Below, piece after piece: positions 1 through 44,309 of a DNA stretch of 44,309 nucleotides (position 1 is its first letter; each line of letters opens with the position of its first letter). This DNA comes from Rariglobus sp. (lineage in GTDB: Bacteria; Verrucomicrobiota; Verrucomicrobiia; Opitutales; Opitutaceae). The stretch is from assembly GCA_044377395.1 (NCBI GenBank), contig JBILJE010000001.1:1-44309 (forward strand). The letters are read 5' to 3'. The notes below the pieces were generated by a model, which did not search any database, had not been told where the DNA came from, and saw only the letters and a list, made by a program, of their open reading frames with translations. Made by a program: the position numbers and the translations under genes.

Positions 1-1338
1 CTTGGCGGGGGGCAGAGTGCTGAACGGCACGACCAGGGCGTCGAGATCATGTTTTTCGCAAAGCTCGGTGATGGCGGCGCGGAGTTGGGTGCGCAGGCGC
101 TGGCGGGCGAGGTAGTCGGGGCTTTGTTCGGGCGGCGGGAGTAGGAGGGCGTCGTTCATCGCCTTGGCGAACTGATCGGGGCCGACTTTGGTGATCATCT
201 CCTGGATGGTCTTGAACGGAGCGGTGGGGCCGAAGCGGGCGAGGTAGGCGTTTTGGTTGGGGAGCTTTTCGTATTCGGCGGTGCGGCCAATCGTGGCGGT
301 GGCCAGTACCTTCAGATCGAGGCCGGTCTGGACATCCATGACCTGCGCGCCGCCCTTTTTGAGATCGGCGAGGGCCTTTTCGAAGATCGCAATGCCCTCG
401 GCGTGGGCGGGGCCGGAGTGGATCATCTCGCGCAGGACGCCGATGCGCTGGCCGGGAAGCCGGGCGGCGACGACTTGGGCGGGCCAGTCGGGTTGCGGGA
501 AGTGGCCGAAACCGGAGGACGTGATGAGATCCTCGGCGTCCCAGCCGGCTACGACGGAGAGCACCACGGCGACATCGTAAACGCTGCGGGCCATGGGGCC
601 GGCGCGATCCTGGGTGGCGCCGCGCGGCATGATGCCGGCGCGGGAGACGAGACCCTGGGTGGCGACCATGCCGGAGATGCCGGAGTTGGAAGACGGTATG
701 ACGACGGAGCCACCGGTATCGGTGCCGATGCCAACGGCGGCGAACCAGGCGGAGATGGCGGCGCCAGTGCCATTGGAGGAAGTGCCGGGCGTGTAGCCGA
801 GTTTATAGGGATTATGGGTGGCGCCGATGCGGCTGGTGTGGTCGAAGCCATCGCCAAACCAGTTGGCGGTATTAACCTTTGCCAGGATAATGGCGCCAGC
901 GGCCTTGAGGCGGGCGGTGACGGCGGAATCGCGAGCGGGAATTTTATCGCCGAAGGGTTTGAAGCCGGCGGTGGTGGGCATGCCGGCGACATCGAGCAGA
1001 TCTTTCACGACGACGGGGATGCCGTGGAGAGGGCCGCGTGATTTACCGGCGGCGCGTTCGGCGTCGAGGGCCTTGGCCTCGGCGAGGGCGTTGGGGTTGA
1101 GGTGGATGACCGAGTTGATTTTCGGTCCCTGTTGGTCGTAGGCCTCGATGCGGGCGAGGTAGAGGGTAACGAGTTTCTCGGAGGAGAGTTTGCCCGCCTT
1201 GGTGGCGGCCTCGATGTCGGCGAGGGTGGCGGTGGCGAGGTTGAATTCGGCGGCGCGGACTTCGCTTGGAATGACCAATGCCGAATGACCAATGACCAAT
1301 GAGCAGAGCAGGAGGCGGGCGTTATGTGGGAGGCGCAT
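1..1338 (-). CDS. Exported amidase-signature family hydrolase (Ami1), 3' end beyond the window edge; absent from the supplied ORF track
   Basis: Translated by hand from ATG at 1338: MRLPHNARLLLCSLVIGHSALVIPSEVRAAEFNL...GPLHGIPVVVKD...PGTSSNGTG...GTDTGGSVVIP. The frame is open to base 1 and the Lys/cis-Ser/Ser triad motifs are present. Confidence 0.92.
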   Translation of the reverse strand, partial: MRLPHNARLLLCSLVIGHSALVIPSEVRAAEFNLATATLADIEAATKAGKLSSEKLVTLYLARIEAYDQQGPKINSVIHLNPNALAEAKALDAERAAGKSRGPLHGIPVVVKDLLDVAGMPTTAGFKPFGDKIPARDSAVTARLKAAGAIILAKVNTANWFGDGFDHTSRIGATHNPYKLGYTPGTSSNGTGAAISAWFAAVGIGTDTGGSVVIPSSNSGISGMVATQGLVSRAGIMPRGATQDRAGPMARSVYDVAVVLSVVAGWDAEDLITSSGFGHFPQPDWPAQVVAARLPGQRIGVLREMIHSGPAHAEGIAIFEKALADLKKGGAQVMDVQTGLDLKVLATATIGRTAEYEKLPNQNAYLARFGPTAPFKTIQEMITKVGPDQFAKAMNDALLLPPPEQSPDYLARQRLRTQLRAAITELCEKHDLDALVVPFSTLPPAK

Positions 1339-1349
1339 GTTGGATGGTT

Positions 1350-2984
1350 TTAGCGGGTGAATTCGATGAACTCTCCCTCAAGGGCGGGCGTGGAGGCGGG
1401 AAGTTTGCGGTGCTTGGAACCCTGCTCGAAGGCGTAGCCGAGGCCGAGGAGCGGGCCCTCGGTCCAGGGCTTGCCGAGGAACTCAAGACCAACGGGCATG
1501 CCATCGGAGGCGGTGAAGCCGGCGGGGACGGTGAGGCCGGGGAAGCCGGTGGCGGTGCTGATGCGCGTGCCGCGGCCGAGCTTGTCGTAGTTGGCGGCAC
1601 CCTCGACTGCGCCGGCCTGCGGAGCGGCCTCCTCGATGGTGTGCTCGAGGATCGTCTGGTATGGGTAAACGATGACGTCGAGATCGTAGCGTGCGTAGAG
1701 ATCCAGAATGATCTTCTGGAGTGCGGCGCGGTTGCGGGCGAACGCGTCGTAGTCGGAATTCGCGTACATAGGAGGCGCGGACTGTGCGCGATCCAGACCC
1801 TTTTTGAGTTTTCCGAGGGCCTGGCCGGAGGCGATGATGTCGGCGAGGGACTTGATGGAACCATCCGGGTGGCGGTTACCCAGATAGATGGCTAGGGCCT
1901 CGCGACGCTCGGCGGAGGAGGTGGCGACATCCTTGAGCACGGTGAAAAGATCCAGCCCCAGGGGGAGCGGGTCGATGAGGACGGCTCCGGAATCCTTGAG
2001 CACTTTGATGGCGGCGTCGGCCACGGCGCGACCCTCGGCACCGTCGGGCGTATCGCCGAAGTTTTCGCGCAGAACGCCGATGCGGGCGTGTTTAAGGGCG
2101 TCCCTTTTAAGGTAACTCAAGTAGCCCTCAGCGGGGAAATGGCCGAGGCTGGCGGCGGTGAGGAGGTCGCCGGCGTCCATGCCGCCGACGGCGTGGAGGG
2201 TGAGAGCGACATCGGTGACAGTGCGCGCCATGGGACCCGTGCGGTCGAGCAGGAGCGAGCTCGGCAGGACACCGTGGCGGGAGACGAGACCCAGGGTGGG
2301 CGCGAGGCCGACGAGATTGTTTTTCGTCGAAGGATTGCGGATGGAAGAGCCGGTCTCGGTGCCAAGACCGACCTGGGCGAAAACAGCGGCTAGGCCGGCA
2401 CCGGTGCCGGCGGAAGAACCGCCGGGACTCTTGAGTAGATTATAAGGATTCTTGGTTTGACCGCCCAGCCCGCTAGTGCCGGAGGAGCCGCTGTTGAACT
2501 CGTCGAGATTGGCCTTGGCGAGAATGATGGCACCGCCCTCACGGAGACGACGGATGGTGAAAGCGTCGCGCAGGGGAATGTTGCCCGCGAGGCCCTTGTA
2601 GCCGCCGGAAGTCGGGAGGTCGAAGGTATCGTAATTATCCTTGGGGAGGACGGGGATGCCGTGGAGAGGACCGCGGACCTTGCCGGCGGCGCGCTCGGCA
2701 TCGAGGGCGCGGGCTTGCTCAAGAGCCTTGGCGTTAAGGGTGATGATGGAGTTGAGCGTGGGGCCCTTTTGGTCGTAGGCAGCGATGCGGGCCAGGTAGA
2801 GGGAGACGAGTTTTTCGGAGGTCAGAGTCCCCTGAGCCATCGCGAGCTGAAGCTCGGGTATGGTGGCGTCCGCCAGCGCGACGCGGGTTTTAGCGGGTTC
2901 GGCGGCTTGGAGCGCGCTGCCGGAAATGACCAATGACGAATGTCCAACGACCAATGAACAGAGGGCGAGGCGGAGGAGGTGCAT
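1350..2984 (-). CDS. Exported amidase-signature family hydrolase (Ami2)
   Basis: GPLHGIPVLPKD, PGGSSAGTG and GTETGSSIRNP motifs; signal peptide ending ALQA-A. Confidence 0.93.
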   Translation of the reverse strand: MHLLRLALCSLVVGHSSLVISGSALQAAEPAKTRVALADATIPELQLAMAQGTLTSEKLVSLYLARIAAYDQKGPTLNSIITLNAKALEQARALDAERAAGKVRGPLHGIPVLPKDNYDTFDLPTSGGYKGLAGNIPLRDAFTIRRLREGGAIILAKANLDEFNSGSSGTSGLGGQTKNPYNLLKSPGGSSAGTGAGLAAVFAQVGLGTETGSSIRNPSTKNNLVGLAPTLGLVSRHGVLPSSLLLDRTGPMARTVTDVALTLHAVGGMDAGDLLTAASLGHFPAEGYLSYLKRDALKHARIGVLRENFGDTPDGAEGRAVADAAIKVLKDSGAVLIDPLPLGLDLFTVLKDVATSSAERREALAIYLGNRHPDGSIKSLADIIASGQALGKLKKGLDRAQSAPPMYANSDYDAFARNRAALQKIILDLYARYDLDVIVYPYQTILEHTIEEAAPQAGAVEGAANYDKLGRGTRISTATGFPGLTVPAGFTASDGMPVGLEFLGKPWTEGPLLGLGYAFEQGSKHRKLPASTPALEGEFIEFTR

Positions 2985-2990
2985 GTTAAA

Positions 2991-4664
2991 TTAATAAGAG
3001 AACTTCTCGCCGGGGAGGGCGGGCGTGCTCTCCGGTGATTTACGGTGGCGAGTGGCGGCCTCGTAGGCGGAGGCGAACTTGATGAGGGCGGGCTCGCTGT
3101 AAGGACGGCCGAGGAACTCGAGGGCGATGGGGCGGTTCTCGGAGACGAAGCCGGCGGGCACGAGCAGGCCGGGGAAACCGGTTTGGGAACTGAGCGGGTT
3201 GTCAGCGTCCTTGTTGGTCCAGCCGTCCTTGATTTTGGTGGCGGGCAGGGTCTTGAACGGGAAGACCAAGGCGTCGAGCTGGTAGCGGTCCATCAGATCG
3301 ACGACGGCCTTTTGGATCGTCTCGCGGTTTTTGAGTCGGGCGACGTAGGCGGGATTGTTATCGAGATCGGTGACGGCGTTTTGCTTCTCAATATTTTTGA
3401 GGTGCTCGGGGTTTTTAGCGATCATCTCGGTGAGGTCCTTGTAGGGTGAACCGGAGCCGAGGCGGGCGAGGAAAAGATTGGTGGACGCGCGCTTTTCCCA
3501 TTGGGCGACGCGGGTGTCGGAGAGGATGTCGAGAAGTGGGAGACCGGTGGAGATGGGGTCGTAGATGACGGCGCCGGCGGCCTTGAGGTCCTTGATGGCC
3601 GTCTCGATGAGAGCGAGGCCCTCGGCGTGTTGCGGGCCGGAGCGGAACATATCGCGGAGGACGCCGATGCGGGCGCCCTTGAGTCCGTTTTTGGGATCAA
3701 CGAAAGAGAGGAACCCCTCAGGCGGGATCTGTCCGCGGGAAGACATGGTGACGAGATCCTCGGCATCGACGCCTGCGATGACATCCAGAGTGGCGGCGAG
3801 ATCGTAAACGGAGCGGGTCATGGGACCGCCGCGCTCGTGGGTGAAGGCGCTCATGATCATGCCGCCGCGGGAGACGAGGCCGAGGGTTGGCGCGAGACCG
3901 ACGAGATTATTTTCCGACGTGGGGTTGCGGATGGAGACGCCGGTTTCGGAGCCGAGGCCGACGGTGGCGAAGTAGGCGGCGATGCCGGCACCGGTGCCGC
4001 TGGAGGAGGCGCCGGGAACGTAGTCGAGGTTGTAGGGGTTTTTTGTCTGGCCGATGATCGTGCTGGCGCCCCAGTTGGTCTTGGCGAACCAGTCGAGGGT
4101 GTTGACCTTGGCGAGGATGATGGCACCGGCCTCCTTGAAGCGGGTGACGACAAAGGCGTCGCGAACAGGCATGGCGTTCTTGAGGCCGATGAAGCCGCCG
4201 GTGTTGGGCATGCCAACGACATCGAAGAGGTCCTTGAGGATGACGGGCACGCCGTGGAGGGGAGAGCGCGGACCCTTGGTTTTACGCTCGGCGTCGAGAG
4301 CGCGGGCCTCGGCGAGGGCATTTTGGTTGAGAGTGACGACGGTGTTTACGGCCGGCCCCTTTTTGTCGTAGGCCTCAATGCGGGCGAGGTAGAGCGAGAC
4401 GAGTTTTTCGGAAGAAAGAGCCCCGGCGTCGAAGGCGGCGTTGATGTCCGCGATCGTGGCGGTGGCCAGATCGAACTCCGCTGCGCGGAGTTCGCCTGGA
4501 ATAACCAATGCCAAATGAACAATGGCCAATGCGGCGCAGAGGCGACGAATTACAAATGGCCAATGACCAATGACCAATGAGGCGCAGGGGCGACGAATTA
4601 CCAATGGCCAATGACCAATGGCCAATGAGCGGAGCAGGAGGCGGGTGTGGCGGAGGGGGCGCAT
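2991..4664 (-). CDS. Exported amidase-signature family hydrolase (Ami3) with triplicated leader repeat
   Basis: HGVPVILKD, PGASSSGTG, GSETGVSIRNP; leader of about 60 aa with three LxIxHxxxVI units. Confidence 0.93.
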   Translation of the reverse strand: MRPLRHTRLLLRSLAIGHWPLVIRRPCASLVIGHWPFVIRRLCAALAIVHLALVIPGELRAAEFDLATATIADINAAFDAGALSSEKLVSLYLARIEAYDKKGPAVNTVVTLNQNALAEARALDAERKTKGPRSPLHGVPVILKDLFDVVGMPNTGGFIGLKNAMPVRDAFVVTRFKEAGAIILAKVNTLDWFAKTNWGASTIIGQTKNPYNLDYVPGASSSGTGAGIAAYFATVGLGSETGVSIRNPTSENNLVGLAPTLGLVSRGGMIMSAFTHERGGPMTRSVYDLAATLDVIAGVDAEDLVTMSSRGQIPPEGFLSFVDPKNGLKGARIGVLRDMFRSGPQHAEGLALIETAIKDLKAAGAVIYDPISTGLPLLDILSDTRVAQWEKRASTNLFLARLGSGSPYKDLTEMIAKNPEHLKNIEKQNAVTDLDNNPAYVARLKNRETIQKAVVDLMDRYQLDALVFPFKTLPATKIKDGWTNKDADNPLSSQTGFPGLLVPAGFVSENRPIALEFLGRPYSEPALIKFASAYEAATRHRKSPESTPALPGEKFSY

Positions 4665-4682
4665 GGGAGATAGGGAGCGGAA

Positions 4683-5846
4683 TCAATACTGGTCGAAGAC
4701 GCGTTTGATCTCGGCGAGATCGGTGGACTTGGAGAGCGCGAGTTGGAGTAGGATGCGGGCCTTTTCAGGCGGGAGGTTGTCGCCTGGGACGACCTTCGAT
4801 TCGGTGCGGCGAGGGGTCTGCTGGACGCGACCGCCATCGGTGCGGGCGGTTGCGACGATGACCACCCCGGCGGCCTGGGCTTTCTTGATGGCCTCAGTCA
4901 TGCTGTTGGGGATTGAACCCGCGCCGGTGCCGTCGACGACGATACCCTTGACCCCATTGGCGACCATCGCATCCACAATGTAGCCAGGGGTCTCGTGGTA
5001 GGTGTAGATCACCTCGACGGGAGGGAGCGTGGCGGGAAGTTTAGCGACATGGAACTCGGACTGGAAGGTGTGGCGGCGGGTCGGCTCGGTGTAGAATTTG
5101 ACGATGTCGGGGTCGGCGACGCCGATGACGCCGACGTCAATGCCTTGAAAGGTATGCATCCGGTAGGCGCTGGCCTTGGTGACATCGCGGATCGGGAAAA
5201 CATTTTGGTTCATCGCGTGGAGGACGCCCTTAGATGAGGCTTCGGGGGTGGCGGCGACCCGGACGGCGTTGACCATGTTTAGAGGGCCATCGCCGGAGAG
5301 GGCGGTCCAAGGACGCTGTGCGCCGACCATGACGACGGGCTTCTTGATATCCACGGTGAGGCTCAGGAAGTAACCGGTCTCGACCATGATATTGGTGCCA
5401 TGAGTGATGACGACGCCATCAATGGACGGGTCGGCGGCTATTTCCTGGAGACGACGGGCGACCTTGAGCCAGTGGGCGGTATCCATCGTGGACGGTTCGC
5501 CGGGTGCGCGGAGGTCTTCGGGTGTGACCTTGGCGTAAAGGGCGAGGTCGGGCAGATCGGCGATCCACTGCTCGGGATTGAGGCGGGGGGCAACGTAGTT
5601 GGTGACGTTAAGTCGGTCCTTGGCTGTGCCCGAGATGGTGCCGCCGAGAGAGACGAGGAGAACATGTGGCTTGGGCTGAACGCCGGGAGGGATGCGGTCG
5701 GGAATCTCGGCGGCCGAGATTCCCGAAATGACCAATGAACAATGACCAAAGACGAATGCGGCGGTGAGCCGACGAATGACGAAGGACCAATGCCCAATTA
5801 CCGATGACGAGGCAGGGGGGCGAAGATGGGAAAGGGAGGCTTTCAT
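4683..5846 (-). CDS. Exported asparaginase/glutaminase (type II fold) family protein (Asn1), atypical active site
   Basis: SLGGTISG, THGTNIM, GAQRP, DGPLN, RDVTK, DNLPPEKARILL and C-terminal FDQY. Start placed at ATG 5846 (MKASL) rather than the TTG at 5897. Confidence 0.88.
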   Translation of the reverse strand: MKASLSHLRPPASSSVIGHWSFVIRRLTAAFVFGHCSLVISGISAAEIPDRIPPGVQPKPHVLLVSLGGTISGTAKDRLNVTNYVAPRLNPEQWIADLPDLALYAKVTPEDLRAPGEPSTMDTAHWLKVARRLQEIAADPSIDGVVITHGTNIMVETGYFLSLTVDIKKPVVMVGAQRPWTALSGDGPLNMVNAVRVAATPEASSKGVLHAMNQNVFPIRDVTKASAYRMHTFQGIDVGVIGVADPDIVKFYTEPTRRHTFQSEFHVAKLPATLPPVEVIYTYHETPGYIVDAMVANGVKGIVVDGTGAGSIPNSMTEAIKKAQAAGVVIVATARTDGGRVQQTPRRTESKVVPGDNLPPEKARILLQLALSKSTDLAEIKRVFDQY

Positions 5847-5893
5847 GTGGAGCGTGGCGATATGGGAGGTGGCGCTGGTCTGTATTGAGAGAC

Positions 5894-6943
5894 TCAATAT
5901 TCGTTAAAAATGCGCTGTAGCTCGCGGGTCTCGGTTGTCTTGGTGAGGGCGAGGCGGAGGAGTATCCGGGATTTCTGCGGATTGAGGTTGTCGGAAGTGA
6001 CCTGGCCGCGGGCGGCGACGTTGGAGCTGATGGTCACACGACCCGCTCCCTTGCGGTCGCTATGCACTATGACCACACCCTTGGACTGGGCGGCTTGGAT
6101 TGCCTTGGCGAAGGCGGGGGAACCATCGGCGAAAACGATGCCCTTAGCTCCGGCCTCGGTGAGCGCGGCGATGGGGGCGGGGCTGGCCTCTTGGTAGCCG
6201 TAAACGACATCCACCATCGGAAGTGTAGTGAGAGCGGAGATATCAAACTCGGACGCGGCGGTGTGCTTGCTAAGCAGCTTGCGGTAGAAGACGACACGAT
6301 CCGTATCCACGAAACCGATCGGACCGAGCTCGCGGGAGACAAAAGTCTCGACGTGGTAGGTGTGGCCCTTGGTGACGAAGCGGGCTGAGTGGATGGTATC
6401 GTTGAGGACGACGAGAGCACCATGGCCGGCGGCCTCAGGGGTGGCGGCCACGCGGACGGCGTTGTAGAGATTATACGGGCCATCGCGACTGATGGCGGTG
6501 AAGGGCCGCATGGCACCGACCACGACGACGGGTTTGGAGGACTTGACGGTGAGGTGGAGGAAAAAGGCAGTCTCCTCGAGCGTGCCCGTGCCGTGGGTGA
6601 CTACCGCTCCGCTGACCTCAGGGCGGGCGAGCTCTTTGGTGATGGCCTTGGATAAACGAAGAAGTTTCTCGGCATCCATGTTGCCCGAACCGACGTTGGA
6701 AATCTCGGTGACCTCGATGCGGGCTAGGCCTTTGAGTTCGGGAAGATCGGCGAGAAGTTCATCGGGGGTTACGCGACCGGCGTTGTATTCCATGAGCGTG
6801 AGGCGGTGAGCGCCCTTGCTTTGGATGGTTCCGCCGGTGGTGAAGAGTGCAACGAGGGGGAGATTGTCCGCGGCGGCCGTGGAAATGACCAATGACGAAT
6901 GGCCAATGACCAATGAGAGGAGGAGGAGTCGGAGAAGACGCAT
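5894..6943 (-). CDS. Exported asparaginase/glutaminase (type II fold) family protein (Asn2), atypical active site
   Basis: TTGGTIQS, THGTGTLEET, GAMRP, DGPYN, FVTK, DNLNPQKSRILL and C-terminal FNEY; signal peptide ending AAA-D. Confidence 0.9.
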   Translation of the reverse strand: MRLLRLLLLSLVIGHSSLVISTAAADNLPLVALFTTGGTIQSKGAHRLTLMEYNAGRVTPDELLADLPELKGLARIEVTEISNVGSGNMDAEKLLRLSKAITKELARPEVSGAVVTHGTGTLEETAFFLHLTVKSSKPVVVVGAMRPFTAISRDGPYNLYNAVRVAATPEAAGHGALVVLNDTIHSARFVTKGHTYHVETFVSRELGPIGFVDTDRVVFYRKLLSKHTAASEFDISALTTLPMVDVVYGYQEASPAPIAALTEAGAKGIVFADGSPAFAKAIQAAQSKGVVIVHSDRKGAGRVTISSNVAARGQVTSDNLNPQKSRILLRLALTKTTETRELQRIFNEY

Positions 6944-6950
6944 GGTGAAA

Positions 6951-8531
6951 TTAGTAGGAGATTTTTTCGCCGGGGAGGGCGGGCGTGGTGGGCGGTGTGG
7001 CGCGGGCCTTGGAGGCTTGTTCGAAGGCGAAGCCGAGCCCGAAGAGACGCGGCTCGGAGTAGTTCGGGCCCATGAAAGAAAGCGTGACCGGCAGGCCCTC
7101 CGGAGTGACGCCAGCGGGGACGATCAAGTCGGGGAAGCCCGTGATGTTGGCGATGCTGGTGGGACTCGGGGCGCGCGGCTTGGAGTAGTCGGTATCGAGC
7201 CGGACGGCGGGGACCTGGTTGGTCGGATAGATGAAGGCGTCGAGGTTCTGGTTCGCCATGATGCCCTCCAAGATACCGGCGATCATCGCGGGTGCGTGGG
7301 CGGCGGTGGCGAGGTAGACGGGGTCGTCGAGATCATAGCCGGCCTGCTCGTCTTTGAACTGCGCCCAACGGCTCGGGTTGGCGAGTTGGCCGGGCTTGGG
7401 TGTGAACTTTTCGGAGAGGGCGATCAGGTCGGCGAGTGTGCGCGGATAACCGGGTTTGAGGGTGGCGAGGTAGGTGCCGACTTGGGCCTTGAATTCGCCG
7501 GGGCGCATGACCTCGTGCATCGGTTGGCGATCGAGGATGAATTTAGGTAGGGAAATCTCGACGATGGTGGCACCGGCGGCCTCGAGGCGGGCGCGGCTGG
7601 CGGCGACGACCTTTTTAACGCCCTCGTCAATGCCGGCGTAGTCGGCAAGGAGACCGAGACGTGCGCCGCGCAGGGCGTCGGTTTTGAGAAAAACGGTGTA
7701 GTCGGTGTGGTATTTTCCGGCGCTGTTAAACGTGGCGGAGTCGGCGGGATCAACGCCCACCATGGCACCGGTTGACACGGCGACATCGTAAACGCTGCGA
7801 GCCATGGGGCCGCTGGTGTCAAAGGACAGACCGAGGGGAATTATGCCATCGCGGGAGAGCAGGCCGCGGGTGGGTTTGAGAGCGGCGATGCCATTGGCGA
7901 GGGCGGGATTGCGGATGGAGCCGCCGGTGTCGGTGCCGAGGGCGACTGGGGCAAACCAGGCGGCGACGGCGGCACCTGAACCGCCGGAGGAACCAGCCGG
8001 GCCGCGGGCAAGATCGTGGGGGTTGAGCGTTTGGCCACCGAGGGAAGAGAAGCCGTTGGTTTTGGCGCTGGAGGCGAACTCCGAGAGGTTGGCCTTGGCC
8101 AGGATGACGGCGCCGGCAGCGCGGAGTTTTTTGACGATAAAGGCATCGTCGGGCGGGATGGAGCCCTCCAGGAAAACGGAGCCGCCGGTGTTGGGCATAT
8201 CGAAGGTATCGTGATTATCCTTCAGGATGACGGGGATGCCGTGCATGGGGCCGCGGGATTTACCAGCCTTGCGTTCGGCATCGAAGAAACGGGCTTCAGC
8301 GAGCGCCTTCGGGTTGACGAGGATGAGAGCGTTGAGTTTGGGGCCGGCGTTGTCGTAGGCGGCGATGCGTGCCAGCGAGAGCGAGATCAGTTTTTCGGAA
8401 CTAAGGGCTCCGGCGGACATGGCGGCCTGGAGGTCGGCAATGGTGGCCGATTCAAGGGTGAGGGTGGCGGCGCGCAGTGAGTGGACGGGCGCCAGCAGGG
8501 ACAGACCAAGGGCGACGAGGAGAGGGCGCAT
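6951..8531 (-). CDS. Exported amidase-signature family hydrolase (Ami4)
   Basis: HGIPVILKD, PAGSSGGSG and the canonical GTDTGGSIRNP; ordinary Sec-type signal peptide. Confidence 0.93.
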   Translation of the reverse strand: MRPLLVALGLSLLAPVHSLRAATLTLESATIADLQAAMSAGALSSEKLISLSLARIAAYDNAGPKLNALILVNPKALAEARFFDAERKAGKSRGPMHGIPVILKDNHDTFDMPNTGGSVFLEGSIPPDDAFIVKKLRAAGAVILAKANLSEFASSAKTNGFSSLGGQTLNPHDLARGPAGSSGGSGAAVAAWFAPVALGTDTGGSIRNPALANGIAALKPTRGLLSRDGIIPLGLSFDTSGPMARSVYDVAVSTGAMVGVDPADSATFNSAGKYHTDYTVFLKTDALRGARLGLLADYAGIDEGVKKVVAASRARLEAAGATIVEISLPKFILDRQPMHEVMRPGEFKAQVGTYLATLKPGYPRTLADLIALSEKFTPKPGQLANPSRWAQFKDEQAGYDLDDPVYLATAAHAPAMIAGILEGIMANQNLDAFIYPTNQVPAVRLDTDYSKPRAPSPTSIANITGFPDLIVPAGVTPEGLPVTLSFMGPNYSEPRLFGLGFAFEQASKARATPPTTPALPGEKISY

Positions 8532-8584
8532 GGAAAGATGTTTAAGGTGAAAGATTAAGTTGAAGCCGGGCGGACTGGCGGAAC

Positions 8585-8607
8585 ACGGGCAGGAATGCCT
8601 GTGCCAA
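8585..8607 (-). repeat. Single REP-like hairpin (TTGGCACAGGCATTCCTGCCCGT) in the widest inter-amidase gap
   Basis: Stem ACAGGCA-TTCC-TGCCCGT with a TTGG foot, the same architecture as the GTAG/GTGG repeats elsewhere in the window. Only one copy here. Confidence 0.4.
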
Positions 8608-8613
8608 GGGGGC

Positions 8614-10194
8614 TCAGTAGCTGATTTTCTCGCCGGGGAGGGCGGGCGTGCTCGGCGGAAGTTTGCGTACGTCGCCGGCCTTGGCTTCGTAGCCGGCGGC
8701 GAGCTGGATCAACGTGGGCTCACTCCATGGGCGTCCAAGGATTTCGAGGCCAACCGGGTTGCCGTCGGCGGTGAAGCCCATCGGGACGATCATGGCGGGC
8801 AGGCCGGTGACCGGGCTCAGCTGGTTGGGCGTGTATTGGCGCTCGGCGTCATCGCGGGGACCGAGCGGGAGGGGCTTGGTGAGTTTGTGGGGGTAGATAA
8901 GGGCATCGACCTGGTAACGATCCATGAGGTCGATGACGGCCTGGCGCAGGGCGGCTTTGCCCTTGAGTGTGGCGCGGTAGGCGGGGTCGCGGTTGAGGTC
9001 GAAGGGCTTGGCGAGGGCGGCCTTATCGGCGTCTCGCGTGGGGATGTCCTTGTGGCCGAGAAGGAGCTCGGTGGCGTTCTTAAACGGATAACCCGGGCCT
9101 TGGCGCGCGAGGTAGAGATTGATGGCGTGGATCCGCTCGTAGCGCGAAGGCGAGGAGTTCGCCTCGAGGTAATTCGGGAGATCGATGCCGAGGGAAACAG
9201 GGCGAAAAACCTTGGCACCGTTCTTGGCAAACACGGCGATGGCTTTTTCAGCCATGGCGATGATCTCGGGCTCGGGTTTGGGCTTGGTGAAATCGTAGCC
9301 TTCCTTAAGCACACCCAAGCGCATGCCGCTGATGCCGTCGGTCTTCACAAAGCTAACGTAGGGTTGGTCAGGCATCTGGCCGAGGCTCTGGGCAGTCCAA
9401 AGGTCGAAGGCGTCGAAACCGGCCATCACGTCGAGCATGACGGCGAGATCGGCCACGCTGCGTGTCATCGGTCCGCCGCGTTCACCGGTGATGTAGCTCG
9501 CCATCTGGCCGTCGCGGGAGATGAGCCCGGACGTGGTGGAGAGCCCGTAGAGATTGCTGTCACTCGTGGGGGTGCGAATGGAGAAACCGGTCTCGGTGCC
9601 GAGCCCGCCCGCACCCAAGACGGCGGCGACAGCCGCGCCAGTGCCGGAGCTAGACCAGCCGGATGTGCGGGTGAGGTCGTAGGGGTTGCGGGTGTTGCCG
9701 CCGAGCGTGCTGGCGGCAACATGGGGCGGATTGGCAAACCAGTCGGACTGGTTGAGCTTCGCCAGGATGATGGCGCCAGCGTCCTTGAGCTTGGTGATTA
9801 CGAAGGCGTCCTTGGTGGGCTTTACGCCTTTGAGAGGGAGGTAACCGCCAGTGGTGGGCATGTCGACCGTGTCGAATACATCTTTAACCACGATGGGCAC
9901 GCCATGGAGAGGCGAGCGCGGACCCTTGGTTTTGCGCTCGGCGTCAAGGGCCTTGGCCTCGGCGAGGGCGTTGGCGTTGATGTGGAGAACGCTGGCGATC
10001 TTCGGGCCTTGCGAATCATAGGCGGCGATGCGCGCCAGGTAGAGTTGCGTGAGCTTCTCGGATGTCAGAGCTCCGGACTGCATGGCGGCTTGAGTTTCTG
10101 CGAACGTCGCAGTCGCGAGATCAAACTCCGCGGCGTGGGTGGTGCTGGCGAGGGCGATGGCCAGGAACAGGGTACGAACCAAAGAAGGTTTCAT
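8614..10194 (-). CDS. Exported amidase-signature family hydrolase (Ami5)
   Basis: HGVPIVVKD, SGWSSSGTG, GTETGFSIRTP; signal peptide ending THA-A. Confidence 0.93.
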   Translation of the reverse strand: MKPSLVRTLFLAIALASTTHAAEFDLATATFAETQAAMQSGALTSEKLTQLYLARIAAYDSQGPKIASVLHINANALAEAKALDAERKTKGPRSPLHGVPIVVKDVFDTVDMPTTGGYLPLKGVKPTKDAFVITKLKDAGAIILAKLNQSDWFANPPHVAASTLGGNTRNPYDLTRTSGWSSSGTGAAVAAVLGAGGLGTETGFSIRTPTSDSNLYGLSTTSGLISRDGQMASYITGERGGPMTRSVADLAVMLDVMAGFDAFDLWTAQSLGQMPDQPYVSFVKTDGISGMRLGVLKEGYDFTKPKPEPEIIAMAEKAIAVFAKNGAKVFRPVSLGIDLPNYLEANSSPSRYERIHAINLYLARQGPGYPFKNATELLLGHKDIPTRDADKAALAKPFDLNRDPAYRATLKGKAALRQAVIDLMDRYQVDALIYPHKLTKPLPLGPRDDAERQYTPNQLSPVTGLPAMIVPMGFTADGNPVGLEILGRPWSEPTLIQLAAGYEAKAGDVRKLPPSTPALPGEKISY

Positions 10195-10215
10195 AAAAGC
10201 GATGGTAGAGGCCGA

Positions 10216-11826
10216 TTAGTAGCTGAATTTCTCGCCGGGTAAGGGAGGCGTGGATATGGGGAGACGGCGGTGATTGGTGGCCTGCTCGTAGGCGTAACCG
10301 AGGCTGATCAGGCGGAATTCGCTGAACGGACGACCGAGGAATTCGACGCCGACGGGGACGCCGATGGGGGCGTCTTTGGTGGGCGGAGAGAAGCCGCCGG
10401 GGACGGTCAAGGCAGGCAGGCCGGTGCAGGAGGCCATGAAGCCGTTGCGCTCGATCTGCTCGGGATCCTTGGTGGCCGGGACGACGAGGCGGCGCTGGTG
10501 AGGGAAAAACAGCGCGTCGAGTCCGTGGGCATCCATGACGGCGACGAGGCGATCACGGAAAACCACCTGTGCCTTCATACGTTTTTGATATTCGGGGGAG
10601 CGAAGGGCGTCCTCCTTGGCCTCGGAGGATTTCTTGAGCGACTGATAAACTGGCGGATGGGTGTTGCCGGCGGCGGCGACGTATTCGGCGAGGTTTTTGT
10701 AAATGGACTTGGGGCCGTTGCCGGCGAAGTAGGCGTCCATGCCCCATTTGACCTCGAAGTTGCTGACGGAAATCTCGTTGCTGTTTTTGGCGTATTGGCC
10801 GGCCTCGGGAATCTGGAGCGTGACGACCTCGGCACCGGCGGCGCGGATATCGGCGAGGGCGATGGAAGTGACGGCGGTGACCCAGGCGTGCTCAGGGTGG
10901 GAACCATCGCCGACCAGATCGGTGACGAAGCCGATACGGGCTCCCTTCAGTGAATCAGGGATGAGCGCGGCGGCGTAGGTGACGGGGGCCTTGCCCACGC
11001 CGTTCCAAGTGGAGGTATCGGCGGGGTCGAAGCCAACGAGGTAATCCATCATCACGGCGGCGTCGGCGACATAGCGCGTGATCGGACCGGCAGTGTCCTG
11101 CGTGTAGGAGATCGGAATGATGCCGTCGCGCGAGATCAGGCCGAAGGTCGGGCGCAAGCCGACGCCGTTGTTGGCGGAGGCCGGTGAGCGGGTGGATTGG
11201 CCTGTGTCGGTGCCGGTGCCAAGGATGCCAAACGTGGCGGCGATAGCGACTCCGGTGCCGCCGGACGAACCGCCGGGCGTGCGGGTGAGATCGTAGGGGT
11301 TGAGCGTCTGGCCCATCAAGGAGCTGATGGAAACGCCGGAGCGGGCGAGTTCGGAGAGGTTGACCTTGGCGAAGATGATCGCCCCGGCCGCACGCAGGCG
11401 CGCAACCGTGAAAGCGTCATCGGGCGCCATGTTGGCAGTGAGCGCAACCGAGCCCCCGGTGGTGGGCATGTCGTAGGTGTCGTAGTTGTCCTTCAACAAC
11501 ACGGGAATGCCATGGAGTGGCGAGCGGGGGCCCTTGGCCTTGCGCTCGGCGTCGAGGGCGCGTGCGATCTCGATAGCCTTGGGATTGACTGCGATGACGG
11601 AGTTTACCTTCGGCCCCTTCTGGTCGTACGCATCGATACGGGCTTGAAACAAGGTGACAAGTTTCTCGGCGGTGAGCGCGCCGGCGTCGTAGGCTGCGTT
11701 GATGTCGGCAACCGTGGCGGTGGAGAGATCGAACTCCGCGGCGCGGACTTCAACTGGAATGACCAATGCCGAATGACCAATGACCAATGAGGCGAGCAGC
11801 AGGCGGGCGTGGCGTGAAAGACGCAT
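10216..11826 (-). CDS. Exported amidase-signature family hydrolase (Ami6)
   Basis: HGIPVLLKD, PGGSSGGTG, GTDTGQSTRSP; LVIGHSALVI leader. Confidence 0.93.
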   Translation of the reverse strand: MRLSRHARLLLASLVIGHSALVIPVEVRAAEFDLSTATVADINAAYDAGALTAEKLVTLFQARIDAYDQKGPKVNSVIAVNPKAIEIARALDAERKAKGPRSPLHGIPVLLKDNYDTYDMPTTGGSVALTANMAPDDAFTVARLRAAGAIIFAKVNLSELARSGVSISSLMGQTLNPYDLTRTPGGSSGGTGVAIAATFGILGTGTDTGQSTRSPASANNGVGLRPTFGLISRDGIIPISYTQDTAGPITRYVADAAVMMDYLVGFDPADTSTWNGVGKAPVTYAAALIPDSLKGARIGFVTDLVGDGSHPEHAWVTAVTSIALADIRAAGAEVVTLQIPEAGQYAKNSNEISVSNFEVKWGMDAYFAGNGPKSIYKNLAEYVAAAGNTHPPVYQSLKKSSEAKEDALRSPEYQKRMKAQVVFRDRLVAVMDAHGLDALFFPHQRRLVVPATKDPEQIERNGFMASCTGLPALTVPGGFSPPTKDAPIGVPVGVEFLGRPFSEFRLISLGYAYEQATNHRRLPISTPPLPGEKFSY

Positions 11827-11844
11827 GGCGGGTGACGATGGAAG

Positions 11845-13413
11845 TTAGTAAGTGAACGATTCGCCCGGGAGGACCGGCGTAGAGGAGGGAAGGATACGGT
11901 AGTGGGTGGCGACTTCGTAGCCGTGGGCGAGGGCGAGGAGATCGCGCTCGGCGAAGGCGCGGGAGAGGAACTCGATGCCTACGGGCTGGTTGAGGCTGGT
12001 GAAACCGGCGGGCACGCAGATGGCGGGAAGTCCCGAGACGGAGCTGAGCTTCACCTTGGTGTAAACCTGCGGCTCGTTGATGTATTGCGCGGGGTAGAGG
12101 TTGTGCAGGTAAACGAGGCCATCGAGTTTCTGGTCATCCATGAGCTTTTCGAGGGCGGCGCGGAGGGTGGCGCGTTTGGCGACATCGCGCTTGTAGGCGG
12201 CGTCGGTTTCGCGCGGAGGCGAAGTAAGCGCCTTGGTGTAGCTGGCGTGCTTGTTCCAGATGATGCCGCCGTCTTTGATCAAATCGGCGAGATTCTTGAT
12301 GGGGGAGGTGGGCCCGAGGGAGGCAAAGTAGTGGTTAAGTCCGTCGCGCAATTCGGCGGGGCCGATCGCGGGCGTGTTAAGCAACTCCGTGACGTTTTCA
12401 GGAATGGCGGCGGGCTCGACTAGGATCGCCCCGGCGTCTTTGAGTTCGCCCAAGGCGCGCTCGGTGATGGCGCGGGCCTCGGCGGTGACGGGATCAGTGG
12501 AGGTGAAGACCTGGCGGAAAACGCCAAGGCGCGCGCCCTTTAGGCGATCGGGCGGGAGCTGGCCGATGAAAGGTTTGTTAGCGAGAACGGCGGCACTGCG
12601 CTGGGTGAGGGGATCGGCGGGATCCAGGCCGATGCTGTAGTCGAGCATGACGCCCAGGTCGGCGACATAGCGGGCCATGGGGCCGACGCGATCGAGGGTG
12701 GTGGAGTTCGGGATGACACCATCGCGGGAAACGAGGCCCTCGGTGGGGCCGAGGCCGACTACATTGTTGTGAAAGGCGGGGCCGCGGGTGGAGGAACCGG
12801 TCTCGGTGCCAAGGGCCACAGGCGCGTAAACGGCAGCAAGAGCGCCGCCGGAACCGGAGCTGGAGCCGTCGTTGTGACGGGCGAGGTTATAGGGGTTGCG
12901 GGGAACTCCGCCGAGCGTGCTCGCGCCGTTGAGGCCGGGCGCACCGGAGGCGAATTCGGAGAGATTTGATTTGGCGAGGATGACGGCACCGCCTTCGCGG
13001 AGTTTTTTAACGATAAAGGCGTCGTCGGGCGGCACGCTGTTTCGTAGAGCGAGCGTGCCGCCGGAGTCGGGCTGGTCGAAGGTGTCGATGCAGTCCTTCA
13101 CGATCACGGGGATGCCGTGCATGGGACCGCGCCGACCCTTGGTTTTGAGTTCGGCGTCGAGCTTGCGTGCGTCGAGGCGTGCACGAGCGTTTACGGCGAT
13201 GATCTGGTTTAGCGCGGGCCCGCGTTGGTCATAGGTAGCGATGCGTTCCAGGTAGAGCTCCACCAGTCGTTCGTAGGTCAAGGCACCGGCATCCACGGCG
13301 GCATGGATGTCGGCGACGGAGGCGGTGGTGAGGTCAAACTGAGCGGCGGGGAGGGCGGGGGCTCCGAACAGCGGCAGTGTGGCCGCGAACAGGCGGGAAC
13401 GTAGGGAACTCAT
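11845..13413 (-). CDS. Exported amidase-signature family hydrolase (Ami7)
   Basis: HGIPVIVKD, NDGSSSGSG, GTETGSSTRGP; signal-peptide-like N-terminus ending LPA-A. Confidence 0.92.
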   Translation of the reverse strand: MSSLRSRLFAATLPLFGAPALPAAQFDLTTASVADIHAAVDAGALTYERLVELYLERIATYDQRGPALNQIIAVNARARLDARKLDAELKTKGRRGPMHGIPVIVKDCIDTFDQPDSGGTLALRNSVPPDDAFIVKKLREGGAVILAKSNLSEFASGAPGLNGASTLGGVPRNPYNLARHNDGSSSGSGGALAAVYAPVALGTETGSSTRGPAFHNNVVGLGPTEGLVSRDGVIPNSTTLDRVGPMARYVADLGVMLDYSIGLDPADPLTQRSAAVLANKPFIGQLPPDRLKGARLGVFRQVFTSTDPVTAEARAITERALGELKDAGAILVEPAAIPENVTELLNTPAIGPAELRDGLNHYFASLGPTSPIKNLADLIKDGGIIWNKHASYTKALTSPPRETDAAYKRDVAKRATLRAALEKLMDDQKLDGLVYLHNLYPAQYINEPQVYTKVKLSSVSGLPAICVPAGFTSLNQPVGIEFLSRAFAERDLLALAHGYEVATHYRILPSSTPVLPGESFTY

Positions 13414-13439
13414 GGCAGGAACGCGGGAACGACGGTTTG

Positions 13440-15029
13440 TTAGTAAGAAAACTTGTCTCCGGGCAGGGCGGGTGTGAGGGCGGCGGGCTTGCGGTTCTTC
13501 GAGGCCTGCTCGTAGGCGTAGGCGAGCTTGAAGAGCACGGGCTCGGAGTAGGGGCGACCGAGGAACTCGACGGATATGGGGCCGTTTTCCTTCACAGTGT
13601 AGCCGGCGGGGACGAGTAACGCGGGAAGACCCGTCACGGAGCTCACAGAGTTGTCTTTCTCGGCTACGTTACGATCGAGGTGGCCCTCGGGGGGGAGCGT
13701 CTTGAACGGATGGACGAGGGCATCGAGTTTATACTTGTCCATGACCTCGACGATGGCGTCGCGGATGGACTCCTGCATGTCGCGGCGGGCGAGGAAGTCG
13801 GCGTGGTGGTCGAGCGAACGGAACTCGGCATAGCCCTTGCGGATGCTCGGCTTCACGAGCTCTCCGTAGGCCACGAGTTCGTCCATGTTCTTGATGACGG
13901 CGTTCGGGCCGAGGCGGCGGAAGTAGAGGTCGTAGGAGAACTGCGCCTCGTGGTAATTCGTGCGCATGCCACCGGATGAATCAAGGACCGTGAACAGATC
14001 AATGCCTAGGGTGACTCCCTCGACGATGATCGCACCCTCGCTCTTCATCTGGGCGATTGCTTTGTCGATGAATGCGGTGCCTTCAGCGTGTTTTTCTCCC
14101 TTGCGGAAGAGGTCTCGGAAGATGCCGATGCGGGCACCCTTGAGTCCGTCTTTCTTGAGGAATTGCGTGTAGGAGCCGTCGGGCATGTTACCCGGCGTGG
14201 TGATGGTGAGAAGATCCTCGGCGTCGAAACCGGCGACGACATCCGTGAGGGCGGCAACGTCATAAACGTTGCGGGCCATTGGGCCGGCGCGCTCCTGCGT
14301 GAACGACGTCATGACCTGGCCGGTGCGCGAGATGAGGCCGCGGGTCGGAGCAAGGCCGGCGAGGGAGTTGTTCGCCGTAGGATTACGAATAGAGACGCCT
14401 GTCTCGGAGCCGAGACCGACGTGGGCGAAGGTGGCGGCCAGCGAGGAGCCGGTGCCGCCTGAGGAGCCGCCGGGCGTGATGTCGGCGTTGTAGGGATTAA
14501 GCGTGCGGCCGAGTACGGTGCTCTGGTCTCCGGGCTTGGGAACGCCGAACCAGTCGCTCATGTTGACCTTGGCAAGGATGATGGCTCCGGCGTCACGGAG
14601 GCGCTTCACCACGGCGGCGTCGTGAATCGGAAGCGAGTTCTTAAGGGGAAGGAAACCGGCGGTGGTGGGCATGTCTTTCGTATCGAAGAGATCCTTCAGC
14701 ACCACAGGAACGCCGTGCAGGGGGGAACGGGGGCCCTTGGCCTTGCGCTCAACGTCGAGTGCGCGAGCGGTCTCAAGCGCCTTGGCGTTGAGCGTGATGA
14801 TCGAATTGATCTTCGGGCCGGCCTGGTCGTAGGCCTCGATGCGTTTCAGGTATAGTCCCACCAGTTTCTCAGAGGTGAGCGGACCGGCGTCCATAGCGGT
14901 TTGAATGTCGGCGACCGTGGCGGTCTCGAGATTAAACTCGGCGGAGTGGACGGGGAGAGCGGCGACAAACAGCGCGAGCGTGAGCGGCAGTGCGCGGATG
15001 GTGTGACTAAGGAAACGAGGTGCGATCAT
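13440..15029 (-). CDS. Exported amidase-signature family hydrolase (Ami8)
   Basis: HGVPVVLKD, PGGSSGGTG, GSETGVSIRNP; signal peptide ending VHS-A. Confidence 0.93.
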   Translation of the reverse strand: MIAPRFLSHTIRALPLTLALFVAALPVHSAEFNLETATVADIQTAMDAGPLTSEKLVGLYLKRIEAYDQAGPKINSIITLNAKALETARALDVERKAKGPRSPLHGVPVVLKDLFDTKDMPTTAGFLPLKNSLPIHDAAVVKRLRDAGAIILAKVNMSDWFGVPKPGDQSTVLGRTLNPYNADITPGGSSGGTGSSLAATFAHVGLGSETGVSIRNPTANNSLAGLAPTRGLISRTGQVMTSFTQERAGPMARNVYDVAALTDVVAGFDAEDLLTITTPGNMPDGSYTQFLKKDGLKGARIGIFRDLFRKGEKHAEGTAFIDKAIAQMKSEGAIIVEGVTLGIDLFTVLDSSGGMRTNYHEAQFSYDLYFRRLGPNAVIKNMDELVAYGELVKPSIRKGYAEFRSLDHHADFLARRDMQESIRDAIVEVMDKYKLDALVHPFKTLPPEGHLDRNVAEKDNSVSSVTGLPALLVPAGYTVKENGPISVEFLGRPYSEPVLFKLAYAYEQASKNRKPAALTPALPGDKFSY

Positions 15030-15144
15030 GATAAATTGAATACTGGCAAAAGGGGGTGGGCTGAAGAGGTCGGCCGGTAAGGGGCGGCACGTTGGCCGCG
15101 CAGTGAGAAGTCGGAGGTGTAAACCTGAGGCTCGTGACGAGCCG

Positions 15145-15193
15145 AAAAGGAGCCTCGACGGTGGCGCGGTGAAAGCACCGCGCCACCGTGAGG
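15145..15193 (-). terminator. Strong hairpin just after the receptor stop codon (partial terminator or mRNA-stabilising stem)
   Basis: Perfect 14-bp stem ACGGTGGCGCGGTG-aaag-CACCGCGCCACCGT (15158-15189). On the minus strand it is followed only by a short, offset T run (CTCCTTTT). Confidence 0.65.
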
Positions 15194-15203
15194 ACAGAAG
15201 CGT

Positions 15204-17936
15204 TTAGAACTGCTTCGTGACTGTGATCTGATAGCCGCGTCCGGGCATCGCGGAGACGAGCACATCGCCGGCTCCGGTGCCGTTACGGCCGCGGAAGGAT
15301 TGCACGTCGGTGATGTTCTTCACATCGAGCTTAATACTCCAACTGTTCTTCTTGTAGCCGACGCCGGTGTTGAACGTTAAGGCTTCGGGCAAGGTGACCG
15401 TCTGCAGACGTCCGGAGTGAATTTCCGAGATGTAGTTGCCGCTGCCGCTGATCAGGAAGCCACTGTCGAACGTATACTGGGCCTGAAGACCGTGTGAGGT
15501 GCCCGGGTAGGAGGGGTGCTCGGTCTTTTCGCCCTTAGGGACGCCGATGCTGGCCACGCCTCCCTGGGTGAAGGCTTCGGCCGGGTAGATAACGTTACCG
15601 GATCCGTCCAGCACATCGGTGAAGCCGAGTGGCTCGCCATGAACACGAACGAATTCAGTGCCGCTGAACACGAGCTCGGTCTTCTGGAAGACGGAGAACC
15701 CGCCGACCCAGAAGTTTTTATTTGGTGCGTAACGGAACTCGAATTCGATGCCTTCGCCTTTCACATTACCGAGACCGCCCGCTAGCGGGTTACCCGCAGC
15801 ATCCGCAGTGACGGTGCTGCGTTCCTGACTGTATGCAGCGACAGCTGTGTAGAGTTTTCCGCCGAGGAAGTTTCCTTTGACGCCGACTTCCGTCATGACG
15901 GCCGGGTCATAGGGACCCGCTTTTACCAAGTTGCCGGGCATTGTCAGGTCCGCGCTGTCACTCAGTGCGGTTTGCTGACCAAAGGTGATGTAGGGAATGA
16001 GTCCGAACGGGGCCTTGCCCGAGAGACTGATGGTATATGACTTTCCTAAGTCATTGCCTTCGCCTGAGTTCGAGGCTGCGGCGGCGGCATTTGTGAAGGT
16101 GCCGTCTGTACCGATTGAGTAGAGTCCGGCAGGAACTTCAGTTTCTGCTTGGATGTAATCTAGGCGACCGCCTACGAGTAGGTTGAGCTTTTCGAAGAAC
16201 TCGATGTCGAACATTGAACCAACGCCGCTCTCGGCGTAACTGGTCGTGATGTCACCGCTAAAAGGAGCGCCGCCGTTAAAGTAGTCCGAGTTTTCTTTAG
16301 GCGATACGAATAAATCGTCAGCGGTGCGGATGTTGTTATCAAGCGAGAGATCGGGGCGATCATCGTAGTCCCCAGAGTTGAATCGACGTGAGGCATTCGT
16401 GTAACGGAGATTGACCGAGGAGATGGTGTTAATACCGAGCCAGTCGGGCAATTTGTCGTCGGGGAGTTTGGCCTCCAAAGTGAATTTATCCTCCACAATC
16501 CAGACGTCCTGCTTTTGGTAGAATGGAAGCTCGGAATCTTTAAACTGATCCTGTGAATCAAAAAGAATCTGATTCTTGATCTTCGCGTCCGGGTTCTTGT
16601 CGTTGACGAAGTCGATGTAGGCCAAGCCCAATTTGGCGAAGAGTTCTTTCTCCAGCGCCACGTGGTGGTAGTTAATCTCGGCGGCTTTAACCGTGTCGGG
16701 ATCTTGGACAAATCCTTTTGGAAGGACGTTGAGCAACTTTAAGTTATTACCGTAGCGTGCGGGGTCGGCTGCCATTGTGGCAACGAACGCCGGGTTGGAT
16801 GCGTGAAGAGCGGCAAGAGCGCTATTGGCATTGGCTCCAGCGCCGGTGGGGATAACGGGGTTGGCTAGCGCGGTCGCATACTTGGTGCCCGCGCCAAAAC
16901 GTTGGACAAGCGCGCGGTTGGTCGAACTGGCCGCGCCGAACACGCCGCCTACGGGTGAGCCGAGAACCATTTCCCGCTCGGAGATCTTGCCACTGCCATC
17001 CGTGTCGAGCTTCACCATAGCGCTACCGCCCCAGTAGGTGCCATCGTCGATAAGTTCTTGGGTTACGCGGTTCAGGAAGCCGCCAGCACCTTTGGTCTCT
17101 TGGTAATTAACCCCGGTTTCCATGCGCCATGATTTGTTGATGTCTTTAGAGATGGCACCCTGTATCACTTTCTGTCCGAGCGGCACGTTCACGTAATAAG
17201 AGTCGGAGTCTTCGACCAAACCGAAGAGGTAGTAACCACCGGGATTTTCGTCTTTTTTGCCGAGCTTGAGTGAACCGCCGTAGCCGAACGAGGCGATGCG
17301 CTTGTTCTCGCTGCCAAACGTTAATTCAGCGAAGCCCTTGGACTCGTCCAAGTAAGCGCCGGCGCGGGAGCGGCCGGACTTGGGCGTCATGTTAGTGTAG
17401 CCGCCGATCTTGCCGGAGCCAAAGTAAGCGGGCGCGGGACCGCGAACCACTTCGACTTGGTCGTTGGCGGCAAGTACGGTGCGCGAGTTGCCCTGGGGCT
17501 CGATGCGCTTCATGCCGCGGAAATAGGTGTCCGCGGTCATATTGCGGATATCGATGTTGCCCTGGATGCCCCACCGGGTGGTGGTGTTGGCATTCGGGAC
17601 GATACGCGAGAGATCGGACACCTCGCTGATCGCCATGTTGGCGAGCATCTCGGAGCTGACAACGGAGACGGAACGGGGAGTCTCGACAATCGTCTTGGAG
17701 AAGCCGATCGCGCCCTCGATGGGCTGCGTGGGCAGAATGAAATTCGGGTCTTGGGATTCCTGGACGGAGAACTCTTCGAGGGTGATGATTTCTTCGCCGG
17801 CCTTGGCTGGTGCCGGAGTGGTCTGTGCGTGAAGCAGGCCAGCGGGGGTCATCAAACATAGAGTGGAACTGACGAGCACGCCGCCTTTGCGCAGGCACGA
17901 CGGCGTCCTCGGGATGGGCTTTGTCTTCTTTTTCAT
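15204..17936 (-). CDS. TonB-dependent outer-membrane receptor
   Basis: Signal peptide (LHA-Q), TonB-box-like EIITLEEFSV, plug motifs ETPRSVSVVS and QVEVVRGPAPAYFGSGKIGG, barrel motifs EVGVKG and GEGIEFE, C-terminal GRGYQITVTKQF ending in Phe. Confidence 0.93.
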   Translation of the reverse strand: MKKKTKPIPRTPSCLRKGGVLVSSTLCLMTPAGLLHAQTTPAPAKAGEEIITLEEFSVQESQDPNFILPTQPIEGAIGFSKTIVETPRSVSVVSSEMLANMAISEVSDLSRIVPNANTTTRWGIQGNIDIRNMTADTYFRGMKRIEPQGNSRTVLAANDQVEVVRGPAPAYFGSGKIGGYTNMTPKSGRSRAGAYLDESKGFAELTFGSENKRIASFGYGGSLKLGKKDENPGGYYLFGLVEDSDSYYVNVPLGQKVIQGAISKDINKSWRMETGVNYQETKGAGGFLNRVTQELIDDGTYWGGSAMVKLDTDGSGKISEREMVLGSPVGGVFGAASSTNRALVQRFGAGTKYATALANPVIPTGAGANANSALAALHASNPAFVATMAADPARYGNNLKLLNVLPKGFVQDPDTVKAAEINYHHVALEKELFAKLGLAYIDFVNDKNPDAKIKNQILFDSQDQFKDSELPFYQKQDVWIVEDKFTLEAKLPDDKLPDWLGINTISSVNLRYTNASRRFNSGDYDDRPDLSLDNNIRTADDLFVSPKENSDYFNGGAPFSGDITTSYAESGVGSMFDIEFFEKLNLLVGGRLDYIQAETEVPAGLYSIGTDGTFTNAAAAASNSGEGNDLGKSYTISLSGKAPFGLIPYITFGQQTALSDSADLTMPGNLVKAGPYDPAVMTEVGVKGNFLGGKLYTAVAAYSQERSTVTADAAGNPLAGGLGNVKGEGIEFEFRYAPNKNFWVGGFSVFQKTELVFSGTEFVRVHGEPLGFTDVLDGSGNVIYPAEAFTQGGVASIGVPKGEKTEHPSYPGTSHGLQAQYTFDSGFLISGSGNYISEIHSGRLQTVTLPEALTFNTGVGYKKNSWSIKLDVKNITDVQSFRGRNGTGAGDVLVSAMPGRGYQITVTKQF

Positions 17937-18030
17937 GTGGGCTCTGGATGTTTTCTGGATGTGTCGTTTGCTAATGATGCGGTTGGTGGTTTGCGCATTT
18001 CACCGAATCAAGTTGGTCATTATTTGACTG

Positions 18031-18051
18031 GGCGCTGTTGCGAACAGCGCC
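18031..18051. promoter_or_regulatory. Perfect palindrome upstream of the receptor (candidate operator or 5'-UTR hairpin)
   Basis: GGCGCTGTT-gcg-AACAGCGCC about 95 bp upstream of the ATG, directly adjacent to TTGGCAC on the minus strand. Confidence 0.35.
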
Positions 18052-18389
18052 GTGCCAATGTGGTCGACAACTCAGCACCCACTGTGCCCAGAGCGCGTTC
18101 CGTTAAACGTAGGCTGGGTAGTTTGATAAGATTCAACAGGCGCGTTGCGCTGATTCACTTCTGCTCAAGCGCACCAGGGTTGAGGACCGATTCTGCCCTG
18201 CCGCGCGGTTACAACCCGCACAAGCCGGATCAGGGCAGTCATCAGCCGCTGCTGTGCGTGGTGGCTGGATACTCTTCTTAGGCGTAGATCATGTCCTCTG
18301 AGCGGCCGGTCCTTCAGGCAGTAGTTTTGCGTGGAATCAACGGCTCCGCATAGGTCAGAGCATTTTAATGAAAACGGTAGCCGTTTAAG

Positions 18390-18451
18390 GCAGCGCAGAC
18401 TTCCAGTCTGCTCCGGCAGGCGTCCGAGGCAGACAGGGAAGTCTGCGCTAC
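18390..18451. repeat. GTAG-type REP inverted doublet (family A)
   Basis: GCAGCGCAGACTTCCAGTCTGC...GCAGACAGGGAAGTCTGCGCTAC; near-identical to 29135-29196 including the spacer. Confidence 0.8.
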
Positions 18452-18600
18452 TTTTTCGGCTGCCCGAACCAGCCCACACGGAGGAGGGCCCTCCCGTTGC
18501 TCGATTTCGAGGCGCGACCCATCGGGGGCGTGCCTTTTTTGTGGCCTCGCCGTCTGGCCGCCTATTCTTTTCGTTTTAATCTCCGCTGTCTTTGCCTGCC

Positions 18601-19581
18601 ATGAACCCGCCCCTTACGATTTGGTGTAACGCCACGCTCTCCGCCCCCGCCGAACAACGGCTTGCCTTCGGGCTCGCCGAGCACCGGCTGGTTTTCGCCC
18701 AAAAGCGCTCCGCTTCCGTGCTAGCTGCCGGCCCTTCCGACGCCGGTTTTTTGGAGGCCGATGTGGTGCTGGGTCAGCCCGACGCGGGCGATTGTTTACG
18801 GAACCCAAAACTCCGCTGGCTCGCGGTGACCAGCGCGGGTTACGGGCGCTACGATACCCCCGAGTTTTTGGAGAAATTTCGCGCCCGGGGTTCGGTGTTC
18901 ACCAGCAGTTCGAGCGTCTTTGCCGAGCCCTGCGCCCAACACGTTCTCGGGATGATGCTCGCCCTCGGCCGTCAACTGCTCGCCTCTCACGCCGAGCAAC
19001 TCGGGGAGCGCCGCTGGCAGTTTTTCGAGCGTCGCGCAGCCTCGGTGCTGCTCAACGGCCAGACCGTTCTCCTGCTTGGTTACGGCACGATCGCGCGGCG
19101 GTTAACCGAACTGCTCGCCCCCTTCGGGATGAAAATCTACGCCGTGCGCCGTAAAACCCACAGTGAGCGCGGCGTTCACGTCATCTCCGAAGAACGCGTT
19201 TCTTCGGTGCTGGGCGAGGCCGACCACATCATCAACTTGCTGCCCGACAACGAGGCCACCGCCAACTACGTCAACGCCCGCCGACTGAGTGCGTGCAAGC
19301 CGGGGGCGCGGTTTTATAACATCGGGCGCGGCTCCACGGTGGACGAACGTGCGCTGGTGCAGGCGCTGGAAAACGGGCGGCTTGGGGCGGCTTATTTGGA
19401 CGTTTTCGCCGAGGAGCCGCTGCCGACGTCGAGCCCGTTGTGGACGGCGCCGAATTGTTTTATCACCCCGCACACGGCCGGCGGGCGCAGCGACCAGGAT
19501 CTCGCTCTGGTCGGGCATTTTTTGGAAAACTTCGCCGCGTTTGTCGCGGGTGGTGCGGCGATGACGGACCGGGTGGTGTGA
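18601..19581 (+). CDS. D-isomer-specific 2-hydroxyacid dehydrogenase (NAD(P)-binding)
   Basis: LLGYGTIA Rossmann motif, NIGRG, AYLDVF..EP, ITPHTAG; ATG at 18601. Confidence 0.9.
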   Translation: MNPPLTIWCNATLSAPAEQRLAFGLAEHRLVFAQKRSASVLAAGPSDAGFLEADVVLGQPDAGDCLRNPKLRWLAVTSAGYGRYDTPEFLEKFRARGSVFTSSSSVFAEPCAQHVLGMMLALGRQLLASHAEQLGERRWQFFERRAASVLLNGQTVLLLGYGTIARRLTELLAPFGMKIYAVRRKTHSERGVHVISEERVSSVLGEADHIINLLPDNEATANYVNARRLSACKPGARFYNIGRGSTVDERALVQALENGRLGAAYLDVFAEEPLPTSSPLWTAPNCFITPHTAGGRSDQDLALVGHFLENFAAFVAGGAAMTDRVV

Positions 19582-19615
19582 GGCTAATTAGCTTTAGGCT
19601 TGAGGGCTACGGAAT

Positions 19616-19749
19616 CCTTGAGCTCACGCTCAAGGCCACGGGAGTGGAGGCGTGAAGCTCAACGCAGGCCTACGGGGGAGGTTCGGGGTTGGGATGTGGC
19701 CTACGGGGAGGTTCGGGGCTGGGATGTGGCCTTGAGCGTGAGCTCAAGG
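19616..19749. repeat. GTGG-type REP inverted doublet (family B) with an internal ~30-bp tandem duplication
   Basis: CCTTGAGCTCACGCTCAAGGCCAC (19616-19639) and GTGGCCTTGAGCGTGAGCTCAAGG (19726-19749); direct repeat 19667-19697 / 19698-19727 between them. Confidence 0.8.
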
Positions 19750-19882
19750 TTCGGCTAGGCGCTGCCGGAAGGCGTTTGCCGCTTTGCGCGGATGTTCCCT
19801 TCTTTTGGTTTGGCGCGGACGAATTCTGTCCCCACGGTTTACCTGTCGTTAGCATTTCGTTGAACCCCATTGATCGCTCGCC

Positions 19883-22804
19883 ATGGCCGATGACTTTTTG
19901 AACCCTGTTTCCCCCGCTCGCCCCGCGCAGTTGACGATGGCTTTGGAGCTTGAGGCGGCGGAGAAGGAGTTTTCGGTAAAGATGCATCTTGCCCGCGAGC
20001 TCACCGAGTCGGCGCTGTCGCGCAAAGCCCTGCAAGCGCTACTTGAGGATCAGAAGCGCGTGGAAGCGGCGTTACGGGCCACCGAACGGCGTTACCGTAC
20101 CCTGTTTGAAGGTGCCCCGGATCCGGTTTTTTTGCTCTCAATCGAGCCGACGAATTCCGGCCGAATCCTGGATGTAAACGAGTCGGCGTGCCGGGCTTAT
20201 GGATACAAGCGCGAGGAGCTGCTAGCCATGCGTATTACGGATTTGAACACGGCAAAATCGGGCGCGACGGCGGCGGCGCGCATCAAGCGTATGTTGGCAG
20301 GCGACGGCTTGGCGTTTGAGTTCATTCACCGCCGCAAGAACCTGTCTGAATTCCCCGTGGAGGTGAATGCCAGCTTGGTGGAGCTGGATGGGCGGGTGTG
20401 CATGCTGGCGTTTGGCCGTGACATCACTGCGCACAAACGCGCCGAGGCTGCACTCGCGTTAAAAGAAAACCGCTTCCGTGCGATCATCGAGGTTTCGCCG
20501 GTGCCGATGGCGCTCAACGACGACCGCGGCGTGATCACGTTCCTGAACCCGGCGTTCACCCAGATTTTCGGTTATTCGCGGGAGGACATTCCCACGCTCG
20601 CGGAGTGGTGGGCCAAGGCTTATCCCGATGCGGCATATCGCCAGTGGGCGAGCGGTATTTGGCAGGTAGAGTTGGAGCGCTCAAAACGCTCCGGCACCCC
20701 GTTTACGCCGATGGAGTTCACCCTCACGTGTAGAAATGGGATGCGTAAGACGGTACTGGCCAATGCCGCGCCCAGTTCCACGGCCTACGAGACCGATCAT
20801 CTGGTGGTGTTGTACGACATCACTGACCGCAAAGAGGCGGAGGCGGCCTTGTGCGAGTCGGAGGCCCGTTGGCGTTTCGCCATGGATGGTTCCGGCGATG
20901 GCATGTGGGATTGGCGTGTCGATACCGGTATGGTGTTTTACTCCAAGCGGTGGAAATCGATGCTCGGTTACGCCGAGGATGAGTTGAGCAACATGGTCAA
21001 GGAGTGGGAGCAACTGGTGCATCCGGACGATTTGCCGCGGGCGCTGGACTCGGCGGCGGACCATTTTCGCGGTCACTCCGAGCACCATGTCGTCGAGCAG
21101 CGCATGCGTTGCAAGGATGGTTCGTGGAAGTGGATTCTTGCGCGTGGGCGGGTGATTGAATGGTCCGCGCCGGGCAAACCACGGCGCATGATCGGCACCT
21201 ACACCGATATCGATTTGGAGAAGCGTCGCGAGGAGACCCAGCAGGCGCTGGTGCGGCGGCTCGATTTGGTGATGCGTGCCTCGAACCTCGGGGTGTGGGA
21301 GTATGATTTGCAGACCGGTTACCTCGACTGGGACGATGCCATGCACTCGCTCTTTGGTTGGAGTCGTGAGGAGGCGGGTGGTTCGCTTGAGGCTTTTCGC
21401 AGTAGCGTCCATCCTGACGATCTGGCGCGCATGGACCAGACGATCGTGGACATGCGCGGCGGGCGGGTTTTTCAATCCTTCGAGTTTCGCATTATCCGCC
21501 GCTCCGACGGGGCATTGCGCACGATTGAGGGCAACGGCTACCTGTTGCGCGACGGCGATGGGTTGCCGCAGCGCTTACTGGGCATGAACCGCGACATTAC
21601 GGATAAAAAGGAGGCGGAGTTGAGTCGGCGGCAGTTGGAAATCCAGTTTGGGCAGGCGCAGAAGATGGAGACGCTCGGCACGCTGGCAGGAGGCATTGCG
21701 CATGACTTTAATAATTTGTTGGCCGGCATGATTGGCTGCCTCGAACTGGCGCTGCCGTTGTTGCCCGAAGCGCATCCTGCGGGTGATTGGATGGGGCGGG
21801 CACGGGGCGCGGGGCTGCGTGCGCGCGATTTGGTCAAGCGCCTGATGTTGTTCTCGCGGCGCACCCCTAGTGTTGGTCGCAAATCAATGCAGGTTAAGCA
21901 GTTAATAGATGAAACGCTGCCGATTCTAAACGCCAGCTTGCCGTCCTCGATCGTAATCCGCACCCAGAAAAATCCCGCATTGAGCGAAGTTTTGGGCGAT
22001 TACGGCCAACTCCAGCAGGTTCTCATGAACCTGTGCTTGAATGCTGCCCACGCCATTGGGGCCAAACAAGGCCAGATCACGCTGGATGTGCGTCCCGCCG
22101 AGGAATTGTCGGTCGATGGCCGGATGAATCCGGCGGGCGCACAGGTGTGTTTGTCGGTGGCCGATGATGGCTGCGGCATGGATCAGGAGACGCAGGCGCG
22201 AATCTTCGACCCATTTTTCACCACCAAGCCCGAAGGCCAGGGAACGGGGCTGGGGCTGTCGATTGTGCACGGCATCGTGCACGATCATGGGGGGACGATT
22301 CGCCTGCGCAGTGCGCCCGGACAGGGGACCTGCTTCGAGGTTTACCTTCCGGTTATTCAGAAGACACCGGTGGTGGTTGAGCCGCCGAGTGCGCCGGTGG
22401 CGGTGTTGGCCGGGGGCGGCCGCAAGGTGTTGCTGGTCGATGACGAGGAAGTGCTGCGCACGTTTGTGGCCGCCGTGCTCACCATGGCCGGCTTCGAAGT
22501 CGTCGCGGCGGATAACGGGCTCAATGGCGCCGCTGTTTTCGCCGCCACCCCGGATGCGTTTTCGTTCGCCATCGTGGATCTCTCGATGCCCGGCCGCAAC
22601 GGGTTCGAACTGATCGGGGATATGCGGGCGCTGCGCCCTGGTCTGCCCGTGATCTTGATGAGCGGTGACCACAACCGGTACGGCGGGGCAGGGGGTAACC
22701 TAGGCGCAGAAAGCTATATTCGCCTTTCTAAACCGTTTGCTATTGAAGAGTTGAATGCGGTAATTGCGCCGCTTCTGGAGGCTAAACCCAGCCCCTTAGC
22801 GTAG
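19883..22804 (+). CDS. Cytoplasmic hybrid sensor histidine kinase / response regulator with four PAS/PAC domains
   Basis: Four PAS-PAC modules ending RDIT/YDIT/TDID/RDIT, H-box GGIAHDFNNLL, QVLMNLCLNA, DDGCGM, FDPFFTTK, GTGLGL, receiver LLVDDE...VDLSMPG...KPF; no transmembrane segment. Confidence 0.93.
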   Translation: MADDFLNPVSPARPAQLTMALELEAAEKEFSVKMHLARELTESALSRKALQALLEDQKRVEAALRATERRYRTLFEGAPDPVFLLSIEPTNSGRILDVNESACRAYGYKREELLAMRITDLNTAKSGATAAARIKRMLAGDGLAFEFIHRRKNLSEFPVEVNASLVELDGRVCMLAFGRDITAHKRAEAALALKENRFRAIIEVSPVPMALNDDRGVITFLNPAFTQIFGYSREDIPTLAEWWAKAYPDAAYRQWASGIWQVELERSKRSGTPFTPMEFTLTCRNGMRKTVLANAAPSSTAYETDHLVVLYDITDRKEAEAALCESEARWRFAMDGSGDGMWDWRVDTGMVFYSKRWKSMLGYAEDELSNMVKEWEQLVHPDDLPRALDSAADHFRGHSEHHVVEQRMRCKDGSWKWILARGRVIEWSAPGKPRRMIGTYTDIDLEKRREETQQALVRRLDLVMRASNLGVWEYDLQTGYLDWDDAMHSLFGWSREEAGGSLEAFRSSVHPDDLARMDQTIVDMRGGRVFQSFEFRIIRRSDGALRTIEGNGYLLRDGDGLPQRLLGMNRDITDKKEAELSRRQLEIQFGQAQKMETLGTLAGGIAHDFNNLLAGMIGCLELALPLLPEAHPAGDWMGRARGAGLRARDLVKRLMLFSRRTPSVGRKSMQVKQLIDETLPILNASLPSSIVIRTQKNPALSEVLGDYGQLQQVLMNLCLNAAHAIGAKQGQITLDVRPAEELSVDGRMNPAGAQVCLSVADDGCGMDQETQARIFDPFFTTKPEGQGTGLGLSIVHGIVHDHGGTIRLRSAPGQGTCFEVYLPVIQKTPVVVEPPSAPVAVLAGGGRKVLLVDDEEVLRTFVAAVLTMAGFEVVAADNGLNGAAVFAATPDAFSFAIVDLSMPGRNGFELIGDMRALRPGLPVILMSGDHNRYGGAGGNLGAESYIRLSKPFAIEELNAVIAPLLEAKPSPLA

Positions 22805-22875
22805 ACTTTGCGGAACACTCCGCACCGGTTGTCGTGCGATTGACTGGGGGAATTTGGTAGATTCTGATTGTTTTT

Positions 22876-24162
22876 ATGGACACCCAATCATGGCTGCATC
22901 CGCGTGACGAACTGGTGGCAACGATGGATCGTATCTATCGCTACCACATGACGACGACCTCGGGAGGTAACCTCTCGATCCTCGATCCCGATGGGAGCAT
23001 TTGGATTACACCTTCCCGTGTAGATAAAGGCTCGCTGCGATCTACCGACATCGTGCGGGTCAAGGCGGATGGTTCCCGCGAGGGGCTGCACCCGCCTTCC
23101 TCGGAATTCCCCTTTCACCGGGAAATTTACCGTGTTCGCCCCGACATCAAGGCGATCGTGCACGCCCATCCCGGAGCGCTGGTGGCGTTCAGTATCGTAC
23201 GCCGTTTGCCCGAGACTCGCGTGCAAACCCACGCCTACAACCTGTGCGGCAAGATCGCTTATGCGCCTTATGCCTGCCCGGGCAGTCAGGAACTAGGTGA
23301 CAAAATCGCGGCTGCCTTTGCCGAGGGCGCGGACTGCGTGATGCTGGAAAATCACGGTGTGGTCATCGGTGGACGGGATTTGGCTGAAGCGTTCCAGCGT
23401 TTTGAGACCCTGGAGTTCGTGGCGCAGACGGTGATCCGCGCGTCGGCGTTGGGCGAATTGCGCACGTTGCCCAATGACATGCTCACCGGCCATGCCGTGC
23501 CGGATTACACCCCGTTGGATTCGCAGGTGCCCACCAATCATGAAAAGGAGTTGCGCACCGAAGTGTGTGCGTTTGCCCAGCGCGCTTACCGCCAGAAGCT
23601 GATGATTAGCACCGCCGGAGCCATTTCGGCGCGGTTGGACGCGCAGCAGTTTGTGATCACGCCGCGCCGCCGGGATCGGCTCGATTTGAAGCCATCCAGC
23701 CTTGTTCGCGCGACCAAGGATTCGATGGAGATGGGTAAACGTGGCAGCCGCACGAGCCGGTTGCATGGCCTCATTTACGCGGCGAATCCAGAAATCGGAG
23801 TGATCATTAATGCCCAGCCGATGTGCGCCAGTGCGTTTTGTATGAGTGATGCCGAGTTTAGCTCGCGCACCATCCCGGAGAGTTACTTGGTGCTCGGCGA
23901 TGCCCCCAAGGTGCCCTTTGCCTGTGTGGTCAACGACGCCGAGGCGCTGGCGGCAAGGATGTCTCTTAAAAAATGTCCCGTCCTGCTGATTGAGAATGAA
24001 GGAGCGCTCATCGTGGGCCGTACCCTGCTGGAGGCGTTTGACCGGCTCGAAGTTTTGGAGGCCACTGCGGAAGCGCTGCAGTTGAGCCGCCCGCTCGGGC
24101 CGTTGGTGCCGATGCCCGAGAGCGCCTTGGCAGAGCTCCGCAAGGCATTCGGAATGGACTGA
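22876..24162 (+). CDS. Class II aldolase/adducin family protein (fuculose/rhamnulose-1-phosphate aldolase-like) with two tandem domains
   Basis: Domain 1 has TTSGGNLS, PSSEFPFH, IVHAHP and LENHG. Domain 2 is a degenerate copy (STAGAIS, IINAQP, IENEG). Confidence 0.85.
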   Translation: MDTQSWLHPRDELVATMDRIYRYHMTTTSGGNLSILDPDGSIWITPSRVDKGSLRSTDIVRVKADGSREGLHPPSSEFPFHREIYRVRPDIKAIVHAHPGALVAFSIVRRLPETRVQTHAYNLCGKIAYAPYACPGSQELGDKIAAAFAEGADCVMLENHGVVIGGRDLAEAFQRFETLEFVAQTVIRASALGELRTLPNDMLTGHAVPDYTPLDSQVPTNHEKELRTEVCAFAQRAYRQKLMISTAGAISARLDAQQFVITPRRRDRLDLKPSSLVRATKDSMEMGKRGSRTSRLHGLIYAANPEIGVIINAQPMCASAFCMSDAEFSSRTIPESYLVLGDAPKVPFACVVNDAEALAARMSLKKCPVLLIENEGALIVGRTLLEAFDRLEVLEATAEALQLSRPLGPLVPMPESALAELRKAFGMD

Positions 24163-24266
24163 GCCAGAGACTGGAACGCCCAAGGTGAATCCAGTGGATT
24201 GATCATGCGTGGTCTAGGTGAGGTAAATTACCAAAGAATGCAGCTTGCTTGCAGTCGTTAGTTTAT

Positions 24267-24326
24267 GGAGGGACGACCTCCGTGTCGTCCGTGTTCGATC
24301 CAGCCCACACGGAGGTGGGCCCTCTC
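24267..24326. repeat. GGAG-footed REP-like inverted doublet (family C); other arms at 18465-18495, 27476-27549, 29099-29239
   Basis: GGAGGGACGACCTCCGTGTCGTCC-gtgttcgatcc-AGCCCACACGGAGGTGGGCCCTCTC, located between convergent genes. Confidence 0.7.
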
Positions 24327-24413
24327 TCGATCAGCGGCATGCAATCATGCCGCTGATCCCTCGTCGAATTAGCCTCATTTTGAGCGGGAATGAGGATTAG
24401 GTGCCGCCTCGGC

Positions 24414-25139
24414 TCAAGCGCAGGCAATGCCACTGCGTCCGTGGGCAATGCGGCCGGATTCGAAGAAGTCGCCCGGTACGGATTCAGGGCCGAACTCCGG
24501 GGCGCATTCGGCCAGGAGTTTACGCAGGTTTTCGCGGGCGCGGGCGATGCGGCTTTTGACCGTGCCGACATTGATGCGCAGGGCCACCGCGATGTCCTCG
24601 TAGGGCAACTCGATGACGTTGCGCATGGTCAGTATCTCGCGGTGCGACGGCTCCAACTTGTCCATGCAAAGGGAAATCAGCTCCACGAATTCATGGGTTG
24701 CGGTTTCTTGGGCGGGGTTGGCACCGTCGGAGGCAATCATGTCGGCGAAGGTGATGTTGGAGTCCTCGGAAGGGGGCCGCTCCAGGGAGAGGGAGTCCTG
24801 CCGGCGGCGGCGGAAAAAATACCAGTAGCGGTTGCGCGATAAGTTGAGCGCGATGCGATAAAGCCAGGTCGCCAGCGAGGAATCGCCGCGGAAGTTGGCC
24901 AGGCCGCGATGCGCGCGGATGAACGCGTCCTGGACGATTTCCTCGGCATCAGCCGCGTTGCGCAGCAGGTTATGGGCGAGGCTGAACAGGCGCGCGTGGT
25001 AGCGCTGCATGATCTCGATAAAGGCGGTCTCGTCGCCGGCATTGAAGCGCTGGACAAGAAGTGAGTCGTAGGCGGCCTCGGTTTTGGCCTCGGGTTTGGC
25101 GAGGGTTACCGTGCGGCCTGAGCGTGCGTGCTGAATCAT
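24414..25139 (-). CDS. ECF-type sigma-70 family RNA polymerase sigma factor
   Basis: DAEEIVQDAFIRAHRGL..FRGDSSLATWLYRIALN (region 2) and PYEDIAVALRINVGTVKSRIARARENL (region 4). Confidence 0.92.
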   Translation of the reverse strand: MIQHARSGRTVTLAKPEAKTEAAYDSLLVQRFNAGDETAFIEIMQRYHARLFSLAHNLLRNAADAEEIVQDAFIRAHRGLANFRGDSSLATWLYRIALNLSRNRYWYFFRRRRQDSLSLERPPSEDSNITFADMIASDGANPAQETATHEFVELISLCMDKLEPSHREILTMRNVIELPYEDIAVALRINVGTVKSRIARARENLRKLLAECAPEFGPESVPGDFFESGRIAHGRSGIACA

Positions 25140-25204
25140 GATTGGGCTCCGGTGAATGGATTGGGTGGCGCGGGTGTTATCAGACGAATCCCAGACTACC
25201 TTGG

Positions 25205-25228
25205 TACGTCCGGAGCGAGTATGGGTTC
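25205..25228 (-). promoter_or_regulatory. Candidate ECF-type autoregulatory promoter
   Basis: Minus strand GAAC-N16-CGTA, about 65 bp upstream of the sigma ATG, fits the general AAC...CGT ECF pattern. Confidence 0.35.
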
Positions 25229-25463
25229 GTTAACCCAAATGTGGGCCGAAGAGGGAACCTTTCACCCCATAGGGTGGGTCTAAGGCCGGGTTTTGTGCCC
25301 ATTCTCGCCCCGCCGCCTCCGTATGTGGACCCTAGGCACGTTGCCCCGCCCGGCACCGAGCGGGGCGGGGCTGGGAGCGGCCTCTGTTGGAAAAATCCCT
25401 ATCCGCGGTTTTTTTTAAAAACCCCTTGGCAGGCGCGACCCGACACCTTTTCGTCCTTCTTTA

Positions 25464-26636
<1,173 letters not shown>

Positions 26637-26646
26637 GCGCCTGATC

Positions 26647-26676
26647 AAAGCCGCCCCACCGCCGGGCGGCTTTTTT
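26647..26676 (+). terminator. Intrinsic terminator of carA
   Basis: AAAGCCGCCC-caccgcc-GGGCGGCTTTTTT. Confidence 0.85.
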
Positions 26677-26714
26677 GTGCGACCTGCCCCGCGCCGAGCC
26701 GATAGCTCCGAAAA

Positions 26715-26770
26715 GTAGCGCAGACTTCCAGTCTGCCAGGGGGCCAATGCAGACTGGAAGTCTGCGCTAC
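26715..26770. repeat. GTAG-type REP inverted doublet (family A)
   Basis: GTAGCGCAGACTTCCAGTCTGC...GCAGACTGGAAGTCTGCGCTAC, perfect 22-bp inverted pair. Confidence 0.85.
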
Positions 26771-26787
26771 GCAGCGATTTCGCTCAC

Positions 26788-27372
26788 ATGAAAAAACTCC
26801 TGGTATTCTCCCTTCTGGCGTTCGCCGCCTGGTTTTACTGGCACGAACCGGAGGCGAAGTGGCGCGGTATGCCTGCGGCGCACGACCCGGTCCAATCCGA
26901 TGTCGCGCTGCCGCGGCCCTTTAACCACGGCGACAACACGATCACGCCGTTGGCCTATTATTCGATCAAGGCCGTGGTGCTTTCCCGCCAGCGTTACCGC
27001 TACGATGCCGCCGCGGAGGTTTCACCGCTGGACCTCGCGCTCGGCTGGGGCCCCATGTCCACCGCCGCCGTGATCAACGCTCTGAGCATCTCCCAATCGG
27101 GCCGCTGGTATGAGTATTCCTGGTCCGGCGATGAACCCCTGCATCCCGATCAGATCGCCTGCCACTCCGCCAACACCCACTGTCTGCCCGCCACGCCAGA
27201 AATCCGCCGGCAACTCCTCGCCATTAAACGCCACGACGTGGTGACCCTCGACGGTTATCTGGTCGAGGTCACCAAGTCGGGAGGCGGCGACCCCTGGCGT
27301 TCGTCGCTCAGCCGGACCGACACCCGCGGCGGCGCCTGCGAAATCATGTGGATCACGGCGATTAAGCGGTGA
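26788..27372 (+). CDS. Hypothetical exported or membrane-anchored protein
   Basis: N-terminal hydrophobic anchor, host-like codon usage, motif-like segments (SPLDLALGWG, SANTH, W.SS.SR.D...GACE); function not recognised. Confidence 0.75.
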   Translation: MKKLLVFSLLAFAAWFYWHEPEAKWRGMPAAHDPVQSDVALPRPFNHGDNTITPLAYYSIKAVVLSRQRYRYDAAAEVSPLDLALGWGPMSTAAVINALSISQSGRWYEYSWSGDEPLHPDQIACHSANTHCLPATPEIRRQLLAIKRHDVVTLDGYLVEVTKSGGGDPWRSSLSRTDTRGGACEIMWITAIKR

Positions 27373-27393
27373 GGGCGTGGACCTCCTGCCGGA

Positions 27394-27450
27394 ATCGTTC
27401 TCCTACTCCTACTCCTACTCCTACTCCTACTCGTTTTCTCGTTCTCTCGT
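27394..27450. repeat. Hexamer (TACTCC/TTCTCG-type) tandem array, family D
   Basis: ATCGTTCTCC(TACTCC)4TACTCGTTTTCTCGTTCTCTCGT. Confidence 0.8.
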
Positions 27451-27676
27451 CCGGCGTATTTCCGGCCTACGGCACGGACGAAACGGAGGTCGTCCCTCCG
27501 CGGGGCAACGTATTCCGAGGGAAGGCCTACCTCCGTGTGGGCTGGTTCGTCCCCGAGCGAAATCGGGCTTGTCTACCTATTCCGGTTCCGAAATCCGGGC
27601 AACTCAGACGAGTTCACATGCAGGATGGGCTTAATGAAATCGGTTCGTGGAGTTGCGGATACCTTGGGATAAACAC

Positions 27677-27746
27677 CCTTGAGCTCACGCTCAAGGCCAC
27701 ACGCTTTACGTCTACACTCCTCGTGGCCTTGAGCGTGAGCTCAAGG
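27677..27746. repeat. GTGG-type REP inverted doublet (family B)
   Basis: Perfect 24-bp inverted pair at 27677-27700 and 27723-27746. Confidence 0.85.
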
Positions 27747-27782
27747 ATGCGGCGAGAGACTCAACTTGAACGCTCAGCCCGC

Positions 27783-28529
27783 TCAGCCCAGCCACTGCGC
27801 AAACTTGACCGCATCCTCGGGCGTATCCACGCCGATGGTCGGGTCGTTGGTCACCCCGCAGCGGATCTCGAAGCCGTTTTCCAAAACACGCAGTTGCTCC
27901 AGTTTTTCCAGCTGTTCGTAGCGCCCCAGCGGCAGGCGGGCGAAGCGTTCGATGAGGTCGGCTTTGTACGCGTAAAGCCCGAGGTGTTTGAAGCACGGGT
28001 TGGCCTGTACCCAGGCGTCGTCGACCACGCCTGCGCGGTCGCGCCCATAGGGAATCGCTGCACGCGAAAAATACAGCGCCCGCCCGTCGCCCGGTGCGAA
28101 CACCACTTTGACCTGATTGGGGTTGTTGAAATCCGCCGCCGTGGTGAACGGCGTGCCCAAGGTGGCCATCGCCGCCGTGCCGCTGATCAGCTCGGCCAGG
28201 GTCAAAATCTGCGCGCGGGTCACCAGCGGTTCGTCGGCCTGCACGTTGATTACCTGGTCGGCCCGCACGGTGCGGTTGGCCTCGGCGATGCGGTCGGTGC
28301 CGCTCTGGTGTTGCACCCCGGTGAGGATCGCGGTGAACCCGGCCGCACGCAGCGGAGCCGCCAATAACTCGTCATCCACGGCGAAAAAAAGAGGGAATTC
28401 CGGTGCCTGTTGGCGGATGCGCTCGGCCACCCACAGCAGCAACGGACGCCCCTTGATGAGGTGTAACAGTTTGCGGGGGAAGCGCGTGGATTCGAGCCGG
28501 CAGGGGACGATAATCGCGGTCTGGGACAT
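27783..28529 (-). CDS. kdsB: 3-deoxy-manno-octulosonate cytidylyltransferase (CMP-Kdo synthetase)
   Basis: MSQTAIIVPCRLESTRFPRK, HQSGTDRIAE, NVQADEP, ALYFSR, KHLGLYAY, EKLEQLRVLENG, GVDTPED. Start placed at ATG 28529 (248 aa). Confidence 0.95.
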   Translation of the reverse strand: MSQTAIIVPCRLESTRFPRKLLHLIKGRPLLLWVAERIRQQAPEFPLFFAVDDELLAAPLRAAGFTAILTGVQHQSGTDRIAEANRTVRADQVINVQADEPLVTRAQILTLAELISGTAAMATLGTPFTTAADFNNPNQVKVVFAPGDGRALYFSRAAIPYGRDRAGVVDDAWVQANPCFKHLGLYAYKADLIERFARLPLGRYEQLEKLEQLRVLENGFEIRCGVTNDPTIGVDTPEDAVKFAQWLG

Positions 28530-28607
28530 GGTGGGGCAAACGCTGGGGTTCCGGTTTTGGGGTTGCAAGCCGTCCCCTCTCGCCGGACTCTGCTCAAGCA
28601 AATGGCA

Positions 28608-28904
28608 ATGGATAAAACTACTACGACTACCCCCAGCCCGAATGTGAAGGAACTGGTTGTTCAGAACAAAATGGGCATTCACGCACGCCCGGCGGCCATG
28701 ATCGTGCGTATCACCAATAAATTTAAAGCCGACGTTTTCGTCGAAAAGGACGAGGAGCAGGTTAATGGTAAGTCCATCATGGGCTTGATGATGCTCGCTG
28801 CCGGTAAAGGCTCGAAGGTCAAGTTCCTCGCCACCGGCGATGACGCCCCGCAGATGCTCACCGAGCTCGAACAGCTCTTCACCCGCAAGTTCGACGAGGC
28901 CTGA
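28608..28904 (+). CDS. ptsH: Phosphocarrier protein HPr
   Basis: GIHARPA (His15 motif) and VNGKSIMGLMML (Ser46 motif); start at 28602 or 28608. Confidence 0.93.
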   Translation: MDKTTTTTPSPNVKELVVQNKMGIHARPAAMIVRITNKFKADVFVEKDEEQVNGKSIMGLMMLAAGKGSKVKFLATGDDAPQMLTELEQLFTRKFDEA

Positions 28905-28946
28905 CTCCCAACTGAGCGGGTTGACCCCAAAAGCCCGAATTGAAGC

Positions 28947-28974
28947 AGGCGGCCCCACGCGGGCCGCCTTTTTT
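28947..28974 (+). terminator. Intrinsic terminator of ptsH
   Basis: AGGCGGCCC-cacgc-GGGCCGCCTTTTTT. Confidence 0.85.
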
Positions 28975-29054
28975 GTGGCCGTAAAAGGGGGCGGGAGCCT
29001 CGAAGTCAGAGGCAGCGCCGGCGTCCTCGTCGGCATCCGGAAACGGAGTCGGAT

Positions 29055-29239
29055 TCGAGAACGAGAACGAGTAAGAGTAGGAGAATGAGAACGATGGCGG
29101 AGGGACGACCTCCGCGTTGTCCGTGTTCGGCAAAGTAGCGCAGACTTCCAGTCTGCTCCGGCAAGCGTCCGAGGCAGACAGGGAAGTCTGCGCTACTTTT
29201 TCGACCGGCCCGATCCAGACCACCCGGAGGCTGCCCCCC
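29055..29239. repeat. Composite repeat: family D hexamer array (29055-29095), then a family C doublet (29099-29239) containing a family A doublet (29135-29196)
   Basis: Direct comparison with 24267-24326, 18390-18495 and 34590-34630. Confidence 0.75.
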
Positions 29240-29248
29240 GCTTTGCAC

Positions 29249-29281
29249 AAAAAAACGGCGCCCGGGGCGGGCGCCGTTTTT
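29249..29281 (-). terminator. Intrinsic (bidirectional) terminator of mdh
   Basis: AAAAAAACGGCGCCCG-ggg-CGGGCGCCGTTTTT. Confidence 0.85.
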
Positions 29282-29307
29282 ACGAGGGATGCTCGGGATG
29301 GGGGCGA

Positions 29308-30297
29308 TTAGCCCTTGATCATGTCGATGACGGCGGCGCGCTCGTCGACCAGCTCTTTGTTGGTGAGGGCGATCTTCGACTTTGCGAATTCGCACATTTC
29401 ATAACCGGTGATGACCTCGTAGCTGCCGGGCGTGGTGGTGCGCACGGGCATACCGGCCCAGACCTCGGGATCGAAGCCGTAGCGGCCTTCGGACTTCACT
29501 GCGAGGGAATGGATCGCGCCGGGGGTCACCAGGCTGTGCACGTGGTCGACCAAGGCGTTGGCGGCGGAGGCGGCCGAGGAGAGGCCGCGGGCGGCGATGA
29601 TCGCGGCGCCGCGTTTGCCGACGGTCTCAAGGAACGGGCCGGTGAGCCATTCCTTGTTGTTGATCACGTCGATGGCCGGCTTGCCGCCGATGGTGGCGTG
29701 GGCGAAGGCGGGGAACATGGTCGGGCTGTGGTTGCCGTAAATGAAGATGTCTTTGACGGCGGTGAGGGCGACGCCGGCCTTCTTGGCCAACTGGGCCTGG
29801 GCGCGGTTTTGGTCGAGGCGCACCATGGCGGTGAAGCGATCGGCGGTGAGGCGCTTGGCCTGCGAGGCGGCGATCATGCAGTTCGTGTTGGCGGGGTTGC
29901 CGACCACGGCGACGCGGGCGTCGGCTGCGGCGACCTCGTCGATGATCTTACCCTGGCCGATGAAAATCTTGCCGTTGTCCTTGAGCAGGTCGGCGCGCTC
30001 CATGCCGGGGCCGCGGGGCTTGGCGCCGACCAGCAGCGACCAGTTGGCGTCTTTAAAGCCAACGCGCGGGTCGTCGGTGAGGACCATGCTTTGCAGCAGG
30101 GGGAAGGCGCAGTCGTCGAGTTCCATGGCGACGCCCTCAAGCGCCTTCATGGCCTTTTCAAAAGGCACCTCGATGAGTTGCAGGATGACCGGTTGGTCAG
30201 GGCCGAACATCGCGCCTGAGGCGATGCGGAACAATAGCGAGTAGGAGATCTGACCGGCTGCTCCGGTCACGGCGACGCGAATGGGTTGTTTGCTCAT
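29308..30297 (-). CDS. mdh: Malate dehydrogenase (MDH type 2)
   Basis: [69 protein letters not shown]; ATG at 30297. Confidence 0.96.
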
Positions 30298-30531
30298 GCA
30301 GGAAAAACCTAGGGCGGAAACAGGGGGTGTGACACGCACCAAATTCCATTTTTAATGCGCAGTTTTTATCCGCAAAATGTGACTGCTCCACGATTTGCTT
30401 GGGCTTCGTCCCGGAAACTTTACTGTGTTGGCAGCCCTTTTCTCGCGTGTGTTTTAACGCCGCTGCAATCCCTCAAAGGATAGTAAACTCAGCTCGACAC
30501 GCTGCTGGGGCGAAGCCTCTATTCTGCGCTC

Positions 30532-32016
30532 ATGACCCATGAGATTCCGGCCCCTCGATTGAGCAAAAAAATCTACGAAGAGCGGGTCCCGGCTTTACGG
30601 GAGAAACTCGTTCAGTTGCAGGTTCGCCTGAAGGCGGCGCCAACCAAGGTTCTGCTCATATTTGCCGGTGAAGAAGGCGGCGGTCGCGGCGAGGTGATCA
30701 ACACCCTGAGCGCCTGGCTCGACCCGCGCGGGGTGGAGACCGTGGCCTTCCGTGAGCCCTCCGACGAGGAGCGCGAGCGCCCCGTGATGTGGCGGTTTTG
30801 GCGCTGTCTGCCGTCATATGGCCGCTTGGGTGTTTTTGCCGGCTCATGGTACACCGAGCTTTTGCGCGCCCAAGCTGGCGACGCACCCAAGATTGGGCAT
30901 GTCGAGCGCCACCTCGGCCACATTCGGGCGTTTGAGAAACTCCTCTCCGATAACGGCACGCTCATCATTAAAATCTGGCTGCAACTGTCCGAGTCCGACC
31001 AGCGCCGCCGCCTCGACGAACTCGCCGACAATCCCGATACGGCTTGGCGTGTGACCGATGAGGCCCGGCGGCATCATCGCAATCATGCCCGCCTCGCTCA
31101 GTCCGCTGAGCGTTTGCGAGAGGAAACCCATTGCCCCGGAGCCCCGTGGGTGGTCATTGATGCGGCCGATTCGCGTAAGCGGAACCTCGAGGTTGCCACC
31201 CTTTTGGTGAGTCAATTGGAGGCGCATTTACAGCGCTTTGATGCTCCACGAGTCCGCGTGCCGGCCCCCAGTGTGCCTGTTTCGCTGCGGCCTGACGGAC
31301 TGGCGGGTTTGCTCGCCCTGCCGCTGGACCAGAAGTTGTCATCGGAAGACTACGAAGCGAAGCGCGAGAAGTGGCTGGGCCGCCTCAACCGCGCCACTCG
31401 CGCCGCCCAGAAGGCGCAGCGCTCCATCGTTTTTGTATTCGAAGGTTGGGATGCCGCGGGCAAAGGCGGGGCGATTCGGCGTCTCACCAGCGCGATTGAT
31501 GCCCAGGATTATCGGGTGATTCCCGTGGCCAAGCCCACAGACGAGGAAAACTCCCATCACTACCTGTGGCGTTTCTGGCGCCACCTTCCGCGCGCCGGCC
31601 TCACCTCGATCTACGACCGCTCCTGGTACGGACGGGTGCTCGTCGAGCGCCTTGAGGGCTTTTGCACCGAGGCCGAATGGCGCCGGGCCTACGACGAGAT
31701 CAACGACTTTGAGGGCCAATTGACCGAGCACGGCACCATTGTGATCAAGTTCTGGATGCACGTGAGCCAAGACGAGCAGTTGCGGCGCTTTCGTGAGCGC
31801 GAGCAGACGGCCTACAAGCAGCATAAAATTAACGACGAGGACTGGCGGAACCGCAATAAGTGGGCCGCCTACGAGATCGCCGTGGGCGATATGCTGGCGC
31901 TTACCGCAACGGCTGATGCGCCTTGGCACCTCATTCCCGCGAATGATAAGCGGCACGCGCGGCTCCAGATTCTGCGCACGTCGGTAAAGGCCATCGAAGC
32001 CGCCCTCGGTCTTTAA
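30532..32016 (+). CDS. pap: Two-domain polyphosphate kinase 2 (polyphosphate:AMP phosphotransferase-like)
   Basis: C-domain FEGWDAAGKGGAIRR, HYLWRFW, YDRSWYGRVLVER; N-domain with degenerate Walker A (FAGEEGGGRG). Confidence 0.9.
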   Translation: MTHEIPAPRLSKKIYEERVPALREKLVQLQVRLKAAPTKVLLIFAGEEGGGRGEVINTLSAWLDPRGVETVAFREPSDEERERPVMWRFWRCLPSYGRLGVFAGSWYTELLRAQAGDAPKIGHVERHLGHIRAFEKLLSDNGTLIIKIWLQLSESDQRRRLDELADNPDTAWRVTDEARRHHRNHARLAQSAERLREETHCPGAPWVVIDAADSRKRNLEVATLLVSQLEAHLQRFDAPRVRVPAPSVPVSLRPDGLAGLLALPLDQKLSSEDYEAKREKWLGRLNRATRAAQKAQRSIVFVFEGWDAAGKGGAIRRLTSAIDAQDYRVIPVAKPTDEENSHHYLWRFWRHLPRAGLTSIYDRSWYGRVLVERLEGFCTEAEWRRAYDEINDFEGQLTEHGTIVIKFWMHVSQDEQLRRFREREQTAYKQHKINDEDWRNRNKWAAYEIAVGDMLALTATADAPWHLIPANDKRHARLQILRTSVKAIEAALGL

Positions 32017-32098
32017 GGCCGGAGGCGGGTGCGCCCGTCCGTCTTTGGAGCGCAGAAAGGAGTTTTCAAGCGCCCCGCACTCGGGTCCAGTAACGCCC

Positions 32099-32560
32099 AT
32101 GTTGTCCAAACCCATTCCCGGTTCGACCGGAGAGGTGCTCACCTGCCTGCCTTCGCCCTACCAGCCACACCCGGCTACCGGCCTGCTCTACCTGCCTCGA
32201 TTCCTGGCCAAGTGCGCCTACGTCAAAGCCCACGGCGCGCTCCCGGCCAGCTACGCCAAGAACTACAAGCGCGGCCTCGACCGCTTCCTGTGCATGCATC
32301 TGGGCGTTGAGCCGGCTGCCGTTGAGAAAATCGTCCATACGGCAACAACTGCCGTGGAGATTGAGGCCGGTCTCCTTGCGCTCTTCCCAGCCGATGTGCG
32401 TGCGATTAAATGGAATCGTGAACTCGTTCAAAAGGGGCTCACCCCGGCCGGGCGTGAGTTCTTAAAAGAGGCCCTCACCGCCATGGGCTGCGCCGACCGC
32501 GCCGAGCAGATCATCAGTGTTCCGGACCTGATCGACTTCGACGAAGGCCGCATCGAGTAG
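32099..32560 (+). CDS. DUF5069-like protein
   Basis: LPSPY...GLLYLPRFLAK...LP..Y..N...GLDRFLC..LG...DLIDFDEGR pattern, recognised from memory; ATG at 32099. Confidence 0.65.
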   Translation: MLSKPIPGSTGEVLTCLPSPYQPHPATGLLYLPRFLAKCAYVKAHGALPASYAKNYKRGLDRFLCMHLGVEPAAVEKIVHTATTAVEIEAGLLALFPADVRAIKWNRELVQKGLTPAGREFLKEALTAMGCADRAEQIISVPDLIDFDEGRIE

Positions 32561-32619
32561 GGTTCATTCGCAACCACCGGTTGCGTCCGCGCAAAGCTTC
32601 CCCGTAGTTTCCCTTCATC

Positions 32620-32958
32620 ATGATCAAAGGACAGAAAGTCGTCTGCACCAACGATAGCTTCGTCGCGGTGGTCCGCGCCATCTACAAGCAGCTCCCGGTA
32701 AAGGGTTCGACCTACACCATTCGGGAGGTGTTTCTCGGCCGTGAAAAGGTGGTTAAGGGCGGCGATAGCGCCACCGTGGGTTTACTGCTCACGGAGTTGG
32801 TCAATCCCACGGATCCGTTTCACGCGGGTAAACAAGAACTGGGCTTTTCCTCCGAGCGTTTTGCCCCGTTGGAGCAGGTTCCCGAGGCGCATGCCGAGGA
32901 GTTGGAGGCGGTCGGTGCAGGCAATGACAAGGGTGGGGGCGGGTACTGGATGGATTGA
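32620..32958 (+). CDS. Hypothetical protein
   Basis: Clean 112-aa ORF co-oriented with its upstream neighbours and with protein-like composition (GQKVVC.ND.F...FSSERF.PL). Confidence 0.7.
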   Translation: MIKGQKVVCTNDSFVAVVRAIYKQLPVKGSTYTIREVFLGREKVVKGGDSATVGLLLTELVNPTDPFHAGKQELGFSSERFAPLEQVPEAHAEELEAVGAGNDKGGGGYWMD

Positions 32959-32995
32959 GCCGTTGCGCGGCATCGATCGCCGCTTGAGGGGCGGA

Positions 32996-33088
32996 GTAGC
33001 GCAGGCTTCCATCCTGCCGCTGGAGGGTGACCCGCGCTCTCTTCCAGCCTACGTTTTCGCTCTGAAGCAGACTGGAAGTCTGCGCTAC
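32996..33088. repeat. GTAG-type REP inverted doublet (family A)
   Basis: GTAGCGCAGGCTTCCATCCTGC...GCAGACTGGAAGTCTGCGCTAC between convergent genes. Confidence 0.8.
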
Positions 33089-33141
33089 TTTTCGGAGGTA
33101 ATGCGGCCGATTCGGACTTCAATAACGATAGCCGCAGGCAC

Positions 33142-33173
33142 AAAAAAGCCGCCCGAAAATCGGGCGGCTTTTT
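33142..33173 (-). terminator. Bidirectional intrinsic terminator after the small basic protein gene
   Basis: AAAAAAGCCGCCCGA-aaa-TCGGGCGGCTTTTT. Confidence 0.88.
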
Positions 33174-33200
33174 CCTTAAAAAGGTAGCGAGACGGGCTCG

Positions 33201-33386
33201 TTACTTCTTCTTGGCGACGACGGCCTTCTTGGCAGCGACGACGGGCTTCTTGGCGACGACAGCCTTCTTAGCGGCGACGACGGGCTTCTTGGCAGCGACG
33301 GCCTTCTTGGCGACGACAGCCTTCTTGGCAGCGACGGGCTTCTTGGCAGCGACAACTTTCTTAACGGTCTTGGTGGCTTTGGCCAT
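33201..33386 (-). CDS. Small Lys/Ala/Val-rich histone H1-like (Hc2-type) DNA-binding protein
   Basis: 61 aa made of (P/A)V(V)(A)AKK repeats, 21 Lys, no acidic residues; synonymous variation at third positions, AGGA before the ATG, own terminator. Confidence 0.8.
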   Translation of the reverse strand: MAKATKTVKKVVAAKKPVAAKKAVVAKKAVAAKKPVVAAKKAVVAKKPVVAAKKAVVAKKK

Positions 33387-33722
33387 GGGATGTTCCTGTA
33401 TGGATTTTAGGTTCTGGTAGGACGCCCGAAAGTGGGTTCGGGCGTTTGGCGCATTATGCGCCGCGCGTGGCGAGCATCAGTGAGTCTTTTATAAATGCAA
33501 GTGCCCAGTGAGTGAAAAGGTGTGTTTTTACGCAAAAACGGCGGTCGTTTTTGGCCTGCATCCTTTTTTTCGATACGGCGTTTTTGGGCCCGGTTGATGG
33601 CCTTCAGTGGCGGCGGTTGTGGCCGGTTTCGTCCCCTTGAAAACGGTCGGATCCGTGTCGGCTTGAAAAAGGGGTTCTCCTCTTAAAACGGGGCGCTTGA
33701 GGCCTTCGCTGCCTGCCGGCGA

Positions 33723-34448
33723 TCAGCGGTATTCGAGCCAGCCCGTTTCCGAGTATTGTTCGACTATGCCGTCCATTTCTCCCTCGGCAAATTCAGGCCA
33801 GGGGCTGGTTAGCGCTTCGGCCCCGAGAGTTTCTCCGAGGCGTGTCGTGAAGGCCTCGGCGAAGGCCTCCCAGTCCACTTCGCCCAGTGCCGACTTGGCG
33901 ATGCTGCCCTGAAACAAGAGCCCGTGCTTGGTTCGTTTCTGCGCCGCCCCGGCGACTTTGGCACCGGTCTCGGCGTGGAGAACGTCGTAGAGTTCAGGGC
34001 GGACGAAGCAGACGGTGGGAGCGCTGGTGGGTTCACCAGAGCAGGCCGCGTCACAGCGTTCCTTGAGCACCACGGGCTGACCTTGGGACTGGAGGGCGGT
34101 CACTAAATCGGCGTGGACCCGGTGGTAGCTCTCAGTGGCGCGGGCATCGTAGAGCGGTTGGCCGCGCGGGATGACCAAGGCGAAGGTCCAGTCATCGCGG
34201 TGATCCACGATGCCACCACCGGTGGGGCGACGGGTGATGTCCAAGTGATCGTCGGGGGCGAGGGCCTTGAGTTGCTCGCGCACATAGGCGATTTTTTGGC
34301 CGAAGCCGAAGGTGACGGCGGGCATGCGCCAGCTGTAATGGCGAAACCGGGCGCATTCCGGGGCGGGGTAGCGGTTCAGCAGTAGGAAATCGGTCGCCAT
34401 GTTTTCAGCGGCGCCGGCGGTCCGTTCAGGAAGGATGTGGAGCTGCAT
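33723..34448 (-). CDS. Lipoate-protein ligase A / octanoyltransferase (LplA/LipM) family protein
   Basis: NMATD, ITRRPTGGGIVDH, CF....YDV, KVAGAAQKR, LFQGSI. Confidence 0.85.
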   Translation of the reverse strand: MQLHILPERTAGAAENMATDFLLLNRYPAPECARFRHYSWRMPAVTFGFGQKIAYVREQLKALAPDDHLDITRRPTGGGIVDHRDDWTFALVIPRGQPLYDARATESYHRVHADLVTALQSQGQPVVLKERCDAACSGEPTSAPTVCFVRPELYDVLHAETGAKVAGAAQKRTKHGLLFQGSIAKSALGEVDWEAFAEAFTTRLGETLGAEALTSPWPEFAEGEMDGIVEQYSETGWLEYR

Positions 34449-34472
34449 GGTTTTTGGGTGAATCGGGCGCGG

Positions 34473-34630
34473 ACTCGTTCTCGTACTCTTACTCGTTCTC
34501 GTACTCTTACTCGTTCTCCTGCTCCTAAGCGTGCTAGGATCTGGCGGATGGAGCCGTGGCTGGCTGGAGCTCGGCGTTGGGATGAGGAATCGAGAACGAG
34601 TAGGAGTAGGAGAACGAGAACGATGGCGGA
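34473..34630. repeat. Inverted pair of family D hexamer arrays
   Basis: CT-rich array 34473-34526 (ACTCGTTCTCGTACTCTT...) facing GA-rich array 34590-34624 (TCGAGAACGAGTAGGAGTAGGAGAACGAGAACGAT). Confidence 0.8.
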
Positions 34631-34642
34631 AAGGGTGGGCAA

Positions 34643-35572
34643 CTACGCGCTGAAATACCAGGCGCGGCAGGAGGGCGGGATGATGAATTGGTCGAGTTGC
34701 GCGGCAAAGGTCTCGATCGGGGTTTTGACCACGCCGGCTAGGGGTTTTAGGTCGAGACCCAGGCGGGCGGGGCGTTTTGAGGCAGCCCTCGGGTCATCGG
34801 CGCGGGTGAGCGCGAGGAGCGGCGCGGAGGTTTCACTTAACTTGAAATGCGCGCGGATGCGGCGGGCGAGTTCGTGGCGGGAAAGCAGGTCGGCGCCGGC
34901 CCAGTGAAACACCCCGCGCACGTCGTTGCGCTCGAGGATTTCGACCATCAATTCGGCGAGATTTCCCGCAGTGCAGGGCTGGCGGAATTCGTCGGTGTAC
35001 ACGTGTGGGGTCTGGCCCGAGGCCCAGGCGGCAAACAGGCGCTCGTGCAGGCTGCGTTGCGCAGTGAGGCTGTTGCCACTGAGCAACGGGACGCGCAGGG
35101 TGACAGCCAAAAGAGGAGCGGCGGCCAGCACCAGGCGTTCGCTTTCAGCTTTCTGGCGGGCGTAAAGGTTGAGCGGTTTAACCGTGCTTTTGACCGTGTA
35201 GGCGTCGGCGCTGGTGCCATCGAAAACCTGCTCGGATGAGAGGTGAATGAGCTTGGCGCTGAGGTGGTGGGCGAGCCGGGCCAGGTGCTCGGGCAGGGCG
35301 ACGTTGAGGGCTTGGGCGCGGGCTGGATCGGCATCGCATTGGGCGGGCTCGGAAATGGCCGCGCAGTTGACGATGGCTTCAGGGAAGGTCTCCAGGACGA
35401 CCGCAGTGAGCGCAGCCTCATCGGTAAGGTCGAGGGCGCGTTTCTCGGCCAATCCGGGAACGGTTCCGGCATAGGCGCCGACCAAACCGATGACGTGGTG
35501 GCCACGACGGGTGGCGGCTTGGGCGAAGGCGCTGCCTACAAGTCCGGAGGCGCCGGTGAGCAAGATTTTCAT
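34643..35572 (-). CDS. RmlD-like (dTDP-4-dehydrorhamnose reductase family) extended SDR oxidoreductase
   Basis: MKILLTGASGLVG, IVNCAA, HLSSEQVFDG, PLNLYARQKAESE (YxxxK). It is not in an rml operon, so the substrate is uncertain. Confidence 0.82.
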   Translation of the reverse strand: MKILLTGASGLVGSAFAQAATRRGHHVIGLVGAYAGTVPGLAEKRALDLTDEAALTAVVLETFPEAIVNCAAISEPAQCDADPARAQALNVALPEHLARLAHHLSAKLIHLSSEQVFDGTSADAYTVKSTVKPLNLYARQKAESERLVLAAAPLLAVTLRVPLLSGNSLTAQRSLHERLFAAWASGQTPHVYTDEFRQPCTAGNLAELMVEILERNDVRGVFHWAGADLLSRHELARRIRAHFKLSETSAPLLALTRADDPRAASKRPARLGLDLKPLAGVVKTPIETFAAQLDQFIIPPSCRAWYFSA

Positions 35573-35705
35573 GTGCGGAGGACGGGGGAGACGTGGGGCT
35601 TTTCTAGCTTTGGGCGCTGCAGTTTTGCGCCTGCGAGAGGGCGGTCGGACGAGGCGGCCTCGCGCGTTTTTAAACAGAGGCGAAAGGCTCGGTTAACTCG
35701 AAGGT

Positions 35706-36347
35706 TCAAGGGGCGAGTCGTTCGATAATCCAGTCCCCGCCGACCGCGTCACGGCGGTAGCGCAGGCGGTCATGCAGGCGACTGCGGCGGCCCTGCCAGA
35801 ACTCGATGCTTTTCGGTGTCAGGCGATAGCCGCCCCAGGCGGGAGGCAGCGGGATCTCGGCACCGGCGTGGTTTTTCTCCAAGGTTTTTAGCGAGTCTTC
35901 CAGAATTGAGCGGCCGGTGATGATGGAGCTCTGCTGCGATACCCACGCCCCGAGTTGGCTGGCACGCGGGCGACTGTGGAAATACGCCGCACTTTCCTCG
36001 CGGCTGACCTGGGTGAGCTCGCCCTCGACGATGACCTGTCGCTCCAACGCGAGCCACGGGAACAGCAGTGTGGCGCGGGGGTTCTCGGTGAGCTCGCGGC
36101 CCTTGCGGCTTTCGTAGTTGGTGAAAAAAACGAAGCCGCGCCCATCGAGTCCCTTGAGCAATACGGTGCGAGCCGAGGGTCGGCCTTCGCGCGTCGTGGT
36201 GGCGAGCGTCATGGCATTCGGCTCGATGACCTGCGCCGCCTCAGCTTGCTGGAACCAGTGTTCGAATTGGCGGATGGGATCACGGGCGAGCTCTTTTTCC
36301 AAAAGGCCCGAAAGGCTGTAGTCTTTGCGGAGATCGGCGAGAGACAT
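35706..36347 (-). CDS. pdxH: Pyridoxamine 5'-phosphate oxidase
   Basis: LADLRKDY, EPNAMTLAT, PSARTVLLK, FFTNYESRKG, YFHSRP..SQLGAW.S.QS, EFWQGR.SRLHDR, WIIERLAP. Confidence 0.96.
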   Translation of the reverse strand: MSLADLRKDYSLSGLLEKELARDPIRQFEHWFQQAEAAQVIEPNAMTLATTTREGRPSARTVLLKGLDGRGFVFFTNYESRKGRELTENPRATLLFPWLALERQVIVEGELTQVSREESAAYFHSRPRASQLGAWVSQQSSIITGRSILEDSLKTLEKNHAGAEIPLPPAWGGYRLTPKSIEFWQGRRSRLHDRLRYRRDAVGGDWIIERLAP

Positions 36348-36390
36348 GGTTTACGGGGTGACGATGTGAGGCGAGGTGGACCTGTCAAAA

Positions 36391-36879
36391 TCAACGTGTC
36401 AGCGCGCGAATCTCCTCTGCCCAGTGTGGAAAGGCCGAGGTCAACGGGGTGCATTCCCCGAGGCGGAATTCGCGCTCATCCCAAGCCGGGCTCATGGTGC
36501 AGCCGAGTAAGGCCCAATGGCCGCCGGGAGCCAGTCGCGCGCCCTGCCACGTTCCTGCGGGCACCACCAGCAGCGGCCGCTGGCCATTCAGTATGTCGGG
36601 GCCAAGCTGGGTTTTGGTGCCCTTGCCGGTGGCCGGATCGAGACACAGGTGCTCGACTGGATCGCCTGCATAAAAGTGCCACAGCTCCTCGGTGCGCAGG
36701 GAGTGGAGGGCGGAAAAACCTTCGGGCGTGAGTAGAAAATAAATCGCGGATCCAGTCGCACGACCATTCGGCAGGTTCAAAGCGCTCCTGTAGGTGGAAC
36801 GGAAAAAACCACCCTCGTTGGGCAACGCTTCGAGTTGGAGCGCGGCAATGATCGAGGCAGCGGTGGGGTGGGGCGTCAT
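36391..36879 (-). CDS. Cupin_5 (DUF985) family protein
   Basis: LEALPNEGGFFRSTY, AIYFLL, ELWHFYAGDP, VPAGTWQGA, LLGCTMSP. Confidence 0.85.
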   Translation of the reverse strand: MTPHPTAASIIAALQLEALPNEGGFFRSTYRSALNLPNGRATGSAIYFLLTPEGFSALHSLRTEELWHFYAGDPVEHLCLDPATGKGTKTQLGPDILNGQRPLLVVPAGTWQGARLAPGGHWALLGCTMSPAWDEREFRLGECTPLTSAFPHWAEEIRALTR

Positions 36880-36911
36880 GGGCGTAACTGGTGCGAGCAG
36901 GTTTCCTAAAA

Positions 36912-37126
36912 GTATCGCAGACTTCCAGTCTGCTTATGGTGAAAGGGTGTTCACGCTGAGCATAACGAAAGAGTGTCGGGGGCAGGGGAATACCCTTCAG
37001 CTAAACCCCCTTGAGCTCACGCTCAAGGCCACGAGGAATTTGGGTTATCGGGGTGTGGCCCTGAGCGTGAGCTCAGGGGGGGCGAGGTGTATGCGCATCT
37101 AGCCACTCCACTCACGCTCAAGCGAA
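36912..37126. repeat. Repeat mosaic: single family A arm (36912-36933), family B doublet (37009-37032 / 37055-37078) and degenerate B arms
   Basis: GTATCGCAGACTTCCAGTCTGC; CCTTGAGCTCACGCTCAAGGCCAC; GTGGCCCTGAGCGTGAGCTCAGGG; partial CTCACGCTCAAG near 37111. Confidence 0.75.
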
Positions 37127-37242
37127 CCTTAGGGTGTCGGGGGGAGTAGTTGTGCAAAATCAGCGAGCCGCCGCTGGGCTTCTCGCGCGAAACTGAAATC
37201 CGGAACTTGCCCTCGGTTACCTCCTACGGCTCGATGCCGGGA

Positions 37243-37554
37243 ATGATGTTTTTGACTTCTTCCCGTGGGCGCCTGCGCCTGATCGGTTGGCTTGAGGGCA
37301 CCTCGTTTATCCTGCTGCTGGGACTGGCCATGCCGTTAAAGTATTTCTGGGGCCAGCCGGAATGGGTGCGGGTAATCGGTATGGCGCACGGCGTCTTGTT
37401 TATCGCCTATCTGGCTGCCGCGCTTCAGGCCGCCATTGATGAGGGCTGGTCGGTGATCCGCACCGGACTGGTCATGGCGGCGAGCTTTTTGCCCTTAGGC
37501 ACGTTTTATGTGGATGCTAAATGGCTCCGGTCGCCCGTCACGGTGCGCTCTTGA
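37243..37554 (+). CDS. DUF3817 family small integral membrane protein
   Basis: LRLIGWLEGTSFILLLGLAMPLKY...GMAHGVLFIAY...ASFLPLGTF; ATG at 37243 or 37246. Confidence 0.82.
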   Translation: MMFLTSSRGRLRLIGWLEGTSFILLLGLAMPLKYFWGQPEWVRVIGMAHGVLFIAYLAAALQAAIDEGWSVIRTGLVMAASFLPLGTFYVDAKWLRSPVTVRS

Positions 37555-39724
37555 GGGCGTCGAGCACGGTTCCGGGGGTGAGTAACTCGGGGAGCACGAT
37601 GGGCGTGGGTCTGTCGGGGAGGTAAACGAGGTTAAAGGGCACCGCGCTGCGGTTCCACTTGGCCAATTCAGCGGTGATACGCGGATCGGAGTCGGTCCAG
37701 TCGGCGCGTAGGGTAACTACCTCGCGTTCGCGGAAGGCTTTGAGCACCTCGGCCGAGCTGAACACGACTTTTTTGTTGGTTTGGCAGGTAAAACACCAGC
37801 GCGCCGTGAAATCGACGTACACCGGTTTGCCGTTCGCCACCGCTGCGGCCACCGCCTCGGGGCTCCAGGTTTGCCAGACGATCGAGGTAGGCGCAGGCGG
37901 GCGCGGCCAGCCTATCCCGAGCCCGAGTCCAAGCAGGAGCAGGCCACCGATCACCCCAAGGCGGGCGCGCGCGGGCGTGGCGCTGAAGGTGGCGTAGCGT
38001 CCGTACAGCCACGTAGCCAACGCGATCACGGTGAGACCGAGTAACACCGCGAGCAGCGCCGTGTCGTCGGCTTTGAGCTGTCCGGCCAGCACCCAAATCA
38101 GGTAACCCACCGTCGCATACAGCGGGAACGCCATGGCCTGCTTAAAGGTTTCCATCCACGCGCCGGGGCGGGGGAGTAGTTTCACCGCCTGCGGGAAAAT
38201 CGAGAGCAGCAGGTAGGGGAGCGCCAAACCGACCGCGATGGCGGTGAACACGGCGAACGACTCGACCACCGGCAAGGCCAGCGCAGCGCCGAGAGCGGGC
38301 GCCAGAAACGGCGCGCTGCACGGAGTCGCCACCACGGTTGCGAGCACGCCGGTGAAGAACGAACCGGTGAAGCCGCTCTGGGTTTGCAGGCCTGCGCCGA
38401 CGCCGACCGCGCGCAGGCCGAACTCAAACACCCCGCTCATGCTCAGCGCGAACACCAGCATCACCGCAGCCAGGGCAAAGACGAAGCCGGGCGACTGGAG
38501 TTGAAAGCCCCAGCCGAGCTGGTCGCCACCGGCGCGCAGCACCGCGAGCGCGCCCGCCAGCGTCCAGAACGAGAGTAACACTCCGCCTGCGAACGCGAGT
38601 CCGTGCAGCGTGACCTTGCGGCGGTCGGCTCCAGCCTGATTAACGAAGCCGAGGATTTTTATCCCCAGAACCGGGAAGACGCACGGCATCAGGTTGAGGA
38701 TCAGCCCGCCCACAAAAGCCAGCAGCAGGGTGCCGGCAAGGGTGTCCACCGCCACTGCCGCCTCGGGCGTGGCACGAGTGACGCCGAAGCCGCCCGTCAT
38801 CGCCGCAGCCCCGTTTGCAGTCGTCGGGACGAGCGAGGCGGGCTCGATGGGGACGTCGATGCGGAAGCCTGTGGCGGCCGGTTCGCCCTCGATGCGGAGC
38901 ACGCCGGTAAGGCGCGTGGGGGCGGCGGCGAGTTCGGGTGTGACGAGGAGGTCGAGGCTCAGCCATTCGCCGCCGATGCCGCTGGCGGTCGGCGCGGCGG
39001 TGGCGGCGCTGCCCGTGGAGTTCGACGCGGCGGGGCGCACGGTCTGGGGTTGGTCGAAGGCGATGGTCTCATCGTTGGCAAAAAACCACGGTTCTTGCGC
39101 CGGTGGGAGTGCCTGTGCGTCGGGGCCGGCGTGGGTGAGGCGCAGGTTGATCTTGTCGCCTTGGCGGGTGGCGCGAGCGGACAGACCGGTTAACTCGCGT
39201 GGTTGGTCGGCGAGGGTTGCGGCGATGGCGGCGCCGTGAAGGGGATCAGCGGCGGGTGGGCTGGCCAGGATGGGCAGGGTGAGCGAGACGGCGGCTTTGC
39301 CCGGCACGCAGGTTTCCGCGCACATCAGCCAGCTCGCGTCTGCGGCGAGGGTGACGCTGCTGCCGGGGGCGAGGTCGGCGGGAGGGGTCAAGGTGACGGG
39401 CAGGTAAAGGACGCCTTCGTAGCCGTTGCCGGCGATGAGGCCTTGGGGGTCGCGGATCACTTTGGGCAGCGGCCAGTGAATCGGCGAGGCGGTCCAACCG
39501 GGCGGGAGTTTCCAGCGTAGTTGAGTGGGCAAACCGGTGCCGGGATTAAGCCAGTAGGTGTGCCACGGCGCTTCGTGAACCAGTCGGAGGGCAACGGTGA
39601 ACGGGCGACCGGGTTGCACCGACTCTTCGGCGGCGGTGAGCGAGGCCTGCACTTGGGCCTGGGTGGCAGGTGCAAAAAAAGCGAAAAGAAGCGCGAGGAA
39701 GGCGAGCGTTGAGCGAATTTGCAT
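37538..39724 (-). CDS. dsbD: Thiol:disulfide interchange protein, DsbD family (periplasmic N-domain + transmembrane domain + thioredoxin)
   Basis: Signal peptide, WHTYWLNPG, CAETC, LNLMPCVFPV, ATPCSAP, VDFTARWCFTC. Confidence 0.88.
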   Translation of the reverse strand: MQIRSTLAFLALLFAFFAPATQAQVQASLTAAEESVQPGRPFTVALRLVHEAPWHTYWLNPGTGLPTQLRWKLPPGWTASPIHWPLPKVIRDPQGLIAGNGYEGVLYLPVTLTPPADLAPGSSVTLAADASWLMCAETCVPGKAAVSLTLPILASPPAADPLHGAAIAATLADQPRELTGLSARATRQGDKINLRLTHAGPDAQALPPAQEPWFFANDETIAFDQPQTVRPAASNSTGSAATAAPTASGIGGEWLSLDLLVTPELAAAPTRLTGVLRIEGEPAATGFRIDVPIEPASLVPTTANGAAAMTGGFGVTRATPEAAVAVDTLAGTLLLAFVGGLILNLMPCVFPVLGIKILGFVNQAGADRRKVTLHGLAFAGGVLLSFWTLAGALAVLRAGGDQLGWGFQLQSPGFVFALAAVMLVFALSMSGVFEFGLRAVGVGAGLQTQSGFTGSFFTGVLATVVATPCSAPFLAPALGAALALPVVESFAVFTAIAVGLALPYLLLSIFPQAVKLLPRPGAWMETFKQAMAFPLYATVGYLIWVLAGQLKADDTALLAVLLGLTVIALATWLYGRYATFSATPARARLGVIGGLLLLGLGLGIGWPRPPAPTSIVWQTWSPEAVAAAVANGKPVYVDFTARWCFTCQTNKKVVFSSAEVLKAFREREVVTLRADWTDSDPRITAELAKWNRSAVPFNLVYLPDRPTPIVLPELLTPGTVLDALKSAP

Positions 39725-39778
39725 GGGCGGGGAGGAGAAGAGAACGGCGAACGGCGTGAGAGATTCCCTGGACTGGTT

Positions 39779-40486
39779 TTATTCCCCGTTGCGCCGGGGT
39801 TGGGTACGGCTCGTCATATGGGCGAGCAAGAGGCAGTAAAAGCATAGCACGAGGTTCTGGAGCGGCAGTTGCAGTGGCGTGGGCAACGCAAAGATAATGC
39901 ACACCAACGGTAGCCAGACCCCGGTGTTAGCAAAAAGCTGTGGAAGCACGCGGCGCGCATACCAGCGGGGTTGGCGTAGATCGGCAAGGACCGCATCAAG
40001 GCGGCAGCCGTGCTGGCACCAAAAGTAAAAGACCGCAGTGCTGGGCACGGCCCACAGCGGGCACCAGATGAACTGGTCGAGCATGGTCTTAATGGCCACA
40101 TTGCCGATGTTGTTTGAATCACCGATTGCCCAAGCCAGAAATAAATACCACGCACTGATTTCAATGCCCTTGTAAGCCCAATACGCCGTGTACAGAGAGC
40201 CTTGCTTCCAGGTGAGTTGGTCGCGGGAGGCGGGTGAGCTTTTCAGGTAAAACAGGGGCAGTAATCCGCCAAATAGCCCGGTGGAGAGGACCGCGAAGGG
40301 CCAACCGATGCGGGCACGTAAATCAGTAATTTGGGTGAGGAACTCATGCGTCGGCCCGTGCCAATAGTAGCCGAGTACCACCACGAGCGCGAAGGCTTGC
40401 AGGGCGAGGCCGGGGATGAGGTTGGCGCGTGCGCTACGCAGGCCGGCTTTCCAGGGAGCTTCGTCGAGAGAGACTGGGACGGACAT
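39779..40486 (-). CDS. Integral membrane protein, Mpv17/PMP22-like C-terminal half
   Basis: Several hydrophobic helices; K...DQF.W.P and N..VW.P....F..P..LQ....N pattern. Confidence 0.6.
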   Translation of the reverse strand: MSVPVSLDEAPWKAGLRSARANLIPGLALQAFALVVVLGYYWHGPTHEFLTQITDLRARIGWPFAVLSTGLFGGLLPLFYLKSSPASRDQLTWKQGSLYTAYWAYKGIEISAWYLFLAWAIGDSNNIGNVAIKTMLDQFIWCPLWAVPSTAVFYFWCQHGCRLDAVLADLRQPRWYARRVLPQLFANTGVWLPLVCIIFALPTPLQLPLQNLVLCFYCLLLAHMTSRTQPRRNGE

Positions 40487-40574
40487 ACAGTGGAGTGAAC
40501 GTGCCGCTCGCCTTACTTCTCGGCGAGCGGGAAGTAGCTGAGGGCGTTTCCTTCACTCAAAGTGCCTCCACTGA

Positions 40575-41126
40575 TTACTCCGTTTCCGAAAACCGGCAGA
40601 GCGCATGCACCGCGATACCCTCTGCGATCAGTTTGGCCGAGCCGCCCAGCTCGGGCAGGTCGATCACCGCCGCTACACCGACCACCTCGGCACCCAGCGA
40701 GCGGATCAATTTGGCCGCCGCCAGCACCGTGCCGCCGGTGGCGATGAGGTCATCGACGATGAGCACGCGGTCGCCGGGCTTGCACGCATCGGTGTGGATC
40801 TCGATGGATGCTTTACCGTATTCCAGCGCGTAGTCGGTGCCCACCGTGCCGAAGGGCAACTTGCCCTTCTTGCGCACCAGCATGAAGGGCTTGTGCAGTT
40901 GGTAAGCCAGCGCCCCACCGAGGATAAAACCGCGCGCGTCCACCGCCGCCAACAAGTTCACCCCGAGCCGGGTCGCATCCAGGGAAAAGCTTTCGACCAG
41001 CACGCGGAAAGCCTCCGGGTCGTGAAACAGGGTGGTGACATCGCGGAAGTTGATCCCAGCGTGCGGCCAGTTGCGGACGGTGCGAATGCGCGCTTTCAGG
41101 TAGGATTCGGTGTCGGGGTAGGGCAT
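40575..41126 (-). CDS. apt: Adenine phosphoribosyltransferase
   Basis: IRTVRNWPHAGINFRDVTTL, DARGFILG, VRKKGKLP, YALEYG, VLIVDDLIATGGT; start placed at ATG 41126. Confidence 0.95.
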   Translation of the reverse strand: MPYPDTESYLKARIRTVRNWPHAGINFRDVTTLFHDPEAFRVLVESFSLDATRLGVNLLAAVDARGFILGGALAYQLHKPFMLVRKKGKLPFGTVGTDYALEYGKASIEIHTDACKPGDRVLIVDDLIATGGTVLAAAKLIRSLGAEVVGVAAVIDLPELGGSAKLIAEGIAVHALCRFSETE

Positions 41127-41198
41127 GGGGAAAACGCCAACCGTGGCCGCTTCGCTTTTGGCGGGCGAGCCCGCTTTCAGTCTGAAAGGCGGTGAAAA

Positions 41199-41261
41199 GT
41201 AGCGCAGACTTCCAGTCTGCTGGGTGTGGAAAAGCAGAAGCAGGCTGGAAGCCTGCGCTAC
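41199..41261. repeat. GTAG-type REP inverted doublet (family A)
   Basis: GTAGCGCAGACTTCCAGTCTGC...GCAGGCTGGAAGCCTGCGCTAC with compensatory stem changes. Confidence 0.85.
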
Positions 41262-41368
41262 TTTTATGCCCTTAAGCTCCATAAATGGATGCCTTGCGCA
41301 GCATTAATTTTTGAGCGGTCGCGAGCTCGTGCGTTGCGTCACTTCGGTGCGGCCGGCAAGTTGCCGCG

Positions 41369-41983
41369 ATGCACCTCGATTTCACCGCGCTTTCTCCTCG
41401 TGACGCCTATAACTGGATGGCGGATACAATCACCCCCCGGCCGATCGCCTGGGTGTCCACGATTTCGGCCGACGGGCGCACCAATCTGGCGCCCTTTTCC
41501 TTTTTTAACGGCATCACCGGCAACCCGCCCACGCTGATGTTTTCGGCGGTCAACAACCGCGCCGGGGAGAAGAAGGACACCGTGCGCAATATCGAGGCGA
41601 CCGGGCAATTTGTGGTGAATCTCGTTTCCCATGGGCTCACCGAAAAGATGAATGCCTGCGCCGCGCTGCTGCCGTACGGCGAGAGTGAGTTTGATAAATT
41701 CGGCATCGCCGCCGTCGCCTCTACGCAGGTGCGCCCGCCGCGAGTGGCGGAGGCGCCGGTGGCCTTCGAGTGCCGGCTGCATTCCATCGTGCCGATGGGC
41801 GAGGGCGCGGGGGCGGCCAGCGTGGTGTTTGGGCGCATTGTTGCCGCCTATGTGAGCGATGCGGTTCTCGGAGCCAGCGGGACGATTGAGCCCGCCTTAC
41901 TCGACACCGTCGGGCGGCTGGGCGGCGAAAACTACGTGACCACCCGCGACCGTTTTAACCTCAAGCGCCCCGACCGGCGCTGA
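41369..41983 (+). CDS. Flavin reductase family protein (DIM6/NTAB-like)
   Basis: PRPIAWVST, NLAPFSFFN, KDTVRNIEATGQFVVN, PPRVAEAPVAFEC, GRLGG..Y. Confidence 0.9.
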   Translation: MHLDFTALSPRDAYNWMADTITPRPIAWVSTISADGRTNLAPFSFFNGITGNPPTLMFSAVNNRAGEKKDTVRNIEATGQFVVNLVSHGLTEKMNACAALLPYGESEFDKFGIAAVASTQVRPPRVAEAPVAFECRLHSIVPMGEGAGAASVVFGRIVAAYVSDAVLGASGTIEPALLDTVGRLGGENYVTTRDRFNLKRPDRR

Positions 41984-42061
41984 GCCGCGACGCGGCTCAG
42001 CGCGGGTCGGGGCGCTGCAAGCCTGGCTGTGGCTGGGCTTACGCGTCCTAGCGTAGTGAAA

Positions 42062-42182
42062 CCTTGAGCTCACGCTCAAGGCCACGCCTTTCGTGGGAAC
42101 GCTCTCCGCATCCCTGATGCTAACGCTCAATGCCACTCCCTTCATGAACACACTCCCCGTGGCCTTGAGCGTGAGCTCAGGG
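42062..42182. repeat. GTGG-type REP cluster (family B), two good arms plus one degenerate arm
   Basis: Arms at 42062-42085, 42112-42136 (degenerate) and 42159-42182. Confidence 0.8.
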
Positions 42183-42248
42183 TGATTGCCCAGCGGCTGC
42201 CGCTGCCCCACGGACCGTTTTCCTTAAGCTTATCTTGAACGCGACGTA

Positions 42249-43745
42249 TTACGCGTCGCCCAGATCCATCGCGTCGGCGAGCGCGGCGTAGCCGTTCTTG
42301 GGGATGATGAACGGGTCCATGATCGACTCGCTGCGAATCGGGGTTTTCGCCGCCGCCGTCGGTGCGCCCGGAGCGACTTTGGGCGCAGGGGCAGCGGCGG
42401 CCACCACGGTGGGTGTTTGAATGACTGCGGCCACTTCCACGGGTGCAGACGCAACTGCGGGCGCTGCGACGATCACCGGCTCCTGAGCCACCTCGACTGG
42501 CGCAACTTTGGCCGTGATCACCATGGGCACGACCTCTTCCACCGTTGCAACCGCCACAACGGCTGCGGGCGCCTGCTCGACGGGAGCCTGCTGCACGGGG
42601 GCTGCAGCGGCCAACGCGGGTGCGAGGGCTGCTGGCGCTGCGGCGGCCACTTCGGCAACGCGGTTCAATTGGTTAACCAAGCCCGCCACGGCTGCCTCCA
42701 CCTCCGCCAAGCGTTCAGTCAGCGCGGCGGTCGTGGCGCAAAGGCGCACCTCGGCGACGGACACCCGCTGCTCGACTTCGGCGGCGAGTTTTACCGGTGC
42801 CGCAGCAAGGGCGTCCTGCAACTCGCTGCGAGCGCTGCGCGCCTGTTCCGCAGCGACCGGGAGTTCGCTCAGTGAGGCCGCGATCGCCGCGCGGTGGTCG
42901 CGCACGTTTGCCTCAAGGCGACCGAACTCCTGGAGCGTGGTTTTAAACTCCGCGGCCGCCGTGCCGATGGGGGCAACCTGGGCGGTGAGCGCTGCAAACT
43001 GGTCGGCGAAGGTCGCCATCTGGCTGGAGACGCTCGCTTCGCGGGCGGCCAAGGCGGACTCTTGCGTCGCGTTTTTCTCCACTTGGCCGGTCAACGCAGA
43101 CAGCTGGCCGGTGAGCGTGGTCAACTGGCCGTCGAGCTTCGCCGAGTGCTGGGTGAGGGCGGCTTCACGCGCTTCCAGAGCCGAATCCTGCGCACCGGAC
43201 ACGGCGGCCTGACTGGCGAGTTGCGCCGCCTGCTGTTCGAGCTGAGCGGCCAGTTGCGCACCGAGTTGGGCGGCCAAGGCGGATTCCTGCTGGGCGGCGC
43301 GTTCGGCGCGGGACTGGGCGAGCTGCTCGGCTGCGGTTAATTTTTGAGTGAGCGCCTCGGCGGTTTGCTGGAAAACCACGGGCAGGCGCTCGGCGGCGGC
43401 AAGGCTGCGGCTGGCGAGAGCGGCGGCGTCTTCGAGCCCGGTGGCGGCGGCGGCCCATTGGGTGCCCCAGCGCGAAGCGTGGGCATTGGACGCGGTGACC
43501 AGCTCGGCCAACTCGCGTTGACGCTCGGCCAGGGCGACATCGCGCTGGTGGGCGTCGTTAACAATAAAGGGATAAACCATCGCGACCGCACCCAGTCCGA
43601 CGCAGCTCACCACGGCCAGCAAAGGCCCGCCGGTGAGTTCGCCTTGGGTGCCCCAGCCGATCAGCCCTGCCGTGAGCAACAACCCGGCATCGGCGGCGAT
43701 AAACGGCAAAACTGACAGCGGGCGAGGGGACGATGTGGTGCTCAT
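42249..43745 (-). CDS. Membrane-anchored Ala/Gln-rich coiled-coil protein of unknown function
   Basis: Two N-terminal hydrophobic helices, long heptad region, Ala/Pro/Val linker and short C-terminal motif. Confidence 0.75.
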   Translation of the reverse strand: MSTTSSPRPLSVLPFIAADAGLLLTAGLIGWGTQGELTGGPLLAVVSCVGLGAVAMVYPFIVNDAHQRDVALAERQRELAELVTASNAHASRWGTQWAAAATGLEDAAALASRSLAAAERLPVVFQQTAEALTQKLTAAEQLAQSRAERAAQQESALAAQLGAQLAAQLEQQAAQLASQAAVSGAQDSALEAREAALTQHSAKLDGQLTTLTGQLSALTGQVEKNATQESALAAREASVSSQMATFADQFAALTAQVAPIGTAAAEFKTTLQEFGRLEANVRDHRAAIAASLSELPVAAEQARSARSELQDALAAAPVKLAAEVEQRVSVAEVRLCATTAALTERLAEVEAAVAGLVNQLNRVAEVAAAAPAALAPALAAAAPVQQAPVEQAPAAVVAVATVEEVVPMVITAKVAPVEVAQEPVIVAAPAVASAPVEVAAVIQTPTVVAAAAPAPKVAPGAPTAAAKTPIRSESIMDPFIIPKNGYAALADAMDLGDA

Positions 43746-43825
43746 GCGACGATAGAGAAAGTGATAGCGGCATCTTCGTTCCGCTCCCTGACGGTTTTCA
43801 AGGGTGAAGGTCTCGGCCCGAAAAA

Positions 43826-43886
43826 GTAGCGCAGACTTCCAGTCTGCTCAGAATTTACCCAGAGGCAGACTGGAAGTCTGCGCTAC
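43826..43886. repeat. GTAG-type REP inverted doublet (family A)
   Basis: Perfect 22-bp inverted pair. Confidence 0.85.
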
Positions 43887-43931
43887 GACGAAACGCACCT
43901 AAGTCGGAACGCCTCGTCCCATTCCAGCTCC

Positions 43932-44309
43932 TCAGCCGGCCTTGGCTGTTTTCAGCGCCGCCGAGATGAAGTCGAGGATCTCGTCGCGGCCCTTGCGCGT
44001 GGTCGACGAGCTGGTGAAAACCGCAGGCTGCTCGGGCACGAACTCCGCGATCGCATGCTTAAACAAGGCGATGTTCGACTGCGTCACCGAGTTGGACTGC
44101 TTGTCGGTTTTGGTGAACACCAGCGAGTACGACACGTCGACGGTCACCACCCAGCGCAAAAATTCCAGGTCAATTTTTTGCGGTGCAAGCCGCGAGTCGA
44201 TCAGCACAAACAGGTGGACGAGGTTTTCGCGTTCCTCGATAAAATCGGCCACCGCCTCGTTGAAATCGGCGCGTTGGGTTTTGGCGATTTTGGCGTAGCC
44301 GTAGCCGGG
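43932..44309 (-). CDS. engB: Ribosome biogenesis GTP-binding protein YsxC/EngB, 5' part outside the window
   Basis: PGYGYAK (end of G3), LFVLIDSR, VFTKTDK (G4), TSS (G5); frame open to the window end. Confidence 0.92.
   Translation of the reverse strand, partial: PGYGYAKIAKTQRADFNEAVADFIEERENLVHLFVLIDSRLAPQKIDLEFLRWVVTVDVSYSLVFTKTDKQSNSVTQSNIALFKHAIAEFVPEQPAVFTSSSTTRKGRDEILDFISAALKTAKAG

What the first reader, a model, noticed from the sequence alone, without database searches (positions are those of the whole stretch)
1..17936. Candidate 'amide utilisation locus': one TonB-dependent receptor heading an array of at least 8 exported amidases and 2 exported asparaginase-fold enzymes
Seen: 11 co-oriented genes, gaps of 6-82 bp between the ten enzymes, a signal peptide on each, and no other gene type interleaved. 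The array continues past the window edge. Established: amidase-signature enzymes (peptide amidase Pam, allophanate hydrolase, FAAH, urethanases) and asparaginase/glutaminases both cleave C-N amide bonds, and a TonB receptor plus periplasmic hydrolases is the layout of Bacteroidota PULs and proteobacterial CUT loci. Inference: an import-and-hydrolyse system for amide, carbamate or ureide nitrogen, or for one complex amide-rich substrate processed stepwise. I do not know a described locus with this composition. It is also a compact library of candidate urethanases/polyamidases.
Basis: partly seen in the sequence, partly recalled or inferred. Interest (0 to 1): 0.9.

Follow-up and report, generated by a model that had tools for sequence, protein, structure and literature searches.

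The report
Receptor-fed amidase battery scavenging nitrogen
A lake bacterium carries an outer-membrane importer gene followed by 14 genes for amide-splitting enzymes predicted to be exported, a layout that recurs in dozens of relatives and likely serves to pull in organic amides and strip off their nitrogen as ammonia, a route my literature searches did not find described.

Summary
The window (G000:C229, an Opitutaceae-type lake bacterium) holds a TonB-dependent receptor, 8 amidase-signature genes and 2 asparaginase-fold genes. Contig C71 overlaps the window start and adds 2 amidases, 2 asparaginase-fold genes and an RND efflux pump. All 8 window amidases keep the catalytic triad, are 37-55% identical and resemble peptide amidase Pam. 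Orthologues show dN/dS 0.07-0.19. All 25 asparaginase-fold enzymes examined lack Asp90, so they are probably not L-asparaginases. The receptor clade is tightly tied to hydrolases: 30 of 37 informative Opitutaceae loci carry C-N hydrolases and the other 7 carry secreted serine hydrolases, against 0 of 18 control receptors. Two closed genomes have 22 and 24 amidases behind such receptors. A sigma-54 motif precedes 32 of 90 family receptors (2.6% background); in this genome the motif also precedes amtB, glnA, nirA, flagellar genes and the pump. I found no Fur box, SusD, glycosidase or inner-membrane importer. Best reading (0.62): import of varied amides, periplasmic deamidation, ammonium uptake, possibly with pump export of the carbon remnant. 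Substrates, export and expression are untested.

The parts
18122..18136 (-). AT-rich near-palindromic box (consensus TTGAAT-N3-ATTCAA, 10 of 12 matches), 32 nt upstream of the sigma-54 site; candidate operator or DNA-bending site
   Evidence: same box at the same distance in L007 and L040
18075..18089 (-). Predicted sigma-54 (-24/-12) promoter, about 150 nt before the receptor start; first base G instead of the consensus T
   Evidence: PWM 11.2, best site in the 664-nt upstream region, next best -0.3; conserved in L007 and L040
15204..17936 (-). TonB-dependent receptor, 910 aa; model shows plug, 22-strand barrel and a roughly 130-aa largely helical loop insertion; 10-15% identical to solved receptors
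   Evidence: (pLDDT 85, pTM 0.82)
13440..15029 (-). Amidase A1 (Pam-like), 529 aa; orthologues in 12 other loci
11845..13413 (-). Amidase A2, 522 aa
10216..11826 (-). Amidase A3, 536 aa; heptamer repeat in signal-peptide DNA (11760-11787)
8614..10194 (-). Amidase A4, 526 aa
6951..8531 (-). Amidase A5, 526 aa; best PDB match Pam (E 4e-97)
5894..6943 (-). Asparaginase-fold enzyme N1, 349 aa; HGTGT instead of HGTDT, Gln59 position is Gly
4683..5846 (-). Asparaginase-fold enzyme N2, 387 aa from the ATG at 5846; HGTNI instead of HGTDT
2991..4664 (-). Amidase A6, 557 aa; expanded repeat-coded signal peptide; best PDB match Pam (E 5e-71)
1350..2984 (-). Amidase A7, 544 aa
1..1338 (-). Amidase A8, runs off the window. 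It is completed on contig C71 (L001:8104-8525), followed there by A9 (6484-8082), A10 (4779-6365), N3 (3636-4751, lipoprotein-type leader), N4 (2374-3564), RND membrane-fusion protein (761-1885) and AcrB-type pump (<1-751)

Best explanation
The locus encodes a TonB-dependent receptor followed by ten Pam-like amidases and four asparaginase-fold enzymes, and it likely works as a nitrogen-scavenging unit: a predicted sigma-54 promoter would switch it on when nitrogen is short, the receptor would import dilute organic amides into the periplasm, and the predicted-exported enzymes would each release ammonia from a different class of amide. Ammonium would enter through the two AmtB channels encoded elsewhere (C143). 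The locus has no inner-membrane importer, so the carbon remnant may stay outside the cytoplasm and be cleared by the adjacent RND pump, which has the same promoter layout. SHOWN: gene content, intact catalytic residues, purifying selection, conserved receptor-hydrolase linkage, conserved promoter motif. INFERRED: periplasmic location, co-transcription, nitrogen control, amide import, role of the pump. Likely substrate classes are C-terminally amidated or N-acylated amino-acid and peptide amides (Pam-like enzymes) and dicarboxylate monoamides or N-blocked Asn/Gln (asparaginase-fold enzymes); no compound is identified.
For: (1) Linkage. I fetched 40 loci's list by receptor score; 37 were informative. 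The script flagged 28 with a C-N hydrolase and 7 with a secreted alpha/beta-hydrolase triad. The remaining two also have one on inspection: L025 an amidase directly downstream, L059 two divergent acetamidases. Metagenome family loci: 20 of 28 informative with a C-N hydrolase, 2 with the serine hydrolases, 6 with neither. Control receptors: 0 of 18 informative; none of the 34 listed shows an amidase or asparaginase. (2) The swapped cargoes are mostly C-N hydrolases of unrelated folds: deaminase-like Amidohydro_1, AtzH/AtzG/AtzE, FmdA_AmdA. A 29%-identical Sphingobium homologue sits among purine-catabolism genes. (3) A strict sigma-54 motif precedes 32 of 90 receptor genes, mostly 55-77 nt before the start, against 2.6% of 2,660 random windows. 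In G000 the same matrix hits amtB, a glnA-type gene (recognised by sequence), nirA, and the urea-carboxylase-region binding-protein gene. RpoN and NtrC-like activators are present. (4) The eight window amidases fall into eight separate tree clades, seven with orthologues elsewhere and clade-specific pocket motifs; dN/dS is 0.07-0.19 for 9 orthologue pairs. (5) 25 of 25 asparaginase-fold enzymes keep the catalytic Thr of HGT but lack Asp90. (6) RND genes lie in 6 of 37 genome loci and 4 of 28 metagenome loci, 0 of 18 controls, also at the end of the G038 array and heading a G073 amidase operon. The G000 and G010 pump promoters carry the same box plus sigma-54 site.
Against: The window's own sigma-54 site misses the strict pattern by one base and scores below all 33 training sites. 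The matrix also hits flagellar genes in G000, so sigma-54 is not specific to nitrogen. An NtrC-type box (recalled consensus) was found at only 4 of 90 promoters, no more than the 5% background, so the activator is unknown. Seven of 37 loci carry serine hydrolases whose nearest folds are lipases and esterases, and 6 of 28 metagenome loci have no hydrolase nearby. Related genomes are not independent observations. The nearest solved receptors are siderophore transporters, though only 10-15% identical. Most loci show no RND pump within the fetched stretch.
Confidence: 0.62

Rival explanations
1. A carbon-and-nitrogen catabolic locus for one family of amidated peptides, such as C-terminal peptide amides or amidated cell-wall peptide fragments, processed stepwise as in a polysaccharide utilisation locus.
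For: Pam, the nearest solved enzyme, hydrolyses peptide amides. Loss of Asp90 fits N-blocked or peptide-bound Asn/Gln. An S9 and an M20 peptidase flank arrays in G010 and G033. A fixed three-amidase set recurs in 7 loci.
Against: No peptidase, glycosidase or inner-membrane importer is in this locus or in the closed-genome arrays read (one SulP gene lies on the opposite strand in G038). Enzyme number varies from 2 to 24, and strains differ at A9 and after N4, which is unlike a fixed pathway.
Confidence: 0.17
2. A detoxification or signal-quenching battery: amidases inactivate amide-containing antibiotics, signals or xenobiotics in the periplasm and the RND pump expels the products.
For: An RND pump is adjacent and shares the promoter layout. 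One Tat-type amidase of a relative's array is closest to urethanases, ClbL, NylA and aryl acylamidase.
Against: An energised importer heads the operon in nearly all loci, which is counter-productive for defence. Distant family members sit with biuret/carboxybiuret and purine catabolism.
Confidence: 0.08
3. Siderophore or metallophore piracy: the receptor imports foreign siderophores and the amidases cut them to release the metal, like PfeA-PfeE (recalled).
For: The best structural matches are FhuA, PiuA, Fiu and FoxA, and automatic names say 'iron complex receptor'.
Against: Identity to those receptors is 10-15%. No Fur-like box exceeds 12 of 19 matches in 90 upstream regions. The promoter motif is sigma-54-type. 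Asparaginase-fold, deaminase-like and AtzE cargoes make no sense for iron release.
Confidence: 0.07
4. A neutral tandem expansion behind a strong promoter, with the receptor link incidental.
For: Shared repeat-coded 5' ends and strain-level gene turnover show active recombination in the array.
Against: Paralogues are 37-55% identical, intact and under purifying selection. Order is kept in another genus (G369, 81-91% identity for A4-A8, N1, N2), and the receptor link holds across genera.
Confidence: 0.02

Closest known systems
Peptide amidase Pam of Stenotrophomonas maltophilia (PDB 1M21/1M22/5AC3; Ser226-Ser202-Lys123 per PMC11732141, passages seen)
   Same: Best PDB match of both window amidases searched (A5 E 4e-97, A6 E 5e-71); catalytic Lys and both Ser aligned; N-terminal export signal.
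   Different: None of the eight reaches the curated cut-off of any listed NCBIfam amidase family (best PRK08137, 296-457 bits against 534). Pocket loops differ between paralogues. Here there are ten copies behind a receptor.
Type II L-asparaginases (E. coli AnsB, B. subtilis AnsZ 9BAD, Erwinia, Helicobacter)
   Same: Same fold over the full length; Thr12, Tyr25, Thr89 and Lys162 equivalents kept; N1 passes TIGR00520 (378 against 314 bits).
   Different: Asp90 is replaced in 25 of 25 locus enzymes and the Gln59 position is changed in N1, N2 and N3; N2 misses the TIGR00520 cut-off (301).
Bacteroidota PULs (SusC/SusD) and Xanthomonas CUT loci (definitions recalled)
   Same: A TonB-dependent receptor heads a co-oriented set of exported hydrolases, with exchangeable enzyme cargo.
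   Different: No SusD, no glycosidase, no inner-membrane importer and no local regulator. The enzymes are C-N hydrolases, the promoter motif is sigma-54-type, and an efflux pump is adjacent.
FhuA/PiuA/FoxA-type siderophore receptors and receptor-esterase pairs such as PfeA-PfeE (the latter recalled)
   Same: Plug plus 22-strand barrel (TM 0.60/0.77 to FhuA); periplasmic hydrolase downstream.
   Different: 10-15% identity, about 200 residues longer with a large helical loop insertion, no Fur box, amide hydrolases in arrays.
atzDGEHF cyanuric-acid operon of Pseudomonas sp. ADP (PMC6219798, search listing and start of abstract only)
   Same: A distant branch of the same receptor family sits directly before AtzH/AtzG/AtzE genes (L011, L091, L092, L097, L098, L105, L157, L158).
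   Different: The window has no Atz genes, and the paper's text had 0 occurrences of 'TonB-dependent'.

Membership tests
TonB-dependent transporter | N-terminal plug domain | tested here: met
   PF07715 E 1e-10, above cut-off
TonB-dependent transporter | 22-stranded beta-barrel with C-terminal Phe | tested here: met
   22 long strands counted in the AlphaFold model; F910 invariant in 62 homologues; Foldseek E 5e-37 to FhuA
TonB-dependent transporter | TonB/ExbBD-dependent uptake of a ligand | not testable with these tools
   TonB/ExbBD genes adjoin the receptor in several relatives and lie elsewhere in G000
Siderophore receptor (TIGR01783, Fur-regulated) | Family score above cut-off; Fur box | tested here: not met
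   60 bits against 223.5; best Fur match 12 of 19 in 90 regions
Amidase signature family | PF01425 above cut-off; Lys / cis-Ser / Ser triad | tested here: met
   8 of 8 window proteins
Peptide amidase Pam (function) | Hydrolyses the C-terminal amide of peptides | not testable with these tools
   nearest structure for A5 and A6; activity unknown
GatA, AtzE, allophanate hydrolase, indoleacetamide hydrolase | NCBIfam curated cut-offs | tested here: not met
   all eight amidases far below
UMG-SP urethanase clade | Nearest solved relative is a urethanase | tested here: not met
   Pam ranks first for A5 and A6; urethanases E 1e-23 to 1e-26 for A6. Six window amidases were not searched against PDB
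Type II L-asparaginase | Fold and Thr12/Tyr25/Thr89/Lys162 | tested here: met
Type II L-asparaginase | Asp90 (HGTDT) and Gln59/Glu; listed as crucial in PMC8470970 (passage seen); the amino-binding role of Asp90 is recalled | tested here: not met
   0 of 25 keep Asp90; N1 and N3 have GSG at the Ser58-Gln59 position
Bacteroidota PUL | SusC-SusD pair and carbohydrate-active enzymes | tested here: not met
   no SusD or CAZyme among the locus genes; no SusC family hit
CUT-type locus | Inner-membrane importer and regulator inside the locus | tested here: not met
   none on C229 or C71; LysR plus NMT1_2 genes near 3 related loci only
Sigma-54 regulon | -24/-12 motif at a conserved position; RpoN and activator in the genome | tested here: inconclusive
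   family-wide enrichment strong; window site one base off but conserved in two relatives; RpoN present; activator not identified
Operon | Single transcript | not testable with these tools
   gaps 6-174 bp; terminator-like sites no more frequent than in shuffles

The most novel reading that the evidence does not exclude
This receptor clade defines 'nitrogen utilisation loci', the nitrogen counterpart of polysaccharide utilisation loci. One broad-specificity TonB importer feeds an exchangeable periplasmic battery of up to about 30 amide hydrolases of at least four unrelated folds under sigma-54 control. The cell keeps only the ammonia and ejects the carbon remnant through a co-regulated RND pump (strip-and-eject). 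The 'Asp90-less' asparaginases would be a new enzyme subfamily acting on amides with no free alpha-amino group.
Probability: 0.35. Interest if true: 0.87.

Novelty: new variant of a known kind. Interest (0 to 1): 0.72.

Why it matters
How lake and soil bacteria reach the amide-bound part of dissolved organic nitrogen is poorly known, and TonB receptors are mostly assigned to iron, vitamins or sugars. This locus names a receptor clade, a promoter type and a set of soluble enzymes that make the question directly testable. It gives Opitutaceae, usually seen as polysaccharide degraders, a candidate role in nitrogen cycling (receptor in 71 of 401 family genomes). It is also a natural library of diverged amidases: Pam-like ones for peptide C-terminal chemistry, a Tat-type one nearest to urethanases, and asparaginase-fold enzymes with a changed pocket.

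Tried and rejected
Rfam scan of the window: 0 families at gathering score, so no riboswitch. Sigma-70 promoter and terminator scans: at shuffle level. NtrC-type box: 4 of 90 against 5% background. Fur box: not found. Sequencing-run search: no RNA holder listed, so expression is untested. Literature: 10 searches of the open full-text library. No paper held all terms for 'TonB-dependent + amidase + Opitutaceae', for 'TonB-dependent receptor + amidases + operon + nitrogen source + NtrC', or at least 4 of 'Verrucomicrobia, sigma 54, TonB-dependent, amide hydrolysis, Opitutus'. One search found 47 papers (20 listed), none of the listed containing 'amidase signature'. The single hits (PMC8594446, PMC6920513; passages read) do not describe such a locus; the latter only notes three amidase genes in one subsurface Verrucomicrobium as possible polyacrylamide degraders. 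One search gave three Atz papers without 'TonB-dependent'. One search (heptamer repeats in signal peptides) gave nothing relevant among the 10 listed of 240. Subscription journals and supplements were not searched. Phylum-wide search: receptor in 5 of 26 family genomes and 1 of 274 others (only 3 candidates scored per genome). The two unknown secreted proteins that accompany many related loci (229 and 181 aa) had no Pfam hit and were not found in G000. The serine-hydrolase triad had no PDB sequence match and only generic alpha/beta-hydrolase fold matches. My ORF picking sometimes extended starts or chose shadow frames, so cargo calls rest on BLAST hit coordinates. Eleven of 34 control loci fell out at its E-value threshold and were checked only.


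Full report
OBSERVATION. The window is contig C229 of an 86%-complete, 3.18-Mb metagenome-assembled genome. A close syntenic relative (receptor 79%, first four amidases 80-84%) is titled 'Opitutaceae bacterium' (L019). Runs holding the DNA are mostly lake-water metagenomes (24 runs, 18 studies; five were laid). On the minus strand lie a 910-aa receptor and ten enzymes in the order A1-A5, N1, N2, A6-A8. Pfam calls eight Amidase, two Asparaginase and one Plug. Gaps are 6-82 bp between enzymes and 174 bp after the receptor. All leaders look like export signals by a simple test, unlike cytoplasmic GatA.

THE LOCUS IS LARGER. The end of contig C71 matches the first 182 bases of the window with 3 mismatches. 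Contigs from run X1 and from X8 and X9 (one other study) run past that end. C71 finishes A8 and adds A9, A10, N3, N4, then after 488 bp an RND membrane-fusion protein and an AcrB-type pump on the same strand. The unit is about 24 kb: one receptor, 10 amidases and 4 asparaginase-fold enzymes. Genome G369, of another genus, has the same order for A4, A5, N1, N2, A6, A7, A8 at 81-91% identity, with one extra amidase after A4, followed by three amidases and two asparaginase-fold genes. That supports the join.

ENZYMES. The eight window amidases are 37-55% identical and all keep the Lys and both Ser of the triad. None passes a curated NCBIfam amidase cut-off. A5 and A6 match peptide amidase Pam best; Pam's triad and peptide-amide activity are stated in PMC11732141 (passages). 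In a tree of 207 amidases from the fetched loci, the eight fall into eight clades, seven with orthologues elsewhere, and each clade keeps its own pocket motifs. Nine orthologue pairs give dN/dS 0.07-0.19. So these are old, separately maintained specificities, not fresh copies. All 25 asparaginase-fold enzymes examined keep the catalytic Thr of HGT but have Gly, Asn or Thr in place of Asp90. N1 and N3 also have Gly at the Gln59 position. PMC8470970 (passage) lists both residues as crucial and ties Gln59 to the substrate amino group; the same role for Asp90 is my recall. I infer substrates with no free alpha-amino group.

RECEPTOR. The AlphaFold model (62 sequences, pLDDT 85) shows a plug, 22 barrel strands and a largely helical insertion at about residues 286-420. 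Foldseek's best matches are FhuA-type receptors at 10-15% identity, so they say nothing of the ligand. At least 241 homologues exist. The receptor was found in 71 of 401 family genomes and in 1 of 274 other genomes of the phylum. It is one of six Plug matches in G000 and the only one of its clade.

LINKAGE. I fetched 40 loci (39 genomes)'s list, chosen on receptor score and skipping some short contigs; 37 had enough flank. Thirty carry a C-N hydrolase: 28 by script, two by inspection. Seven carry three secreted serine alpha/beta-hydrolases. Of 45 metagenome loci, 28 were informative: 20 C-N hydrolase, 2 serine hydrolase, 6 neither. Among weakly matching generic receptors from the same scan, 0 of 18 informative loci had any, and none of the 34 listed showed an amidase or asparaginase. 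Kin are not independent, so these counts are not a statistical test. The cargo changes with the receptor branch: Pam-like and Tat-type amidases, asparaginase folds, deaminase-like Amidohydro_1 triplets, AtzH/G/E, and arrays of acetamidase/formamidase. A distant Sphingobium homologue lies among xanthine dehydrogenase, deaminase and purine permease genes. Two closed genomes carry 22 (G038) and 24 (G073) amidase matches within about 50 kb behind such receptors, plus 7 and 6 asparaginase-fold genes. Arrays are patchy: 14 of 18 same-genus genomes have only 1-2 amidase matches. Strains in runs X8 and X9 appear to differ at A9 and to have a further amidase after N4.

REGULATION. A strict sigma-54 motif precedes 32 of 90 family receptors, mostly 55-77 nt before the start, against 2.6% of 2,660 random windows. 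The window's site (18089-18075) is one base off and scores 11.2, below all 33 training sites. But it is the only good site upstream, and it is conserved, with a box 32 nt further up, in L007 and L040. In G000 the matrix also marks amtB, a glnA-type gene, nirA, the urea-carboxylase-region binding-protein gene, two flagellar genes and the RND pump. The upstream box scores at least 8 of 12 in 25 of 45 receptor promoters, against 130 of 3,000 random windows; this is circular, because the consensus came from those promoters. Among 41 sigma-54-like sites in G000 the three best boxes belong to the receptor, the pump and a near-identical copy of the pump promoter. No Fur box, NtrC box or riboswitch was found. 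RpoN, NtrC-like activators, two AmtB, cyanase, a BiuH-like fragment, urea carboxylase and an allophanate-hydrolase-like gene are in the genome.

MECHANISM. Shown: content, intact active sites, selection, linkage and the promoter motif. Inferred: under nitrogen shortage the operon is switched on, the receptor concentrates amides in the periplasm, the battery releases ammonia, and AmtB takes it up. No inner-membrane importer lies in this locus or in the closed-genome arrays read, while an orthologous RND pump recurs beside them (83-89% identical between G000 and G010, against 23-36% for other pumps of G000). The carbon remnant may therefore be ejected. This last step is the weakest, as most loci show no pump within the fetched stretch. 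I give 0.62 to nitrogen scavenging, 0.17 to stepwise catabolism of one peptide-amide class, 0.08 to detoxification, 0.07 to siderophore piracy and 0.02 to neutral expansion.

COMPARISON AND NOVELTY. It works like a PUL or CUT locus in layout but fails their defining tests: no SusD, glycosidase, importer or local regulator. The parts are known folds. I found no description of the system in ten searches of an open-access library, which omits most subscription journals. Earlier AI notes from this scan describe what appears to be the same receptor family with amidase batteries, serine-hydrolase triads and sigma-54 promoters in other genomes. They agree but are not independent evidence, and they show that the system has surfaced before in this scan. 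Verdict: real, conserved, a new variant of TonB-receptor utilisation loci; interest 0.72.

Noticed in passing
window 1272-1299, 2927-2947, 4557-4625, 5729-5749, 6886-6913, 11760-11787; L001:3400-3483, 6299-6326, 8025-8052: A tandem heptamer DNA repeat (TTGGTCA-like; resembles cyanobacterial STRR2, recalled) encodes the hydrophobic core of the signal peptide (LVIGHSSLVI) in 9 of the 14 enzymes, in both amidases and asparaginase folds. Eleven of 29 such arrays found in the 3.18-Mb genome lie in this 24-kb locus. Several orthologues have ordinary leaders, and repeat length appears to vary between strains. It looks like a repeat co-opted as an export signal and spread between unrelated genes.
   Followed up: partly
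L027-L029, L033, L034, L036, L037, L064, L067: The same receptor clade heads three paralogous secreted ~475-aa serine hydrolases with an invariant GHST motif, Asp and His, no confident Pfam family, and a generic alpha/beta-hydrolase fold.
   Followed up: partly
L055, L056, L057, L060: A receptor branch followed by 3-5 Amidohydro_1 (deaminase/TRZ-ATZ-like) enzymes with signal-peptide-like leaders; this family is usually cytoplasmic (recalled).
   Followed up: partly
L006:7738-14963, L058, L059, L002:47-1198, L012:514-1596, L148:546-1682: Arrays or single copies of acetamidase/formamidase (PF03069) genes with signal-peptide-like leaders next to the amidase arrays; at least five in a row in G009.
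   Followed up: partly
L011, L091, L092, L095, L097, L098, L105, L157, L158: A distant receptor branch sits directly before AtzH-AtzG and AtzE, often with an unclassified ~530-aa permease, an isochorismatase-family gene and a divergent GntR: a candidate outer-membrane uptake route for cyanuric acid, biuret or related ureides.
   Followed up: partly
L007 and L004 (G010:C95) against window 17936-18140: G010 has nearly the same promoter and leader peptide as the window's receptor, but the receptor body is only 40% identical and the enzyme set differs, suggesting a cassette swap behind a retained promoter.
   Followed up: no
L024:9904-10593 and 10734-11279 and equivalents in 13 other loci: Two small secreted proteins without Pfam match (229 aa; 181 aa, weakly like an asparaginase C-terminal region) recur beside these loci whatever the enzyme cargo; not found in G000.
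   Followed up: partly
L020:52-2023, L150:5513-7524, L151:4816-6819: A divergent LysR plus NMT1_2 (nitrate-sensor-like, no leader) pair lies next to three of the arrays; a candidate regulatory module.
   Followed up: no
L068-L070, L072, L077, L083-L089: Metagenome homologues, some with upstream FecR-like genes (Pfam-checked for L070) and several next to ~765-aa amidases, show the receptor-amidase link outside the Opitutaceae-type context; taxonomy not determined.
   Followed up: no
window 18592-44309: The rest of the window looks like ordinary housekeeping genes (2-hydroxyacid dehydrogenase, PAS hybrid kinase, class II aldolase, ECF sigma, carA, PPK2, lipoate ligase, rmlD-like, pdxH, DsbD, apt); nothing links them to the locus.
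   Followed up: no

What the first reader, a model, noticed from the sequence alone, without database searches (positions are those of the whole stretch)
1270..11792. A heptamer tandem repeat serves as the signal-peptide core in six genes from two unrelated enzyme folds
Seen: nine 35-bp blocks of exactly five AATGACC-like heptamers. All fall in the leader-coding region of Ami1, Ami2, Ami3, Ami6, Asn1 and Asn2 and all are read in the frame giving LVIGHxxLVI. I saw no such block elsewhere in the window, and Ami4, 5, 7 and 8 use ordinary leaders. The 7-bp period is not a multiple of three, so it points to a DNA-level repeat rather than protein selection alone. A His in the middle of an h-region is unusual. 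Established: TT(G/T)GTCA is the STRR2 short tandem repeat described in heterocystous cyanobacteria. Inference: a repetitive element has been co-opted as a portable export signal, or the block doubles as a protein-binding or RNA element at the 5' end of each cistron.
Basis: partly seen in the sequence, partly recalled or inferred. Interest (0 to 1): 0.85.

Follow-up and report, generated by a model that had tools for sequence, protein, structure and literature searches.

The report
Selfish 7-base repeat inside signal peptides
A 7-base DNA repeat that is scattered through this freshwater bacterium's genome, and that also flanks a small gene of unknown function, sits in frame at the start of 9 of 14 neighbouring amidase and asparaginase genes, where it likely forms part of the export signal; close relatives carry ordinary leaders on the same genes, so it is likely a tolerated, swappable stand-in and not a dedicated system.

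Summary
The nine blocks are real and lie between the ATG and the mature protein of six genes; the cluster continues on contig C71, giving 9 block-bearing genes of 14. The repeat is not special to them: 35 further arrays (3-34 units) lie elsewhere in the genome, mostly between genes, and one inverted pair encloses a four-helix-bundle (TIGR02436) gene. Translation and selection as a hydrophobic core are supported: 32 of 34 leader blocks share one phase and 0 of 32 carry a charged residue, against 26 of 66 intergenic windows. 'Portable export signal' overstates it: no other gene start of 2,180 has the block, orthologues 83-92% identical and close strains have plain leaders, the block ignores enzyme ancestry, and block leaders score weaker than plain ones. 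The capture recurs in five other genomes, mostly in each genome's own repeat variant. Export was not tested. The scan noted cassette arms becoming signal peptides several times on other DNA; my searches found no paper on it.

The parts
1270..1304 (-). Heptamer block in Ami1 leader (SLVIGHSALVI)
2925..2959 (-). Heptamer block in Ami2 leader (SLVVGHSSLVI); a 21-bp shorter allele seen in one contig of run X17
4500..4534 (-). Ami3 leader, block nearest the cleavage site (most worn; predicted h-region)
4548..4582 (-). Ami3 leader, middle block (48-bp unit, Trp kept)
4596..4630 (-). Ami3 leader, first block (48-bp unit, Trp kept)
5727..5761 (-). Asn1 leader, block nearest the cleavage site
5775..5809 (-). 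Asn1 leader, first block; absent in one-block and no-block alleles of close strains
6884..6918 (-). Heptamer block in Asn2 leader (SLVIGHSSLVI)
11758..11792 (-). Heptamer block in Ami6 leader (SLVIGHSALVI)
1..1338 (-). Ami1, amidase PF01425, cut by the window edge; completed on C71
1350..2984 (-). Ami2, amidase PF01425
2991..4664 (-). Ami3, amidase PF01425, 61-residue three-block leader
4683..5846 (-). Asn1, type II-like asparaginase (ATG at 5846), two-block leader
5894..6943 (-). Asn2, type II asparaginase (TIGR00520 above cut-off)
6951..8531 (-). Ami4, amidase with plain leader (internal control)
8614..10194 (-). Ami5, amidase with plain leader (internal control)
10216..11826 (-). Ami6, amidase PF01425
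11845..13413 (-). Ami7, amidase with plain leader
13440..15029 (-). Ami8, amidase with plain leader
15204..17936 (-). TonB-dependent receptor-like gene heading the cluster (Plug domain)

Best explanation
The blocks are solo copies of a genome-wide 7-base repeat, the same repeat that forms the two mirror-image arms around a four-helix-bundle gene in this genome, and they sit in frame in leaders where they likely serve as the second half of the hydrophobic core of a Sec signal peptide. Shown: the repeat family, its arms around the TIGR02436 gene, the in-frame position, and interchange with plain leaders in orthologues. Inferred steps: (1) arms or their remnants tend to lie just before start codons in the TTGGTCA orientation, the only stop-free one, which encodes a hydrophobic LVIGHWS repeat; (2) a roughly five-unit copy that lands or expands inside an existing signal peptide survives only in the phase with L-V-I at both ends and without charged residues; (3) recombination in the tandem cluster, using conserved amidase ends and the block itself as homology, copies whole or half leaders among paralogues and between amidase and asparaginase genes, and also replaces them with plain leaders; (4) the block then wears down (Trp lost next to the cleavage site). 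The agent that moves the repeat is unknown.
For: 49 arrays vs 0 in shuffle, 35 outside the cluster. TIGR02436 gene between convergent arms at C147, hairpin z -7.9; 16 of 32 four-helix-bundle loci have period-7 arrays on both sides vs 2 of 305 small control genes. One strand open, the other closed in all frames. 32 of 34 leader blocks in one phase; 0 of 32 with D/E/K/R vs 26 of 66 intergenic windows with a charge or stop; the GGACATT variant occurs 8 times where silent and 0 times in the two slots where it makes Asp; only 1 of 7 blocks classed as internal in other genes has this phase. Trp kept in 7 of 7 upstream blocks but 6 of 25 last blocks. Block label needs 16 changes for 18 of 130 amidases (shuffle mean 17.1) and 7 for 7 of 60 asparaginases. 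Syntenic orthologues L201 (4 of 4 plain) and L202 (1 of 5 with block), 83-92% identical; Ami2 shares 27 of the first 29 nt with L201 and is 7 codons longer; the leader of L202's Ami1 orthologue resembles this genome's Ami9 leader. Asn1 leader occurs as two-block, one-block (net -54 bp, X16) and replaced by 90 other letters (X10; ends agree in X14, X17). c-region DNA identity 0.80 among block amidases vs 0.48 block-plain. Leader variants match each genome's own arrays in G010, G026, G182, G280. Same phase in a FlgI leader of G010. Leader shuffling in a tandem paralogue cluster is published for S. aureus lpl (PMC2568036, passages).
Against: No experimental or SignalP evidence of export. Block leaders are weaker matches than plain ones: KD11 2.18 vs 2.36, cleavage-anchored matrix median 7.5 vs 17.6, 73rd-99th percentile of all N-termini. 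Synonymous share of changes is not raised overall (0.30 vs 0.27 expected). Rare repeat codons are kept between orthologous blocks more than in mature parts (11 of 44 codons differ), which protein-only selection does not predict. This genome's leader blocks do not match its own intergenic variants (CCTT 3 of 70 vs 147 of 419), so they were not freshly drawn from its arrays. Blocks are not independent, so p-values overstate. G026 has arrays and leader blocks but no TIGR02436 match. The amidase tree is FastTree only.
Confidence: 0.7

Rival explanations
1. The block is also (or mainly) an RNA or DNA recognition site: the heptamer arm 25-70 nt after the start is bound by the four-helix-bundle pentamer or another RNA-binding protein, or pairs in trans with the opposite arm, and tunes translation or stability of these cistrons.
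For: Silent sites keep rare repeat codons; His kept in 28 of 32 blocks although it lowers hydrophobicity; solo arms often lie just before starts (28 of 86 sampled arrays in relatives by a crude rule; 9 vs 2 by orientation in this genome); a similar placement led to a post-transcriptional hypothesis for TAACTGA repeats (PMC4679880, abstract and passages).
Against: No local structure (z -0.55 to 1.47 in 6 of 6 leaders); no partner arm on the mRNA strand in 1-15100; presence is patchy among orthologues and close strains; recent copying explains silent-site retention equally well.
Confidence: 0.15
2. The block is a positively selected, portable export cassette: it gives export to genes that lacked a leader or improves export.
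For: 9 of 14 cluster genes carry it; recurrence in 6 of 35 genomes, across amidase, asparaginase and one FlgI gene; other heptamer families also appear in leaders of the same cluster (CTGGCTT-, GTTGGAT-, TTGAGCG-like).
Against: Orthologues already have plain signal peptides; 0 further gene starts among 2,180 in this genome, about 500 of them signal-like; block leaders score lower than plain; n- and c-regions come from the host gene.
Confidence: 0.08
3. The blocks are untranslated or irrelevant: the real start is the in-block TTG or later, and the enzymes stay in the cytoplasm.
For: Each block holds in-frame TTG codons; solo arms usually sit in 5' untranslated DNA; an orphan leader without ATG lies before Ami10 on C71.
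Against: ATG lies 6-47 nt after the previous stop as in plain paralogues; n-region conserved with block-free L201; all length variants keep frame (21, 48, 54, 63 bp); charged residues absent also in the slots before the second TTG; A-x-A site and mature start match plain paralogues.
Confidence: 0.07

Closest known systems
Bacterial heptamer tandem repeats (cyanobacterial STRR of Mazel et al. 1990, recalled, paper not held; TAACTGA repeats, PMC4679880, abstract and passages read; GGGAATC repeats, PMC4692102, abstract and passages read)
   Same: Period 7, mostly intergenic, close to starts and stops of co-oriented genes, one strand closed in all frames and the other encoding a 7-residue repeat.
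   Different: Here short copies are fixed in predicted signal peptides of conserved enzymes; the passages read report in-gene copies at protein ends or in hypothetical proteins and contain no 'signal peptide'.
ORF-bearing 23S rRNA intervening sequences with S23p / four-helix-bundle gene (TIGR02436, PF05635; Coxiella, PMC4990558, passages read)
   Same: The genome's C147 cassette has a PF05635/TIGR02436 gene inside a long hairpin; the Coxiella element also has heptamer repeats before the ORF.
   Different: The cassette lies between protein genes, not in rRNA; the window blocks are solo arms with no ORF, no partner arm and no hairpin; RNase III cutting untested.
Leader shuffling in tandem paralogue clusters (S. 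aureus lpl, PMC2568036, passages read)
   Same: 5' regions with signal peptides are exchanged among tandem paralogues by recombination.
   Different: Here the exchanged piece holds a dispersed repeat and crosses between two unrelated folds.
In-frame repeat insertions in proteins (Rickettsia palindromic elements; cyanobacterial small dispersed repeats; both recalled, not read)
   Same: Selfish repeats tolerated in frame; this genome has many such inserts, about seven in UvrA.
   Different: Recalled as surface-loop inserts; here the insert takes over part of a functional targeting motif.
Sec/SPI signal peptides of periplasmic type II asparaginases and amidase-signature enzymes
   Same: Basic n-region, uncharged stretch of 15-23 residues, Ala at -1 in 14 of 16 block amidase leaders vs 72 of 99 plain.
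   Different: Gly-His in the core, lower hydrophobicity, and 46-69-residue multi-block leaders.

Membership tests
Cyanobacterial STRR2 repeat | Tandem heptamer matching the STRR2 consensus given in the finding | tested here: met
   Units match TTGGTCA; the consensus itself is recalled, the source paper was not held.
Cyanobacterial STRR2 repeat | Common origin with the cyanobacterial repeats | not tested
   No cyanobacterial genome was examined; a 7-mer match does not show homology.
IVS-like four-helix-bundle cassette | TIGR02436/PF05635 ORF enclosed by inverted arms | tested here: not met
   Met at C147 and C203 but not at the window blocks, which have no such ORF.
IVS-like four-helix-bundle cassette | Arms pair into a long RNA stem | tested here: not met
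   Met at C147 (z -7.9); not in 6 of 6 leaders folded, no partner arm.
IVS-like four-helix-bundle cassette | Excision by RNase III | not testable with these tools
   No RNA holder listed.
Sec/SPI signal peptide | Translated from an upstream start with basic n-region | tested here: met
   Sequence-level only.
Sec/SPI signal peptide | Uncharged hydrophobic h-region and A-x-A cleavage site | tested here: met
   weaker than plain paralogues.
Sec/SPI signal peptide | Directs export and is cleaved | not testable with these tools
   No SignalP, proteomics or reporter assay available.
Phase-variable slippage repeat (on/off switch) | Unit-number changes that shift the frame | tested here: inconclusive
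   Units are degenerate and every length variant seen keeps frame (21, 48, 54, 63 bp); contigs drop rare variants, so frameshifted alleles are not excluded.
Genome-wide portable export tag | Enrichment in leaders of exported proteins across the genome | tested here: not met
   9 of 2,180 gene starts, all in this cluster; 514 crude signal-like genes; genome 86% complete.

The most novel reading that the evidence does not exclude
Heptamer arms of the four-helix-bundle cassette are a recurrent, family-wide factory of signal-peptide cores: several different heptamer families are captured independently in the same Opitutaceae amidase/asparaginase clusters, act as recombination handles that move leaders between unrelated enzymes, and remain binding sites for the Avd-like four-helix-bundle protein, coupling translation or export of a whole periplasmic enzyme battery to that protein.
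Probability: 0.12. Interest if true: 0.85.

Novelty: new variant of a known kind. Interest (0 to 1): 0.5.

Why it matters
It is a clean natural series for how non-coding selfish DNA becomes a protein targeting motif: the same gene exists with zero, one, two or three blocks in near relatives, with plain-leader controls beside it, so the fitness and function of a repeat-derived signal peptide can be measured directly. It also ties the long-unexplained bacterial heptamer repeats to four-helix-bundle genes and gives a concrete target RNA for that protein family. Practical side: gene callers trim these starts (my own model did for 3 of 6 window genes), so such enzymes can be mis-annotated as cytoplasmic.

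Tried and rejected
Frame bias as evidence: rejected, all three frames give the same repeat peptide. RNA hairpin at the leaders: none. Partner arm in the cluster: none. Overall synonymous excess in blocks: not seen. Protein search with Ami6 residues 1-40 found only 3 amidases among 71 candidates, so no unrelated fold by that route. 128 homologue N-termini in 79 named loci: 1 with a period-7 array, 0 of 77 outside Verrucomicrobiota. No RNA holder listed. Plasmid search gave only distant amidases. Joints with short sides were ignored as paralogue cross-matches; the 21-bp deletion rests on one contig of depth 4.4. Papers not held: Elhai 2008, Mazel 1990, Mrazek 2007. Ten literature searches (listings and abstract starts only) showed no paper on repeat-derived bacterial signal peptides; most subscription journals and all supplements were unseen. 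No earlier notes on this genome; sequence look-up gave unrelated notes. A tidy rule that multi-block leaders follow asparaginase genes holds in this genome (3 of 3) but not in G010. Structure and complex prediction were not used, as they cannot test export.
Full report
Observation. The nine blocks are at the stated places on the + strand as AATGACC units; the genes run on the - strand, so the mRNA reads UUGGUCA. A strict rule finds 7 of them among 35 arrays in the genome; a matrix rule finds all 9 among 49 arrays, with 0 in a triplet shuffle. Three blocks have only four clean units. The host genes are amidases (PF01425) and asparaginases (PF00710/PF17763; Asn2 above the type II cut-off, Asn1 just below) behind a TonB-receptor-like gene. 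Contig C71 overlaps the window start by 182 bp with 3 mismatches and adds Ami9, Ami10, Asn3 and Asn4, so the cluster has 14 genes, 9 with blocks. The closest named relatives of Ami3 are an Opitutaceae MAG (86%) and a record titled Akkermansia (90%); the holders are lake and freshwater metagenomes. I infer an Opitutaceae bacterium.

The repeat is a genome-wide family. Outside the cluster there are 35 arrays of 3-34 units, mostly intergenic and often in convergent pairs. Near co-oriented genes the AATGACC strand tends to follow stops (9 vs 5) and the TTGGTCA strand to precede starts (9 vs 2). The genome has 121 period-7 arrays of several families, against 0 in a shuffle and 2-18 for other periods; many are about five units long, so five is the class's usual size. 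One AATGACC pair at C147 encloses a TIGR02436/PF05635 four-helix-bundle gene and folds into a long stem, z -7.9; a second such gene at C203 has arms of another heptamer, the third (C22) none. Of 32 four-helix-bundle loci from this genome and relatives (the best hit per genome), 16 have arrays on both sides, against 2 of 305 small control genes. A three-unit pattern is in 25 of 61 genomes sampled. Heptamers before the S23p ORF and RNase III excision are published for the Coxiella rRNA element (PMC4990558, passages).

Are the blocks translated? Each ATG lies 6-47 nt after the previous stop in the six window genes, no ATG or GTG lies between block and mature start, and the next in-frame starts fall inside the enzyme. 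A perfect array is closed in all frames on one strand and gives LVIGHWS in all frames on the other, so orientation is forced and only phase matters. Of 34 blocks found near starts in six genomes, 32 share one phase by script; one exception is a window shift on an orphan leader, the other sits before a twin-arginine motif. None of the 32 has D, E, K or R, while 26 of 66 five-unit windows from this genome's intergenic arrays would have a charge or stop; a variant at 13.6% in arrays appears 8 times where silent and never where it makes Asp. In other genes of relatives only 1 of 7 blocks classed as internal has this phase, and the UvrA inserts of this genome do carry Asp. Trp is kept in 7 of 7 upstream blocks and 6 of 25 blocks next to the cleavage site; His in 28 of 32. 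These blocks are related by copying, so the counts are descriptive. Against: the synonymous share is ordinary (0.30 vs 0.27), and block leaders are weaker signal-like sequences than plain paralogues (KD11 2.18, n=16, vs 2.36, n=99; matrix median 7.5, n=26, vs 17.6, n=54, and 73rd-99th percentile of 2,180 N-termini). These are home-made measures; SignalP was not available.

Is it portable or required? In this genome the block occurs at 9 of 2,180 gene starts, all in the cluster, though 514 starts pass a crude signal rule (own gene model, genome 86% complete). Among 240 paralogue rows from 35 genomes (one duplicate seen) 26 carry it: G000 9 of 14, G010 6 of 23, G021 1 of 19, G026 3 of 27, G182 4 of 16, G280 3 of 7, and none in G085 (24), G277 (19), G251, G166, G025, G009. 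On trees of the mature enzymes the label needs 16 changes for 18 of 130 amidases (shuffle mean 17.1; FastTree; rows under 37% identity or 400 residues dropped) and 7 for 7 of 60 asparaginases (IQ-TREE): it follows the genome, not the gene. Syntenic orthologues 83-92% identical have plain leaders in 4 of 4 (L201) and 4 of 5 (L202) cases; Ami2 matches L201 in 27 of the first 29 nt and is exactly 7 codons longer, and one contig of run X17 lacks 21 bp there (depth 4.4). For Asn1, a contig of X10 bridges Asn2 to Asn1 with 90 other letters in place of 178, contig ends in X14 and X17 agree, and X16 has a one-block form 54 bp shorter; 30 of the 90 letters were not shown, too few for a full block. So plain and block leaders replace each other on the same gene.

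How it spreads. Block-bearing amidases share c-region DNA (0.80, 10 pairs) more than block-plain (0.48, 20 pairs) or plain-plain (0.60, 6 pairs) at 42-61% mature identity. L202's Ami1 orthologue has a leader start like this genome's Ami9, and its Ami3 a leader like this genome's Ami1. The 48-bp double unit with an Arg-Arg spacer is shared by Ami3 and Asn1 here and by two amidases and Asn1 in G010. An orphan leader without ATG precedes Ami10 and matches the start of P0003. This fits recombination in a tandem cluster, as published for S. aureus lpl genes (PMC2568036, passages). Separate captures are likely: leaders use the variant of their own genome in G280 (15 of 15 units vs 23 of 73), G026, G182 and G010, and other heptamer families appear in leaders of G025, G026 and G182. 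This genome is the exception: its leader units resemble G010's pool, not its own, so they are older or imported. In 86 arrays from hand-picked solo sites of four relatives plus G092, 28 lay just before an ATG (at least three of these are really internal), 26 had no coding frame behind, 9 were in the first 50 codons, 7 internal, 6 unclear, 10 outside the size range; one is a FlgI leader in the same phase, a third fold.

RNA role. Six leaders fold no better than shuffles and have no partner arm. But orthologous blocks differ at 11 of 44 conserved codons although built of rare codons that usually differ in mature parts; recent copying or a nucleotide constraint could explain this, and I cannot separate them. 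Heptamers before starts were proposed as post-transcriptional sites in Beggiatoaceae (PMC4679880, abstract and passages).

Verdict. A real case of repeat DNA likely doing duty as part of a signal peptide, amplified by paralogue shuffling, tolerated more than favoured. Each ingredient is known; the combination was not in the papers my ten searches listed. I reached the cassette link, which showed that the scan had noted arms becoming signal peptides at least six times in other genomes; those notes are unchecked and are not counted as support. What this locus adds is the allele series, the tree test and the selection signature. Interest 0.5.

Noticed in passing
window 1-17936 and G000:C71:2374-8523: A battery of 10 amidases and 4 asparaginases, all with leaders, behind a TonB-receptor-like gene; similar batteries with 10-17 amidase matches in 5 of 60 relatives (G009, G010, G021, G025, G026). 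Substrates unknown.
   Followed up: partly
G000:C278:5673-9959 (L053): UvrA carries about seven in-frame heptamer inserts of several families, two of them the finding's repeat; UvrA of G182 has one too.
   Followed up: partly
G000 genome-wide: The AGCTCCC-type heptamer lies mostly inside genes as APSSQLL-like linkers (9 of 10 arrays of that consensus), whereas ACTCGCT- and AACATCC-type arrays are nearly all intergenic, in pairs after stops and before starts.
   Followed up: partly
G000:C71:6366-6483 (L052): Orphan leader with a block but no ATG, in frame and directly upstream of Ami10's own leader; matches the N-terminus of P0003.
   Followed up: yes
G182 L105/L106 and G026 L031/L033: TTGAGCG-type heptamer blocks extend n-regions (LSVKRSALNVERS-like) of Sec and twin-arginine leaders; CTGGCTT-type blocks form h-regions (LLASGLWLL).
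   Followed up: partly
L091 (G092), L105/L106 (G182): Leaders such as ALVLGHCAFAL and ALVIAQYALIL look like blocks worn below detection, suggesting that old captures decay into ordinary signal peptides.
   Followed up: no
window 27400-27450, 29056-29094, 34473-34518, 34591-34623: Hexamer tandem arrays (CTCCTA, CGAGAA, ACTCGT) between genes, some as facing pairs; possibly a period-6 counterpart of the arms.
   Followed up: no
window 33201-33386 (-): 61-residue Lys/Ala/Val-rich repeat protein, histone-like by composition; no Pfam match.
   Followed up: partly
window 42249-43745 (-), 26788-27372 (+), 39779-40486 (-), 32620-32958 (+): Well-coded ORFs with no Pfam match.
   Followed up: no
L044, L050 (G009), L046 (G027): A separate subfamily of about 690-residue amidases in tandem, one 1,295-residue ORF.
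   Followed up: no
L202: Record titled Akkermansia holds a cluster 83-92% identical to this Opitutaceae-like one; the label may be off or the cluster transferred.
   Followed up: no
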